A DNA stretch of 64,000 bases from Tubulanus polymorphus (Eukaryota > Animalia > Nemertea): contig NC_134029.1 of assembly GCF_964204645.1 (NCBI RefSeq), positions 13,542,850 to 13,606,849 of the forward strand, in the 5' to 3' direction. Positions 1-64,000 of the stretch are shown in pieces. Both the position numbers and the translations under genes were made by a program. Under the pieces are notes generated by a model. That model did not search any database. It was not told where the DNA came from and worked only from the letters and a program-made list of their open reading frames with translations. Numbering within the stretch: the first letter of the stretch is position 1; each line of letters begins with the position of its first letter.

Positions 1-779
1 GTGCGTTCAAGATTTGACCACTTCAGCCTTCATACAGGCCCTCGAACGATTTGTTAGTATTCGTGGCGCCCCGAGTCTCATGATCAGTGATAACGCGACT
101 TGTTTCCGTGGGGCTGATAACGTGATCAGAGACTTGCAACTTCGCCTCGATCAGGGCAGACTGCGTTAAGTTTAATACGGAATGGAAGTTTGGACCTCCG
201 GGAGGACCCCACCATCAAGGAATCGTTGAAAGAATGGTCCAGGAGGTTAAAAAGTCCATGCGTCATATGGTTCGTGCCGATAAACTGTCATTTATTGAGT
301 GGGAAACGATTTTCACTCAAATTTCTGGATTACTCAATAGCCGTCCGCTTACTGTGCTGTCGTCTACCTCGCTCGAAGATCCGCCGCTTACGCCGAATCA
401 TTTTCTTATAGGACAAGCAGATTTACCGTGCCCGCAGATACCCTGTAAAGACTATATCGGGAATACTCGCAAGCGTCGCGAGTTGTGTAACTCTCTCGTT
501 GATGGGTTTTGGAAACATTGGATGACCAATATACATAAACTGTCGCCGCGCCTTAAATAGTCGACAGCTGCTGAAAACCTAACCGTGGGAGACGTTGTTC
601 TTGCCATCAATGAAAACGCTAAGCGCGGCCAATGGAAGTTGGCTGAGGTGATGGAAGTGTCCCCAGGACAGGACAATCTCGTCAGAATCGTTAGTGTGAA
701 ATTACCTGATAAACAAGTGTTAAAGCGTCCCGTTACTAAGCTGATCTTACTTATGAAGAAAAACGAACGATTTGATTAA
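1..779 (+). pseudogene. Bel/Pao LTR retrotransposon pol C-terminus (integrase core and C-terminal domain), disrupted
   Basis: RGAPSLMISDNATCFRGA, LNSRPLT, PLTPNHFLIG, FWKHW, RGQWKLAEV..PGQDNLVRIVSV..KRPVTKL are typical Bel/Pao integrase motifs; stops and frameshifts present. Confidence 0.92.
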
Positions 780-919
780 TAAGTTCGGAGCCTTTAATGT
801 GTATGAAAACGTTACATACTTCATAGACTGTTGAGTTGAAAATTCTCGAATTTAATTGATATCGACAAATTGTGTTGTAATTAATTATCACCATCCCTGG
901 TGAGAGATATCCCCTGGGA

Positions 920-1101
920 TGTTACAGACTCTTGATCTAGTTTGTTATATTTCTGTAATTAGTACGCCGGATAGAGGGCGTCATTGTCGTTGTATCGCCG
1001 CCATTTTCGACACGGTTGAAAAATAAAGTAAAAAACGTAAAATTAACCGTAATTCAACGTCGCGCTTTTTTGCTGATTGTTTCGCCGTGGAATCCGTAAC
1101 A
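920..1101 (+). mobile_element. 3' LTR of the Bel/Pao element (~182 bp)
   Basis: Starts TGTTAC (920), ends GTAACA (1101) as a terminal inverted hexamer; internal AATAAA (~1022); Polinton gene sequence resumes immediately after 1101. Confidence 0.75.
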
Positions 1102-1550
1102 TTTCCCGTTACAATATCTGGTTTAATTCCTAACAATTTAGCTTTTGGTTATTTTATAATGAAAGAATGTTCATTTTCATCATCAAACTTTATTTCTATT
1201 CTATTAGTCCTATCACTTTTCATAAATCTAATTAAAAATTTATCATCACTTCTAATCTTCAACCGTGCTCTTCTATTAATTTTCTGCTCTAATGATACTA
1301 AATTATATAATCCTGGTCTTAGATATAAAGTAACCCATTGGTTTTTATTTCTAATACAAATTTAAAAAGAATTATCTTCAATAGTTTTATTTGAAATATT
1401 ATAAAAAGAATTACATGAACTTATATTTACTAATTTTAAATCTACACAATTCTTAAATTCTCTATCTAATTGTACTAGTACATTATGAGATTTATTATTT
1501 GTAAGTTTTCTAGAATCAACATATATACTATATTCTTTTAATTTATCCAT
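1102..1550 (-). pseudogene. Minor capsid (penton-like) protein N-terminal half, cut by the Bel/Pao insertion
   Basis: EYSIYVDSRKL..LDREFKNCVDLKLVNISSCNSFYNI; homologous to 15076-15835 and 62835-63414. Confidence 0.7.
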
Positions 1551-1612
1551 TAATTATTACACAAAAAAATTACCTCGAACCCCACAAAAATAATTTTAAT
1601 AACATTTTTCCA

Positions 1613-2631
1613 TTGGACGAGAAGATACAATGTGAAATTTGTGGTGAATACACAGAAAACGTATTATTTTAAAAAACATTCAGAGAAATGTAAAATTAAT
1701 GACTTAATAATTAATGTTGGTAGTAACGAAAGTAATAATAATTCTGTGTAAGTTGAACCTATTTGGAAAAGACCTTTTTTATTTTATGACAAGAATAATG
1801 TAAAGAATAATTTATGTGAGCATTGTCGAATAAAATTTTGTCCTGAAAATATAGAAGATTGGGAGAATCATCAATTTAATGAAGAACATTTAAATAAAAT
1901 TTCTAATCATTTGAAACAGAATTCAATGAAAGAATAATTAATATATTAGAAAATATAAAATATGAGAAAACGTTACCAGATAATTAAAAAAAACACTTGA
2001 AAAGTTAGAAAAATATTATAATGAATTAGTAAGAAAAACATATTATTGTAAATATTGTACACTGATTATTACAACAAGTAATTCGAATCTACATAATAAA
2101 ACAATAAAACATAAAGAAAACGTAAGTAAATACTAAGGACTTAATGAACAACTATTGCCAAGATATGATAGAAAAAAGTACCCACAATGTATTTACGAGT
2201 ATTTAAAACGAGAAGATTCTATGATATTTTGTAATGAATGTGGATGGCAAAGAAATTTATGGGGTGATGAAAGCACTAGAGATTTTCTTAAAGAACCAAA
2301 ATTAAAATATCTAGATGAAACTATTAAAATATTTTCTATAAAAGATCATACACCAGAATATATGCGATGGCTTGAAAAAATGAAAATGATAGAAAATAAG
2401 AATGGTGAAATAACTAAGAAAGGTATAATAAAAACAATTATTCCATCAACATTTAACACGAAATATAAGAAAATGTATTTATATTTATTATTTAACGATC
2501 ATTACAAAAAACATAAATTAACAAAAGAAGATATGAAAAATATAAAAGAAACATTCATGACAATATTAAAATATTGTGCGGATAATAAAATAACAGATTC
2601 AATTAATTATGAATTTGAACTTTTTAAATAA
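1613..2631 (+). pseudogene. Zn-finger-containing hypothetical protein(s) of the element, frameshifted
   Basis: CEICGE, CEHC, YYCKYC, FCNECGW motifs; closely similar to 15903-16968. Confidence 0.65.
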
Positions 2632-2862
2632 GATTGTAAATTTTTTAAGCATCGATATTAAAATTCCATTTGATGAAATAACAAATAAAAAGAAACGAAA
2701 AGAGCGAGATGAAATGTGGAATAAAATTGAATTTTATTTAAATGAGAAAAATGAAATGGAAGAACCTATAGAAACCTAAGAACCTAAAGAAATTATAGAA
2801 AAACAATTAGATGAAAATAGAGAAGCCAATAGTGATTTTGAGTATAATGATATTGATACATT

Positions 2863-3218
2863 TTAATAACCATAAGGTAATGTTTTTATTCCATCATCCA
2901 GAATATATCTTTTATCGTCGAATGGATTTGAGCTAGTTTGTTTAACTTCATTAATGTACATCTCGTGATCTTCTGATCTTTAACAATTAATTTTATGTTT
3001 CATTACTATTTAGTTATATAAACACTTGAATAATATATAACTATATAATCTTGAAATTCTATATGTTTATCAACCACATGCTTTGTTATTCCTTTTAACG
3101 TTTTAGCTTCATGATCTTTTGTTCTATAACTATACATTTTACTTCTTATCCCAACAAATTCAATCATTTCATCACCCCCTAATTCATCTTTAAACTTTCC
3201 AGGAATTTTTTCTTATCA
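2863..3218 (-). pseudogene. Protein-primed DNA polymerase B, C-terminal fragment
   Basis: Minus strand reads KIPGKFKDELGGDEMIEFVGIRSKMYSY..KTLKGITK..NPFDDKRYILDDGIKTLPYGY*. Confidence 0.92.
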
Positions 3219-3911
3219 TCGTTGCGTCGTGAAAACAAAAAATTCAAGATGGCCACCCAATGGCAGCCATATTTGATCACCATTGACATTTTTTTACAAT
3301 AGGGGTGGACATCTCGCCAGACCCAATCTTCATGCTAATTTTCAAAAAGATTCATCGCAAATTACCGGCGAATTACTGTGTCGAATTCAATTCAATTCCA
3401 GAGGTCCTGATTTAGGCCTATGTATTAGGATGTCAATTAGAATTCAACTTTTTGAAAAACCAGCACAGATGCCTATTCAAATCACGTGTAATTAAACAAT
3501 TCAGTGCTTCTTAGTTTGATGTCCCTGTTTATATCGCGCACGTGGTTAAAATTATAGTTTACATCGAACATCTTCAACAGCTGATACGACCACACCCGCG
3601 TCTGTCAATCATCTTAATTGATTCATATACTAAAATGCTCACTATGAAAAAACTATGCGGTGGATCAATCCGAAATTTTTCAGTAGAATGTCAGACACTA
3701 GGTACCTTTCTTTAAATTTTATTTGTTGTATGTCATTTACATTCAGTTATACAGTACTTTATTCATAACTTTGAAGCGGCGCTCAACGCTCAAGCAAGGT
3801 CAGTCACGTAGGCCAATGATAACACGAAACAGACCACGGTTTTGCCGGTTAAGAGCGTCTCTCCACATAAATTAGAGGGACTGAAATGGACCATTTGTTG
3901 ACACTAACCTT

Positions 3912-5284
3912 TAACAAGGCAATTCGATACTACGTATTTATGTCCCCCGCGATAGCAACTAGGGAATGAATGACCCCTGAAGTCACTGATCTTTGGAATA
4001 GAAAAATGATGAGTGAATCCAGGGATAACCATACTATGAAATATCATTTTCCTGTTATGAATGGTTATTTAAGAATGAGTTGGGATGGGCACATCCTCTC
4101 CCTAGGGGTAATCATGCGACGTAACATCATTATATTGCTATCAACAGTTCTTTCTGAATCACATTCACGACACAGGGTTTTACATCAATGACCTGAAGTG
4201 ACCTTGACCATTGATCCTTGGAGCCCAGAATCAATAGGGCACATCCTCTCCATAAGGTAATCATAATACGTAATATCATGGTCCTGCTATCAACGGTTCT
4301 TCTTGAATGACGTTCACAAGGTTTCACATGAATGACTTGTAGTGACCCTGACCTTTGGTCCTTGGACCCCAAAATCAATAGGGCACATCATCTCCCTAGG
4401 GGTAATGATACTACGTAATATCATGGTCCTGCTATCGACGGTTCTTCTTGAATCACGTTCACAAGGTTTTAAATGAATGACCTGTAGTGACCTTGACCTT
4501 TGATCCTTGGACCCCAGAATTAATAGGGCACATCCTCTCCCTAGGGGTAATCATGCGATGTAACATCATTATATTGCTATCAACAGTTCTTTCTGAATCA
4601 CATTCACGACACAGGGTTTTACATCAATGACCTGAAGTGACCTTGACCTTTGATCCTTGGAGCCCAGAATCAATAGGGCACATCCTTTCCCTAGGGGTAA
4701 TCATACTACGTAATATCATGGTCCTGCTATCAACGGTTCTTCTTGAATGACGTTCACAAGGTTTCACATAAATGACCTGTAGTGACCTTGACCTTTGATC
4801 CGTGGACCCCAAAATCAATAGGGCACATCCTCTCCCTAGGGGTAATCATACTACGTAATAACATCGTCCTGCTATAGACGGTTCTTTTTGAATCACGTTC
4901 ACAAGGTTTTACATGAATGACCTGTAGTGACCTTGACCTTTGATCCTTGGACCCCACAATCAATAGGGCACATCCTTTCCCTAGGGGTAATCATACTACG
5001 TAATATCATGGTCCTGCTATCAACGGTTCTTCTTGAATGACGTTCACAAGGTTTTACATGAATGACCAATAGTGACGTTGACCTTTGGTCCTTGGACCCC
5101 AAAATCAATAGGGCTCATCCTCTCCCTAGGGGTAATTATACTGTGTTATGTCATAGTCCTGCAATCTACGGTTCTTCTTGAATCGCGTTCACAAGCTCAT
5201 GCGGACGGACGGCCAGACGGACGGACGGACGGAGGTGGATACCAAGTCCCCAGCTCGCGGCCTACGTCGCGCGGGGGACAATAA
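3912..5284 (+). mobile_element. Non-autonomous Helentron-type (HINE/pearl-like) element with internal satellite
   Basis: 5' AACAAG start; subterminal IR TGTCCCCCGCG (3941) / CGCGGGGGACA (5270-5280); GACG/GGAC microsatellite and GC stem near the 3' end; central tandem array. Confidence 0.7.
4085..5195. repeat. Tandem repeat, ~145-150 bp unit, ~7.5 copies
   Basis: Recurrent GGGCACATCCTCTCCCTAGGGGTAATCAT and TGACCTTGACCTTTGATCC at ~4087, 4237, 4381, 4525, 4676, 4821, 4966, 5111. Confidence 0.95.
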
Positions 5285-5375
5285 GCTTCGAATAATTGGA
5301 AAATGACGTTTTCAGGCCAGAGGACAAGAGGACGACACATCACTCATCACCACAAGTAATTTTCCCCCCTGATAA

Positions 5376-5705
5376 ATGGGAGATAGAAAAGCATTCTTAG
5401 CGACAATAAATAACAGAATAAAACCAGCAAAAAAACAATTTGAAATAAAAAAGTTAGTCGATGTTACAAAAGAAATTGAACATAAAATATTAAAATTAGA
5501 AAAGATAAGAACTAAATATGGAGATAAAATATCAGCAAATTTAAGTTACTGTTACGTTAGTACAACGCGAGAATTTAAAGTATTTTTACCTGATAAATGG
5601 GTTTCATTGAGTAATGAGGAATTAAAAGATTTAGAAGGATTTAAAATAATCTATCATGGAAAAAAATGAAGACGGTCATCATGATTTAGAAATTGTTGAC
5701 TTAAT
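5376..5705 (+). pseudogene. Small conserved Polinton protein (TKYG..FLP motif; possibly OB-fold/SSB-like)
   Basis: RTKYGDKI..FKVFLPDKW; homologous to 63443-63787 (NKYGDKL..FRTYLPDRF); frameshift in the A-run at ~5665. Confidence 0.55.
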
Positions 5706-7086
5706 AAAAAAACAAAAATAAATGAAACTAGAAAATTAATTTTAATAAATTAATTGACGCCTGCGAAAAAAAATGTAGAATTTCTGGGATAAGCTAATGT
5801 AAAATTGCAAATTTGAAATCGAAGTTTTAAGAAATTTGGGGAGTTATGAGTTTTGGCGATTGGGTAGATGATACAGGTCTTCGACTGGTCTAATAAAAAA
5901 AAAATTGTCAACTTGTGGCCGACTATGATTCACTTTTGCCGCAAAGCTGGCTTGCAACTTCATTGCAACTTCATGGTTGAAGAAAGAGCTCTTCTGAGGT
6001 CTGCTTCATCATGACTTCGAGCGTATCGTGTAGCCAGCCGGCCCGGTCCACGGGGCCCGGTTTGGTTGTCACTCGATATCCTAGTCTTGAGTCTGGGTCG
6101 AAGTAGACATTGTCATTTGAATTACTTATTCATGTTAATCTGTATGAATTACCCATGTGTCTTGTATTTCCTTATTCTAAAATGTGTAACTTTATTGAAT
6201 TTGGGAATTTTATCCCGGAATTCCATTGTATTAAGGATCAATAAAGAATCGAATTGAAGTCACCTAATACACATGCCATCAGTGGATGTGGAGCCGTATA
6301 TGACAGCTATGCTATAATAAATTGCTAATCTCATGAAACCTGCATACCCCTAATATCGAAAATATTTTCTAAAACATTTGAATATTGAAATTATATGTTT
6401 ACACGTATCTATATTGACCGCTTGTAGCCGCCGATGAAATTCACGTCGGCCCACATAGATCGTAGATAGCTTCGTCATTCCACCAGCATCCCCATGTAAG
6501 GGTCTGACTTTATATCAGACTTCCAAATCGTGTATACATCCGCCATTTAACCGAATAATCCGATTTACTTATCATTTCTATATATGCCTGCCACTTCTGA
6601 TATAATCATACATCCTTTACTATAACAATACGTCTTCTCATGATATGCTATGCAATATAACATTTTGACGTTCAAATAGAGGTCATTATATAATCACAGG
6701 AAGCCATTCTACATAGTTGTCAATAATATTTTGTCAAAATAGCTTGTATGTGTACACATATACTTGTGACGTTTTGCACATCGATTAACGGTTGTCGTTT
6801 GAAAAATGACGCTGAATGGTTAAAATTGTTTAGGTTTCATAATGGTAACGTGTTATAAGGCGTCAAAAAAAATAAAAAAATAAATTAATGAAAATAAAAT
6901 AATGAAAAAAATAAAAATAATGAATAACTAGAATCCGAAATGACTTATATGGACAATTTAATTGCTACGCGTAGATAGACAAAAGTAGTGAGATATTCAA
7001 CTAATTAAAAATAAAATTATTTTTTTGCTTTTTTTCTAGAATATGAATCCATTTTTTATTGTGAATTTTGGAATTTCACAAGTATT

Positions 7087-7410
7087 TTAATTTTTAATAG
7101 TAGTAGTTTCAGAATTATTAACAACACAAATTTTATTTGATTTTTTATACCAACTACATCCAATCAAAATGAATAAAATTACAAATCCAGTTGTAAAACA
7201 TAAATACTTATCAACTATTCTATTATTAGAAGGAGTAGAAATAACAATATTTTCACCATTATTATTAACATTTTCATTATTTATTTTTTCTTTGCATGCT
7301 TTTTTGAATTCTTTTGATTTAATTCCTAATTGCCGAAACCATTCAATTTGTTTTTGTGTTCTCGGTTTTTTCTTCGCAGTTAATTCCTTCAATTCTTCCA
7401 CTTCGCTCAT
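7087..7410 (-). CDS. Basic N-terminal, single-TM hypothetical viral protein
   Basis: KKKPRTQKQIEW..LGIKS plus hydrophobic segment; homolog of 54450-54818. Confidence 0.65.
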   Translation of the reverse strand: MSEVEELKELTAKKKPRTQKQIEWFRQLGIKSKEFKKACKEKINNENVNNNGENIVISTPSNNRIVDKYLCFTTGFVILFILIGCSWYKKSNKICVVNNSETTTIKN

Positions 7411-7955
7411 TTATTATAGAAAAAGAGAAATTTTTACTTTCAATATTTGAAAATGTTATCACTTTAGTTGATAATAATGTCATAAATCCACCTAATTGAA
7501 ATGATAAATATCCAATCCATTTATTTAATTCAGTCATAACTAAATAATCATTTTTTAAATCGGAATATAATCTATTTTCATCTTCAATTGGTAGCATATA
7601 ATTACATAATTTACTATAACCATTTATACTACATTTTCTGATATCGCATCATTAATTCTAGCTATTCTCGCAGTTTCATAAATCTTAAATAATTTCGTCT
7701 GAATTCATTGTATCTAATTCATCATAAGTTAAATTTTTACTAATGAAACTTTTACATTTTCCGGATGCTATTGTTATTTCTAAGTGATGTTTGCAATAAA
7801 GATAATATTCATAATTATTATTTGTAGTAATATCATTTAAAGCACCATTATTATCTGGTGTTAATTTTGTTTCTGTTAATTTAGCTAAATCATCCAAAGT
7901 TTTTTCGATTGGAACATCACTATTTTTAGATTTTATTTTCTTTTCACCTCCAATT
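7403..7955 (-). pseudogene. Conserved hypothetical viral protein, frameshifted
   Basis: YEYYLYCKHHLE and LYSDLKNDYLVMTEL; homolog of 53849-54457. Confidence 0.75.
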
Positions 7956-7960
7956 TTTAT

Positions 7961-8859
7961 AACAAAACAAGAGCCCCAAGGGGCACTATGGCCAGCCTGT
8001 CAGATTTTCATAAAATGGCAACTGATGATGCATTCTATGGGTAAAATATGCCAAAATACACTCCCAGCTCAGAGTCAATATCTAATAATTTACACCATAC
8101 AATCGTAGAATACAAAATTAGCACAGACAGCGACTGGATCTGGCAGGAAAAAATACCTCAGATAAATCTTTTCCCTTGGTCTTATTGATTTTAATGCGGA
8201 ATAAAATTGAATTTTCAGAAATTTGCTCAATAAAACAAAATTGAATTGGATTTGATGTTTTTATTCGTTCAATAAAGTAAAATTGAATTGGATTTGACAT
8301 TTTTGTGCAGAATAAAATTTGATTGAATTTGTAGTTTGAGCACTTGGCTAATTTGCATATCAAGGTCATCTATCCGATTTGAAAAAAAGCAATTTTTCCC
8401 GGACTTTGTACAATGGTCAATGATATTTTCTGTAGTGCTAATAAAGATATTCCTCCCAAAAACCAAATTAACTAAAAGCTTTCACAGAAATCGATCTTGA
8501 AATACAATTTTAGATCTTAAGATAAAACCCGGAAGTAAAACGGTAGACGATACCGCGGGTTCACGTGAACACCTGCTGATTTCTAAGCCAATCATAGAGG
8601 AGTCTTTGCTTTCTGATTGGCTTTTCAAAACCAATATTTTTGCGATCAGATATTCGCGAAAAAGCCCATATAAATTTCAACGAGGCCCTCTTTCAAAATT
8701 CAGCTACGTAGAGTTTGGAAAATTGATAATGCTTTAATGAATGATCTGTATGAATATATGCCCAGTTGCACATTCAAAGAGCCTTTGCTCTGGAAACCAT
8801 GTCATTTAAATTCGCTCTATTTGTATAGTAATAGGCTCAGCCTACGGCTGGCCTAAAAA
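7961..8859 (+). mobile_element. HINE/Helentron-like non-autonomous insertion within copy B
   Basis: Starts AACAAAACAAGAG, ends with stem-loop AGGCTCAGCCTACGGCTGGCCT followed by an A-run; higher GC than the viral flanks. Confidence 0.55.
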
Positions 8860-8924
8860 TTACTTGTGTTGTTGCAACTAGAATTCAACTAGAATTTAAC
8901 TTAAAATAAACGAGATTAACAAGC

Positions 8925-9536
8925 TAGTTGAAATTAAATAAATTCATATTTAACTGGGAGTTGTAATCGAAATAGTAATTTTGATCTTTTATTATTTTTC
9001 AATTTATCCATATATTCAATATCTAAATCATGTGAAATAATATCATTTTCCTCAAGTGCATTTTTCATTGATTTCCTATCTTTATTGTAGAATAATACTA
9101 AAAATCTAATGTTTTCTCTAAAATCTTTAACAATTGAATTGTATTTTTGATTTAAAACCCACGTTATATTTCCAAAATGTCTACCAGAAAAAGCTAAATA
9201 ACATAATTCACTTTCTCTAACTTTTGAATCATGTAAATTAGCACAATCATGTATAATGAATAATGTTTTTGTTCCTTTATAAATATCAATTGCTATTTTA
9301 ATACAATTATCTAAATTTTCTTTAACTGTTTTAGGATCTAATACAATAAATTTATAATATTTCTATCATAAGTTTGATTAAATTCATACGTTGGGCAGAA
9401 TAATACTATATTATCAAAATAGTTTTTATAAACAGTTTCTAATAAATTGAATATTTAATAAGTTTTTCCACAATTTGTTACACCAGAAATTAACATATTA
9501 TGAGGTTCAAATATCAATAATTCCTTATTTATTCAT
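8925..9536 (-). pseudogene. Genome-packaging ATPase (A32/FtsK-HerA-like)
   Basis: Walker A GVTNCGKT, degenerate Walker B, LAFSGRHFG; homolog of 55908-56519. Confidence 0.88.
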
Positions 9537-9673
9537 ACATATTTAATTTTACTTGATAATATCCATTGGCGCGATATATATTTTGCAAAAGAATAAGCAA
9601 CCGAACTCTCAGGGTTATAATATAAATATCTTAAATATTGTTCTTTAGTATTATGAGTTTTTTTATCCCCCAT
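9533..9673 (-). pseudogene. Integrase remnant: N- and C-termini joined in frame by an internal deletion (46 aa)
   Basis: MGDKKTHNTKEQYLRYLYYNPESSVAYS-FAKYISRQ-WILSSKIKYV*; compare copy D start KEQYLRELYYNPESEVSYS and end EWILSSKFKRINE. Confidence 0.8.
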
Positions 9674-9695
9674 TTATATAACTTTAATTTTAACT

Positions 9696-10958
9696 TTATT
9701 TTCCTAATATTGAATATATTAATTGAGAATTTATAATATTTAATTGCGCGTCAGATAAAATATAAATATGCATTTTATGATTTAAACCTCCTTTTTTTCT
9801 TTTTCAAGAATAATTGTATTCCATCTTTTGTATTTTGAAATTTTTTTTCTCCCAGAACCATGTAATAAGTTATCTTCACTTGTTCTAAAATCTAACCATA
9901 ATGCATATTTATTTCCGATATAATAATCAATTTGATTAATATTACAATCTTCAGATGATTTTATTTTTTCATTTAAAAAATGTTTTTTTAATATCTACCC
10001 ATTGATTTATCATTCTCATTCCCTGACAAAATATTTTATTTGCTATACCTTCAATTGTTATTTATATTTTTGATATTTCAGGATTATAATAATTATCTAC
10101 TTTTAGTGCACCATTAGAATATGTTGCAATGGTAAAAAATATTAATATACCTTTAATAGATCTTCTTGGGAAGTTAATATTCTCATTAATTATTTCATCA
10201 TTTGCATTAATAGTTACAGTTTTAATTTTATCAATATAATCATATAATAATGAAAATCCTTGATTACATTGAGTTTGAATTGTGTTAGCAATATTTTCAT
10301 CAGTTACTGTGTCATACTCTAAACATTTATTTGATTATTTATATTTAACCCATATCTTTAACAACGCTAGATAATACAATTTCATTAACAGGAGCAAATG
10401 TTACTTCGAATATAGTATTTTCTTGAATTGCATATTTATATAAAGGTGCATTATTATTTATCAATTCAAAGTCTAATGGAATTAGATATTTGCATCCATA
10501 AACCTTTTTTTATTAAATTATCTACGTCATTAGTTACTACTGCATTATGCGCTTCAGATCTTAATTTATTTTGGTTTTCTGATTGGATGCCTTGAAATAT
10601 CATATTTCTATTTTCTTTTGTTAACCATAAATCTTTATAATGCGTAAATAAATTATAATCATCTAATGAAAAAACTGATTCTGGTCCAATCTTTATAATT
10701 ATTTTTTAATTAAATATCTTCCAACATTATCTACATTATCTCGACATAATTATTATTATTACCAGTTACTTTTATATCAGCTGATAAATAAATACTATTT
10801 GGAACATAAAAATTATTTTGTGTAACTTGAGGAATTCTAACATATAAAGTTTCATCAGGATTTATATTAGATGGATTATGAGTATGATGAGATCTTTCTG
10901 CTTTAATTGCATTAGATATTCAAGAATTCTTAGAATGATTTATATAACTCCCACTCAT
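9696..10958 (-). pseudogene. Major capsid protein (double jelly-roll type, inferred)
   Basis: Full-length homolog of 18056-19302 with frameshifts. Confidence 0.75.
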
Positions 10959-10979
10959 TTATTTAAAAAAACAATTACT

Positions 10980-12390
10980 TATTTATTTTTCATCATATTC
11001 ACTAATTCAAAAAAAACAACTGTAATTAAAAATAAAATAATATGTTCAGCAGCAAAACTAATGTGATTTTCAGCAGACTTTAAAACAAATTTAACAATTA
11101 ACGCAATAATTCCAGGTTAAGCTGCAGCAGATTTTTTAGATAGTTCCCATAAATATTTTACTAATTTTTTCAAACCATCTTTAACTTTATTTTGTATAGA
11201 ATTATTATCATTTGGTGGTTTAGGACTTGGTGTAGATTTTAAAGAATTCGATATTGCTAAACCTATTGTTGTAAAAACCATAGTTACAGCTGTTAGAATT
11301 GAAAGAATTGGTATATCTTCTAGTTTAAATAATAATTCTATTCTTTCTTGCAATGATATTTCAGAATCTGGTTTTATCAACGAATTTTTAAAAATAACTT
11401 TTAATCTATTAATATTATTAGCATATTTTTTCATTAATTCATTTTTTTTCTTTTTCCTGTACTTCTAAATTATTTTTTACATTATCAATTTCTTTTTCTA
11501 AATATGCATTTCTTTTTTTAAATTCATTTTCTTCAATATTTTTATTATTTCTATCTAACTTTAATTGTTCTAATTCTTCATTTGCTTTAGATAATTTATC
11601 TTCTAAAGATTTAATTTTTGATTTCTTATCATTCTATCGTATGCAATTTTATCAGATGGAAGTTTTACACCTTTAATATATCTAATTTCTTCATCAGAAA
11701 ATATATTTAAATCTTCTATTCTTGATCTTTTGCATCAAGTAACCCATTTTGTAAAAGTTTTTTTTTCAGTTTGAACTTCGGTTGATTAAAGTTTACTAGT
11801 TTTGGAAGTTATATTCTGTTCAGAAGTTGTTTCTGTTTCTGAATTATTATTGATTATCTTTTTAAATTCATCATTTCTTCGATTAAATTCTCTTTTATTT
11901 AGAATTACCTCTTGTTCTGTAATATAAGTTATAACATCATAATTGATTTTATTAATTCTAGGTAATTCTATTTTAGGATTTGTTATTATTTTATCATAAC
12001 TTTTATTAGAAGATAACTTAAAATAATAGTCATCTTTCAAATGCCAATAAAAATCTCCATTTGGTTCTTTCAAATCTTTTACTAGATAATTCATACCTTT
12101 ATCAGTTATATTGAGCCCAGGATTTTTTAATATTGGTTTAAACTTTTCAATTAATTCTTCATATTCTAATTCTTTTTTATTAAATCTGGATTTTCATTTT
12201 CAATATCCAATCTTGAACGTGCTTTATTACCATATTCATTAGTATCAGGTCTTGCTGAATTAGAATTATATGCTGTTTCATTATCGTTACTAAAACTTGT
12301 TTCACTAAATTTGGGTTGTGGTTCATCGGTAATTCGAGATTCATCGAAAGTACCCATATCATAATCTTCTACACCTTCGATTAATATAAT
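10980..12390 (-). pseudogene. Coiled-coil protein with C-terminal hydrophobic/amphipathic helices (putative membrane-active virion protein)
   Basis: SILTAVTMVFTTIGLAIS..KKLVKYLWELSKKSAAA; homologs at 17380-18035, 41500-42322, 58305-60035. Confidence 0.7.
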
Positions 12391-12399
12391 AAAAAAATT

Positions 12400-13565
12400 A
12401 AAATTTGAAATATAATATTCCTCCTATTACAATTCCTATACAAGTTATAGCTAATTTAGTATTTTCATGTGATTTATTATCATTATTAGTTTTAATTATA
12501 TCATGCTGGATATTATCAGTTTTTATATTTTCTGATGTATTGTAATCACCTTCCACCTTCACCTTAGTTTTGAAGCAGAAATAATTCTTTTACTTATATC
12601 ATTTAATCCAAACTTATTATTTATTGTTGCACTTTTAATTAAATTATTGTAACCAATTATATTTCCCCTTTTGTAATATTTAATCATCAGAAATAATTAT
12701 TATCTAGGGCCTATACAATAATAAAACCTAATATGTGATTCATCTAAATAATTTTGACATCTTACTATATTTTCTGGAATCGATAATTATTTTTACCATA
12801 ATGAATAGAATCTTCAAATAAAACTTTAAATTGTTTCTGTGCATCAAATTAAGTATTATCATTTCCTATTGGTGATCTTGTTTCAACCTGTGATCCTAAT
12901 ATACAAATCAAATATATTCTAATGGATGATTTATTCTTTGTATTCCAGACTTGGTAAATCCTTTACTATCTTCTAAAATTTTCCCAACCATTATTATTTT
13001 GTTGTTGTGTATTATTATAATATTTTGGTAATTCATTCCAATTTAGTGTTCTTACATCTGAATTTGTTATTATTTTACCAAATTCTTTAGTATATAAAAT
13101 TCCTAATCCACCCATTGTACCAATTTTTTGCTCTAAAATCATTATTTTGAATTATTATTAAATTCATTACATATTTTATAAAACTTAGAAAAATTAATAT
13201 TAATTTAAGAAGTCTAAAAAGTGATAGTATTAATGGTAAACTTGGTTTATTTAAATGATCATTCCAACTTATACCACACCCTTGTTGCGCAATAAACTGC
13301 AAAATTTAATTGGTCCTGCCAATACTTCATATAAGATTTTAATAACCATTGTTTTGCCTCATTTAAATTTTCAAAATTAATTGTATATACATTAAATATA
13401 TTTTCCATTTTAACAATCAAATTATTAGTTTCAGTAATATTAAATATCTCAATTAATTAATGAATTTAAAAGTAAATTTTTATATGAAATATTTTTGTAA
13501 AAATAAATTGCTGGCATATTATATTTAATTGATTTATTATATTGGAAAGCTTTTGGAAACCCCAT
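12400..13565 (-). pseudogene. Conserved hypothetical viral protein with C-terminal TM
   Basis: MGFPKAFQY.., YWQDQLNFAVYC, GCGISWNDH, CILGSQVETRS; homolog of 60052-61356. Confidence 0.7.
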
Positions 13566-13585
13566 TTATATAATAAAAAAAATTA

Positions 13586-14006
13586 ATAATTTATTAATTC
13601 TTTTAATAATTTATCTTGTTTTTCAATTGTTATATTACCATTTAAACTAATAATATAAGCTTGTGTATTTTTCAATTTATTAACTTCATTTATATAAGAT
13701 TTAATTTTTCTTTATTACTTTTTATATTTAATTTTGAAGTTATTCCGGTTAATACACTTGAACTTAAACCTAAAACGCCAATTGATATAGCTAAAGGTGT
13801 TAATGGACTGAATATTGCTAAAAATGTTATCACCGAACTAATTGTAACTGAACCACTAATAATAAAATATATATTTTATATATTATAAAATATTTTTTCT
13901 TTTTAATTTTTAAATCATTTTCAAATTCTAATATTTGTTTTTCTAAATATATTTTTAATTTAGTTTTATTTATATCATGAGGAATAATATTAACACCATC
14001 TTCCAT
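13586..14006 (-). pseudogene. Coiled-coil/TM hypothetical viral protein
   Basis: MEDGVNIIPHDINKTKLKIYLEKQI..FLAIFSPLTPLAISIGVLG; homolog of 61376-61779. Confidence 0.6.
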
Positions 14007-14011
14007 TTATA

Positions 14012-14439
14012 TTATGAAAAATTAGTAAATTTATATGCTACAAATATAAAAATAATTGTTCCACCTAAAATCCAAATTATTTCATATTGTAGTTGTTCTT
14101 TACTTGGGGTATAATAATCTGATAATTTCGGTTTATATAGATGTAATTTTTCACGATTTGTTACTGCGTTACATAAACTCATAGCATCATCAACTGGCTT
14201 AAAATCTCTATGAGAAATATTTTGGTTATATAATTCTTTATTAATATAATCCATATAATTATGTCTCTTTTCTCTATATTCTTCTGCAGCTTTATTATAT
14301 TTCTCTAATGCTAAGTAATGTCTTTTTTGTTCTGATAATGAACCATTTTTATGAATATGTTTAAATAAATAACCACCACCTGTAAATGCTAAAGCGTTAA
14401 CAATTGCCGATCCTATAATGGTTATAACTTCAGATGCAT
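14012..14439 (-). pseudogene. Membrane protein (AIVNALAFTGGGYLF / EQKRH motif)
   Basis: Homolog of intact 61798-62217. Confidence 0.7.
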
Positions 14440-14454
14440 TTTATTTAATAAAAT

Positions 14455-15050
14455 AATTACGCATTAATAAGAGGAATATATTTTTGTTTTTTCCAAATAA
14501 TCAATTGTTAAATTAGATAGAGTAACTGCTAACGTTAATTTTAAAATATCATTGATATAGAATTTATCAACATTAATACTTCCCATTTTAAATACTTTTT
14601 TATATCATTGTATAACCAACAGTTCCAACTGATAGTAATGCTCCATTATATTAACCAGTTATCATCCACTTCTGATCCGCCATTTATTTAGAAAAAAATT
14701 ACTATCTTCAAAATATTTAGTTATCTTATCTATAATTATTTCAACATTTATAATATTATTAGTTTCATTTTCATATACTTCAGTTATTATTTTTCTGATA
14801 TCATCAATAATAAAATCTTCATCTACTTCATAACATCTTGAAGAATTTCTAATTAAATCAGTAATCTTTTCTACATCATAAATTCCTTTATCTATTGTTG
14901 TTTCATAATCAAATGTTGTTTCATTGAAAAATGCATATTTTAACAATAACATTTAAAAATGAGTTATAACATCATTAATGTTACATTTCATTTCTTTCTC
15001 ACGTTTAAAATCAAATCCAAAACATATACTCGGTCTTCTGTTATATTCAT
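14455..15050 (-). pseudogene. Two small conserved viral genes (homologs of 62237-62473 and 62470-62817)
   Basis: GALLSVGTVGYTM; CFGFDFKREKEMK..EDFIIDDI..YFEDSNFF. Confidence 0.6.
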
Positions 15051-15075
15051 ATTTATATATATATATAAAAAATTA

Positions 15076-15835
15076 TTACTGTTTACATCTTATAACTAAT
15101 TCATAAATTACAGGAAAATTATTTAAATCATTTAAGTAAAAATTATGATTTCTTAATTCTAATTTAAAATTATTAAATCGTGGAATACAAGGCTTGAAAT
15201 CACATTCAGCTAAATTATAATTCATTGTTTCATGCGTTCCAAACTGTTTAACATTTTTTAATGGTAAAATATTTAATATACTAGAATTACAAATTGTATC
15301 TTTAGTTGCTTCAAATGTTTTTATAGGATCAATTAAATTACAATAAATATAGAATTGTGTGTAAGGTATTAAGTTTGACCTACCTTCTACGCTTGCAGTA
15401 ACAATATTTGTTTTAATTCCTAACATTTTAGCCATTGGTTTGTTTACCATAAATTTATTTTGTTCATTAGCTAATTTTATTCTTATTTTATCAGAACTAT
15501 CAATTTTAACAAATTTAATTTCAAACTTACTTGATGGGCCTATTTCTAAACGAGCTATTTTATTAATTTTTTGCGCTAATGATTCTAAATTACATAATCC
15601 TGGTTTAAGAACTAGATGAAACCATTTACTTTTATTTCTAATATAAATTGCAATACCTCTATGTTCAATAGTTTTATCCGATATATTGTATGAGTTACAT
15701 AAACTAATATTTACTAAATTGAAATCAACATTAATTCTTAAATTCTCTATCTAATTGTACTAGTAAATTATGTGATTTGGAATTTATAAGTTTTCTAGAA
15801 TCAACAAATATTCTATATTCTTTTAATTCAACCAT
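15076..15835 (-). pseudogene. Minor capsid (penton-like) protein
   Basis: N-terminal FVDSRKL..SYNI, C-terminal FYIYCNLID and FPVIYELVI resemble Polinton mCP; frameshifted. Confidence 0.68.
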
Positions 15836-15902
15836 TATTTCTAACGCAAAAAATTACTTCGAACCACTAAAAATTAATTTCTATAAAATTTTCCCTAAAT
15901 AA

Positions 15903-16968
15903 ATGGACGAGAAGTTAGAATGTGAAATTTGTGGTGAACTTCATAGAAAAAGTAATATGGCTCGACGTATGAAAAAACATGATAAAAATTATAAACCCTC
16001 CAAAATAAACTGCCCAAATTGTATTAAATTATTCTCAAGAAATTATGTTAAAAAACATTCAGAGAAATTTAAAATTAATAACTTAATGGTTAATGTTGAT
16101 AGTTACGAAAGTAATAATAATTCTGTTGAAACTGAACCTGAAATGATTTGGAAAAGACCTTTTTTATTTTATGACAAGAATAATATAAAGAATCATTTTT
16201 GTGAGCATTGTCGAATGAAATCTAGCCCTGAAAATATAGAAGATTGGGAGAATCATCAATTTAAAAAAGCACATTTAGAAAAAAATTCTAATAAATTTGA
16301 AACAGAATTTAATGAAAGAAAAATTAATATATTAGAAAAAAATAAAATATAAGAAAACGTTACGAGATAATAAAAAAACACTTGAAAAGTAAGAAAAACC
16401 ATTTAATGAATTAATAAGAAAAACATGTTATTGTAAATATTGTACATTGATTATTACAACAATTAATTCAAATCTACCTAATAAAACATAAAGAAAACGT
16501 AAGAAAATACCAAGAAATTAATGTAGATCTATTACCAAGATATGATAGAAAAAAATGCCACAATGTATCTATGAGTACTTAAGACAAGAAGATTCTGTGA
16601 TATTTTGTAATGAATGTGGATGGCAAAGAAATTTATGGGGTGATGAAAAAACTAGAGATTTTCTTATAGAACCAAAATTAAAATATCTAGATGAAATATT
16701 TAAAATATTTTCTATGGAAGATCATACACCGGAATATAAGCAATGGCTTGAAAAAATGAAAATAATAGAAAATAAAAGTGGTGAAATAACTAAGAAAGAT
16801 ATAATAAAAACAATCATTCCGTCAACATGTAACACAAAAGAAAAGAAAATGTATTTATATCTATTATTAAACGATTATTATAAAAAACCTAAATTCACAA
16901 AAGAAGATATGGAAAATATAAAAGAAACATTCACAAAAACATTAAAATATTGGATTCAAATCCAATGA
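15903..16968 (+). pseudogene. C2H2-type Zn-finger hypothetical protein(s)
   Basis: CEICGELHRKSNMARRMKKH, CPNC, CEHC, FCNECGW; paralog of 1613-2631. Confidence 0.65.
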
Positions 16969-17379
16969 AGAAGCATTTTCTTAGATTATGAGTAAAAATC
17001 TTAGATTATTATTATCTTAAACTTAGATTATAAATAAATCCTCGCAAGCTCGAATTTATTTTAATTTTTTACTCACTCGCCCCTTCAACCTTTGATATGA
17101 ACCCTATTATCCCTATTACTCTTAAAATATTCATGTTTTAAAAGTGAGAGTAAAATTCTAACAGAATAATCTAGAAAATAAGATCAAATAGAGATTTCGA
17201 ATGATAAAATATAATTCTTAACATAAAAAGTAACGAGTAGTAACGAGTAAAATAATTCACATTTAAAACATTAAATATTTATATTTATATGCGTTAGATT
17301 CTTATTTTTAAACATAAAAAGTGTGAGTAATTAACGATTGAAATAATTCATATTTAAAACAGCGAATATTTATTTTAAA

Positions 17380-18035
17380 ATTAGAACTTTAGAAAAAGAT
17401 AGAACTGATAAAATAAAAGAAATAGAACAATTGAAATTAGATAGAGATAATATAGTTATTGAAGAAATTGATTTTTAAAAAAGAAATGCATATTTAGAAA
17501 TGAAAAAGATGATTTAGAATAAAACATAGAATTTCAGAAAGAAGAAATTAAATTATTCTTAAAATCATATGATTATAATATTAATAGATTAAAAGTTATT
17601 TTCAAAGATTTGTTGATAAAACCAAATTCTGAAATATCATTAAAAGATAGAATAAGATTATTATTTAAGTTAGAAGGTAAAACAATTCTTTCAATTCTAA
17701 CAGCGGTAACTATGATATTTACAACAATTGGTTTAGCCATATCAAATTCACTGAAATCTATACCAAATCCTAATAAACCGGATAAACCCCCAAATGATAA
17801 TAATTCATTACAAGATAAAGAGAAAGATGAATTAAAAAAATTAGCAAAATATCTATGGGAACTATCTAAAAAATCTGCAGCAGCTTTACCCGGAGTTATA
17901 GCATCAATTGTTGGTTTTATATTGAAATCTGCAGGAAATATTCTTAACTTTGCTGCTGAACATATTATTTTATTTTTAATTACAGTTGAAAGTGCAGTTA
18001 TTTTTGGTTTAGTGAATATGATAAAAAATAAATAA
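17380..18035 (+). pseudogene. C-terminal part of the membrane-active coiled-coil protein
   Basis: TILSILTAVTMIFTTIGLAIS..AAALPGVIASIVGFILKSAG..AAEHIILFL; 5' part deleted. Confidence 0.75.
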
Positions 18036-18055
18036 TTAATTTTTTTGTTTAATAA

Positions 18056-19302
18056 ATGAGTGGGAGTTACATAAATCCTTCTAAGAATCCAAGAATATCT
18101 AATGCTATTAAAGCAGAAAGATCTCATCATATAATTACTCTTAATCCTTCTAATATCAACCCCGAAGAAACTTCTTATGTTAGAATTCCGAGGTTAACAC
18201 AAAATACTTTTAATGTTCCAAATAGTATTTATTTATCAGCTGATATAAATGTAACTGGTAATAATAATAATTATGTTGTTGATAATGTTGGAAGATATTT
18301 GATTAAAAAATTAACTATAAAGATTGGACCAGAAACAGTTTTCTCATTAGATGATTATAATTTATTTATGCATTATAAAGATTTATGGTTAACAAAAGAA
18401 AATAGAAATAATATGATATTTCAAGGTATCCAATCAGAAAACCATAATAAATTAAGATCAGGAGCTAATGACGCAATAGTAACTCGTACCGCAGATAATT
18501 TGATAAAAAAGATTTATGGCAGTAAATATAAAATTCCATTAGACTTTGAATTGATAAATAATAATGCGCCTTTATATAAATATGCTATACAAGAAGATAT
18601 TATATTCGAAATAACATTTGCTCCTGTTAATGAAATTGTATTATCTAGCGTTGTTAAAGATATGGGTTATAAATTATCGAATGTTTGTTTAGAATATGAC
18701 ACAGTCACTGATGAAAATATTTCAAGCATAATTCAAACTCAATACAATCAAGGATTTTCATTATCATATGATTATATTGATAAATTTAAAACTGTAACTA
18801 TTAATGCACATGATGAAATAATTAATGAGAATATTAACTTCCCAAGAAAATCTATTAAAGGTATATTAATATTTTTTAACAATTGCAACATATTCTAATG
18901 GCGCAATACAAGTTGAAGTATTATAATCCTGAAATAACAAAAGTAGAAATAACTATCGAAGGTATAGCAAATAAAATATTTTGCCAAGGAATGAGAATGA
19001 TAGATCAGTGGCCAGAAATTAGAAAAGATTTTATGAATGAAAAAAATAAATCATCTGAAAATTGTAATATTAATCAAATTGATTATTATACCGGTAATAG
19101 ATACGCATTATGGTTATATTTTAGAACAACAGAGGATAATTCATTACATGGTTCTGGGAAGAAATTACAGAACACTAAAGATGGAATACAATTATTCATG
19201 AAAAAGAAAAAAGGGAGCTTAAATTTCAAAATGCATATTTATATTATATCTGACGCGCAATTAAATATTGTTAATTCTCAATTTAATAGTGTTATGTATT
19301 AA
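18056..19302 (+). pseudogene. Major capsid protein (double jelly-roll, inferred), one frameshift near 18880
   Basis: ~415 codons with a beta-rich pattern (YKDLWL, YKIPLDFELI, ENINFPRKSIKGIL, YYNPEITKVEITIEG, LHGSG); size and position fit a Polinton MCP. Confidence 0.78.
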
Positions 19303-19334
19303 AATTTTAGTTTTAATAATAATTTATATAATAA

Positions 19335-20138
19335 ATGGAGGCAGGTAAAGTATATAAACATATTCCATACATTGATAAACATGAAAATAATGATGGCATA
19401 TATTATGTAATACCTTGTAATATAGCTTTGATATCTGATCCTATTTTCAAAAAAGATAAAACTAAACTAATAGAAATCAATAATAATAAAAGTGAAGTTG
19501 TTGATGATTTAAGTAATGAAATTGATAATAATTTTTTACCTTCTACATCTGATAATGTTTTACCTACTAAATATAATAATGAAATAATATTAGATTATAG
19601 GGAAAATAGAAATTATTGTGTTTATTGTAAAGGTGAATTTTAAAACAGCCCATCAAATTGGATTAATCATATGAATACATTTGTACATATTACTAATGTT
19701 ATAAAACGCGTTGGTTTAAGAGAATTTATAGAACACCCATTTAGATATGTAGCAAAGTTTATTTCAAATAAAAAAGTAAATGGTAAAGATTTATATAAAG
19801 ATTTATTAGGTGAATCTTTATATAAGGAACCTGAACACAGTAAACATGAATTAGATTTAACTGATGCTAATAAAATATTAGGATCAAACATTGTAAAAAA
19901 AATATTAAGGCCAAACACTTAGAAAGAGGATATAGTTACAGATAATGAAGATTATTTAGATACAGATTGGACAAAACATGAAGTAGTAACTATTGATGAT
20001 GCGGTAGATAGGTTGAAAAAGGATTATAATGAAGAAACTTATGATGATCCGGTAGAAAGGTTTAATAGATTGTTAGAGTCTGATGATGAATTGGAGGATG
20101 ATGATGAAAATGATGTCACATCTCACATTCACATAAAA
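19335..20138 (+). pseudogene. Hypothetical viral protein with CxxC and acidic tail
   Basis: NYCVYCKGEF..EFIEHPFRYV; homolog of 56548-57252. Confidence 0.65.
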
Positions 20139-20374
20139 TAATAGTTGAAAATGGTATAAAATAATAGTTAATAAAAAAGGGTTTTTAAGTATTTAGGTAT
20201 CTAAAATGTATTAATTTATATAACCTCTATTATTTTCAAACTTAGTAGAAAAAATAAAAATATATTAGTTGAAAAATTAAAATAAATAATATATATTTCA
20301 AAAAGGGGGTTTTAAGCATTTATGTATCTAATACGTATCTAATACGTATCTAATACATAATTGCTTTAAATGCC

Positions 20375-20985
20375 TTATTTTATAAATTTATATTCATAGG
20401 GAAATTGAAGCCTCAGTAATAATTTTGAACCTTTATTACTTTTTAATTTATTCATATATTCATCATGTAAGTTAGTAGGTATAATTTGATTTTCTTCCAG
20501 AGATTGCTGCATTGATTTTCTATCTTTATTATAGAATAATACTAAAAATCTAATGTTTTCTCTAAAGTCTTTAACAATTTAATTATATTTTTGATTTAAA
20601 ACCCATGTTGTTATCCCAAAATGTCTCCCAGAGAAAGCTAGATAGCATAACTCACTTTCTCTAATTTTTGAATCATGTAAATTAGCACAATCATCTATAA
20701 TGAATAATGTATTTGATCCTTTATAATTATCAATTGCTGTTTTTATACAATTATCTAAATTTTCTTTCACTTTTTTAGGATTTAATATAATAAACTTTTT
20801 ATCTTAACTATATCTCTATTATATGTTTTAATCATTTCATAAGTGGGGCAGAATAATATTATATTATCAAAATGATTCTTATAAATAGTTTCTAACAAAT
20901 CTAATATGAAATGCGTTTTACCACAGTTGGTTACACCAGTAACTTACATATTATGTGGTTCAAATATAAATAAATCTTTATTCAT
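20375..20985 (-). pseudogene. Packaging ATPase
   Basis: GVTNCGKT, FIIDDC, FSGRHFG; premature TAA after NQKYN. Confidence 0.9.
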
Positions 20986-21215
20986 TTATTCTTTTAATTT
21001 TATTAGATAAACCCCATTCATTAAATTTATCATCATACCCTTTATATTTCACCAAAGAATACTTTTTTCCTTTTAGAGTTTTTGTTTTCAATACTTTTTC
21101 TATTTTGTATTCTATATCATCTGGATTTGGTACAAGTGCTAATTCTTGTTCATAGAAATAACCTAATATTTCTTCATCTTTTAAATCTTCTAATTTATAA
21201 ACAAAAGGTTTAGTA
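20978..21215 (-). pseudogene. Integrase C-terminus with chromodomain (5' truncated)
   Basis: GYFYEQEL..YKIEKVLK..LVKYKGYDDKFNEW; matches the end of 55364-55915. Confidence 0.85.
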
Positions 21216-21230
21216 TGGAATGAAATTCAA

Positions 21231-21480
21231 GACAAAATTATATGATGTTTTTATACATATATACATATTTTCTATGGCATTTTCATATCAATTTAAAACA
21301 TATCTAAATGAATTTTAGACATATACATATCTTTTTAAGACATAAACATATGTTTTTAGACAAAAATTATATGATATTCTTATACATTTACGTATATTTT
21401 CTATGGCATTTTCATATCAATTTAAAACATATCTAAATGAATTGAAGACATATACATATCTTTTTTAAGACATTTACATT
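21231..21480. repeat. Direct duplication of a ~125-130 bp AT-rich unit
   Basis: TTCTATGGCATTTTCATATCAATTTAAAACATATCTAAATGAATT occurs at ~21270 and ~21399. Confidence 0.8.
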
Positions 21481-22071
21481 TCAAACATATACATATATTA
21501 TACACACGTTTCTAAAGATATTATATGTCGTGTGTATTTTAGACATATACATATGCGCCATCTACTTCATACCTCGATAACTATTTATAAATATATGACT
21601 GTATTTTCTAAAAACATATGGTCGATCCATGCGCCCTCATCTATTAAATTTAGAGTTCAGACTGAGAACCAGAAAATGATGACGAAGCAGTGTGGCGGAT
21701 CGGACTAATGTTATGACGGAACCAGTCTAAATTGGTCAAGGTCGCAGAAGGCTTTCGGGTAACCATTATTCTTTTTCGCTCAAGGTCATCGACCCCTCAC
21801 AAAGAGCTATTCACTGCTGCCGGTTTTATTATCTTCTTGAAGTTTTTGTAGTTAAAGACTATGTAGGCCTACGGACGTGACGTATGTTTATCTCTCCTCG
21901 AAGGCTATATAGTTTAGGCGCAGGCCTCTTCAGTTGCCACATCACAGGGCACAGAGCAACAACATACATAATTGTCAGCAGAGCAGATTTTGTCTTTCCA
22001 TCACTCGGTACTAGACGATCTTCTGATTTTAGTCACTATTTAATAGGCCTATAGTCTAGTATACTACGGCT

Positions 22072-22203
22072 TAGCCACTCACCAGTCTTAACACGTTGAC
22101 CAAGGGTTAACAGTCAGTCGTCCTATACTACCGGACGGTCTTAAACTAATAGTCTGACTGACTGTTAACCCTTGGTCAACTTGTTAAGACTGGCGAGTGG
22201 CTA
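22072..22203. mobile_element. Palindromic MITE-like hairpin (~48-bp arms)
   Basis: TAGCCACTCACCAGTCTTAACACGTTGACCAAGGGTTAACAGTCAGTC is matched by its reverse complement ending GAGTGGCTA. Confidence 0.8.
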
Positions 22204-23232
22204 TTCTTATATAGCCCAATACATGGGCGGCACCAGAGGTGCGAACAACCCCCTTTGTAGAAATTCCCAAACGATCGTCGCATAGGGAATTGACCTCGAT
22301 AATGCGGTTGCAGCACTTAACGATCGTCGATGTGTCATCACCAGTCACAATCAACGCCTGAAATATTTCTGTCTGAAGGGCAGATCCCGCTCGGGTGCGG
22401 GGCAAATATTAGACGGAATCATAAATATTTGTGGATGGTTAGGTCCCGTTGTTCTTGACGTATTCGTTGGTAATATGCCTAGTGGATTGCATCAGAATGC
22501 ATCAGACATAATTTTGCAGAAATTTCCGCTCCGCTCTTCGGCGACTTTTATACTTAGTTAAATATTACGTACTCGACCCCCCGTAGAAAATTCGCCCATG
22601 AACAAACTGATGAGTTAAACTAATGTTCGTCACAGTTGATCAACAACAACTACACAAACTAGTTCAGCGTGGTAATGCTAGGAACAACTTGTATTGGTCT
22701 AGATCATTGTAATGATGACTTAAGTTCCTATTTTTTAGCTCATGAATGCATCAGAGGTGTTTGATATATATTCAGCTATACGAAATATTCCCAGCTTAAT
22801 TGAACGAGCTCACAATATTTGTGCAAGTTCTGAAGAATTTATTCTCAATGTGGCAGAAATTTTGTTGAGACGGCTTTCTGATCACACAAAAATCTTATTC
22901 TTGTACTGCTCCTACGAACTGACGAAAATTGGGAACGAAGGCCTGTGGAGATCATGAATACACTTTTGCAAAATTTACTTGCTGCTTCCACTGTTCTCTC
23001 TACTGTCACTGATGAACATTATTTGAGAGTAAATGTTTGTCTTGGTTATATAAACATTGAACATGAACATAGTGGTCTTGTTGGTAAGTAGGATTTGTAC
23101 ATTTGATAAACGTAGTAGTAATCAGTTGTGTTGGAAGTGCAGCGGCATAGCTTAAATCACGATGATAATTTACTGAATGACGTTTTTTTTCTTTGAATAC
23201 CATATTTTTTCACATTCACCGCAGTATTAGAA

Positions 23233-24363
23233 CGGTGTTGTCATATCGCGGAAAGACGGAATCGCGGAATTTTCCAAAAACGCGGAATTTCTTCATTTTT
23301 ACTTTAAATAGAAAACGGGTTTTCCCACGGGGATACCCACTGTCGGACAGGGCACCGGACCGATCGATGCAACGAGTTAGGTTCGAGTCCCATTATTTGC
23401 AGGCAATTTATATGGAATTATTATATTACGATACCGTTGACTGGCTGCCACCTGTAGAAGAAGTCAGAATCAAGTGGGGTGAAAGAGACCAGGCACCTAA
23501 TGTCTATTTCTACTAGGCAAACTTCGGTTATCGAAGTTCATCGACTTTTTGAGAACTTCAGAAACGAATATTATCAGATAAATATTGAGCACGTTCGCGG
23601 TGTCGGACCGTAGTTGTAGATGGTTGCAAACATGAAATCCTACGACCAAACAAGTACCGGTTCAAATTCCTTCGTCAAATTCGTCCAGTACCGGTACCAA
23701 TAAGATTCTTTTGATCCAAATAATCAGCATAGGAACATATGTTATAGCAGCCACAAAGTAAACATTAAAAAAACGAAACCATTTTATAATCTTTCATATC
23801 ATTTAATTCTTAAAGATAAACCACATTCCCTTAAAACAACAATGTAGACACACAACACGCATGAACAATCCTAAGCCAGAATGAAATATACATAATGTCT
23901 ATTTATTTTCGTCTGACATCGATCCAGTTCCACAGTTGTGAGTTAACTCTGAGTTACTTAGAATCAATTCATTTCCAATGTTTTAAATCCAGAGACCAGA
24001 GTCAAATCTTAACTCGGAACTGAGTCCTGGAGAATGCCCCTTGGTGTCATCACAAATCCTACGTTTACGTACCATCGATTTGTATTCCTTCAGTTAATGC
24101 AGCGACACTCTGTATCACTGAATTCGCAAAGCACGTATTGCCTAGGTTCTACATTATTTTGGAACAGTATCGTTAAGTTGTTGACTGGCGATATAATAAA
24201 TTATCAAATACTAATTCCCGGTGTTGAAAACCTGGGTCCGGTGCCCTGTCCGACAGTGGGTATCCCCGTGGGAAAACCCGTCTACTATTTATAGTAAAAA
24301 TGAAGAAATTCCGCGTTTTTGGAAAATTCCGCGATTCCGTCTTTCCGCGATATGACAACACCG
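23233..24363. mobile_element. Non-autonomous Mutator-like DNA transposon (~128-bp TIRs, 9-bp TSD)
   Basis: TIR CGGTGTTGTCATATCGCGG..GGCACCGGACC at both ends; flanks GTATTAGAA / GTATAAGAA (8 of 9 match). Confidence 0.85.
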
Positions 24364-24709
24364 GTATAAGAACCTGTCAAAAATCGGCAATTGGCCACAG
24401 CAATCAAAATCTACTTCCAACGCGCCTGGTAATACCCTAATTTTCATTTCAATTTGCATACCGGGTATATGGTTCAAAGATATCCTCAAACTAGCTATTA
24501 AAGTTAGGTTAACATTTGAATAATTAAAGCAATTATTTTTTTTCAGGGCGCCCTAGAATCAGCTATGATGTTGACAAACTATCTCAGCTCTGTAATGATA
24601 GTAGATTCAGGTCTCTACATGAAATTGCTGCAGAAATTGTTGTTTCCACTAGGACTCTTTATAGGTTTGTAGATGTAACAACATTCAAGGAGTCAGTATT
24701 ACGTCAGGT

Positions 24710-26463
24710 TGTGACGGTATTTAGTTGTACTGTGAGCCTCGCGGGCGTATTCTGAGTTGCCTTTCTTTTCGGAGTCATGAGAAAAATCGAGTTAGTTGAT
24801 AATGCGATTTGTGGCATTCTTACCCATTCCCCTGATGCCTCGGGTCGGATTTGGAGGGGGTTGATTGGTTGAGTTTAGTATCGTTTAGTATCAAGCACCC
24901 CGGACCGGATGCCACGTGCGAGTTGTTTATGAATGTGACGTCACCCTGTCAATCACTTCCGGGTCATCCCTCGTCACGCTCCGGATAATCGTCGTTTTCC
25001 CTTTGTAATCAAATTAGAGTCACCTGATATTTCCCGAATAGGTAGTCGTGAATATTTTATAGTTCTGAAGTGCATGAGAACGTTTATGAAGAAATCCGGA
25101 GTGGAAATTAGCTGTGAGCGTTTTATCCGGGTTCGAAGCGCGCGCCAGTTGCCGAGACGGGCTTCTACGCGCCCTTCCCTCCCTTCGCGTTCAAAGGAAA
25201 GAATTTTTCTGCCGGTTTCTATTATTTTATCTATTAACCTCAGAAAGAAGCTTTCGGGAAATGTTTACTTGAAAGGAATCGGTGAAGAAACGAAGATTTT
25301 AGAGCCGTTTGAAAGTTCGAACAGAGCACAGTCATTTATGCGGCGCGAAATCAACAAAAAGCGTGGCGCGACACTCCGGGGTCGGCAATCTCGCCATAAA
25401 AGGCGCGCGATTCGCCGACTCGAGACAGTCTTCTCTCGACCGTTGAGGGGTTAAGTAGAAGAGTAGTTGCAGCAAGATATAAGTGGTTGAGTTTCGTTGG
25501 GTGTTCGCCCTGCGGGGTTGTGGCGCCGTATGGGCGCGTTATTAGTTGAAGGGCCTGTAATACGTATGCGTCATAGTTGAGTCGTCCGTACCTTCGTGTA
25601 TATAGTAAAACAAGTCCCCAACATTTTTCCGAGGGGATGTGTGTCCCTAGGAAGTCGTATTTTAATGTTCAACGCCCTATGATACGGGAATAAGTGGATA
25701 AATAAAAGTTATACATGCAATGTTAATGTCTCGGGACCCGAGGCGAGTTAGTCGTATCGCTCGGACGTTAGTGCGTATACCCGCGTGTAGTAGTAGGCCT
25801 AGCAGTATGTCTGGTCGTTCGTATACAGATGATGTTCGGGGTTGCGGGCCGACAATAAAGTTTGGTTTGAATTGAATTGGTGTAGAGAAGCGCTAGTGTG
25901 ATGGTGTAAAGTCCCGGGTGTTGTCATGTACACGCGTATAAGTTATATTTTGTGGAGGGAGACGACCTCGTTTAATAGTGTGTAATAAATTTATGTTCCC
26001 GTGACGTTTTGTATGACGAACCTTGAGTCGCGTACTTCGCGAAAGTTTCGGTGTGGGATAATTAAGTCCGTGTATATATAAAAGAGTTATTTCCTTCTTT
26101 CTCACTGATACGCCCGCGCCGAGCTGATGGGAGCGACAGTAGAGTGTCAACGTAGATAGAGCTGCGTCGCCGGTAGTGGAAGAATACGTCAGAGAACAGT
26201 TATAGTCGATTAGCCCGTTATCACGTACAGTGTATTTCTAATGAAAATAAAGTGTACATCGATTCATTTTCCTTTAAACATGTGGTCATTTAGGTTGATT
26301 TTGGTTGTTTGTGGCTTATATGTGCGAGTACCCCTGAATTGTGATTGAGCAGGTGTGTTGCGGACTCGGCAGTAGAGGATCATCGGATAAGGCCCCGAGG
26401 TCCTTCGAGGTACGATGCAGCGTTCGTCGGCTTTGTATCCTGTGGCGTTGGACATACTGTCAC
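24710..26463 (+). mobile_element. Probable solo-LTR-like insertion in a transposase intron
   Basis: GC-richer block beginning TGTGAC and ending near GTCAC, with TATATAAAAG (~26075) and AATAAA (~26246); no TSD confirmed. Confidence 0.4.
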
Positions 26464-27087
26464 GCTGGCAGGAGGGATGAGTGACAAGGCTTGAGTCCCT
26501 TATAGAATGAGATAGGGCGATTTCAGGTCTGGAGTAAGCGCGCGCTGGTTACCGCGTATCATGTTCGGGTTGAGTGGCCAATAACCCTAGGTGTGATGCT
26601 GTGTGTGGTAACTTTTCTCATCGTAAGAGGAGAGGAGACATTCGTAAAAGTAGAGGATTCGTCAGTATAACTCCAATGATCGTCCAGAAAACACGAACTA
26701 TACATTACATATATACATGTATATATTCTAGATATCACGTGTCTTTTACGAAGAACTTGTTACATCAATTATTACAAGCACATGTACATACACACTAGGT
26801 AAAATGCATAGAGCGAGTAGAACGTTACATAGATACATCCTGGCAAGGAATGTAGCCATTTTAGGAATGATGAATCATGTTCACATCTTTCAGGTGGCGG
26901 TTAAACAATGACTTGCCAATTGGTCGACAACGGTATACAGATATGAGTGATGCAGAGGTGGATAGTGTAGTTGAAGATATCTTACATTTCAACCCAAACG
27001 CTGGTGAAACTATGGTTAGAGGTGGCTTTGCTGCCCGTAATATCAAAATTCAAGTATTGCGTGTGCGGGATTCCATAATGCGGTTAG

Positions 27088-27500
27088 TTTTTTTAGCCCA
27101 CTTGGAACTTAAGCGGGCTGTATTGTTTACTTTTCGTCAGTCCGTCCATCCGGAATCCAATTATTTTGGGAAGTTTTGAAGACGCTATTTGATGAGAAGC
27201 AAGGTATCGACTTTGAAGGGCCTTACTTAAACATTTGTAAAAAGTATTGACAGGTTTTAACACTAAGTCTTGGTATTTGATAAAGTGTATCACTGTCATC
27301 ACCTCACGTGGAATTAGGATTACCCAGGGGGAGTTGAATATTGAATTATATAGAATTTACAAAATACATTTTGTAACCACAATCAATTGCAAAATTGTAG
27401 CTAGTGACTGACAGGTTCTATGATTGTGAGGAGTTTCAAGGTCATTGGTTTTTATGGTCACGAAGTTTTAAAAAGCTGAATAACTTAGGTTTTACACCAG
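27088..27500 (-). mobile_element. HINE-like repeat family copy in intron (related to 31682-32790 and 34295-34725)
   Basis: Shared TTTTTAGCC(C)ACT, GTCCGTCCATCCG, TTTTGGGAAGTTTTGAAGACG and ACCAGGGGG..TTGAATA blocks. Confidence 0.6.
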
Positions 27501-28523
27501 GGGGTGTTGGCTATTGATATTTAGCGGAGCTGATGGGTTAGGGTGATTATCCATCGTCGTCTGTCCGTCAACTTTTTTCAACACATGAAATGATTTATCT
27601 TATTAGTTATTCTTTGCTCATCCCCATTAGAAATCCTAGATGTTTAGGTTGAATGTAAACAATTTCTTTTTTTCAGGCATTTAGATGGAAACCACAAACT
27701 TATCAGATGGCGCTTTGTTATACATGGGTGTATAGACGGCTTTAGTCGATATATAATTTATGTCAATTGTAAAGACAATAACAGAGCATCTACTGTTTTT
27801 GATTTTTTCACACATGCTGTGAACTTGTGTGGGGTGCCATCAAGAATCAGAACAGATATGGGTGTAGAAAATGGTCAGGTTATAATATTTATGTTGGATT
27901 TATGTTGGTCAAAATCGTGGCAGTGCTATAACCGGGAGAAGTGTTCATAATCAGCGCATTGAAAGATTATGGCTAGATGTTCGGCATCAAGTCACAGAAT
28001 ATTATCGTAGAATTTTTTATTCATTGGAGCAGCATATGTTGATTGCTGATGATGAACTTCATCTCTATGCTCTCCATTTTGTGTTTCTACCGAGGATTAA
28101 TAGAAGTTTAGACTTTTCAGATCAAACTATAATAATCATCCTATGCGTACATTGCACGGGGCATCGCCGTATCAAGTTTGGGTAAGGGGACCATGGGAAG
28201 AGGAAGGTATCAATGTATCAGATATTCCAACATAAGAAATATATGATTATGAAGCTACGTCAAACAATAATTTCCACATTCCAGAAATAGTATATGAAGA
28301 AATTGGAAATATGCTAGGATTTATAGATCCTTTGGCCGAGGATAATTATCATGGAATTGATCTATACATGTATGTCTGTAATATACTGATGGGGACCAAT
28401 AACACGCTTAGAGAAGATGCGTGACTACAAATTTTGTAATATACACATACTTCACGAATGGTGATTCATTAATAGTTATTTTGGGAGGGGAAAATCAGGA
28501 CCATCAATATTCATCCAATATAA

Positions 28524-28689
28524 GGAAACATACATTTATTAAGTACGCATTAGGGGAGGGGGTAGGGGTCAGTGCAATTGCGCACTGTAATGCTAAACGT
28601 ATACGAAAAAAATGGCCGATTTTGCGTACAGAGGGGGAGAGGGGTTGAAAAATTCAAATTTAATGCGTACGTAATAAATGAATGATCCC
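28524..28689. mobile_element. PIF/Harbinger-like MITE
   Basis: Imperfect ~28-bp TIRs (GGAAACATACATTTATTAAGTACGCATT / AATGCGTACGTAATAAATGAATGATCCC) flanked by TAA. Confidence 0.65.
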
Positions 28690-29388
28690 TAAGCAATTAT
28701 CCGCATATTGCCAATCCGGCTTTATGTACTTAAAATTACAATCCTAATGGTATGGATTAAAATTCAACATCAAAGATTTTGACAGTAACATTTAGTCTCC
28801 TTGTGGCAATTCTTTAAGATTCAAAGAATGGAAAAGCCCAAATATTTTGTTAGATCTTCATCTGTATCACCCTATTTACTCGCCAGAATTTGATAACCCC
28901 CCCCCCCCCTGAAGCTCATGCCAACACAAACCCTTCATCCATTGATCTACACTGCCCAAGAACTTGTATCAATGAATGAAGGGTCTGCAGCCAGGGTTTG
29001 TGTCTGTGTGATCTTCGGAGGTAGGAAATGAACTCTGGCAAGCGAGGATGCATCTGCATGTAATTCAATTATTATACAAGTAGTACGTCATGCCCAAGCT
29101 TCGTCTCCTCAACATTTCATGAGTTTTCCAAAAATGTGTTTCAATGGAAAAAGTGAAAAGTGAAATAAACGATTATCAAGTAGTATTGGTTGTATAATGA
29201 TATAGTGATATGTAAATGCTAAAATTCTCGAGGTACACAATTGTCACATGTAAACATACAATTGATTGTCAAAAAGGTAGCATATAAAAGTAATATTCAA
29301 TGTAGCGGATACATTTATCCAATTATTGTCATCAGGGTAGTAAATAAAAGTACAGTACAATCAAGCAAATACATTTTTCGATTAATTT

Positions 29389-29544
29389 CTACAGAACACC
29401 AAATCCAATTGATCCAAAATTAAGGGCGATGTCCATGTCCCGTTTAAATGTTTCATAGGAATCATGCTTGCCAGGCAATGTAAGCTGACTAAATCATGCT
29501 TGTGATGATGGCATTATGTCTAATTCAGACACAAATTTCCAGGT
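29389..29544 (-). pseudogene. HECT E3 ligase C-terminal end belonging to transposon 1 (cut by transposon 2)
   Basis: Minus strand reads TWKFVSELDIMPSSQA*FSQLTLPGKHDSYETFKRDMDIALNFGSIGFGVL*, a HECT C-lobe tail with TGA at the catalytic Cys position; not in the ORF track. Confidence 0.82.
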
Positions 29545-29584
29545 TACGGAAGCCCCTAGGTGACATACGAGAAATTTTTTTCAC

Positions 29585-29712
29585 AATTTCGACTTATTAA
29601 GTCGAATTTCGACATAATAAGTCGAATTTCGACATAATAAGTCGAATTTCGACATAATAAGTCGAATTTCGACTTAATAAGTCGAATTTCGACATAATAA
29701 GTCGAAATTCGA
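29585..29712. repeat. Subterminal tandem array of a 20-bp palindromic unit (TTCGAC-ataataa-GTCGAA-t), ~6 copies
   Basis: Directly visible head-to-tail repeats with no spacers. Confidence 0.95.
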
Positions 29713-31681
29713 GTTATTTTAAATCAAAATTCGAGTTGTAGCGACTAGCCTACGTACGAACCGCGCACACGCGGGCGATACTCCGTTGATCGGAAACGTA
29801 CGATAAGTTCGTCAGAGAGAAGAGGCTGGACCAGTTGTAAGGCAGTAGTCAACTACATCCTACCAGTCTCAGGCTGCCTAACTTGGTAATAGCGCGGCGC
29901 GCACGGTACGTTCGGACGGCATCGCTTCATTCAGAATTTTTGTAAGTGCGGAAAACTAGGAAACGAGAGGGTATGTGTACGTATACGGGGATCTTAATTA
30001 ATAAACGCCTGGGGCACCTTCCCTACGCCCTTGGCACGGATTCGAACCTAATGGCATCGCGAGACTGTCGACGTTCGGTGACATTTGATCTCAGTCTAGA
30101 GACCGGCAATCTAATAAGATTGAATTGAATTGGTCTAGGATGTTTTAAGTTGGTCAAGGTCATGTGGAGAATACGTATGAGGGTTACCAATTTTCATCAA
30201 TATACCGGCGGTACGGTAGTATTGTATTGTGTTAATACATGTAAAGTTAGGCCTAAAATTATATGTTGGATTGATAGACTTCACTGACACTGTCATCCCA
30301 TTCCCCGATTCCCACCTGGCCCACATGGAATGGTCTATTAAAACTTTACAATGAGACTGATAGGACATCAGGTGGCCTCTCGACTAGTCTCTGTGAGTCA
30401 CAGCACAGTCGAGTCTGGATTCAGTTTTGGTACTGCTAGATAGAACTATGTCTGGACTGGTCTAGTACCTGTTGTTACCCAAACAACGTCTAGGGCGTAA
30501 GTGCACATATAAGGCTAATTTTCGTTCCTTTATTTTGAGGGACGAGGACCTCGAGGTTTTGTCACTGAGCGTCTATTTCAGCCCGACTGACGACTGTGTT
30601 TAGGCATAAATTTATATTCCAAAAAAGTTTTTGAGGATCATAGTGATACCTCACCTGCCATACGTGTAATCCTCCATTGTCACAGAAGCGGTGCCGGTAC
30701 CCCATTTCTGTTTTTGGGATTACCGGCAATTAGGTATACCAATTAGTCTCATATTTTTGTGGATGTTTTCAGATGGATGATTTGATTACCTTCATGAGGG
30801 AAAGAAATGTAGATGAATCATCTATTCAAAAACTATGTGATGATAAGGTAGAGTAATAAGTTTTGTTCAACATTTAGAATTAGATCCATGATGATTAACC
30901 CTGGCCTTGAACTGGTTCACAGTGTTCTTATTCAATTTGTCAAAAATAGATGTGTTTTGAAAACTTTTTACTGATTAATAATCCTTGGTTTTACTGATTA
31001 ATAATCCTAGTTGGGCCCGTGTGGTTCAGGAGCAAGCTGATTGAGATTATTGTTGCTATTGTCCAGATGAGTTGTGCTAAAGGAACATATGCGAATAAAA
31101 GAGATTTGTGTTCATTTTCTTTTGCAGATTGATGGTAGTGTTATTCCTGGGCTGAGTTCTGATCAGCTCAAGGTATATCTTCCAAAATTTGGTGATCGCC
31201 TGGCAGTTTTGTCATTCTGCCAAAGGACCGATGATTTTCGGGCAACAAAAAGGTCTAAGAATCTCATTGATCGATTGCGCTGTGCTGTAGGCACCGGTAC
31301 TAGACCTGCTTCTTCTCTACGCCAAAAAGTCCAAAGTGAAAGAACAATAGAACTCGGTTGGCTGAACAGAGAATGTGAAGAGAGCTTGTATAAGCAGATT
31401 AGAACACCTAATGGTGGTGGTACTCGAGTACTCAAATTACCGCGCGACTTCGCAGTTGGGGGTCTAATCAGAAAGGGGATAGAACTTTTTTTCCCCAATG
31501 ATAGATCTTTATTGGGAGGATGTGAAGAGTTCATCTTCACTCTGCTCGATTTCAAAGAAAATAAGCAATTTGACTATAATAAAACAATTGCTGAGTTTTA
31601 CACGGAAACAAAACTGAATCGATTGCGCTTCTACCTAGGAAGTACTAGGAAAGCAATTTTACAGGTAGGTTTAAATTTCAT

Positions 31682-32790
31682 TTTTTAGCCTACTCGAGGC
31701 TTAAGTTCCAGCGGAGTATTGTGTTCACTTTACGTTCGTCTGTCCATCCATCGGTCCGTCCATCCGTAGATGGAATCCAGTTATTTTGGGAAGTTTTGAA
31801 GACGGCTCTATGGATATTTTTGATACCGTATTTGGTTTATGTATCTACCCTAGACATATCTTCATCCCAAAAACTGGCGCGGTCAGATTTAAGATAGCTG
31901 ACCGGCTGCCATTGTTTGTTGTTAGCCAAAATCAGCACTTTTTACACATTTTTGAAGTTTTCAAGGGAAATTTCGAAGATGCTTCGACAAGTGGTTTTTC
32001 ATTTGATTTCCCGTATGGTGTATCAGCGTTAAAAAATTTTAGGTTAAAAAACCAAGGTTCAATACACAGCCAGCAAAGGTCAACATGCCTGCAGGATTAT
32101 GTTTATACATTAAAGTTATACATGTTAATCAAACTGTAGAGTAATTTTTTATTAATTTAGATATATTTTTTAAATTAGAATAGTTTTCTATTCTTTTTAG
32201 TTAAATGATGTTTTTGAAGTAACAATCATCTATGGTTCTGAAAAAAAGAAAGAGAAGTTCTCGGAAACAGATGACATAAAGGTAAGGCCTACATTCAACA
32301 AATGTGCAAGCGTTTGACCCGATCAAAATTGTTTTATCAAATTATTAGTATTGATCTCCTCTCGTGGAATTGGGGTTACTTAGGTTTTTGTTCTCACCAC
32401 CTGGGGGAATTGAATATTGAATTATATACAATTTGCCTATTTATATTGGTACCTATGGATATTTTGTAACCGCAATCAATTGCAAAGGTGTAGGTTGTGA
32501 CATTTTCTATGATTGTGAAGAGTTTCCAGGTCATCAGTTGTTGTATATGGTCACCAGGGGGCGTTGAATAGCCAAATAACTCACTATATTCATATTGTAT
32601 TGGTATCCAGGCATATTTTGTAACCACAATGAATTGCAAAATTGTAGCTCGTAACATGTTCTTTTATTGTGGTGAGTTTAAAGGTCATTGCTTTCTTAAT
32701 ATGTTCACCAGGGGGCGTTGAATATTGAAACTTTCTGTTTGTTGAGCATTTTAAACCACTTCCCAAGTGGGCGTGGTGTCCCTGGACCCC
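31682..32790 (-). mobile_element. HINE-like repeat fragments in HECT-gene introns
   Basis: TTTTTAGCCTACT start, GTCC microsatellite, repeated CACCAGGGGGCGTTGAATA units. Confidence 0.5.
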
Positions 32791-34040
32791 TAGTTAATAC
32801 GTTGTACATGTAGGATGAAATTATCACCTGTACTATTGCTTTATGTGAAAAACTTTATGCCAAAACTGGTTATCCATCCCTCATATAACTCTGAATTCAC
32901 CTAACACACTTTTTCTTACCCCCAATATGGTACAGATTCCTGTAAGCCCTATCTGTATGAGATTCAATATAGTGGCAGATTCGTTATAACCCCACAGTCT
33001 ACACCCGACCTATCAAGCTTTTATAGTATTGATATTTATTTTACAGATGCTAATTGATTGTGTACGTCAGCTTATCGCTCAGAATGACTTTTTACTTGTT
33101 ATCGATGGACATGTAGAATCTCTGTACAGCAATCTGGATGGGTTTCCTCTAAAAGATTTTGGTTTATCAAAGGAATGTACCATAACAGCTTTTCCTTATG
33201 TTTTACCATCATCGAGCAATACCAACCCTGTAAATGGAAGCGTTCCCTCCAATGGTTCTGCAAATAATGGCGGTCCTTCTGGAAACGAATTGACAACACT
33301 TAAAGAAGATTTGCCTACAATTCAGGTAAACTTGTGCCTTTCACATTTTGTCTGTTATAACTTTATTTTAGGGAAATCTGAATTTTCTTTTTCTTTCTGA
33401 GACATCATGGGGAATGTTTGTAGTCACCAGAGGGTGGTTGGGTAATAAAGAAGTGTTGGCCCATCATCCATATCCATGTAAACTTCTATGGATAGTGCAT
33501 TTCCCAAGCCCTCAACCCCTAGACAGGAAGAAAATCTGACAAGAAAATTTTTTTAATGTTATTCTTGCAGCATAAACCCAGAAACGATCAGATTCGCGAC
33601 CAAGGGTGCCTAAGCAACAAAAAAATTAAAAAGTCAATTTCGTCAACGGCTCGAGCAAACAACAATGAAAAATTCTCAACGTTCACTTCATTCACTCAGT
33701 CAATGCCTGAAGTTCTGAATTCTCCTGCATCACCTCAAGTATCTTCGTTTGTCAGTTCACTCTCTTGCACTATTCCAGCTTCATCCACTCAAAGTTCCAG
33801 TAGAGAATATATTCCTTATCCAACCCTTCAAATATCTCCAATGGCACCAGAAAGTGACGAGGAATTAATACCATTTCATACCCACTGTATACCAACGCCT
33901 GTCACAGTTGTGGATCCTTGTATTGCTGCTGTGCCTCAAAGTTCTAGTAGAGGATATCTTTCGAATTCAACCATTCAAGGCAATTCTGAAACCGACCAGC
34001 AACCTTCATATAGGTATGTTTCCGACTAGGACAAGGCTAA

Positions 34041-34187
34041 CAGCCGCGGATCCAGGATTTCGGGGAGGGGTTGCACAAATTAGGAAGGGGGGTCTGAGGG
34101 TCCTCGCCCAGAAAATATTTTTAAATTAGATGCACGGAGACGCGTTCTAGGCAGGATCAGAGTACGTCTGACCTGGATCCGCCGCTG
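34041..34187. mobile_element. Small MITE with CAGC(C/G)GCGGATCCAGG TIRs (hAT-like ends)
   Basis: CAGCCGCGGATCCAGG ... CCTGGATCCGCCGCTG; no clear TSD. Confidence 0.55.
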
Positions 34188-34541
34188 AATGAATCATCAC
34201 CTTGTAAAATAGTTTTTCTGCTGGGCTTAACAACCTCAGGCTTATTCATTTTTAAACAAGGTACTGTTAAATTCTCAAATATGAAATGTTGCCTCTTTTT
34301 AGCCCACTTGGACTCAGGTCCCAGTGCTATTGCGTTCACTTTTCGTCCATCTGGGAAGTTTTGAAAATGCTTCAATGAATTGTCTTCATATTCGGTTAAG
34401 CCATGCTCGCCATTGTTGTTTACCGAAATCAGAACTTGTTTGACAAGTTTCATTATGATTGAAAATGAAATTATATACAATTTGACTTTTCAAGTTAGTA
34501 CCTACCAGGGTATGCATATTTTGGCACCACAATCAATTGTA

Positions 34542-34609
34542 CAGTGGAACCTCGTTATAACGAACATATTTTCTGGTCTCCTGAAGTTTGCTGTAACGAG
34601 GTTTCACTG
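34542..34609. mobile_element. 68-bp Tc1/mariner (pogo/Tigger-like) MITE with TA TSD
   Basis: TA-CAGTGGAACCTCGTTA ... TAACGAGGTTTCACTG-TA, nested in a HINE-like repeat. Confidence 0.75.
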
Positions 34610-36788
34610 TACATAAGTAGCTCATGACATCACTGAGATGATCGATCATCGATTTCTGAATTTGTTTACCAGGGGGCGTTGAATATATTAAACTTGTCAG
34701 ATTTTCAAGCATTTCAACAAGTGCATCCCTAGTTGCGTTATATTTCTCAGTCGTTATTCATTTTTCATAGGTTTGTCCAAGCTGGCACACCTACGATATT
34801 ATTCAGAAATCAAATTCCAACAAGTATCGAAGAAGTTCTCCGAGGACTTTCTTCACCAATTGACCAAGACGGCAAAAAAATGTGATTAACGTGACACGAG
34901 AGAAGGTGCTCGATGGGGCATACAGAGGATTCTCCCGTGAATCATTCTGTGCTAATAATTTACTGAGTGTAAAATTCCATGGAGAGCAAGGAATAGACAC
35001 GGGTGGTCTTTCCAGAGAGTTTCTCCGGCTTGCCCTGATACAGTTATCAAGGAGCAATCTGTTTACGGGCTCAGAAAATAAGAAGTTTTTAGAGCTTGAT
35101 GCAAAAGGTAAGAATATATATTTGTCCAGAAACAAATTACTTTTGCCAGTGGCTTCAATCTCGATTCCAATAGTTAGTGTTATATATGCTAAATTATTTG
35201 TGATATACAAGTCGTTTCCTATCAATGTTAATATCTTTGTAGCTCTTGGTAAGGAACGCTATATAATTGCTGGTAAACTCGTTGCTTACTCTGTGGTACA
35301 TGGAGGGCCGTTGCCCCAGTTCCTCCACCCACAGATGTATGAACATGTGAGTGGAGGATATGCAAAGATTAAAATTGACGATGTACCGGACACAGATGTC
35401 AGAGCAAAAATGAAAGCGGTAGGTTTTTACATTGATATTTTAGGTCAAAAAAATGATTTCTCTTTTATTTTTCGTGCAAGATGTTGATATCTGTTCAAAG
35501 CAGTGATTTTGCAGTGAATCTGTTGACTAGGGTTAGGCTAAAATCTGTTGACTAAACTACTTTGGGTGTCAAAACTGAATGAATTGTTTTTCAAGCCCCG
35601 ATAGTGGTGGCCATTGGCTTACGAGTCGCTGGCGAATTCCAACCAATTCCTTTTCACAAATTAGTTTAAGATGGTATGTTTCTATTTTGTAGCTTGCTAA
35701 CGCAACAGACAAAGAATCTCTGCGTCATGCAGTAGATGATGCCATTGACATTCTAGCACTAGTAGGATGTCTTCCTATAAACAGCCTAGAAGAAGCTGTA
35801 CAAAGCGCAAGCAATGTTGCACACTGGTACATTTTTCAAAGGACTAACTCTGCTATTGAACAGTAAGTCTTTTCCATCCTCCTTTCCATTGAGTAAAATT
35901 CACTGTAAAGAATTATCAGTCAAATGTTGTACTTTCAATGCATGGAGAGTTTAATAAGATGTAAAATGTTAAAAATCTGAAATGAATCCGCAAATGAACT
36001 ACTGTAATTAAACTGAGATTTGAGAAATCACTTGCAGTAATGATATTCTCTGTTTTTTAGGTTCAAAAGTGGTTTGGAAACCTTGGGGTTTTTAATGGCG
36101 GTACAAGAAAACCGAGATCTCATGCGAGAGGTTTTTCTGGAACCCATTCATAGCCTTGATGCCAATCAGATACTAGATATGTTCCAGACACCAGAATTAA
36201 GCCCGGAAGGTTCAAATAAAAGGAGGGCCGAGTCTGATACACTAGCATATTGGTATGATTTTGTCGAGCATCTGGGAGGTACGCATAGTCAAATTCCCCT
36301 TATCATTATTTATCTGATTATCTATATCCATTGGCATTACTTGTAAGTAGTTAAGGCATTGTTTCAAACACATACATGTACATATATTTCTTTTTCAGAA
36401 CGTGGTTTCCTGGAAGACCTTCTTATATCCACTACAGGGTTGGCACGCCCCCCACCTCTTGGATTTGATCCACCAGTGTGTATACGGTTTCGACATCCAT
36501 CGGATGGAAGTGATGAGTAGACAAGAAACTACCCTATCGCAAATACCTGCGCCAATATTTTGCATTTACCTGTTCTTAGCGAAGACGACGAATTTCAGCA
36601 AAACATGCTTGCTGCGATTCTTAGTTGTCTGTCTTTTACGGACAAATGAAAACATAACAATTACTGCACAATCATGTACTGCATAGTTATGTACCGTATG
36701 CATTTCATTTTGTTCTTAATTACTCTGAGTTCAGAGGCTGACCCGAAATTAATAGTCGCTACCTAGCCTGCAATCTTAATTTTTAGCC

Positions 36789-37190
36789 CGCTTTCAAATT
36801 CATTAATTTTTTATCATTTGTTTAGTTTATACATTAAATATCTATAAACATTGTTGAAATTTTAAAAGCGTATGCATGTTTATATAATATAGTTTTTTTA
36901 AGATGGGTTGTGAATCAGTATTTTAATAGCAATATTTTTGTTTTCATGACAATAATTTGAAAAAGCCAGCTTTCAAATTTAATTCTTTTTTATCATTTGT
37001 TTTGTTTATACATTAAATATCTATAAACATTGTTGAAATTTTAAAAGCGTATGCATGTTTATATATTATAGTTTTTTAAGATGGGTTGTGAATCAGTATT
37101 TTAATAGCAATATTTTTGTTTTCATGACAATAATTTGAAAAAGCCAGCTTTCAAATTTAATTCTTTCTTATCATTTGTTTAGTTAATTCA
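36789..37190. repeat. Tandem repeat, ~178-bp unit, ~2.3 copies
   Basis: GCTTTCAAATT..TATCATTTG starts at ~36790, 36969, 37147. Confidence 0.9.
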
Positions 37191-37629
37191 ATAGAATATC
37201 TGTTGACAGTGTAGAAATTATAGAACAGTATGCATGATTATAGATTATATTTTTGTATCAATACTTTCATAATCATCAGTGGCTACTTTGGACCCGTTTT
37301 TTAGTTTTGTAGAGATCTTTTCTGAACAAATCAGTTCTATGCATGATTAAATAAAAAGTTTGGTTCATTCAATTAATTGTTTTTTGCTTATATTGTGGGC
37401 TGAAATTTGCGCTTTTAGAAATTTGATACAGACATTCATACAGACTAACCTGATTGTATGACTCTAAAATTGGTACAATGAACCCTGTCTGAAACTGAGG
37501 ACTGTATTGTTTCTATTGAAACCAGACACCCTATATACATGCACATTTAAGACAGTAATATAAAATCGGCCACTTATTTTTGATTGTGAAAATCAACACA
37601 TCACAAAGTTGACGATTAGAAAGTTGAAC

Positions 37630-37966
37630 TTAAACAAGCATCCTCCTAATTTCCTGCCTCAAAAAGCTGTACAGTTCTACAGCATCATATGCATCGCTGG
37701 GAATGCGATAATTGTGATCCTGCATGATTTCCATCACAGCATCTAGTATGGCTGGATCTTTGCATGTGACATCGTCCTTTTCTATACAATCTTCAGCACA
37801 CGCATCTGTTTCAGCTCGCGTCAACGGTCCCCGTAGCATATCCACGCCACCAAACAGCTCAGGGTACTTATAAAGTTGCGCGGGGACTCCTGATATAATA
37901 TGATTTCTAGACATTTTTCGGATTGTATGGGAATTCCATTCGTCGGCTACTTGGTCCATAGCATCC
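37630..37966 (-). pseudogene. Last exon of the IS3EU-like transposase of transposon 2
   Basis: Acceptor (polypyrimidine..TTAG) then DAMDQVADEWNSHTIR..SGVPAQLYKYPELFGG..DAVELYSFLR, the typical C-terminus of this integrase-core family; upstream exons not seen. Confidence 0.78.
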
Positions 37967-39554
37967 TAATTTTGAAACAAAGAAAATAAATGGAGAGTAA
38001 TTACATAAAAATGATTATCCAAGATCATTTGACAGGGTAAAAATAACGACTGAATAATTTCTTGTATTCCCGAGTTCTTACTGTGAATTTGGAATAGCGC
38101 AACCGTCGGCCAATATGTATAGTTCCGATATAGGTGTGTATATTGTTTATTGTATGACGATTTCACAAAATGAGTATCATCTTTTTAAAACCTGATTGTT
38201 TTGTCAAGTTCAGCGATTGAGTGATTCAGCGAAGTTCGAACATCGTACAGTTACCACTGATTAAATGGTTTTGTAACCGCTATACGTACTGAGCTCAATC
38301 AAAATTACTCGTCAAAAAGAGAATAGCCCTGGACACAAGAAAAAAGTAGTGAAACTAGTTGAATCAACACCAGGCCATAGTTAAAAGGTTAATGTAAAAA
38401 AGTTAATTTGCAACGAATCTCTCCATTTTTCCGCAGTCCGCAGTTTTTTTCTATCGTCTATTAATTTATATGCTTGCGGCATGATAAAATAAATGCAGCG
38501 TTATGTACATGTACTTTTCCACCGTGGAGTTCATCACCATGAAAACGACAATTCATACCTACTTACAATCACCTGAATAGTGTTATGAAATGGCAAATAA
38601 CTCACCGCTAAAAAAACGCAGCCCGGTCTCGTTACTGGTACTCTACCAGTGAATGTTTCTGTTTGAATTTATTGTATCAACAGGCGAATACAAATATCAA
38701 CAGCACAACGAATACCTACAATCAAAAAATTATTTTCTAACTGATGGTTTTTTCATACGGCGACGGAATCGATAACCTACAGTGCGCTGTACTAGGAAAT
38801 GATTTCGGCCTCGAGTACGTATACGTGATATGGTTTCTTAGGCCCATTATCGTCAGTTTGTAGCACGTGTGATTGTTGACCATTCCATAATAACCGTAGC
38901 TACTAAAATGACACAGTTGATGTTGCATAATTACCTTCAATGGCTATTACATTAATTTGTGGTATGGGCATAACATGAAGTAAGAGGCGAGTTCCGCTGA
39001 CACTAAGTTGGAGAACAACTAAAATAAATAGGTCATTCGACATCTGCGATTTACGGACGTTTAGCGGGACCTGATGGTTTTTTTCGTGATTTATGATCTA
39101 TTTGTATCGTACACCTGTTTTAAGCCATTACGAAATTATCTTAATAGCACAGCCATGTGTAGGCCTGTTGTCATCATGGCAAATTCTTTTTTATGCAGAA
39201 TGAAAAAAAAAACTAACAGTCCAATTTAGAGATATTATTGACCATACTTAAACTAAAGAACTCGACAACTTGTTTCCCATTTCTGCAGCGCTTAAAAGTT
39301 GACTATTATTATGCATTTTGCATTCTATTTTTCCGAGGACAATCGCTTGATAAACTCTCGGATTTTCACATTTTCCTTCCGATTACTACAGTTGTCTCTT
39401 TTCACAAAGATTTTCTCCACACATTTTCTTATGAATCAAGAAAATTAAGCCCATACGGCAGCAGCCGATGTAGTTTGAACTCTCTAGCCGTAACGATCTA
39501 TCATGTATTTAACGCATGATCACTCTATTCTTTAGGTATAGATATATTAAAGGC

Positions 39555-40442
39555 ATCTTTATCAGAGACGAGATATTTGGGGGTCTTAGGATTATGGGTC
39601 TTAGGTTTAGTATATTATATATAGGTGTCACTAAACCTAAGACCCATTAACCTAAGACCCGACTCTAAATCATTATTTGTGTACTTTAGACTATTCAAAA
39701 TGGTTCTAATATATAGATATTAGTTAAAATGATCCATCGATGGCCCATTTAAATTTGGTTTATTTATCAGAGACGTATTTGAGGGTCTTAGGTTTATAGG
39801 TCTTAGGTTTAGTATATTATATATAGGTGTCACTAAACCTAAGACCCATAAACCTAAGACCCGACTCTAAATCATTATTTGTGTACGTTAGACTATTCAA
39901 AATGGTTCTAATATATAGATATTTGTTAAAATGTTCCATCGATGGCCTATTTAAATTTGGTTCATTTATCAGAGACGAGATATTTGGGGGTCTTAGGTTT
40001 ATGGGTCTTAGGTTTAGTATATTATATATAGGTGTCACTAAACCTAAGACCCATAAACCTAAGACCCGACTCTAAATCATTATTTGTGTACTTTAGACTA
40101 TTCAAAATGGTTCTAATATATAGATATTAGTTAATGATCCATCGATGGCCTATTTAAATTTGGGTCATTTATCAGAGACGAGATATTTGGGGGTCTTAGG
40201 TTTATGGGTCTTAGGTTTAGTATATTATATATAGGTGTCACTAAACCTAAGACCCATAAACATAAGACCTGGCCCTAATTCGTTATTTGTGTACTTTGGA
40301 CGAGATATTTGGGGGTCTTAGGTTTATGGGTCTTAGGTTTAGTATATCATATATAAGTGTCACTAAACCTAAGACCCCCTAAACATAAGACCTAACGGGT
40401 CTTAGGTCTTAGGTTTAGGGGGTCTTAGGTTTAGTGACACCC
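39555..40442. repeat. Tandem array (~203-bp unit) of hairpin-containing transposon-end sequence
   Basis: ATCAGAGACG recurs at 39561, 39766, 39968, 40171; each unit has ~31-bp inverted arms GGGTCTTAGGTTTATGGGTCTTAGGTTTAGT / ACTAAACCTAAGACCCATAAACCTAAGACCC; array ends TAGTGACACCCG. Confidence 0.92.
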
Positions 40443-40443
40443 G

Positions 40444-41497
40444 TCAGATAAAATATAAATATGTATTTTATAATTTAAACCTCCTTTTTTCTTTTTCATG
40501 AATAATTGTATTCCATCTTTTGTATTTTGTAATTTTTTTCCCAGAACCATGTAACAAGTTATCTTCAGTTTTTCTAAAATCTAACCATAATGCATATTTA
40601 CTGCCGGTATAATAATCAATTTGATTAACATTACAATCTTAAGATCACTTTATTTTTTCATTCATAAAATGTTTTTTAATTTCTGCCCATTGATCTATCA
40701 TTCTCATTCCCTAGCAAAATAATTTATTTTCATACGTTCGATAGTTATTTCTACTTTTGATATTTCAGGATTGTAATTATTATCAACTTTTATTGCACCA
40801 TTAGAATATGTTGCAATGGTAAAAAATATTAATATACCTTTAATAGATCTTCTTGGGAAGTTAATATTCTCATTAATTATTTCATCATTTGCATTAATAG
40901 TTACAGTTTTAATTACAATTTATCAATATAATCATATAATAATTTAAATCTTTGATTGTATTTAGTTTGAATTGTGTTAGCAATATTTTCATCAGTTACT
41001 GTGTCATATTCTAAACATATATTTGATTATTTATAACCCATATCTTTAACAACGCTAGATAATACGATTTCATTAACAGGAGCAAATGTTATTTCGAATA
41101 TAATATCTTCTTGTATTGCATATTTATATAAAGGTGTATTATTTTTTTATCAATTCAAAGTCTAATGGAATTTTATATTTGCTTCCATAAATCTTTTCTA
41201 TTAAATTATCTACGTCATTAGTTTCTACTGCATTATTAGCTTCAGATCTTAATTTATTTTGGTTTTCTGATTGGATGCCTTGCAATATCATATTATTTCT
41301 ATTTTCTTTTGTTAACCATAAATCTTTATAATGCGTAAAAAAATTATAATCATCTAATGAAAAAACTGCTTCTGGTCCAATTTTTATAGTTAATTTTTAA
41401 ATTAAGTATCTTCCAACATTATCTAGACATAATTATTACCATGACCAGTTTTATATCAGCTGATAAATAAATACTATTTGGAACATACAAATATTGT
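40444..41497 (-). pseudogene. Major capsid protein fragment
   Basis: Colinear with 9696-10958. Confidence 0.75.
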
Positions 41498-41499
41498 TG

Positions 41500-42322
41500 T
41501 AAATACCATAGTTACAGCTGTTAGAATTGAAAGAATTGTTATACCTTCTAGTTTAAATAATAATTTCATTCTATCTTTCAATGATATCTTTCAGAATCTG
41601 GTTTTATTATTAACTCATTAATAATAACTTTTAATCTATTAATACAATAATCATATGATTTTAATAATAATTTATTTTTTGCTTTCTGTAATTCTAAATC
41701 ATATTTTGAATCATCAATTTCTTTTTCTAAATATGCATTTCTTTTTTTAAATTCAATTTCTTCAGTAACTTTATTATCTCTATCTAACTTAAATTGTTCT
41801 AATTCTTTTCTTGAATTAAATAATTCATCTTCTAAAGTTGTAATTTTAAAACCTCTTATATCTTTATTTTGCACAATTTGATCAGCGTCATTTCTTATAC
41901 TAATAATTTCTCTAATTGCTTTATCAGAAAATATATCTAATTCTTTCAATTCTTGATCTGTTGCATCAAGTAATTCCTTTGGTAAAAGTTTTTCAATTGG
42001 AACTTTATTCGATTCGTGTCGGTAACATTTTCTATTTCATTACTATTTCTTTTTCTTTTAATTCTAGATAGGTCTAATTTTCTCAAAGTTGATGCTGCTA
42101 ATATTTTATTTTGATTTTTATAATAGATATCAATATAATAATCATTTTTCAAATGATAATAATATTCACCATCTAAAGATTATAATTCTCTCACTAAAAG
42201 TCTAGCAGCTCTATCATTTATATTATATCCAGATTTTTCAAATATAATTTTATCAGGTTGTGGTGATCAGTTATACCGGATTCATCGAAAGTACCCAAAT
42301 CACAATTTTGTCCACGTTCCAT
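41500..42322 (-). pseudogene. Membrane-active coiled-coil protein, partial
   Basis: FKKRNAYLEKEIDD..INRLKVI..GITILSILTAVTMVFTT. Confidence 0.65.
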
Positions 42323-42718
42323 TTATATGATAAAAAAATTAAAACTTAAAATATTATATTCCTCCTATTACAATTCCTACACAAGTTATAGCTAATTTAG
42401 TATTTTCATGAGATTTATTATCACTATTAGTTTGAATTATTTCATGATGAATATTATCAGTTTTTATATCTTCTGATTTATTGTAATCTTTTATTTTAGA
42501 ATCATTATTTAATTTAATATTCTTTGTTTTAGTTTCTGTTGATTAAATATCTTTTTTTAATTTTTCACTTTCCATTAATTTTGGAGCAGTGATAATTTTT
42601 TATTTACATCATATAATCCAAATGAATTATTTATTGTTGCAGTTTTAATCAAATTATTATAACCAATTATATTTCCCATTTTTAATATTAAATCATCAGA
42701 AATAATCAACAAATTAGT

Positions 42719-45682
42719 ACCTAAATGTTCTGGGCAATAAGGTAAGTTTCTTGTTTTAAACTTTATACTTTCAGCAGGATATTCCAAATCAACTACAAAG
42801 AAATAACCAATTGGAGCACCATCTTCTAAACTCATTATTGCGCTTTCCCAATTAGTTTTATCATCATTTTCAACTTTTGTTAATACAAAATTTTTATATG
42901 GTTGAGGTTGCATCATTGCCCAACCATATAAATTATTAGCATCGATGTACAATAATTTGTATTCATCATTTGCTTTAAAATATCTATCTCCCATAACACC
43001 ACTAATTCCACCTCTAATTGATTTTTCAAATAATAAAACCATGTCTGGTTCTTTTAATAAATCTAATTCTACATTTGTATATTTTAAACCACATTGCCAG
43101 GTTAAACCAGGACTTGAATAACAATAACAAGGATCAACATTAAAATGATTTAAATTAACTTCTCTAAATTTTTCAAATATGTCAACCAATATCCTACTAA
43201 TTCACCATGATTTTTTTTCTTAAAAAATGATTCCAAATATTTAATGTTTTATCAAAAACTCCATCTTTCACGTACTCCTCTTTTAATTGATCATAAAATT
43301 GTTCTTTTAATAATTGTGTGTTTTATAAAATGAATAAGGAATTGCACCTTTAAAGCTCAATAATTTAAAAACTTGTTCATTTGGATACTAATGCCGAGTT
43401 ATTACAAAATCATTATTAACTAAACTTTTTGCTAAATTATCTAATGAACGTCTTAAAAATCTATAAGAATCTAAAAATCCCAAACAACCAAATTGAAATG
43501 AAATGTAATTTTCAGATGTCTTAGCTAATAGTTTAAAATCATATTTTCTTACATCTAAATCATTTATAGCATTATATTCTTCTATTTCTTGATTAATTGC
43601 GCCTAATTTTCCTGATAATTGTTTTATAAATAGATGAGCATCATATCATAAATTATTAAATAATATTGGTACGAAATTTACTTTTTTAACTTTGTAAATT
43701 ACAATCTTCATGAGCAGCTCCACGATAATTTGAATTTAATGATCGTGATCTTTAACTTTTTTATCAAATGAATAAAAACGTTTTGCAGAGTAACAACGAT
43801 GAGTTGCATAATTAAAATCAATTTCATCTTCTTTGGTCATAATTATTCTTTTATTTTTATTTAATAATTGTGCAAAATCACTTTCTAATTCAATTATTTT
43901 ATTACAAAATTTATTTACTACATCTTCACCTCTAAAAGAAATATATTGACTTTCATATAATTTAGGATAATTTGATTTTATATATATTCCATAAGCAGCA
44001 GCTCTTTGAAGAACTTTTCTAATTGTATTTATGATTGGTGGGTCTTGTATTATGTCTTCATTTAATTCATTTCCGTTGTCCATTGATTTTAATAATTGCT
44101 TTTTGTTATATATTTCTTTTCTATCTTGATCAGTTAATTCTTTATTCAACGATTCAAAATCCCCATAAATTACAAATGACACTATATTTTCAAATTTATG
44201 ATTAGTAAATTTCAATTTATAATGTTTTTCTGTTGGCATTATTAATTTGCAAAAATCTTTATTATCACATAATTCTTTATGTTTTAATGATGCATTTTTC
44301 AGTTCTAAATTTAGACAAACATTTTCTACATACATATATTTTATGACTGTTAAAATCACTTTCTGTTCTAAAGAATAAATCTATTTGTTTTAACCAAATA
44401 TAAGGTTCATTTTCATCTTCTTCGTAATATAATAAATCTATAACATTTTCATCATCATAATATTCTGTTAAATATAAAGCTTCTAATGTATAATCTTTAA
44501 TAGTTTCACCTGTTGTCTCTGGTAATTGGATTAATTCGAATACATTTATTTTTAAATAATTAACTTTTTCTATTTTAGGAATCATTTTTATAGTTACTGG
44601 GTATTGATCAATTTTATATAATGTTTCATATTTCCGGTAGTCTGTTATTCTATAAACATGTTCTTCTGTTGGATGTAAACAACTAACAATTGACCATAGA
44701 AAACATACATATCTTCATTTTAAACATTTATAACTGCTTTTGTTGTAAATGGTAATTTAATATAAGATGATGCTTGAATATCCTTTTCTGTTGTAGTTTG
44801 AATCATTTTTAAACATTGCATTACTTTTTGATGCTTTATTCCTATTTGTATTATAAATATTTAAATCTAAAAATATAATTTCATTCAATGTTAAACCAGA
44901 ACCCTCAAAATATCTTTCTTCAATATGACGTTTAAATTCATTAAATATTTTTCTAACTTCTTTTTTATTTGTGTTTTTGAAATTATCTCTTCAGAATGTG
45001 TTTGAATATTGTACTCCATTTTTTCTTCCGATTTTATAAAACATACTTTTCCAGATATACTAATTTTTGGATATTCAATATTTGTAACGAAGTCCATTAT
45101 TTTTTCCATTATTTCCATATATTTGCTATAATCTTCTATTGTTGATCCTTTTGATCCTTTAAAATTGATCCCAATTGATCCTTTAAAAAATCTAAATGTA
45201 ATAGCTGCAGGACCAATTTTACTACGTAATGTTTCTAAAATTTCAATTGTATCTTTTATTTCTAGCGAATCGATATAATTTCTAACATTTTCCAATTAAG
45301 GTGTATTTGAAATATATTTATTTTTTGAAGCCGGTTTTTTTACTTGCTGAGGTTTATCATCAAAATATTCTGTTCCTAAAATATTTTTATTTAAATTTTG
45401 TTTGTGTTTTTGAGATTCGAGATGTCTTTTATAATTCTTTTTTACTATAAATTCATTACAAACTTCACATTCTATTTCGTATTTTTTTCATATCATTTAA
45501 TCGTTGTTTTCCTTCATTTGAATTTTCTGGTGTCTCAAAATCTATAACATTTTTTTTTAATGATTTGCAGTTTTTTCATGTCGAGATTTTTTAGATTTAT
45601 CGATGAATTTTTTACAATATGTACAATAATATTGATTTTTATTAACATCATTTTTTTCTCTCTGGAACTCACTGTCTCCCAT
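42719..45682 (-). pseudogene. Protein-primed DNA polymerase B with N-terminal Zn fingers and an endonuclease-VII-like insert
   Basis: YGDFES (ExoI), KVKDHDH..YRGAAHEDCN, YDAHLFIK, FLDSYRFL, SSPGLTW, SIRGGIS, YIDANNLYGWAM, VDLEYP; many frameshifts; C-terminus deleted. Confidence 0.93.
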
Positions 45683-45776
45683 TTATCAGGGGGAAAAATT
45701 ACTTGTGGTGATGAGTGATGTGCCGACCTCTCGACCTCTGGCCTGAAAACGCTATATTCTAATTACTTTTAATATG

Positions 45777-48700
45777 AGAATTAGAAAAACGACCTAATAC
45801 AGGGGATAACATTTTAGCTAGCGATTTCGAGAGAAAATACGAGGGTCATCCACAATTAGAAATAATGGGACGTAAGGGTACACCAGATTTATGAATTTTA
45901 GGTAAACCATAAGCGTATGGAAGGGAGGCGAGACGACAATAAAAACGGCGAATGTAAGCTTTAAAATCACTATGTTTTTAAGCTACCTCGTCGCTATAGT
46001 TTAGCCTTACGTGAACTCAGATCTTTGAAATACCTTCGTATCTCTAAAGCGGACAAAGGCGGCAAGATTGTCATCATGGATGTTGTGGACTATGATAAAA
46101 CTAGAATGACGCAAAGCCTCGAATGCCCCCGGCCTGAAATCCACCGCCACGTGAAGTTACAGGGTTTATGGTAAATGCGTTAGAAATATCATGGCCACAA
46201 TTATTTCTATAAGAATGATATTAGAGAACATGTGTACAAAGTGTAAATAATTCATCCACAGTTGCAGCCTCTAGGCTGTTTTCCCCTGATGGCCATAATT
46301 TTAATTGGTCAACAATTGCAGCCTCTAGTAATAATTTGAATCGAATCGACCCGATTTTAAATAGGGTTCTGCACAAGGGATATCCTACTTGTGTACCAAG
46401 TTTGAAGTTAATCGGTCAACAATTCCTGCCTCTAGGCTATTAATGTAGTTTTTCGTGTTGGCCCCCTGGTGGGCATTATTCAGATCAAATTGACACAATT
46501 TTAGATTGGATTCGGGGCGACGTGATACCCTACTTGTGTACCAAGTTTGATCGGTCACCAATTGCAGCCTCTAGGCTGTGAACATCGTTGTTCATGTTCG
46601 CACCCTGGTGGCCATAATTTGAATCGAATCAACCCAATTTTATAAGGCTTTTGGCCCAAGTGTTATCCTACTTTTGTACCAAATTTAAAATGAGTGGGTC
46701 AGCAATTGCGGCTTTTAGCCTGTTAACGTTGTTTTTCATGTCGGCCCTCTGGTTGCCAGAATTTGAATCGAATCAACCCAATTTTAAATAGGGTTCTGGC
46801 CCAAGTGTTATCCTACTTGTGTACTAGGTTTGAAATGAATCGGCCGACAATTGCGGCCTCTAGACTGCTAACGTTGTTTTTCATGCCAGCCCCCTGGTGG
46901 CCAAAATTTGAATCGAATCAACCCAATTTCAAATAGGGTTCTCGCCCAAGTGATATACTACTCGTGTACCAAGTTTGAAAACAATCGGTCAACAATTGCG
47001 GCCTCTAGGCAGTTAACGTCACTTTCAGCGGCGGCGACATATTCAGACAGAGGTAAATCTATATGCCCCCTCTCAACTTAAGTTGAGCCAGGGGCATAAA
47101 AAAACGGTCAACAATTAAGGCCTCTAGACTGTTAACATTATTTTTTATGTCGGCCCCCTAGTGGCCATTATTTGGATCGAATCGCCCCAATTTTAGATAG
47201 GGTTCTGGCCCAGGTAATATCCAACTTGTGTTCCAAGTTTGAAATGAATTGATCACCAATTGCGGCCTCTAGGCTGTTAATGTCGCTATTCATGTCAGCC
47301 CCCTGGTGGCCATAATTTGAATCGAATCGACCTAATCTTACATAGGGTTCTGGCCCAAGTGATATCCTGCTTCTGTACCAAATTTGAAGACAATAGGTAA
47401 AAAATTGCAGCCTCTAGGCTGTTAACGTCGTTTTTCATGTCGGCCCCCTGGTGGCCATAATTTAAATCGAATCGACCCATTTCTAAAGATAGTTCTACCC
47501 CAAGTGATATCCTACTTGTGTACCAAGTTATAAAACAATCGGTCAACAATTGCGGCCTCTAGGCTGTTAACGTCGTTTTTCATGTCGCCCCCTGGTGGCC
47601 ATAATTTAAATCGAATAGACCCAATTTTTTTTAGGGTTCTGGCCCAAGTCATATCCTACTTGTGTACCAAGTTTTAAAACAATCGGTCATCAATTGCGGC
47701 CTCTAGGCTGTTAACGTCGTTTTTCATGTCTGCCCCCTGGTGGCCATAATTTAAATCGAATCGAACCAATTTTAAATAGGGTTCTGGCCCAAGTGGTATC
47801 CTACTTATGAACCAAATTTGAAAACAATCGGTCAACAATTACGGCCTCTAGACTGTTAACGCCACTTGCGCAGCGGCGTATACAGACAGGGGTAAATCTA
47901 TATGCGTCCTCAAAACTAAGCCGGGGCATAAAAATGTACACTATTCTTTCCGATCCTTTAGTTTATAAGTATTGGAATGGTTATACATACATTTATAACA
48001 ACTATAGAATACTGCTCACTAGAGCAGTAACTTGTTCAGCAGTAACGTGTATTCTACTGTATTAAACTGCATTACATCTGTACGTCATGCTCAGTACACA
48101 TCATGTGATATTTCACTATATATATTGATATGTAAAGGGTAGATGAGAGTCACTTTGAGAAACAACTACTTTAATGTCAACACCGAGTCGTACTGCTAGT
48201 CACTTCTTTCTGGAGAAAAGGTATTGACAATAAGCCTCTTAAAAAGATCCTTTTAAGTGTTGGCAAAGTAATTTTAATCATAACCTTGGACTTTTAGCTG
48301 AAAAACAGTGATTTTAAAGCTTATATTCGCCGTTTTTATTGTCGTCTCCCCTCCCTTCCATACGCTTATTGTGTACCTAAAATTCATAAATCTGGTGTAC
48401 CCTTACGCCCCATTATTTCTAATTGTGGATGACCCTCGTATTTTCTCTCGAAATCGCTAGCTAAAATGTTATCCTCTGTATTAGGTCATTTTTCTAACTC
48501 TCAGATTAAACATAACTCTAGACAGATTACGGTCCATCATTCCTAACTGTGACAAATTCATCTCATTTGATGTTGTTTCACTGTTTACTAATATCCCTTT
48601 AGAGGCTACTTTTGATTTCATTCGACGCAAACTTCCGGGCCTCCGACTCGAATTTCCCATTTCTGTTGAATGTCTCATTGATATACCTGAACTGTGTTCC

Positions 48701-49900
48701 AAAAATATGTATTTCAGGGTATTTCTTTCAACAGATTTTTGGATTTGGTATGGGGAATCCCCTCTTTCCTATCTTAGCTAACTTATTTTTGGAACATGTT
48801 GAAACTGAAATTTTGCCTTTGTATACAGATATCCCTCCCAAAGCTTGGTTTCATTATGTTGACCATGTTCTTTGCTTGGTTACTGAAAAATTTAACCTTC
48901 CCTTATTTTCAGAGTTCTTAAATTCACGTGACCGTAGCCTTAAGTGCACATTGGGAATCCAATAATGTGATTCCTTTCCTGGATGTTCTTATACACAATT
49001 GTTTTGATCGTCCCCGTTTATCGGAAACCCACCCACTCTAATTCATATTTGCATTTCTTTTCCTTCGCTAGTTTTAATATCAAGTTGTCTGTAGCCCAAG
49101 GGTTGTTTCTACGGGCGCTTAGAATTTGTGACCCTGAATTTAATGAATCTGAAATTGTATATATGTACGCAATTGTCTTAACAAATTAGCTTATCCAGAT
49201 TGCGTCTTAGACCTTGCGCTTCGTAAAGCTAAAAGATTCCTTAAACATAATTTTATCCGTGTTGACTTTAACTCTATTCAACATAAGTCTCGCATTGTTG
49301 TCCCTTATGTCCCGTGTTTAGACAAATTGAAACCCACTCTCAATGCACTTAACACTGAGATCATTCAAGTATAATAACAAAATCTCTAGTCATTTATACA
49401 AAAATAATACTCTGTCCAATACCCATGCCGGTGTTTATAAAATCCCTTGCTTAAATTGTGATAAATTTCATATAGGTGAAACTGTTCGCTCCCTCAGCAT
49501 TCGTATTAAAGAGCATAACAAAGATATAATTAATCAAAAACCCCAAAGTGCTGTGGCTACCCATGTTTGGGATACCTATGGTCATCAATTTGATTTTAAT
49601 AATTCTTGTATAATTTTTCCGTCTCACAGTATTACCCGACGTCACATAGTTGAGTTGGCTTTAATAAATTCCCATTCATAATTCCTGTGTCAATGGTAAC
49701 CTCAGTTTCTCCCCCCATAATAAACTTTTGTCCCTATACATTTCCTCTCTGGTTAATATTACCTAGTTTTCATGTGGAATAGTGTGTGTCGTTCTTGCTT
49801 GTATATATACTGTGAAATGTCATAATTTTAGTCACTCTCGAGAATTGCTTTTAGGATAAAACCGAAAATTCGAGGTTTTAATAAATTCTTTAATGTTTTG
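45777..49900 (+). mobile_element. Penelope-like retroelement (RT + GIY-YIG), 5' truncated with inverted segment, interrupted by a HINE
   Basis: KADKGGKIVIM..Y (46050s), PKIHKSGVPLRPIIS, SFDVVSLFTNIP, GFGMGNPL, YVDH, FLDVL, VYRKPTH, GVYKIPCLNCDKFHIGET..RIKEH. Confidence 0.9.
46098..47932 (+). mobile_element. HINE/Helentron-like element with ~140-bp satellite and two 3' ends
   Basis: Starts AAACTAGAATG..ATGCCCCC; repeats GCCTCTAGGCTGTTAAC..CCCTGGTGGCCATAATTT; CAGACAG..GGTAAATCTATATG..GGGGCATAAAAA at ~47045-47102 and ~47883-47934; the Penelope frame resumes after it. Confidence 0.78.
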
Positions 49901-51827
49901 ATGTTTTAAAATCTCTTTCGAACTTGTGATTGTGGGACTCATATTTACTTCTTTATGATCATTTCTTTAAGAAGGGGGTGTTACGTATTCGATGTTTGTC
50001 AAGCATCATTGGTTTTCACATTCCTATTTCACTATTTCGTCGTATGTCAGTGATCATTTTGAATATTGTAAGCTATTGTGCTACGTTTGTGTTATAAATA
50101 AAAGATTTGCTAGTAAAAGGGATGGCTAAACAAGAGATTTGACAGAAACTATATATGTATTTAAACTATTTCAACAATTACTTTTCTATTTTAGATAGTC
50201 AAAATAAATCGAACAGTGACTTGACTATACAGTTAACAGACAATGCATGAATGTGTATTATCTTATCAGTACAATCATATACTTAAATCAATTTTTTTGG
50301 CATCTGTTATGATAAAGTTTTTCATCATCAGCTTCTTGATGAATGTCTTCACTTTAAGTTTTGCTGCAATCATAAAAATTCAAGAGAATTTCATTTTACA
50401 ATATCAGCGGAACAATGCAAATGACAATTAATACATACCAGTAGTTACATCAACGTCTTTGTCCAATTCAATTCTGTGAGACAAATCTCGCGCAACATCT
50501 TTGAACACATCCTACAATTGAGTCATCAAATGAAGATATTGAAAAAGCATAATATAGTACCACTGCTTCATTTATATGACATTCCCTAGTGAAGATGAGG
50601 TTGGTCTCATGTTTCACACCAGGGTCAGTTGCACGACAGGGACTTGTTGTGATACCTGGGGTTCGAAATCAACGATTCCACCCAGGCTCCAAGGTCCTTT
50701 AATAAATTGCCCATGGGCAAAGAAGTTTGTAGCCAATAGCAATGACACCAATAATTGGACTTAACTTTTTTGTGAAACTGGTCCCTGACAACAATAAGAC
50801 GGCCGCTGATCACTGCGAGAAAAATTAATATTATCGCAAATCGGATACGAAGAAGGACCGCATATCCATCTAAAATTCGCTTGCGGTTATCTGGACAAAG
50901 TATCCAAATTGTAACCGCATACAGATATGAGATGCTGATCCTGAACTTCGCTGAAAAAGCTGAAACACTGAAAAGAAAACGCTGAAATTTCAGGGAATTC
51001 TCTAATAATGCAGAAATCGTGCTAAAAACCGACGATACACGTTTTGAAAATTTTTCCGGGTCTGGTGTCTGCTGCCGAGTCCTAAGCCGTGCTTTAGTCT
51101 TTACCGAATTTTCGGGTTAGAGAGATATGCCTACAAGGTCGTCGTCTTCGGCTCCTTTTCAACATTTTTAACTGACATCAGACCACAAATAATAGGTTAG
51201 TAGCTCGAAGCTACGTAGGACCGGACCCCAAAAATTGTAGCTAGAGTGAAGAAGAGGTCCTCCACAAATGTTGCCATAATTTCTGCAAATGGGATAGGTA
51301 ACGAATTTCGGTTAAAAGTATGAAATCCATAGGTCCTGAGATCGAGGCAGAATGATGATGAAAAAAGGAATTTCCTGGACCTGTTTAACTCGGAGTATGG
51401 GTACCAAACACGGTGGGGCATTCGGCTTGGATGTACTGGCATATCTTTACTGGGATACCCCTCCTTTGAAGATTTATTTCAAAATTTAGGTTGGGTAGGC
51501 TTATATGGGGCAAAAACCACTTGAATGCGTCGCTAAGATGCTGGCCTATGCCATAGGCAGGATTTCCCCTGAATTTACGCGCCTATATATGAACTAAACT
51601 CTCGGATTCCTTATTTTTTACTATATTGTAGGATATAGAAGATTTTGGAATACTGGTCTGGCTCAACTTTTGATCGATTGATGGAGGACCTCATTTCCTT
51701 GACAAGAGCCGGAATCTTCAATTGAATCAGGAGGGAACAATAATTGTTCAGGACACACTGTAACATGATACTTACTAGCCAAAAATTAGTTCATCAAAAC
51801 TACATCAGTTCCAAAAACTACCATCAT

Positions 51828-52097
51828 GAGTAATAGGGGTAATGGGCTTTCAAGCCAAAGGTCGAAAGGTCGAGTGAGTAAAAATGAAAAATACGAAAAT
51901 AATAACAATTTCAATTTGAATTAGTAGCGAAACTCATAAAAAATGAAAAATAATTCTCGCACGCTCGAATCTATTTTTCATTTTATATGAGTTTCACTCC
52001 TAATTCAAATAGAAATTGTTATTATTTTCGTATTTTTCATTTTTACTCACTCGCCCTTTCAACCTTAAACCTGAAAGCCCATTACCCCTATTACTCT
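51828..52097. repeat. ~270-bp imperfect palindrome at the apparent element end
   Basis: GAGTAATAGGGGTAATGGGCTTTCA ... TGAAAGCCCATTACCCCTATTACTC; ~125-bp arms with scattered mismatches; loop CTCGCACGCTCG. Confidence 0.92.
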
Positions 52098-52374
52098 TAA
52101 AATATTCATATATATAAACATAATTTACATGAATAACATATAAAAGTAATTAGGAAATGGCGTTTTCAGATCAGAGGTCGGAGGTCGAGCTCGTATAGAT
52201 AGATAAATAGATATATTTTAAACATATTTCAATATTTATATTTGTATGAGTTAGATTTTTAAACATTAAAAGTGTGAGTGAAGTGTGAGTGAAATAGTTC
52301 ATATACATACACATGAATAACATATAAATGAATAACTTCTAATATCAATTTAGTAAAAAAAATATGTACAATAA

Positions 52375-53589
52375 ATGGAATCAGAACAACCACAAACTAT
52401 CAATATTACAAATAACACTGGTGTTATAAATATATACTACAAGAAGTATTCTAAATGTGAATTAGATAAATTAGCTATAACAGAATTTAGTAAGCGTAAG
52501 ATTAGCAAAGATGGTTTTCAATATTGCTGTAAAACTTGTTTTAAACTATATACTAAACAATATCGAGAAGATAATAGAGAACATTATAATGATTATATGA
52601 CAGAAATATATAAAACAGATCTTAATTTTACATTGAAACAATGTTTAAGATCTAGATTAACACAATTATTCAACAAAGAAACACATTCAGAAACACTATC
52701 TAATTTATTGGGTTGTTCAGATGAATTTCTCAAATCATGGATAATATATCTATGTCAAACTGCCTATATGTAATTGTATTAGCTCTTTGCATCTGTCGCA
52801 GGTTATATTCAGTTGAATAGGGTGTACCTCATTTGAATATTGATCGAATGTGCTATTTCAGTAGAAAAGGATTAATCATAAAAGAACAAAGGAACATCTG
52901 TTGCTTAGAGAGACAGTGCCCGGGTATATTGAGCGCAGTCGCATTACAAAATCCGAACTGAACAGACGGAATATATAGAACGTATAAGATTTTTCTCTAG
53001 AAACACAATTAGGAGTTTATAGTTATAAAGGTAAGTACTGTTTTTGTTGTTATTAAGACGCCGGGAAACGTTAAACAAGTTTAAGTGTATTAATCTATAT
53101 TTGAAAACTACAACTTCAAGTTAGTTTTATTCTACGCTAGATATTTATCTTTTAGGTAACAAAATGCTAAGCGTAACAAGAATACCATTGCTATTTAAAC
53201 CAAGAAAGTGAAGATAGGAGGATGTGGAATCAGAAATTATGGATATTTCAACTCATGAAACTGTAGCAGTTTAGCCGTATTGTATAGGCTTTCAATGCAT
53301 TACGTTTACCGGAATTTCAATTGCGTCATTCAGCTATTGTTAATGTCACACACAGTGACATGTTCTATTATACTTTATTGATTCCTGCATTCACGCATAC
53401 CTTACCGGGCCTCTGAGAATCGGCTTGGAATGTGGAAATCGATAATGATCGTAGAATAAAATATATGTGTGTTTATGAAATAGTGATTCCACCAGTCGTT
53501 TCTTTGAATTTATTTTCAGTTTGAGGATTTATTATCGAGAATCCGAAATGACTTATCTGGACAGTTATAATTACTGCTCCTATAGATAA
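52375..53589 (+). pseudogene. CxxC Zn-ribbon / HNH-endonuclease-like protein interrupted by an insertion (~52750-53537)
   Basis: EFSKRKISKDGFQYCCKTC..LRSRL..LLGCSDEFLKSWI; tail ESEMTY resumes at ~53539. Confidence 0.55.
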
Positions 53590-53848
53590 ACAATAGTAGT
53601 GAGATAATCTAAATCCTAATTTAAATAAAAAATATCAAAAAAACAATAACTTCAACAAGCTAGTCAATTCTATTATATTTTTAATATTTTCTTTTGCAAT
53701 TCTTTTCAAAAGAGAATAGTTTATATTTTGAATAGATTCAAATAAAAAAACAATAACTTTAACTAACCTAGTCAATTTAGTATCAATAACTTAACTAGCT
53801 AGTATTAAAATATTATAATATTTTTCTTATTAAATTTCTCTAATATAA

Positions 53849-54457
53849 ATGTCAAAGAAATCGAGTAAGAATAATGCCGGTATTGAAAAAACATTAGATG
53901 ATTTAGGTATTAGTGATAATAAGGATATTCCAACCAAAATTGAAAATAATATTCAAGGTAGTAACAATATTGATTATGAATACTACTTATATTGTAAACA
54001 CCATCTTGAATTACTAATTGCTGGCGGGAAATCTAAAGAGTTTTTAACTAAGACTAGTACTTTTCAAGAACTGGATGCTATGAAACCAGATAAAGTAATA
54101 AAATATTTTAAGATTAATGAAGAAGCTAGATTAGCCCAAATAAATGATTCTATTTCAGATGGTATTGTCAAATGTTATTCTAAGTTATGTAACCGGTTAA
54201 TACCAATTGATGATGAAAATAAATTATATAGTGATTTGAAAAATGACTATTTAGTTATGACTGAATTACAAAAATGGGTTGGTTATGCTTCATTTCAATT
54301 AGGATCGGTTATGACATTAATTTCTACTGGTGTCATAACATTTTCGAACATCAAGCCTATGGAATATAAATCAGGTAAGAACGAAACAGATGTACTACAA
54401 CCAAACGGCGAAACAGAAAATGAATCAGAACAAAAATTAACTAAAATAAATGAGTGA
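53849..54457 (+). CDS. Conserved hypothetical viral protein (202 aa)
   Basis: Intact ORF, TAAATG start, paralog in copy B. Confidence 0.8.
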   Translation: MSKKSSKNNAGIEKTLDDLGISDNKDIPTKIENNIQGSNNIDYEYYLYCKHHLELLIAGGKSKEFLTKTSTFQELDAMKPDKVIKYFKINEEARLAQINDSISDGIVKCYSKLCNRLIPIDDENKLYSDLKNDYLVMTELQKWVGYASFQLGSVMTLISTGVITFSNIKPMEYKSGKNETDVLQPNGETENESEQKLTKINE

Positions 54458-54818
54458 TGATGCCAAGAAGAAGCCTAGATCCGAGAAACAAATTAAAAGG
54501 GCAAGGGAATTAGGTAAAAGATCTGCAGAATTAAAAAAAGCTAAGAAAAAGAAATTAACTGATATAAATGAGTCACAGAAATTATCTGATATTGATTCAA
54601 ATAACAATCCATCTTATTCTTCTAATAGTGGAAGAAATAATTACTTATATATTACAATTGGGTTAATCACAATTATTATATTATCCGGTGTAATATATAA
54701 ATCAAAATTCAAATCTGATGATAAAGATGATTCCAATGATGATAAACCTATTATACCAGAAAATAAGTCAAATCATAAAGCCATTGAAACTAAATCTAAA
54801 TTATTATTAATGAATTAA
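54450..54818 (+). CDS. Basic single-TM hypothetical protein
   Basis: Intact ORF with Lys/Arg-rich N-terminus and hydrophobic YLYITIGLITIIILSGVIY. Confidence 0.75.
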   Translation: MSDDAKKKPRSEKQIKRARELGKRSAELKKAKKKKLTDINESQKLSDIDSNNNPSYSSNSGRNNYLYITIGLITIIILSGVIYKSKFKSDDKDDSNDDKPIIPENKSNHKAIETKSKLLLMN

Positions 54819-54824
54819 AATAAG

Positions 54825-55915
54825 ATGAAAAAAGAACAATATTTAAGAGAGTTATATTATAACCCAGAAAGTGAAGTATCATATTCTAGCGTTTCAGAAT
54901 TATGGGATAAAATTAAATCTGATAAAGAAAATGGTAATATAAAATATAGTGAATTAAAATCATGGTTACAAAATCAACCAACATATCAAATCCACAAGAA
55001 AATGGATAAAACTTATTTAACAAAAAGGTTATGGTTTCATATATTGATCAACAATGGCAAGCAGATTTAATTGACGTGAAGAACTTAGAAGAATACAACA
55101 AAGGATATTTCTGGATATTAAATGTTATAGATATATTCAGTAGATACGCATGGTCAATTCCAATCAAAAATAAAACTGGTATAGAAGTGACAAATGCTTT
55201 TAAATCAATATTTAAAGAAGCTATTCCAGATAAGATACAATTTGATGAAGGTAAAGAATTCTATAATAAACATTTTTAAAAACTATTATCTGATAACGAT
55301 GTAGATTATTTTTCAACACATTCAGATAAAAAAGCATCTATTATAGAAAGATTTAATAAAACATTGAAAACTAGAATGTGGAAATATTTTACTGCTAATG
55401 AAACATATAACTATATCGATGTGTTAGATGATTTGGTGAAAGGTTATAATAATTCTAAACATAGTTCTATAAATATGAAACCTATACAAGCTAGAAAAGA
55501 AGATAATTCAGAAATAGTTTGGAATAATTTATATGGCGCGTTTGTTACACATGATTTCGGTGAACCTAAATTTAAAATTGGACAACACGTAAGAATATCT
55601 AAATATAGAAAAACATTTTATAAAGGTTATACCCCTAATTTTACTGAAGAAATATTCAAGATTAAAAAGATAATATTAACTAAACCTTTTGTTTATAAAT
55701 TAGAAGATATAAAAGATGAAGAAATATTAGGTTATTTCTATGAACAAGAATTATCACTTGTACCAAATCCAGATGAAATAGAATACAAAATAGAAAAAGT
55801 ATTGAAAACAAAAACTCTCAAAGGAAAAAAGTGTTCTTTGGTGAAATATAAAGGATACGATGATAAATTTAATGAATGGATTTTATCTAGTAAATTTAAA
55901 AGAATAAATGAATAA
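54825..55915 (+). pseudogene. Polinton retroviral-like integrase (rve) with C-terminal chromodomain, two frameshifts
   Basis: QWQADLID, VIDIFSRYAW, IQFDEGKEF, KASIIERFNKTLK, YNNSKHSSINMKP, KGYTPNFTEEIF, VKYKGYDDKFNEW. Confidence 0.94.
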
Positions 55916-56519
55916 AGATTTATTTATATTTGAACCGCATAATATGTTAATAACTGGGGTAACAAACTGTGGTAAAACACATTTCATATTAGATTTGTTA
56001 GAAACTATTCATAAGAATCATTTTGATAATATAATATCATTCTGTCCTACTTATGAAATGAATAAAACATATAATAGAGATATAGTTAAGATAAAAAAGT
56101 TTATTATATTAGATCCTAAAACAGTAAAAGAAAATTTAGATAATTGTATTAAAATAGCAATTGATATTTATAAAGGATCAAATACATTATTCATTATAGA
56201 TGATTACGCTAATTTACATGATTCAAAAGTGAGAGAAAGTGAGTTATGTTATCTAGCTTTCTCTGGGAGACATTTCGGGATAACAACATGGGTTTTAAAT
56301 CAAAAATATAATTAAATTGTTAAAGACTTTAGGGAGAATATAAGATTTCTGGTTTTATTCTACAATAAAGATAGAAAATCTATGCAACAATCATTGGAAG
56401 AAAATCAAATTATACCTACTGAATTACATGATGAATATATGAATAAATTAAAGAATAATAAAGGTTCAAAATTATTACTGAGGCTTCAATTTCCCTATGA
56501 ATATAAATTTATAAAATAA
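55908..56519 (+). pseudogene. Packaging ATPase (A32-like), premature stop at 56313
   Basis: GVTNCGKT, FIIDD, SGRHFGIT; the frame continues after TAA (IVKDFRENI). Confidence 0.92.
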
Positions 56520-56547
56520 CTATTCATATACCTATGTATTAGATATC

Positions 56548-57252
56548 TTAATCACTTTCATTATAAGACTCTATTTCGTCGTCAAACTCGAACAATTGTT
56601 GGTAATTATGTTTATCTGTAACTATATTTTCATTATCATCTTTCTCTTTCTTGGTGTATAACCTTAATATTACATTTACATCGATTGGTGCTAATATTTT
56701 TTTAGCACCAGATAAATCTAATTCATCTTTACTGAGTTCAGGCTCCTCTGATAAAAATTCCATAAATGAATCTTTATATAATGTTTTACCATCTACGTTT
56801 TTATTTGAAACAAACTTTGTAACATATTTAAATGGATGTTCTATAAATTCTTTTAAACCGACATGTTTTATAACACTAGTAATATGTGAAGCTCTATTCA
56901 TATGATTATTCCAATTTGATGGGGCGTTTGAAAATTCACCATTACAATAACCACAATAATTTTTGTTATCCTTATATTTTAATATTATTTCATTTTTGGG
57001 TGTAGAAGGCATAACATTATTTGATGTAGAAGGTAAAACATTATTACTATCTTCTATTTTAGTTTCAATATTATCTTCTATTTTATATTCAATATCATTC
57101 TTATCTTCTATTTTAGGTTCAATATTATTTTCTTTTTTTGTTTCGATATTCTTATCTATTTTACTTATTCTATATTTAAATTGATTAAAGTATTCTCCAA
57201 AATACTTACTGTATTCATCATAAGGTAATATATAATATATATCTGGTATCAT
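56548..57252 (-). CDS. Hypothetical viral protein with CxxC..H Zn-finger (5' end deleted)
   Basis: YCGYCNGEF..WNNHMNRASH; homolog of 19335-20138. Confidence 0.65.
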   Translation of the reverse strand: MIPDIYYILPYDEYSKYFGEYFNQFKYRISKIDKNIETKKENNIEPKIEDKNDIEYKIEDNIETKIEDSNNVLPSTSNNVMPSTPKNEIILKYKDNKNYCGYCNGEFSNAPSNWNNHMNRASHITSVIKHVGLKEFIEHPFKYVTKFVSNKNVDGKTLYKDSFMEFLSEEPELSKDELDLSGAKKILAPIDVNVILRLYTKKEKDDNENIVTDKHNYQQLFEFDDEIESYNESD

Positions 57253-57253
57253 T

Positions 57254-58286
57254 TTAATCAATTTGATTAATATTACAATTTTCAAATGATTTTACGTTTT
57301 CATTCATAAAATGTTTTCTAATTGATGGCCATTGATCTATCATTCTCATTCCTTGACGAAATATTTTATTTGCTATTCCTTCGATAGTTATATCTACTTT
57401 TGATATTTCAGGATTATAATAATTATCAACTTTTATTGCACCATTAGTATATGTTGCAATGGTAAAAAATGTTAATATACCTTTAATAGATCTTCTTGGG
57501 GAGTTAATATTCTCATTAATTATTTCACCATTTGCATTAATAGTTACAGTTTTAAATTGTTCAATATAATCATATAATAATGAAAATCCTTGGTTGTATT
57601 GAGTTTGAATTATGCTAGCATTATTTTCATCAGTTACTGTATCATATTCCAAACATATATTCGATATTTCATAACCCATATCTTTATTAACGCTAGACAA
57701 TACAATTTCATTAACAGGAGCAAATGTTATTTCGAATATAATATCTTCTTGAATTGCATATTTATACAAAGGCGCATTATTATTTATCAATTCAAAATCT
57801 AATGGAATTTTATATTTGCTTCCATAAATCTTTTTTATCAAATTATCTACAGCATTAGTTACTACTGCATTATTGGCTTCAGATCTTAATCTATTTTGGT
57901 TTTCTGATTGGATGCCTTGAAATATCATATTATTTCTATTTTCTTTTGTTAACCATAAATCTTTATAATACATAAATAAATTATAATTATCTAATGAGAA
58001 AACTGTTTCTGGTCCAATCTTTACAGCTAATTGTTTAATCAAATATCTTCCAACATTATCAACAACATAATTGTTATCATGACCAGTTACTTTTATATCA
58101 GCTGATAAATAAATACTATTTGGGACATAAAAAGTATTTTGTGGGAGTATTTCGAGGGATTCTAACATATAAAGTTTCATCAGGATTAATATTAGAAGGA
58201 TTATGAGTAATTATATGATGAGATCTTTCTGCTTTAATAGCATTAGATATTCTAGAATTCTTAGGACTTATATAACTCCCACTCAT
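57254..58286 (-). pseudogene. Major capsid protein lacking the C-terminal ~70 codons
   Basis: Highly similar to 18056-19302 up to NINQID. Confidence 0.78.
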
Positions 58287-58304
58287 TTATTTAACAAAAA
58301 AATT

Positions 58305-60035
58305 AATCATTTATTTTTTATCATATTCACTAACCCAAAAATAATTGCACTTACAACTGTAATTAAAAATAAAATAATATGTTCATCAGCAAAGTTAATA
58401 ATGTTTCCAGCAGATTTCAATATAAAACCAACAATTGATGCAATAACTCCGGGTTATGCTGCAGCAGATTTTTTAGATAGTTCCCATAAATATTTTGCTA
58501 ATTTTTTTAAACCATCCTTAACTTTATCTTGTATAGAATTATTATCATTTGGGGGTTTATCCGGTTTATTGGGAGTAGGAGTAGATTTCAATGAATTTGA
58601 TATTGCTAAACCAATTGTTGTAAATACCATAGTTACAGCTGTTAGAATTGAAAGAATTGTTATTCCTTCTAGTTTAAATAATAATCTTATTCTGTCTTTC
58701 AATGATATTTTAGTATCTGGTTTTATTATTAAATCTTTAAAAATAACTTTTAATTTTTTAATATGATTAAGATCATATGATTTTAATAATATATCTCTTT
58801 TTCCTGAAATTCTTTGTTGTATTTTAAATCATCTATTTCTTTTTCTAAAGCTAACTTTCTGCTTTCATAATCAGCTTCATCAATTACTTGAAGATCTCTA
58901 ATTAATTCTAATTGTTTTAATTCTTCATTTGCATTAGTTTATTCTTTTTCTAACATGGTTATTTTAGAAAATCTCATTTTAATATTAGCAATTTCACCAG
59001 CTGATTCTTGCATACCTTTAATTTCTCTACGTGCTTGTTCAGGAAATGCTTCTAATTCATCATCAGTTAAATCAAGTAATCCTTTTTCTTGTAAAGATTG
59101 TATTCGATTTATTCCAGTTTCAGCACCGGGTGTATCTAAAACACTAATCATATCTTCTTCAAATGAATTCTTTGTATCCAGTAAGTTATCTAAATGTTTT
59201 CCTAATTGTAATTGACTTGAATCATTATCAATTTGTTGAATATCTCTTCTCGATGTTTCTGGTGTTGAAGATCTTAATTTATCTAATCGATCTCCATACT
59301 CTTCCATTTCTGGATCAACATCAGTAGAATTTGGATTTGGATTTTTAAATGGTGAATATTTGTTAATATCAATATTAGGAATTGGTTCTTCTTCATTAAT
59401 TCTGTCGAGTGCATACCATATAATTCTGAGAAATTCTCTACCGCCTTTTGAACCTTCAATTGTAGATCTTGCTCGCATTTCAGGATGGTACAGATCTTCT
59501 TGTCCCATTTTAGATAATTGAATTGATACAGTTTCGTTATTTAATTCAATTTTATAAAACCATGAATCATTTTTAAATTCTAAATTATTCATGAAAAATG
59601 GAACATCTTTTCTAATTTGTTCTGAAATATCTTCTGGTTCAATGTTATACGTTACATTTTTTGGTAATAATTCTTCAATAACTGTATTTGTTACACTATG
59701 TTTTATCTATAATAATTCTTTTTTCAATACAGGGTTTTCTGTTCTTTCTTATCTATTAATTAAATCTTTTCTTTCTGGTCTAGTTTTAATTATTATCTCA
59801 TCGCGGGTTCTTAAATAATCTATTAATTTTCCACTTGTTACAGTATCATCTTTAAATTCATCATAATCATATAATATAGGCACACTAGAATCATCTTCAC
59901 CTAAATTAGTATTATATGCTGATTCATCATCATTATCGATATTGGTTTCATTAAAATCAGGTTGTGGTTCATCACTTATACCGGGCTGTCACCAAAAGTA
60001 TCCATTGGAATATCTTCTACACCTTCTACATCCAT
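58305..60035 (-). pseudogene. Long coiled-coil protein with C-terminal hydrophobic helices
   Basis: Fragments 58939-59592 and 58454-58702; C-terminus conserved with the other copies. Confidence 0.7.
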
Positions 60036-60051
60036 TTACATAATAAAAAAA

Positions 60052-61356
60052 TTAAAATTTAAAATATAATATTCCTACGATTACAATTCCTATACAAGTT
60101 AAAGCTAATTTAGCATTTTCATGGGATTTATTATCATCATTTAGTTTAATTATTTCATGTTGACTATTATCAGTTTTAATATTTTCTGATGTATTGTAAT
60201 CTTTTATTTTAGAATCATTATCCAATTTAATATTCTTAAGTTTTAGTTTCTGTTGATTGAATATGTTTTTTATTTTTTTCACCTTCCATTAATTTTGGAG
60301 CAGTAATTATCTTTTTATTTATATCATTTAATCCAAATGAATTATTTATTGTTGCAGTTTTAATTAGATTATTATAACCAATTATATCTCCCATCTTTAA
60401 TACTAAATCATTAGAAATAATTAATAGATTAGGACCTATACAATAATTTAATCTTATATGTGATTTATCTAAGTAATTTTGGTATCTTACAATGTTTTCT
60501 GGAATCGATCTATTTTTATCATTATGAATGGAATCTTCAAATAATTCTTTGAATTGTTTCTGCGCATCAAATGAAGTACTATCATTTCCAACTATTGGTG
60601 ATCTTGTTTCAACTTGCGCACCTAAAATACATATCAAATAAGTTCTAATTGATTGACTTATTCTTTGTATGCCCGATTTTGTAAAACCTTCACTATTTTC
60701 TTAAAATAAAATTAATCCAACCATTATTATTATCAATTTTATAATTATGATAAGCTCCAATTCTATGCATATAATCAAATCTTTTTATTTCATACTGTTC
60801 ACCAATACCTTGCAATTTACCATGCGCTCTAAAATCGGAATTAATATTTATATTAAATTCATTACATATTTTATAAAACTTAAGATAGATTAATATTATT
60901 ATCCAATTCCTTAAAATATTTAGATCCGGGCAAAGGACATTCTAATTCATTTAATATTATTCTGATTTGAAAATATGTGTGAAATCTAAATATTGTGTGA
61001 ATTAATTTTAAATCAGAATAATTCAAATTTTTATCTAAGTTATTTAAATGATCATTCCAACTTATACCACAGCCAGTTGTTGCACAATAAACAGCAAAAT
61101 TTAATTGATTCTGCCAATATTTCATATTAGATTTTACTTTATATATATGATATTCATCTCGAGTAAAAGTAACTTCATATGTATTAAATATATTTTCAAT
61201 TTTAGAAATAAAAAACTGTGATTCAGTAATATAAATTTCTAAATTAGTTAATGAATTTAAAACTAAATTTTTATATGTAATATTTTTGTTAAAATCTATT
61301 GCAGGAATATTATATTTAATTGATTTATTATATTGGAAAGCTTTTGGAAACCCCAT
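60052..61356 (-). pseudogene. Conserved hypothetical viral protein with C-terminal TM
   Basis: YWQNQLNFAVYCATTGCGISW..FRFHTYFQ..CILGAQVETRS..FDAQKQF. Confidence 0.75.
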
Positions 61357-61375
61357 TTATATAATAAAAAAATTA

Positions 61376-61779
61376 ATTACTTATTAATTCTTTTAATAAT
61401 TTATCTTGTTCTTCAACTGTAATATTACCATTTAAACTTATTATATAATCTAGTGTATTCTTCAATTTATTAATTTCTTTTATATTAGTTTTAATTTTTT
61501 CTTTATTACTTGTATATTTAATTTTGAACTTATACCGGTTAATACACTTGATGATAATCCTAACACGCCAATTGATATAGCTAAAGGTGTTAATGGACTG
61601 AATATTGCTAGAAATGTTATTACAGAACTAATTGTTAAGAAGTTTACTTTTTAAATACTTTTCTTTTTTATCTTTAAGTCACTTTCAATTTCTAATATTT
61701 GTTTTTCTAAATATGTTTTTAATTTAGTTTTATTTATATCATGAGAAATAATATTAACACCATCAACTTTATCATCCAT
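61376..61779 (-). pseudogene. Coiled-coil/TM hypothetical protein
   Basis: Homolog of 13586-14006. Confidence 0.6.
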
Positions 61780-61797
61780 TTATTTAGCAAAAAATTA

Positions 61798-62217
61798 CTA
61801 ATTAGTAAATTTATAAGCAACAAATATAACAATAACTGTTCCCCCTAAAATCCAAATTATTTCATATTTCTTCTGTTCATTACTTGGGGTATAATAATCT
61901 GATATTGTAGGTTTATGTAGATGTAATTTTTCTTTATTGGTTACTGCGTTATATAAACTCATTGCATCATCAACTGATTGAAAATCTCTATGTGAAATCT
62001 GATTATATAATTCCTTGTTAATATAATCCATATAGTTTTGTCTTTTTTCTCTGTATTCTTCTGCAGCTTTATTATATTTTTCTAATGCTAAGTTATGTCT
62101 TTTTTGTTCTGTTAATGAACCATTTTCATCAATATGTTTAAATAAATAACCACCACCAGTAAATGCTAAAGCGTTAACAATTGCTGATCCTAAAATAGTT
62201 ATAATTGCAGAAGCCAT
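61798..62217 (-). CDS. Membrane protein with N- and C-terminal hydrophobic segments
   Basis: Intact 139-aa ORF: AIVNALAFTGGGYLF, EQKRHNLALEK. Confidence 0.78.
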   Translation of the reverse strand: MASAIITILGSAIVNALAFTGGGYLFKHIDENGSLTEQKRHNLALEKYNKAAEEYREKRQNYMDYINKELYNQISHRDFQSVDDAMSLYNAVTNKEKLHLHKPTISDYYTPSNEQKKYEIIWILGGTVIVIFVAYKFTN

Positions 62218-62236
62218 TTATTTAGCAAAGAAAAAT

Positions 62237-62473
62237 TATGCATGTATATGGGAGGAATATATTTTTGCTTTTCCAAATAATCAATAGTTAAATTAGAAGA
62301 CTCTTTAAAGTAACTGCTAACGTTAATTTTAAAATATCATTTATATCAAATCTATCAACATTAACACTTCCCATCTTAAATACTTTTTTTAATTCCATTG
62401 TATAACCAACAGTTCCAACTGATAAAAATGCTCCATTATATAAACCAGTTATTATCCACTTATTATCACTCAT
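62237..62473 (-). pseudogene. Small hydrophobic viral protein
   Basis: GLYNGAFLSVGTVGYTM..DRFDINDILKL; homolog in copy B. Confidence 0.6.
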
Positions 62474-62817
62474 TTATTTATAAAAAAATTACTATCTTCA
62501 AAATATTTAGTTATCTTATTTATGATTATTTCAACATTTATAGTATTATTAGGTTCATTTTCATATATTTCAGTTATCATTCTTTTAATATCATCAATTA
62601 TAAAATCTTCATCTAATTCATAAAATCTTAAAGACTCGGTAATCTTTTCTACATTAAAAGTTTCTTTATCTATTGTTTTTTCATACTCAAATGTTGTTTC
62701 ATTAGAAAATGCAATATTTTCAATATGTGTTATTACATCATTTATGTTCAATTTCATTTCTTTCTCATGTTTAAAATCAAATCCAAAACATATACTCGAT
62801 CCAACAGTTATATTCAT
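62470..62817 (-). CDS. Acidic hypothetical viral protein (115 aa)
   Basis: Intact ORF; homolog at 14676-15050. Confidence 0.7.
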   Translation of the reverse strand: MNITVGSSICFGFDFKHEKEMKLNINDVITHIENIAFSNETTFEYEKTIDKETFNVEKITESLRFYELDEDFIIDDIKRMITEIYENEPNNTINVEIIINKITKYFEDSNFFINK

Positions 62818-62834
62818 TTATATAGTGAAAAAAT

Positions 62835-63414
62835 TACTCTTTACATCTTATAATTAATTCATAAATTATAGGAAAGTTACTTAAATCAATTAAATAACCA
62901 TCATGATTTCTTATTTCTAATTTAGAAGTGTGAAAAAAGGCATTATATTTGAATTACCATCTACGTTTCCTGTAACAATATCTGGTGCAATTCCTAGCAA
63001 TTTAGCTAATGGTTTTCTCACCATAAATGAAGGTTTACTTTCATCATGTAACTTTATTTTAATTTTATTTGTGCTATCACTTTTTATAAATCTAATTAAA
63101 AATTTATCTTTACTTCTAATTTTCAACCGTGCTCTTCTATTAATTTCTTGAGCTAGTGTTTCTAAATTATATAATCCTGGTTTTAAAATGAGATGAAACC
63201 ATTTATTTATATTTCTAAAATGAATTAAAAAAATATTATGATCAATAGTTTTACTCGATACATCATAAAAAGAATTACATAAACTTACATTTACTAATTT
63301 TAAATCAACACAATTCTTAAATTCTCTATCTAATTCTACTAGTTAATTATGAGATTTATAATTTGTAAGTTTTCTAGAATCAACATGTATTCTATATTCT
63401 TTTAATTCTACCAT
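62835..63414 (-). pseudogene. Minor capsid (penton-like) protein with internal deletion
   Basis: Homolog of 15076-15835 lacking the YIYCNLI segment. Confidence 0.65.
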
Positions 63415-63442
63415 TTATTTTACATATTTTCTTATTCGAAAT

Positions 63443-63787
63443 CTATTTCATGGTGGCCTTTTCCATTCTTACCTTTGTAATTACGAAATAGAAATCGCCT
63501 GAACATAATTCTTCTAAATCTTCACTTGATAATCTATGAAATCTATCAGGTAAATATGTTCTGAATTTATATGTATTTCCGTTTAATCCTTCATATTCTA
63601 AGTGTATAACTAATTTATCTCCATATTTGTTAGTAACTGTAACAACATCTGTAATTAGATGTTTCTTATGGATTGTTAATTCTTTTAACTTCTTAAACTT
63701 ATAATCTACTGATTTGACATTTGAAGTATTTTCTATTCTATCTAGAAATAATTTGTTGTACTCACTGTTTGCTTGTTTACTCTCCAT
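63443..63787 (-). CDS. Small conserved Polinton protein (KYG..LP motif; possibly SSB-like)
   Basis: FKKLKEL..NKYGDKLVIHL..TYLPDRF; divergent homolog of 5376-5705. Confidence 0.6.
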   Translation of the reverse strand: MESKQANSEYNKLFLDRIENTSNVKSVDYKFKKLKELTIHKKHLITDVVTVTNKYGDKLVIHLEYEGLNGNTYKFRTYLPDRFHRLSSEDLEELCSGDFYFVITKVRMEKATMK

Positions 63788-63835
63788 TTATAATACATAT
63801 TTGTATTAAAATTGATTAACACGTTAGAATCCTTT

Positions 63836-64000
63836 TCATAATCTCATTTTCTTTTGTTTCTTCTCTTTTAAATTTTAAGTTTTCATCTAAATTGCAACCA
63901 TATGCAACTGTATGAATTCCATCATCTAAAATATATCTTTTATCATCAAATGGGTTTAGACTTATCTTTTCTATTCCTTCAATAAACATTTCGTGATCTT
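63836..64000 (-). CDS. PolB C-terminal end (continues beyond the window)
   Basis: DHEMFIEGIEKISLNPFDDKRYILDDGIHTVAYG. Confidence 0.9.

Follow-up and report, generated by a model that had tools for sequence, protein, structure and literature searches.

It has yet to be settled whether animal Polintons (Mavericks), which have a 6-bp target-site duplication, live as autonomous viruses of the nucleus, as transposons, or as parasites of larger viruses. Sharing of a promoter between a virophage and its helper virus has precedents (PMC8547959, PMC6510173). According to PMC5294985, the vaccinia virus late promoter consists of a T-containing core, 5 to 7 bp, and then TAAAT(G/A); in poxviruses, the TAAAT element shares bases with the ATG and serves as the template for a poly(A) leader produced by slippage (PMC4542343, PMC6211774). 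The description of the animal “adintoviruses” (PMC8502044) never uses the word “promoter,” and the main text on entomopoxvirus-associated Polinton-like viruses (PMC11296320) contains none of the words “promoter,” “TAAAT,” and “motif.” If a promoter is characteristic of a single Polinton clade and missing from the corresponding genes of sister clades, the lifestyle question becomes directly testable.

Polinton copies in the window

The window, i.e., the whole stretch of 64,000 nucleotides analyzed here, carries five decayed copies of Polintons, which encode the capsid protein, packaging ATPase, integrase, and protein-primed polymerase (Table 1) and are ∼71 to 95% alike across the stretches aligned in the window self-BLAST. 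The gene for the protein-primed family B DNA polymerase is in pieces; the segment from 42731 to 44705 matches the polymerases of loci L017 and L022 with tblastn E values of 2e-41 and 2e-58, respectively, and the L017 and L018 polymerases match Pfam DNA_pol_B_2. The N-terminal part of the copy D polymerase, where adintoviruses (PMC8502044) carry an OTU-like domain, is fragmented and displays zinc-finger-like patterns. The integrase scores above the cutoff for Pfam rve at 55010 to 55276 and ends in a C-terminal chromodomain, and the A32/FtsK-type packaging ATPase encoded at 55908 matches Pox_A32 (E value of 6e-9). The window capsid protein is 78% identical to the capsid protein P0001, whose structural model (pLDDT of 89) has a double jelly roll and matches the capsids of large viruses with E values of 1e-18 to 1e-15, the mavirus and Sputnik capsids (∼10% identity) ranking below the others.

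Copies B and E have a common terminal sequence on their left (plus strand), which recurs beside the polymerase start of copy D (minus strand); no single copy has both ends inside the window. The product of the one terminal gene that was folded weakly resembles an OB-fold SSB (Z score of 4.8), and the OB-fold gene of copy B is, judging by this model, likely to encode an SSB. The putative “minor-capsid-like” genes were so named from their position and size. Pfam scans of the ORFs of the window, where genes are decayed, and of its relatives, which are partial, gave no match to the adenovirus-type protease (adenain), and the element likely lacks it. The window copies are dead relics, in which missing motifs likely reflect decay after insertion; the metagenome relatives have long unbroken ORFs.

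Table 1. Polinton copies, terminal sequences, and TAAATG sites in the window
Feature	Coordinates	Strand	Description	Basis
Copy A, remnant	1099..3209		Minor-capsid-like gene (-), zinc-finger gene (+), polymerase gene end (-)	Self-BLAST, tblastn
Copy B, decayed	5291..16952		Non-element inserts at ~5750-7080 and ~7960-8930; integrase gene internally deleted	Self-BLAST, tblastn
Copy C	17373..21214		Capsid (+), 240-aa family (+), ATPase (-), integrase end (-)	Self-BLAST, tblastn
Copy D	40440..45767	-	Capsid, 485-aa family, polymerase 42731-45682 in pieces, terminal repeat	tblastn
Copy E, best preserved	52145..64000		Extends past window edge	
Copy E, plus-strand genes		+	Terminus, HNH-like, 202-aa, 122-aa, integrase, ATPase	
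Copy E, minus-strand genes		-	240-aa, capsid, 485-, 442-, 144-, 139-, 61/75-, 126-aa, minor-capsid-like, OB-fold, polymerase end	
Copy B terminal repeat	5291..5378	+	Built-in promoter-like site; TAAATG 5376 of OB-fold gene	
Copy D terminal repeat	45680..45767	-	Promoter-like site of copy B recurs; TAAATG 45682 is the polymerase start	
Copy E terminal sequence	52145..52180	+		
TAAATG 7410	7408..7428	-	122-aa family, copy B; absent from preliminary list	
TAAATG 9673	9671..9691	-	Integrase remnant start, copy B; no T-run	
TAAATG 10958	10956..10976	-	Capsid, copy B	
TAAATG 13565	13563..13583	-	442-aa family, copy B	
TAAATG 14006	14004..14024	-	144-aa family, copy B	
TAAATG 14683	14681..14701	-	61/75-aa family, copy B	
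TAAATG 15903	15885..15905	+	Zinc-finger gene, copy B; head-to-head with minor-capsid-like gene at 15835	
TAAATG 18056	18038..18058	+	Capsid, copy C; fold of close relative is a double jelly roll	
TAAATG 19335	19317..19337	+	240-aa family, copy C	
TAAATG 20985	20983..21003	-	A32-type ATPase, copy C	
TAAATG 42322	42320..42340	-	485-aa family, copy D	
TAAATG 52375	52357..52377	+	HNH-like gene, copy E	
TAAATG 53849	53831..53851	+	202-aa family, copy E	
TAAATG 54450	54432..54452	+	122-aa family, copy E; within end of preceding gene	
TAAATG 55908	55890..55910	+	A32-type ATPase, copy E; within end of integrase gene	
TAAATG 58286	58284..58304	-	Capsid, copy E	
TAAATG 60035	60033..60053	-	485-aa family, copy E	
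TAAATG 61356	61354..61374	-	442-aa family, copy E	
TAAATG 61779	61777..61797	-	144-aa family, copy E	
TAAATG 62217	62215..62235	-	139-aa family, copy E	
TAAATG 62473	62471..62491	-	61/75-aa family, copy E	
TAAATG 62817	62815..62835	-	126-aa family, copy E	
TAAATG 63414	63412..63432	-	Minor-capsid-like gene, copy E	
TAAATG 63787	63785..63805	-	Second, diverged OB-fold gene, copy E	

TAAATG at the gene starts of the window

A preliminary description of this DNA held that nearly every viral gene starts with TAAATG, usually after a T-run. All 25 starts that it listed carry the motif, with the ATG at the very base given (8 on the plus strand and 17 on the minus strand), but that list consisted of hits only. 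When 33 window starts were set by hand from homology, 26 of them had TAAATG (26/36 if three excluded homologous positions, with no surviving ATG or a replaced 5′ end, are scored as misses), which bears out the general statement; in copy E the count is 13/15. Of the 26 sites, 20 do have a run of at least three T residues that ends 3 to 9 bases upstream of the motif. The genes had also been called nonhomologous. They do fall into 17 families, all 17 with at least one TAAATG copy, but the sites are not independent: because the five copies are paralogous, the 26 sites (the 25 listed and 7410) represent only 17 gene families, and the sites at 5376 and 45682 lie in one common terminal-repeat sequence. 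At other ATGs in element DNA, TAAATG is seen in 60 of 1,237 cases (4.9%; Fisher P value of 2e-26, inflated by paralogy), and in the non-element stretch from 21300 to 40400 it is seen at 26/758 ATGs. The enrichment over an AT-matched background, which the earlier description had proposed checking, is strong.

Distribution of the motif among relatives

The comparison set consisted of metagenome relatives, with the clade defined by a capsid tree and comprising 14 motif loci. In these, TAAATG is found at 49 of 59 long-ORF starts versus 1 of 73 outside the clade; for the eight gene families common to both groups, the respective counts are 31/37 and 0/53. On a quick tree with a midpoint root, the motif loci form a single clade (SH-aLRT of 99, stem of 0.49), and this single origin, on one stem, means that the motif cannot be correlated with any other trait. 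The clade is diverse, with capsids down to ∼50% identity and G+C contents of 20 to 44%, and its four subclades have TAAATG at 27/30, 7/9, 12/14, and 3/6 starts. Two clade members carry a deoxynucleoside kinase gene, which speaks weakly for a helper virus. Clade-restricted genes with no assigned function are present, some of them with zinc fingers; none common to all four subclades was seen among these mostly partial loci.

Architecture of the signal

Nearly every gene of the clade, including those for the polymerase and integrase, has a bipartite signal: a block from −18 to −12, free of G and C and made up of A and then T residues, is separated by a spacer, in most cases of 6 to 8 bases, from TAAAT, which overlaps the ATG or closely precedes it. 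The −18 to −12 segment is free of G and C at 41/49 starts versus 20/86 non-start TAAATG sites. The T-run ends 6 to 8 bases upstream of the motif in 29 of 49 cases and 3 to 8 bases upstream in 35, and is missing in 9. TAAAT lies within 8 bases of the start in 53 of 55 cases (a count that omits 4 internal methionines of broken genes), including those with the ATG displaced by 1 to 4 bases; the conserved unit is TAAAT rather than a stop codon plus ATG. Position −3 is occupied by T in 50/59 clade starts and by A in 12/18 starts of the AT-rich loci outside the clade; a normal start-codon context does not explain the signal. The genes are tightly packed, with 5 of 32 tandem gaps being negative (overlaps), and head-to-head pairs are separated by spacers of only 19 to 30 bases with TAAATG at either end.

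The word TTTTT[ACG]T, found on the coding strands of the clade 10 times versus 34 expected, as against 133 versus 144 in antisense and 13 versus 14 in AT-rich outside loci, offers weak support for a helper. This deficit lacks specificity: the mirror word is low as well (26 versus 38 expected), and T-runs are depleted in G+C-rich outside loci too. Gene ends show no excess of the word, which occurs at 1 of 12 convergent ends; the vaccinia virus signal UUUUUNU has no effect on postreplicative transcripts (PMC7427789). The counts of AATAAA in coding DNA match the expected ones for the clade (150 versus 153) and for AT-rich outside loci alike (56 versus 54), so that, as a test of cytoplasmic life, this word does not discriminate.

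Probable transcription by a helper virus

The preliminary description had suggested that these elements may be transcribed by a helper large DNA virus or by a dedicated factor. The former fits the shape of the promoter, which matches the published poxvirus late promoter, and the confinement of the motif to one clade; the latter found no support, and Pfam scans of element ORFs from the window and its relatives, several of them genes with no annotation, gave no match to transcription factors or polymerases. By sequence and by analogy, the TAAATG sites of the clade are probably late promoters of the poxvirus type that would be read by the RNA polymerase of such a helper. Poxvirus late promoters depend for their activity on the viral polymerase and late factors. 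Upon infection of the cell by a pox-like virus, its postreplicative transcription machinery would initiate within the AAA, and slippage of the polymerase on the template would add a nontemplated 5′ poly(A) leader, in which A would replace the unfavorable T that the DNA has at −3. The capsids and polymerase of the element would be made solely during helper infection, and its integrase would ensure persistence in the germ line, as in mavirus with its giant virus. These features suggest that the element would multiply only via the borrowed transcription machinery of a poxvirus-like helper.

TAAATG starts are not unique to poxviruses, and the helper therefore need not be one: in 60 viral contigs that were selected for one TAAATG start, the motif occurs at 69 of the 470 remaining starts (14.7%), with a maximum of 4/9 in one contig. 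A point against the helper is that the ∼100 genomic copies imply repeated germ line entry, so that it must infect such cells. A broader reading, which is possible rather than probable, is that the clade consists of endogenous “virophages” of pox-like invertebrate viruses, with all genes on the helper late promoter, the ∼100 germ line copies as a possible inducible antipoxvirus defense, and the motif as a fossil trace from which to predict pox-like viruses as yet undiscovered in these hosts. Virophages (Maveriviricetes/Lavidaviridae) have a characteristic set of capsid and protease genes and replicate only alongside a coinfecting large DNA virus; the element is likened here to a virophage in its mode of working only and is not classed as one. 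If helper transcription is true, dependence of the virophage kind reaches the germ lines of animals, and the motif is a pointer to pox-like viruses in hosts from which they may not be known. The motif could also permit quick sorting of Polinton families by lifestyle from sequence.

Alternative explanations

It is very improbable that the motif is a by-product of AT-rich DNA, of choosing the first ATG after a stop codon, or of the AATAAA poly(A) signal of the upstream gene. Element DNA is indeed AT-rich (22 to 27% G+C), an AATAAA/ATTAAA hexamer overlaps 21/49 sites, and the preliminary list held only hits; however, this explanation is largely refuted by the clade background, with TAAATG at 6% (77/1,291) of the first ATGs in short ORFs, which were picked in the same way, and at 87/2,062 other ATGs, by its presence at 1/18 starts of equally AT-rich outside loci, and by its retention at 21/25 starts of the G+C-richer clade members and at 5/7 in L006 and L007, with 40 to 44% G+C. 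The hexamer is absent at 28/49 sites, and there is no gene upstream whose transcript it could serve at head-to-head starts. Those starts, 11 of 12 of which carry TAAATG with no upstream gene on the same strand, also speak against a translation signal, whereby an in-frame TAA would guard the ATG from read-through or couple termination to reinitiation on polycistronic RNAs. Such a signal, which appears improbable, would suit the tight and partly overlapping packing of the genes, and an in-frame TAA does immediately precede the ATG, if only by construction. Yet this TAA is the stop codon of the neighboring gene in just 1/32 tandem cases, which also disposes of the stop-start coupling considered in the preliminary description; a guard stop could be TAG or TGA (as in 18/59 real stops), yet −3 to −1 reads TAA; variants with the TAA out of frame still keep TAAAT, and the −18 to −12 block would be left unexplained.

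Polintons integrate and are usually regarded as nuclear, which counts for a clade-specific nuclear promoter, where host RNA polymerase II, with or without a DNA-binding protein of the element, would start at the AAA to give a near-leaderless mRNA, the likeness to poxviruses being convergence on a small AT-rich element. The clade-restricted genes, some of them with zinc fingers, fit this scheme, and TATAAA overlaps the start at 21/49 sites, where TATA-binding protein could bind. It is nevertheless unlikely, albeit the least so of the alternatives: TATAAA is missing from the other 28 sites, with a TATA box abutting the ATG, the transcription start would fall within the ORF, and a leader of 2 bases does not suffice for scanning unless it is lengthened. 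Furthermore, no clade-restricted gene was seen across all four subclades, whose loci are mostly partial, and the sole folded terminal gene resembles, if weakly, an SSB. A cytoplasmic polymerase could instead come from a companion plasmid-like element or from rare family members, in the manner of the linear virus-like elements of yeast, which, according to PMC6211774, supply a polymerase themselves and use a TAAAN initiator that yields slippage leaders. Such a source, in place of an infecting virus, is improbable: Pfam found no polymerase subunit or capping enzyme in 77 + 138 window ORF pieces and 38 + 96 ORFs of relatives, copies D and E jointly cover the element from terminus to terminus and leave no room for a large polymerase subunit, and the upstream element in yeast is, in the same source, akin to early rather than late poxvirus promoters.

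Comparison with known systems

A late promoter read by a helper polymerase, as favored here, has parallels in virophages and endogenous mavirus-like elements (mavirus with CroV, Sputnik and Guarani with mimivirus), which are likewise small integrating double-jelly-roll viruses, with genes under the control of a larger virus's late promoter (PMC8547959; PMC6510173). Those infect protists, have TCTA or the mimivirus motif, and depend on a known helper, whereas the element studied here is a Polinton whose host is likely an animal, its motif is of the pox type, and no helper is known for it; the model of its capsid shows no greater likeness to mavirus or Sputnik than to other large-virus capsids. 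The yeast elements pGKL1/2 are also linear, with a TAAAN initiator that gives rise to slippage poly(A) leaders, but their polymerase, capping enzyme, and helicase are products of the elements themselves, and the available portion of PMC6211774 does not describe the initiator as flush with the ATG. The entomopoxvirus-associated viruses, compared here by description only, are Polinton-like and proposed to be poxvirus parasites in animals; they differ, according to PMC11296320, in coming from poxvirus occlusion bodies and in encoding the protease in 4/4 cases. Poxvirus postreplicative (late/intermediate) promoters share TAAAT on the ATG followed by G/A, a T-rich core, and a spacer near 5 to 7 bp, as given in PMC5294985 and PMC4542343; here, by contrast, the signal stands ahead of nearly all genes, those for the polymerase and integrase among them, and no transcription genes were detected in the element. 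In gene content, the element agrees with Polintons/Mavericks (Polintoviricetes; animal adintoviruses [PMC8502044]) in the protein-primed polymerase, rve integrase with chromodomain, A32-type ATPase, double-jelly-roll capsid protein, inverted terminal sequence, and germ line copies, and differs from adintoviruses in the likely absence of the adenovirus-type protease, to which the scans gave no match among the decayed window ORFs and the partial relatives. Relatives outside the clade have the same core genes but not the motif; the clade-wide promoter, probably of the poxvirus type, sets the element studied here apart.

Polinton Copies and Neighboring Sequences in the Window

The window alternates between AT-rich blocks of 22 to 27% G+C and intervening DNA of 34 to 44% G+C, and self-BLAST resolves the AT-rich blocks into five paralogous, decayed copies (A to E) of a single element family. 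The copies encode an rve integrase with a chromodomain, an A32-type ATPase, a protein-primed polymerase (recognized by tblastn to relatives and by Pfam on those relatives), and a capsid protein, a close relative of which is predicted to fold as a double jelly roll. A single terminal sequence was found at three ends. These elements are Polintons (Mavericks); the "minor capsid" label used for one of their genes we infer from gene size and position. DNA reads accepted at 85% likeness (run X5) cover most element bins of 52145-64000 about 400 to 830 deep and the one bin of the flank (50072-50705) about 6 deep at the same likeness, which roughly corresponds, as an order of magnitude, to 100 related copies in the genome if that one flank bin is single-copy.

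Features of the window and of related loci (locus names precede positions outside the window)
Feature	Position	Basis or remark
Polinton copy A	1099-3209	self-BLAST
Polinton copy B	5291-16952	self-BLAST
Polinton copy C	17373-21214	self-BLAST
Polinton copy D	40440-45767	self-BLAST
Polinton copy E	52145 to window end	self-BLAST
Terminal repeat	5291-5378 and 45680-45767	contains promoter-like signal and first codons
OB-fold family	5376-5669; 63443-63787; L005:125-469	two diverged versions, ~30% alike
Deoxynucleoside kinase genes	L005:10340-10981; L007:2895-3377	two clade members
Phage T7 tail-fiber-type domain	L018:941-2218	outside relative; Pfam E 1e-11
Integrase and DUF5641 pieces	126-776
Another integrase, frameshifted	27648-28185	outside Polintons; Pfam rva_4, E 1e-32
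Arrays of ~145-base unit	4087-5195 and 46331-47934	each directly adjoining a Polinton terminus
Array of 20-base unit	29565-29724
Array of ~203-base unit	39558-40385
Decayed ORFs resembling non-LTR retrotransposon end	48500-49700	by eye; no Pfam match
215-base inverted repeat	45763-45977 and 48301-48515	reported as flanking the non-LTR-like ORFs

The integrase and DUF5641 pieces near the window start are typical of a BEL/Pao retrotransposon; BEL/Pao elements are linked to animals, and these pieces provide the chief reason for regarding the host as a likely animal. The OB-fold family is likely a single-stranded-DNA-binding protein, as suggested by a predicted structure (pLDDT 67) with weak matches (best Z 4.8-4.9). 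PDB sequence searches with the capsid, OB-fold, zinc-finger-tail, and 240-aa family alignments gave no convincing match. Deoxynucleoside kinase genes are absent from the window, and the kinase search identified no viral donor. The gene with the T7 tail-fiber-type domain is common to L020-L022 and was unseen in the motif-using clade described below.

TAAATG at Gene Starts

The preliminary description listed 25 sites in the window where element genes begin with TAAATG; every one of them reads so, and a further TAAATG start lies at 7410. When 33 window starts were set by hand from homology (three homologous positions with no surviving ATG were omitted), TAAATG was found at 26 of them, and copy E had it at 13 of its 15 starts; among other ATGs in the element DNA, it is present at 60 of 1,237. 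The claim that these sites belong to nonhomologous genes stands insofar as each of 17 gene families has at least one TAAATG start, but the sites are not all independent: with paralogous copies, the window by itself can count as no more than 17 independent observations.

Relatives were sought outside the window, and 37 metagenome loci were fetched with a capsid alignment of 46 proteins. Near-duplicates (L002, L013, L024, and L028) and broken or marginal loci (L033 and L035-L037) were dropped, and the other 29 were scored on nonoverlapping ORFs of at least 100 aa with a closed 5' end, starting at the first ATG following the stop, a rule under which no in-frame TAAATG start can be overlooked and whose bias was gauged on short ORFs. 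The supposed enrichment of TAAATG over AT-rich background, so tested, holds: in 14 loci, 49 of the 59 starts are TAAATG versus 77 of the 1,291 first ATGs of short ORFs, and the remaining 15 loci have it at 1 of 73 starts. A capsid tree of 76 rows, built by a quick IQ-TREE search and rooted at the midpoint, with SH-aLRT as its sole support measure, places the loci that use the motif in one clade with both window capsid proteins (support 99, stem 0.49). Of the 58 rows in this clade, 40 are protein entries that lack DNA, and these were left unscored for the motif. Eight gene families are common to both groups and begin with TAAATG in 31 of 37 cases in the clade versus 0 of 53 outside it. Given this difference and the single capsid clade, the motif is therefore an inherited property of one clade; on the capsid tree, it is one event. 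The nearest outside relatives, L015, L028, and L032 (46-54% capsid identity), have the short ATPase type seen in the clade but not the motif and are useful for dating its origin. Scans of viral contigs with the capsid, ATPase, and 139-aa family alignments found no relative, and the scan of prokaryote genomes found only L038 (55% G+C), which has no motif at its three ORFs of at least 80 aa and was excluded from the counts.

Anatomy of the Start Signal

The start signal is real, clade-defining, and bipartite. In its profile, positions -18/-17 are A and positions -13/-12 are T, G and C being nearly absent; after a relaxed stretch from -11 to -8 comes A(-4) T(-3) A A ATG. Positions -18 to -12 contain no G or C at 41 of 49 starts versus 20 of 86 nonstart TAAATG sites; a T-run ends 6-8 bases ahead of the motif at 29 of the 49 starts and is missing at 9. 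The 10 misses comprise 4 internal methionines of broken genes, 4 starts with TAAAT but a shifted ATG, the L004 integrase (differing by about one base), and a plain miss in L007. With the internal methionines left out, TAAAT lies no more than 8 bases away at 53 of 55 starts. Genes lying head to head are separated by a common spacer of 19-30 bases that has TAAATG at each end, and the A-run/T-run core of these spacers is alike on either strand.

The terminal repeat opens a different gene at each end, the OB-fold gene at one and the polymerase gene at the other. The integrase-ATPase block lies in opposite orientations in copies B and E, and relatives differ in gene order. Element genes appear to be rearranged frequently, which would be easy if every gene has its own 20-base promoter.

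Within coding DNA, the coding-strand word TTTTT[ACG]T is rarer than expected in the clade (10 versus 34), where its mirror word is found 26 times versus 38 expected; AT-rich outside loci have 13 versus 14 expected, and T-runs are scarce in G+C-rich outside loci, too. Runs of at least 5 T are depleted in the in-clade coding DNA (L001-L016 and L026) on the coding strand only, with the strongest depletion in TTTTT[ACG]T and in T6, the latter being found 5 times versus 20 expected. TTTTTNT was rejected as a 3' end signal, as it was not located at gene ends; the vaccinia-type termination signal is inactive on postreplicative transcripts, according to PMC7427789.

Alternative Explanations

AT bias could by itself yield TAAATG at starts, but equally AT-rich outside loci have it at 1 of 18 starts and the G+C-richer clade loci at 21 of 25. 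Stop-start coupling, which would account for the TAA before the ATG, is seen at only 1 of 32 tandem starts, and the motif is present at 11 of 12 head-to-head starts. An overlapping poly(A) signal is missing at 28 of the 49 sites and would serve nothing at head-to-head starts; depletion of poly(A) signals (AATAAA) and of splice donors did not separate the clade from outside loci. As for an ordinary start-codon context, eukaryotes favor a purine at -3, whereas 50 of 59 clade starts have T there (12 of 18 AT-rich outside starts have A), and because of that preference the T makes most sense if the mRNA does not include it.

The signal could also be served by transcription machinery encoded in the elements. 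However, Pfam searches of 77 + 138 window ORF pieces and 38 + 96 relative ORFs detected neither a polymerase subunit nor a capping enzyme nor any viral transcription factor of a known kind, and an NCBIfam scan of 25 ORFs likewise detected no transcription gene, although decayed or very divergent genes could escape such scans; the core genes are, moreover, common to outside loci that lack the motif. The 442-aa family, considered as a clade-specific factor, is large (1,372 clusters) and also found in outside loci and was therefore rejected in that role; its protein had no match in Atlas. The fit is poorer for a late promoter of the asfarvirus type (TATTT, then TATATA), as just 9 of the 49 starts have TATATA at -7 to -2.

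Comparison with Viral Promoters

The start signal looks, by sequence, like a poxvirus late promoter, a likeness that does not tell the late from the intermediate class. A full-text literature search, whose reach mostly excluded subscription papers, returned no report of TAAATG promoters in Polintons. Polinton-like viruses with proteases occur in entomopoxvirus occlusion bodies (PMC11296320); "promoter," "TAAAT," and "motif" are all absent from the main text of that paper, and "promoter" is absent from PMC8502044.

It appears fairly probable that a helper, i.e., a large DNA virus, transcribes the element genes, with most of the weight on a pox-like one. Such a pox-like virus would supply the RNA polymerase, 5' poly(A) leaders would be made on element transcripts, and the element would depend on coinfection. 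Viral contigs were scanned for the full promoter pattern, which picked out 60 loci, none of which has the motif at most genes or is a Polinton relative; TAAATG is found at 69 of their 470 other starts (maximum, 4 of 9 in one contig), a share far under the 83% of the clade. The scan thus yielded no helper candidate, and the motif does not fix the helper lineage because other AT-rich viruses use TAAATG starts. Other motifs are described for pacmanvirus (PMC11788076).

The vaccinia late promoter consists of a T-containing core, a gap of 5-7 bp, and then TAAAT(G/A) (PMC5294985), the TAAAT overlaps the ATG, and slippage on it templates a 5' poly(A) leader (PMC4542343, PMC6211774); the element signal agrees with this promoter in both sequence and spacing. 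Virophages carry the late promoter of their helper (PMC8547959, PMC6510173). The comparison suggests that virophage-like wiring, known in protists, may now extend to a Polinton clade in animals.

Follow-up and report, generated by a model that had tools for sequence, protein, structure and literature searches.

Two decayed IS3EU elements in the window

The window, a stretch of 64,000 nucleotides from Tubulanus polymorphus, contains two decayed DNA transposons of the IS3EU/GingerRoot superfamily, belonging to different subfamilies. The features are listed in window coordinates.

21214..21241, plus strand: left terminus (TIR end) of element 1, TATGGAA-N10-GACAAAA
21249..21484, no strand: subterminal 21-bp repeats of element 1, about ten copies (TRF)
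22742..28424, plus strand: transposase 1, spliced and broken, IS3EU 'NHKL' subfamily (Pfam rva_4)
29389..29544, minus strand: HECT tail 1, last 51 codons (profile match), ending at the element 2 terminus
29545..29572, plus strand: left terminus of element 2, TACGGAAGCCCC... (terminus matrix), the likely insertion point into HECT 1
29585..29712, no strand: subterminal 20-bp repeats of element 2, 6.4 copies (repeat and read depth)
30773..36649, plus strand: HECT gene 2, 10 exons, 855 aa (exon model, profile, Pfam HECT)
37630..37965, minus strand: last exon of transposase 2, IS3EU 'YDKL' subfamily (190 relatives)

The four coding pieces lie where the sequence-only reading had placed them, and in the same orientations, as seen from Pfam, the profile, the exon model and the relatives. 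Its proposal that the transposases are of the IS3EU type agrees with the rva_4 match and with IS3EU motifs: transposase 1 matches those of IS3EU-1_CVi_1p, and the relatives of transposase 2 those of IS3EU-1_DR1p and IS3EU-1_CGi_2p. This assignment to the IS3EU clade of IS3/IS481-related DDE transposases is based on rva_4 and on motifs compared by eye, rather than on a Repbase tree. The transposase relatives show Pfam hints of a helix-turn-helix and no integrase zinc domain.

The terminus of element 1 matches the end of the complete element L068 at 17 of 24 positions, the best match in the window, and ranks eighth among 127,950 positions scored with the terminus matrix. On its left, 20701-21213 aligns with another Polinton-like copy at 94% identity, up to 21213 and no further; element 1 thus appears to sit in a Polinton-like integrase gene. 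Subterminal repeat arrays are also present in the complete relatives L020, L068, L071 and L079. Transposase 1 starts with an ATG at 22742 and has exons at 22742-23083 (placed by reading frame and splice sites only), 24547-24664, 26894-27082 and 27677-28424. It matches Pfam rva_4 (PF24764) with E-values of 1.5e-32 and 4.7e-24, has 200 relatives at E<=1e-10 and contains the catalytic D, D and E. At the same time, about 26 residues ahead of the first catalytic Asp are missing, exon 1 has a frameshift, and the last exon has at least two. HECT tail 1 is recognized by the profile of related HECTs (E 2.2e-9) and is 41% identical to the HECT tail of L053 over 46 aa. A TGA (29494-29496) occupies the catalytic Cys position; the 34 aa behind this stop have no Pfam match, and no further exon of the HECT 1 gene was found within the 64-kb window.

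The left end of element 2 is the top-ranking of the 127,950 positions and is closest to the end of the type-2 element L084. Raw reads starting at this terminus (618 + 128) have unrelated flanks, and the read depth in the subterminal repeats is about 920 and 330, as against 3–15 in the coding parts. All nine introns of HECT gene 2 are GT-AG. The protein matches the element-HECT profile with E 1.8e-56, covering positions 5-319 of 321, and its last 42 aa match Pfam HECT with E 1.6e-5; like the relative P0001, it has the bilobal domain of about 350 aa at the C-terminus that is typical of HECT ligases. The architecture is a SAM-like start (a weak match), a ubiquitin-like domain with the beta-grasp fold (Z 9.0, rmsd 2.5, 80 aligned), a disordered linker and the HECT domain with Cys823. 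Two lesions disrupt the gene: within an A7 run (34874-34880) the frame shifts by one base, and a TAG (36518-36520) precedes Cys823 by ten codons. Reads were placed on 29000-31700 alone, and both lesions and the right-hand breakpoint lie outside this interval; the frameshift could be an assembly error, which is less likely for the TAG. The read-covered stretch of the gene, its first exons, is at baseline depth, and hence this stretch has no close copies at 85% identity in the Tubulanus polymorphus genome. The transposase 2 exon has 190 relatives at E<=0.001 in a full HMMER search, whereas a word-based search yielded no matches. The exon lies behind the catalytic core; its longer relatives show IS3EU-1_DR-type motifs, and rva_4 was found in seven of the eleven that were scanned. 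Upstream exons of transposase 2 are absent from the 64-kb window.

The two elements appear to be nested, since the element 2 terminus at 29545 cuts HECT 1, and a reading as two independent elements lying side by side was rejected for this reason. Of the initial proposal of two independent elements, then, the distinction of two subfamilies stands and the independent placement does not. The history may have run as follows: element 1 entered the Polinton-like integrase gene, element 2 later entered the last HECT exon of element 1, oriented the opposite way, and both right ends were lost by deletion or rearrangement. The right TIR of neither element was found within the 64-kb window; with only the left termini present, TIR pairs and target duplications are not visible here. 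All four genes are broken and both copies are dead. Neither retains the catalytic Cys within a translatable gene: in HECT 1 a stop replaces the Cys itself, and in HECT 2 a frameshift and a stop precede it. With left ends only, terminus, HECT and transposase form a putative unit in the window. The value of the dead copies is that they show both subfamilies and the nested insertion.

Pairing of the transposase and HECT genes in related elements

Loci were selected by their transposase only; of these 80, a HECT gene in convergent orientation lies within 5 kb at 33 (27 of 67 clusters), and Pfam confirms the HECT in 19 of these 33 ORFs. HECT genes on the same strand were observed at none of the 80 loci, and the counts upstream of the transposase were 1 and 2 of 80. 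HECT genes could have shown no enrichment next to these transposases; instead, 24 of the 36 loci with at least 2 kb of downstream flank carry a convergent one. Ten of the 36 have no convergent HECT within 5 kb even by a broader profile. The survey from the HECT side produced nine Pfam HECT matches, from two genomes with eukaryote-like contigs: five convergent with an IS3EU transposase, two in tandem with it, and two with no IS3EU transposase in a flank of 4.3 and 1.3 kb.

Inverted TAYGG..CCRTA ends were found in seven related elements, and the 6-bp target duplication is perfect in six of the seven with both ends defined. In L020, L068, L071 and L089, both genes lie inside the TAYGG ends with a perfect 6-bp duplication. 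The expected pairing inside TIRs with target duplications is therefore seen in the relatives, while the window offers left ends only. For type 2, an alignment of 16 sequences was too variable to scan with, and an alignment of three sequences yielded eight loci. HECT is carried by both transposase subfamilies, for type 2 in L094, L095 and L099. No enclosing inverted repeats were found at the low-GC loci L017, L019 and L027 or at the tandem loci L085 and L091, and these were not counted as elements for that reason. Scans of IMG/VR with three alignments produced no relatives.

The second gene is not always a HECT. The complete element L032 has none, and in L084, also complete, a protein kinase takes its place; in the protein P0015 the N-terminal domain of these HECT proteins is fused to a kinase. 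As HECT is missing from L032 and from the ten loci above and replaced in L084, the ligase is not needed by every lineage. The tail-to-tail layout noted at the outset is present in both window elements but is not universal, given the tandem cases, the HECT-less elements and the kinase. Second transposase copies are situated inside L016, L039, L040 and L071.

The convergent enrichment (33/80) and the four complete elements bear out the suggestion that the elements regularly carry HECT as a second gene between their ends, and we consider it highly probable that it is a standing part of the IS3EU element. The convergent layout common to both window elements is most readily explained by inheritance within the family. 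The second-gene slot is modular, with HECTs swapping between lineages and a kinase able to replace them. Dispersed near-identical copies occur in fish genomes. In fish as in other animals, multi-copy HECT genes annotated as 'G2E3-like' or 'uncharacterized' show the behaviour of mobile cargo, as had been suspected for G2E3-like genes.

Conservation, fold and divergence of the HECT proteins

The HECT open frames in related elements are 350–670 aa long. Of 34 aligned rows covering the position, 33 retain the catalytic Cys, at a median identity of 22%, although this count is inflated because HECT detection leans on the Cys region. For the eight closest HECT pairs, pN is 0.34–0.40 and pS 0.66–0.85; no dN/dS ratio is given, as the synonymous sites are saturated. 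The model of the relative P0001 has the full HECT fold (Foldseek E 1.4e-10 to HUWE1) and also matches the HECT structures of NEDD4, E6AP and UBR5, and the element-HECT profile matches HUWE1 with E 2e-24. Judging from this conservation, intact relatives would make an active E3.

The distances between transposases and those between HECTs are weakly correlated (Spearman 0.13; 128 of 2000 permutations as high), with 5 of 37 pairs dropped for having fewer than 100 aligned residues (L071, L077, L090, L094 and window element 1). The nearest neighbour is the same for both genes in 9 of 32 cases. The transposases of L053 and L063 are 66% identical and their HECTs 26%, whereas L089 and L085 have HECTs at 47% and transposases at 29%. 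The suggested comparison of the two genes thus showed a few shared neighbours and no tight co-divergence, and module swapping fits better than a tightly co-evolved interface.

Possible role of the ligase

Our main reading is that the window holds two dead IS3EU copies with a standing HECT gene, whose product may ubiquitylate the element's own transposase for removal by the proteasome; we give it a probability of about 0.45. The choice of the own transposase as the target is similarly tentative, and comes from modelling. The predicted complex of the L076 transposase and HECT protein, run without the supplied alignments, scored 0.51 against 0.00 for the best control; the runs share at least 28% of contacts, and the partner pLDDT is at least 69. 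Of the solved pairs, 51 of 78 reach the mark, as do 2 of 108 mismatched pairs and 7 of 44 blind neighbours. Scores of up to 0.60 comprise just 5 of the 78 solved pairs and all 4 mismatches that passed; a score in this band is more often wrong than right, and transposase binding is weakly supported. On this model, the E3 would bind its own transposase. By analogy, tagging with ubiquitin would keep transposase levels down and assist in stripping the stable post-insertion complex off the DNA, as ClpX does for phage Mu, where, according to the available text of PMC5357137, MuA must be removed by ClpX.

The ligase of the same elements might instead be a counter-defence enzyme acting on a host protein of chromatin silencing or innate immunity, the variable N-terminus picking the target. 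We regard this as somewhat unlikely, although the slot takes varied modifying enzymes (HECT; the kinase in L084 and P0015; alpha-kinase and TET/JBP in fungal IS3EU, as given in the available part of PMC12730594), and the HECTs evolve fast and swap between lineages. From the available parts of two further sources, host G2E3 writes H3K14ub for heterochromatin (PMC12920882), and ISG15 is degraded by a fish G2E3-like HECT (PMC13623101). The top fold match of the ubiquitin-like domain is the BMI1 polycomb domain, at the Z of 9.0 given above and tied with others, but this is a generic beta-grasp with many ties; moreover, no chromatin-reading domain was found in the N-terminal regions scanned, and the complex prediction leans weakly to the transposase. 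It is distinctly improbable that the ligase serves to break down the transposases, or other proteins, of rival mobile elements. The elements do form clusters, with insertions into each other and into Polinton-like elements (the window; L016, L039, L040, L071), and a close cousin of the true partner can pass the complex test, but nesting often has other causes where repeats are dense.

It is improbable that the HECT is a captured passenger of no use to the element, persisting by hitch-hiking or through benefit to the host. GingerRoot elements do capture gene fragments (PMC6839031, available text), some complete elements such as L032 have no HECT, and overall co-divergence is weak; however, position and orientation are fixed across 27 clusters, and the long open frames and the Cys are kept at saturated synonymous distances, unlike in neutral fragments. 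Finally, the baseline depth of its first exons and the lack of a right TIR within the window would suit HECT gene 2 being an ordinary single-copy host gene with transposon debris beside it by chance. This is hardly credible, as the gene has two disabling lesions and is bordered by a type-2 IS3EU terminus on one side and a type-2 transposase exon on the other, and its relatives occur patchily, in multiple copies and linked to elements.

A broader scheme may also be drawn, which as a whole we consider unlikely. IS3EU would be a two-gene superfamily whose slot always holds a protein-modifying enzyme, HECT in most animals and kinases elsewhere. The HECT would tag the transposase to dismantle the post-insertion complex, as a self-encoded eukaryotic counterpart of ClpX, and the mobile ligases would have given rise to the animal 'G2E3-like' expansions and perhaps to the HECT domain of host G2E3, which now builds up heterochromatin.

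A cut-and-paste transposon that encodes a catalytic ubiquitin ligase would couple its transposition to the ubiquitin system in a direct way, and either use of the ligase, control of the transposase or disarming of host defence, can be tested with an intact element of 7 kb. Of the genes annotated as 'G2E3-like' or 'uncharacterized HECT' in fish, molluscs, echinoderms, cnidarians and beetles, many are probably carried by transposons, with consequences for counts of E3 families and for expression studies.

Comparison with known systems

The elements share with IS3EU/GingerRoot the IS3-like DDE core, the TAYGG ends, of which the window shows the left ones, and, in the relatives, the 6-bp duplications. 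The words 'HECT' and 'ubiquitin' are absent from the main text of the two papers on this superfamily that were compared, as far as it was available. Repbase names of IS3EU proteins ending in _2p indicate that a further protein is annotated in some entries. Searches of published papers found no report of an IS3EU–HECT pairing. Fungal IS3EU (available part of PMC12730594) belong to the same superfamily, with TAYGG..CCRTA ends and a second gene, opposite the transposase, for a protein-modifying enzyme; they carry alpha-kinase and TET/JBP genes, whereas the second gene here encodes a HECT E3, replaced in L084 by a conventional protein kinase.

A highly divergent HECT domain is also characteristic of the G2E3 and 'GL-Metazoa' families (PMC3673628, PMC2837046), in whose available text no word starts with 'transpos'. 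Automatic names like 'G2/M phase-specific E3 ligase-like' attach to look-alike clusters. In contrast to these families, the element HECTs are mobile and multi-copy, have a SAM-like and ubiquitin-like N-terminus, and have no PHD or RING fingers: Pfam found no PHD/RING-like zinc finger in exons 2, 4 and 5 of HECT gene 2 or in full-length relatives, and a reading as G2E3 orthologues was rejected on this ground. Finally, RAG1/Chapaev/Transib with a RING E3 domain (PMC4411706, available text) is likewise a DDE transposon system with ubiquitin-ligase capacity, but of another superfamily and with the RING fused to the transposase, whereas here the HECT is a separate gene.

Two decayed elements in the window

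The DNA of the window is of the animal type, rich in introns, and its GC-richer middle contains two decayed IS3EU/GingerRoot DNA transposons. The sequence-only reading had assigned to each a transposase facing a HECT-type E3 ubiquitin ligase, and this layout holds: transposase 1 is a spliced protein of the integrase-core type facing a HECT tail, and the ten-exon HECT gene 2 faces the last exon of transposase 2.

21214 onward: left end of element 1, TATGGAA-N10-GACAAAA, the best match in the window to the end of the complete element L068
22742–28424, +: transposase 1, four exons, Pfam rva_4 domain with E 1.5e-32 and 4.7e-24
29389–29544, −: HECT tail 1, matching a related-HECT profile at E 2.2e-9
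29545 onward: left end of element 2, TACGGAAG, rank 1 among 127,950 positions (by a matrix built on 14 related-element termini)
30773–36649, +: HECT gene 2, ten exons, GT-AG introns, 855 codons
37630–37965, −: transposase 2, last exon, matched by 190 relatives (E≤0.001)

The AT-rich flanks (1–21213 and 40442–64000) are made up of several Polinton/adintovirus-like copies, decayed and lying in both orientations, with A32 ATPase (E 6e-9), capsid N-terminus and integrase with chromodomain; one such integrase gene is interrupted by element 1. Tandem arrays of a 145-bp unit lie at 4111–5285 and 46331–47932, and a 202-bp array containing internal inverted repeats lies at the right-hand breakpoint (39574–40441).

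Exon 1 of transposase 1 is defined solely by its frame and splice sites. The reading frame of this gene is shifted once in exon 1 and two or more times in the last exon, and about 26 residues are missing ahead of the first catalytic Asp; within its intron 1, a MITE-like insert at 23227–24369 has inverted arms of 135 nt at 96%. HECT tail 1 has TGA in place of the catalytic Cys. In HECT gene 2, an A7 run is the site of a 1-base frameshift, and a TAG stands ten codons upstream of Cys823. The rva_4 domain is present in seven of the 11 longer relatives of the transposase 2 exon that were scanned; no further exons of this gene were found within the window.

Both left ends are present. The Polinton-like flank to the left of the first one matches another copy at 94%, the match ending exactly at 21213, and 21214 ranks eighth with the same matrix. 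The 29545 terminus most resembles that of L084, an element of the type 2 (YDKL) transposase subfamily. Subterminal arrays of 20–21-bp units follow both ends, a feature shared with complete relatives. Short high-depth repeat remnants (30034–30066, 30471–30546, 30649–30706) separate the terminus of element 2 from the start codon of its HECT gene.

HECT tail 1 ends at 29544, directly before the element 2 terminus. We infer that element 2 was inserted, in reverse orientation, in the final exon of element 1's HECT gene, so that the two appear nested; they are independent only in belonging to different transposase subfamilies. A contig from set X1 spans the 29544/29545 junction without differences, its right side being only 27 letters. 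Among raw reads of run X5, 618 start at 29545 and 128 at 29544; their left flanks are unrelated (agreement 0.39 and 0.42), which supports a multi-copy terminus. Terminus and array have read depths of about 920 and 330, compared with 3–15 for HECT tail 1 and the initial exons of HECT gene 2; since the high depth is limited to the terminus, a short non-autonomous derivative may be its source. At 85% identity, the interior of HECT gene 2 is without close copies. Both points count against the nested insertion. A right end was not found in the window for either element.

The transposase–HECT pair in related loci

A transposase-alignment scan of metagenome contigs matched at least 603 stretches, of which 550 were confirmed and the best 80 taken as loci. 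The HECT profile was built from database relatives of HECT gene 2, independently of these loci, and 175 kb downstream and 107 kb upstream were searched. A convergent HECT at most 5 kb downstream was observed in 33 of the best 80 loci, or 27 of 67 clusters (not fully independent, as several come from the same projects), and in 24 of the 36 loci with at least 2 kb of downstream sequence; none of the 80 had it downstream on the same strand, and it was upstream in one and two of them. Pfam HECT at E≤0.001 confirms 19 of the 33 convergent ORFs. A broader, partly circular profile yields 38/80 and 26/36, ten remaining without HECT. The proposal of a standing accessory gene, enriched in the position convergent to the transposase, is supported.

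A search from the HECT side gave nine Pfam matches in two genome bins with eukaryote-like contigs: five stand convergent to IS3EU transposases (type 2 in three cases), two lie upstream in tandem, and two have no such transposase within flanks of 4.3 and 1.3 kb.

In four loci (L020, L068, L071, L089) both genes are enclosed by TATGG ends and perfect 6-bp duplications, and a fifth (L079) has both genes and terminal inverted repeats, with no duplication. In relatives, the pair travels within element ends; the window itself shows no right end. The complete element L032 has no HECT match.

In L017, L019, L027 (25–27% GC), L085 and L091 a HECT-like gene is upstream of the transposase, not convergent; enclosing terminal inverted repeats were looked for in these loci and none found. 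The low-GC loci L017, L019 and L027 may be non-animal.

Structure and evolution of the HECT protein

The predicted model of the relative P0001 has the full HECT fold (pLDDT 71, E 1.4e-10 to HUWE1). Residues 66–177 of exon 2 of HECT gene 2 are predicted to form a ubiquitin-like beta-grasp fold, best matching a BMI1 domain (Z 9.0, rmsd 2.5, 80 aligned), closely followed by USP11, Atg5, Ring1B and UBX domains. The first 60 residues are possibly SAM-like, given Pfam hints (E 0.05–0.16) and an atlas cluster in which 24% of the members have SAM_1.

Transposase and HECT distances, compared after dropping five of 37 pairs, agree weakly (Spearman 0.13, 128 of 2000 permutations). The nearest neighbour is common to both proteins in 9 of 32, and clear swaps are seen.

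Other enzymes in the second-gene position

L084 (8621–16961), a complete type 2 element with TACGG ends and a 6-bp duplication, has a spliced protein kinase gene (Pkinase E 1.2e-10) in place of HECT as the second gene convergent to its transposase. In the protein P0015, a SAM-like and ubiquitin-like N-terminus as in HECT 2 is joined to a protein kinase in place of HECT, suggesting that the catalytic module is exchangeable. An Ulp1-like protease ORF in L016 (14429–15334, −), convergent to a transposase without HECT, may represent a third type of modifying enzyme; its Peptidase_C48 score (E 0.0013) falls narrowly short of the cut-off. L026 has an ORF with a ubiquitin-binding CUE domain (88–1149, −, E 3e-5) immediately upstream of the transposase. 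In L086 (5629–12241) a type 2 transposase is in a perfect inverted duplication, which may be an assembly fold-back, with a ubiquitin-like domain adjoining.

Possible role of the ligase

Intact copies would make an active E3. Recruitment of the proteasome or p97 is a known activity of ubiquitin-like and UBX domains. We tentatively propose (probability about 0.45) that the ligase tags the transposase of its own element with ubiquitin, by which the latter would be removed, in analogy with MuA, described as bound until stripped by ClpX (PMC5357137). The predicted complex of the L076 transposase with its HECT protein, scoring 0.51 against 0.00 for the best control, with at least 28% of contacts common to runs and partner pLDDT of at least 69, weakly supports binding: the mark is passed by 51/78 solved pairs, 2/108 mismatched pairs and 7/44 blind neighbours, and passes at 0.60 or under comprise only 5/78 solved pairs and all four passing mismatches.

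A host target of the ligase is the less probable but still plausible alternative, and a role in conflict between elements is improbable. It is only slightly less improbable that the HECT gene is a passenger; the catalytic Cys is retained in 33 of the 34 rows covering the position (37 pairs, median identity 22%), and the eight closest pairs have pN 0.34–0.40 and pS 0.66–0.85. That HECT gene 2 is a host gene is very unlikely: named relatives are known from fish, beetles and a sea star, and four of the ten clusters examined contain near-identical copies spread over several loci. The fish gene model P0024 has cyclin domains fused to an element-type HECT protein, as expected from insertion into a host gene or merged annotation.

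Comparison with known systems

The literature listings searched showed no publication describing an IS3EU element with a HECT gene; Repbase entries and Kojima 2019, outside the search, may name one. IS3EU elements are bounded by TA..TA and flanked by 6-bp duplications, and the supplement shows both transposase subfamilies, some names ending in _2p (PMC10045372); its structure is described as largely unexplored (PMC11934779). Fungal IS3EU carries an alpha-kinase gene in opposite orientation (PMC12730594), GingerRoot captures gene fragments (PMC6839031), and Kolobok lineages have set accessory proteins (PMC9587614). The HECT surveys, as far as covered here, describe divergent G2E3 and GL-Metazoa families with no mention of transposons (PMC3673628, PMC2837046), while a highlight reports that G2E3 writes H3K14ub (PMC12920882). 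RAG1 and Chapaev possess a RING E3 domain (PMC4411706). NHRE3, an active G2E3-like HECT of fish, differs from the element HECTs in its N-terminus (PMC13623101).

What the first reader, a model, noticed from the sequence alone, without database searches (positions are those of the whole stretch)
51828..52097. Long imperfect hairpin at the end of a Polinton-like virus
Seen: a 270-bp palindrome beginning AGTAATAG, with mismatched arms, at the left boundary of copy D. A deleted version (loop CTCGCAAGCTCG plus right arm) with the same downstream CTTAAAATATTCAT and AAAAGTGTGAGT sequence starts copy C at 17030-17330, so it belongs to the element rather than being a one-off insertion. Established: Polintons usually end in simple AG..CT TIRs and use protein priming, whereas mismatched hairpins typify pox- and parvovirus telomeres. 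Inference: a hairpin-ended or self-priming variant, or an ancestrally captured palindromic MITE.
Basis: partly seen in the sequence, partly recalled or inferred. Interest (0 to 1): 0.7.

Follow-up and report, generated by a model that had tools for sequence, protein, structure and literature searches.

The report
Hairpin-ended Polinton virus family
A virus-like jumping element buried in many copies in what is likely an animal genome begins with a 267-base fold-back hairpin made from its own end sequence, which may let it prime its own DNA copying the way parvoviruses do, although that function is untested.

Summary
The hairpin is real (51829-52095, 267 nt, z -25) and is the true end of an endogenous Polinton-type element. 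In an independent Illumina run, 1,778 reads leave the window at 51829 into unlike flanks. It is not a captured foreign MITE: its outer 46 nt are the element's own AGT terminal motif, which recurs at three other element ends. Hairpin depth (about 1,060-1,130) matches the depth of one fixed inner junction (1,023). Longer and shorter forms coexist with plain, hairpin-less ends. Two of ten arm mismatches are private to this copy, so pox-like fixed mismatches are not shown; flip/flop, TSD and both-end status were untestable. Best reading: a fold-back duplication of the terminal repeat, inherited by a successful subfamily, which likely self-primes second-strand synthesis beside protein priming (unproven). 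A 2026 preprint already reports shorter terminal palindromes and the same model in protist virophages/PLVs, mostly without pPolB, and this scan noted similar ends on other DNA. New here: a long version in a pPolB-encoding, probably animal, family.

The parts
51829..52095 (.). 267-nt terminal palindrome (hairpin) at the integrase-side end of copy D
   Evidence: terminus fixed by 1,778 reads with unlike flanks before 51829, agreement 0.34
51829..51874 (+). 46-nt terminal motif starting AGT, shared with hairpin-less ends of the family
   Evidence: 1,154 reads leave the hairpin behind 51874 into one other sequence, agreement 0.85; homology
51957..51966 (+). 10-nt non-palindromic loop on a short inner stem
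   Evidence: 82 reads change strand at this loop; same loop in copy C
52096..52144 (+). constant junction between hairpin and element interior
   Evidence: first 14 nt identical in copy C; read depth 1,023 at 52110-52125
52145..52189 (+). second, inner copy of the terminal motif
   Evidence: 0 of 5,000 shuffles reach the score
52215..52304 (+). degenerate subterminal tandem-repeat unit, shared with copy C (17261-17353)
   Evidence: reads going back 74-88 nt here
17032..17134 (+). remnant hairpin end (loop, shortened inner arm, junction) before inverted copy C
   Evidence: the 62-nt shorter arm is also seen in 22 reads
45724..45767 (-). terminal-motif homologue about 80 nt upstream of the polymerase gene of copy E (polymerase-side end; outermost part lost to an insertion)
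5290..5335 (+). terminal-motif homologue of another polymerase-side end, internally deleted
52375..52773 (+). first ORF of copy D, weakly related to an HNH-type ORF of a relative
   Evidence: (E 6e-6 to L012 ORF)
54819..55915 (+). rve integrase with chromodomain, broken
   Evidence: (rve E 5e-8)
55908..56519 (+). A32-like packaging ATPase, interrupted by a stop
   Evidence: (E 6e-9)
57227..58283 (-). double jelly-roll major capsid protein, broken
   Evidence: fold of a 77%-identical relative matches PBCV-1, Sputnik and mavirus capsids
63819..63998 (-). C-terminal end of the family B polymerase of copy D; the gene runs out of the window
   Evidence: 78% to P0073
42632..45643 (-). broken family B polymerase of copy E; intact relatives carry an Endonuclease VII-like domain

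Best explanation
The hairpin is the real, inherited end of many copies of an endogenous Polinton-type element, made of the element's own terminal sequence copied back on itself, and it likely acts as a fold-back primer for second-strand DNA synthesis alongside ordinary protein priming. Shown: the terminus at 51829, the self-derived arms, the fixed inner junction, the many copies, several arm lengths, and coexistence with plain ends. Inferred, origin: a nascent or displaced strand folded at the short inner stem-loop and was extended back to the tip. Inferred, use: when the polymerase starts at the far end and displaces the old strand, that strand's 3' end folds on the 125-nt arm into a primer-template junction, so its complement can be made without pairing with the distant end. 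Inferred and weakest: the closed end is reopened by a nick at the inner copy of the terminal motif, with the integrase or the polymerase's nuclease domain as candidates. My odds: structure and self-origin 0.9; active priming role 0.45.
For: Terminus: 1,778 reads loose before 51829, agreement 0.34, and 753 at the mirror position. Self-origin: arm tip homologous to 3 other end motifs in the window; reads place the loop and inner arm inside a roughly 73-nt subterminal repeat unit (joints 52296-51972, 78 reads; 52048-52268, 100 reads). Inherited as a unit: inner-arm depth 2,120-2,261, that is about 1,060-1,130 hairpins, against 1,023 for the inner junction. Other copies fold: 82 reads change strand at this loop and 68 at a second, shorter hairpin centred near 51995-52001, where 451 reads diverge with agreement 0.9. 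Pairing is better in the family than in copy D: 1,112 of 1,132 reads at 51913 and 2,697 of 2,755 at 52067 carry the pairing base. Fold-back priming at short inverted repeats is an established route to long palindromes (PMC7999016, passages). The same priming model has been proposed for protist virophage/PLV palindromes (bioRxiv 10.64898/2026.07.28.741278, section 7).
Against: Nothing here tests function. The family keeps the AGT tip and a pPolB gene, and plain ends are about as common as hairpin ends (1,154 reads), so the hairpin is not required. No Rep/HUH nickase or dedicated resolvase was found among the ORFs scanned. The inner arms of copies C and D share letters that differ from D's outer arm at two positions, which argues against constant arm-to-arm recopying. 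Depth bookkeeping is rough: partial alignments, and 80% versus 85% thresholds. Strand-change reads can partly be library artefacts. Only one raw-read run (12% read) was informative, and the tables showed only part of their rows (15 of 76 joints, 6 of 234 loose ends, 40 of 91 variant sites).
Confidence: 0.5

Rival explanations
1. Neutral passenger: a one-off fold-back accident at the terminal repeat was fixed in a subfamily that then amplified; replication stays fully protein-primed from the outer AGT tip and the hairpin does nothing.
For: Plain ends are as common. The pPolB gene and AGT tip are retained. C and D share inner-arm-specific letters, as expected if the arms drift apart after a single origin. 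The preprint itself offers accidental annealing as an alternative.
Against: At least two hairpin sizes, each with paired arms and a related loop, and abundance comparable to the integrase gene (about 1,050 against 615), although long palindromes are normally unstable (PMC7999016).
Confidence: 0.33
2. Mini-Polinton/MITE: the 267 nt are a non-autonomous derivative (left tip, loop, right tip) moved on its own by the Polinton integrase, one copy of which landed at an element end.
For: It begins AGT and ends ACT like a complete miniature element. Terminal-motif reads with unlike flanks (about 2,250 depth units) exceed twice the integrase depth (about 1,230).
Against: No 4-8 bp TSD around it. The number of hairpins matches the number of fixed inner junctions, which leaves little room for free copies. 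The excess termini are explained by plain ends.
Confidence: 0.07
3. Structural signal rather than primer: the palindrome extrudes as a cruciform or stem-loop that integrase, a nuclease or the packaging machinery recognises.
For: The loop sequence is kept between copies C and D and in reads. Relatives' polymerases carry an Endonuclease VII-like domain. Mismatched poxvirus hairpins serve virion maturation (PMC8956199, title and abstract start only).
Against: Plain ends integrate without it. Nuclease insertions in Polinton polymerases are known with no reported link to hairpins (10.1101/2023.08.22.554363, passages).
Confidence: 0.08
4. Assembly or library artefact.
For: Palindromes are error-prone in sequencing, and no assembly was available for a cross-check.
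Against: The arms are imperfect at sites that are polymorphic in the family, a diverged remnant exists at 17032-17134, and a run listed under another study shows the same loop crossing.
Confidence: 0.02

Closest known systems
Terminal palindromes of endogenous virophages (subtypes 1, 2, 5, 6) and PLV subtype 4 in Halocafeteria seosinensis (bioRxiv 10.64898/2026.07.28.741278; passages and section 7 read)
   Same: Palindrome at the tip of the terminal repeat of an integrated, rve-type small DNA virus, with hairpin priming proposed and untested.
   Different: There 52 nt (subtype 5), in a protist, preferentially with non-pPolB replicases and in all complete copies of a subtype. Here 267 nt, in a pPolB-encoding family of a probable animal, with several arm lengths and coexisting plain ends.
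Polintons/Mavericks, including adintoviruses (PMC8097293, PMC8502044, 10.1101/2023.08.22.554363; passages read)
   Same: Family B polymerase, rve integrase with chromodomain, A32-like ATPase, double jelly-roll capsid, AG-starting terminus, shared motif at both ends.
   Different: The tip is AGTAAT rather than the (AGT)2 or (AG)3 motifs described for vertebrates. No maturation protease was found. The word 'hairpin' did not occur in PMC8097293 or the nematode preprint; PMC8502044 was not searched for it.
Parvovirus terminal hairpins (rolling-hairpin replication; established knowledge, recalled)
   Same: A terminal palindrome of 100-400 nt whose 3' end would fold into a primer.
   Different: No Rep/NS1 nickase found; the element is an integrating dsDNA virus type; flip/flop not shown.
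Poxvirus flip/flop hairpin telomeres (PMC8956199, listing and abstract start only)
   Same: AT-rich inner arm with mismatches and a loop.
   Different: Covalent closure and fixed mismatches are not shown. Two mismatches are private decay, and this end must be open to integrate.

Membership tests
Polinton/Maverick | protein-primed family B polymerase | tested here: met
   Broken gene at 42632-45643 and C-terminus at 63819-63998 match 1,300-aa polymerases; close hits carry PF03175. Protein priming itself is assumed from the family, not tested.
Polinton/Maverick | rve integrase | tested here: met
   PF00665 E 5e-8 plus chromodomain
Polinton/Maverick | packaging ATPase | tested here: met
   Pox_A32 E 6e-9
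Polinton/Maverick | double jelly-roll major capsid protein | tested here: met
   Model of relative P0002 (pLDDT 61.5) matches PBCV-1 at E 4e-12, Sputnik and mavirus
Polinton/Maverick | single jelly-roll minor capsid protein | tested here: inconclusive
   Candidate at 62840-63399 (homologue of L011:565-1329); no Pfam hit; not folded
Polinton/Maverick (adintovirus sense) | adenain-like maturation protease | tested here: inconclusive
   No protease family hit in the window, L011 or L012 ORFs scanned. A divergent protease could be missed, and copy D runs out of the window. I therefore call it Polinton-type, not a filed adintovirus.
Polinton/Maverick | terminal inverted repeats with AG..CT ends | tested here: met
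   AGT terminus at 51829; homologous motif in inverted orientation at the polymerase side, 45724-45767. Full TIR length not determined.
Polinton/Maverick | 5-8 bp target site duplication | not testable with these tools
   No copy with both ends lies in the window and no genome is held
Free MITE | TSD and unrelated flanks on both sides | tested here: not met
   No 4-8 bp repeat; one side fixed in C, D and reads
Parvovirus/poxvirus-type hairpin end | flip and flop isomers | not testable with these tools
   150-nt reads and summary tables cannot link loop orientation to the interior
Parvovirus/poxvirus-type hairpin end | conserved mismatches between arms | tested here: inconclusive
   2 of 10 private (98% of reads pair), 5 of 10 mixed at 30-68%, 3 of 10 not shown
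Parvovirus/poxvirus-type hairpin end | encoded nickase or resolvase for end resolution | tested here: inconclusive
   No Rep/HUH or resolvase hit; an Endonuclease VII-like domain lies inside relatives' polymerases (best E 7e-6), role unknown

The most novel reading that the evidence does not exclude
An animal Polinton lineage replicates by a hybrid scheme: protein priming at one tip and parvovirus-like fold-back priming at a 267-nt terminal hairpin, with the integrase or the polymerase's Endonuclease VII-like domain reopening the closed end, which gives flip/flop isomers among integrated copies.
Probability: 0.25. Interest if true: 0.8.

Novelty: new variant of a known kind. Interest (0 to 1): 0.5.

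Why it matters
How Polintons replicate is a model rather than a demonstrated pathway. A family with many integrated copies, some hairpin-ended and some plain-ended, is a natural experiment: loop orientation and arm divergence in long reads can show whether hairpin priming happened, with no bench work. If it did, hairpin priming would extend from protist elements that mostly lack pPolB to a pPolB-encoding family, linking protein-primed and rolling-hairpin replication. Practically, Polinton end-finders should allow for palindromic tips.

Tried and rejected
No whole genome was held, so copies, TSDs and both ends could not be collected. An 18-nt end-motif scan of viral contigs gave 10 loci; all 10 matched only over 20-38 nt and were dropped as chance. 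A loop-motif scan of prokaryote genomes found 0. Relatives in viral contigs: capsid 0 loci, integrase 0, polymerase 1 weak locus at 28%. Of 38 metagenome loci with related capsids, none showed more than short AT-rich matches to the hairpin or end motif, and the closest ones appear to stop before their ends, so conservation beyond this host is untested. Logan contigs X1-X3 were too fragmented to bridge the hairpin. The protein atlas did not answer. Copy C has no recognisable intact left arm. I did not use copy C's inversion as proof of a hairpin at the polymerase end, because the integrase-ATPase block is inverted between relatives L011 and L012 as well. Ten paper searches found no report of long terminal hairpins in animal Polintons. 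I saw listings for these, only the top rows of the larger ones, and the library lacks most subscription papers and Repbase. The 'hairpin' hits in 10.1101/2022.05.25.493380 are protein beta-hairpins. Supplements of the bioRxiv preprints are closed and may list palindrome lengths or pPolB-bearing subtypes that bear on the novelty claim.

Full report
Observation. The palindrome is real. The arms 51828-51952 and 51972-52096 pair at 115 of 125 positions. The strand folds at -108.4 kcal/mol against a shuffle mean of -20.2 (z -25.4; 0 of 200 shuffles as good). AGTAATAG starts at 51829 and its mirror ends at 52095, giving 267 nt with a 10-nt non-palindromic loop at 51957-51966. Its inner arm is about 60 nt shorter, consistent with a deletion between 14-nt direct repeats inside the arm, and the genes behind it are inverted relative to copy D.

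The element. Downstream lie an rve integrase with chromodomain and an A32-like ATPase, a capsid gene whose 77%-identical relative folds like the PBCV-1, Sputnik and mavirus capsids, and the end of a family B polymerase. Copy E holds most of that polymerase. Most of these genes are broken. Gene content matches metagenome relatives at 70-84% nucleotide identity for the longer matches. No protease was found among the ORFs scanned. I call it Polinton-type. An animal host is inferred from the surrounding repeats and from the few named homologues, and is not shown.

The arms are the element's own end. The first 48 nt of the arm align to a second motif 50 nt past the hairpin (52145-52189; 0 of 5,000 shuffles reach the score), to an inverted motif about 80 nt upstream of copy E's polymerase (45724-45767), and to 5290-5335. 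These, together with the arms themselves and copy C, are the six best-scoring places in the window. So the palindrome is two copies of the terminal motif plus subterminal sequence, back to back.

Read evidence. No genome is held. Five runs were listed; four were laid, and the one raw Illumina run (X5, about 12% read) was laid again on half of the hairpin so that both arms pile on one reference. (a) Terminus: 1,778 reads stop matching before 51829 with flank agreement 0.34. (b) Plain ends: 1,154 reads leave after 46 nt into one other sequence (agreement 0.85) that leads towards the second motif. (c) Hairpins in other copies: 82 reads change strand at the loop. Another 68 do so at a shorter hairpin, where 451 reads diverge with agreement 0.9. 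A further 64 reads skip about 60 nt of the inner arm, as copy C does. (d) Bookkeeping: inner-arm depth 2,120-2,261 implies about 1,060-1,130 hairpins; the fixed junction has depth 1,023; the integrase has about 615 at a stricter threshold. Almost every hairpin therefore has the same inner neighbour, which a free MITE would not. Single-copy depth is unknown; the lowest depth shown was 25-26 reads, suggesting at least about 40 hairpin ends and possibly many more. (e) Mismatches: at 51913 (1,112 of 1,132 reads) and 52067 (2,697 of 2,755) the family pairs and copy D has decayed. Five other mismatch sites are mixed (30-68%) and three were not displayed. (f) Origin: 78 and 100 reads place the loop and inner arm inside a roughly 73-nt subterminal repeat unit, so the short stem-loop appears to exist outside the long hairpin. 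Limits: one informative run, truncated tables (one search showed 15 of 76 joints, 6 of 234 loose ends and 40 of 91 variant sites), and 150-nt reads that cannot link the loop to the interior or the hairpin to genes beyond about 52330.

One end or both? Unresolved. Copy D has the hairpin on the integrase side. Copy C's orientation is simplest if it was on the polymerase side, but inversions are common in this family. Depths fit either one hairpin end plus one plain end per element, or two subfamilies.

Mechanism. Origin by fold-back at a short inverted repeat is an established route to long palindromes (PMC7999016, passages) and fits (f); this step is inferred. In strand-displacement replication (established for protein-primed viruses, recalled), the displaced strand's 3' end would meet a 125-nt complement and form a primer-template junction. 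That would replace end-to-end pairing for second-strand synthesis, but leaves a closed end needing a nick. The inner arm ends in a copy of the integration tip, so the integrase is a candidate. Relatives' polymerases carry an Endonuclease VII-like domain, another candidate, though nuclease insertions in Polinton polymerases are known with no reported hairpin link (10.1101/2023.08.22.554363, passages). Against a required role: plain ends are equally common, and inner arms of C and D share letters that differ from D's outer arm. I put the priming role at 0.45 and a neutral passenger at about 0.33.

Comparison and novelty. Vertebrate Mavericks have 46-1,447-bp TIRs, (AGT)2 or (AG)3 tips and 6-bp TSDs, and the word hairpin does not occur in that paper (PMC8097293, passages). 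A July 2026 preprint reports palindromes at TIR tips of endogenous virophages and one PLV subtype in a protist (52 nt in one subtype), mostly with non-pPolB replicases, and proposes the same priming model untested (10.64898/2026.07.28.741278, section 7 read). I also read passages of PMC11296320, PMC8502044 (plus section 3.1), PMC8363768, 10.64898/2026.10.13.758929 and 10.1101/2022.05.25.493380; none of those passages describes such an end in an animal Polinton. Kapitonov and Jurka 2006 was not read. Unchecked notes of this scan describe a 196-nt fold-back at a Maverick-type end and short hairpins inside Giardia Polinton ends in other genomes. The concept is therefore not new. What is new, as far as ten searches of this library reach, is a five-fold longer palindrome starting exactly at the tip, in a pPolB-encoding family, with length classes and plain ends side by side.

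Verdict. Observation confirmed; interpretation partly supported; new variant of a known kind; interest 0.5, because a long-read check of loop orientation would directly test an open model of Polinton replication.

Noticed in passing
window 39558-40436: Tandem array of a 202-bp unit, each with an internal hairpin of about 80 nt (z -9.6), directly abutting the broken capsid end of copy E. No similarity to the 51829 hairpin appeared; origin unexplained.
   Followed up: partly
window 45763-48515: Insertion bounded by 215-nt inverted repeats (94%) with TTAA at both outer edges; it interrupts copy E's end and contains a 145-bp array.
   Followed up: no
window 48485-49681 and about 46030-46100: Degraded reverse-transcriptase and GIY-YIG-like frames resembling a Penelope-like element (motifs recalled; Pfam gave no hit).
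   Followed up: partly
window 4087-5233 and 46331-47861: Two 145-bp tandem arrays, the first followed by a CGGA microsatellite, recalling Pearl/Helentron-type repeats of marine invertebrates (recalled, untested).
   Followed up: no
window 1-64000: At least five broken copies of one Polinton-type family in 64 kb, several rearranged or inverted: a local cluster.
   Followed up: partly
L011:7141-10343 versus L012:3853-7251: The integrase-ATPase block is in opposite orientation in two close relatives, and copy B shows a similar inversion at 7361-9532. L011 has an AT-rich imperfect palindrome at 9082-9359 and a deoxynucleoside kinase gene (E 2e-31).
   Followed up: partly
window 42560-42750: In copy E the polymerase is joined in frame to the tail of another viral gene by an internal deletion.
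   Followed up: no
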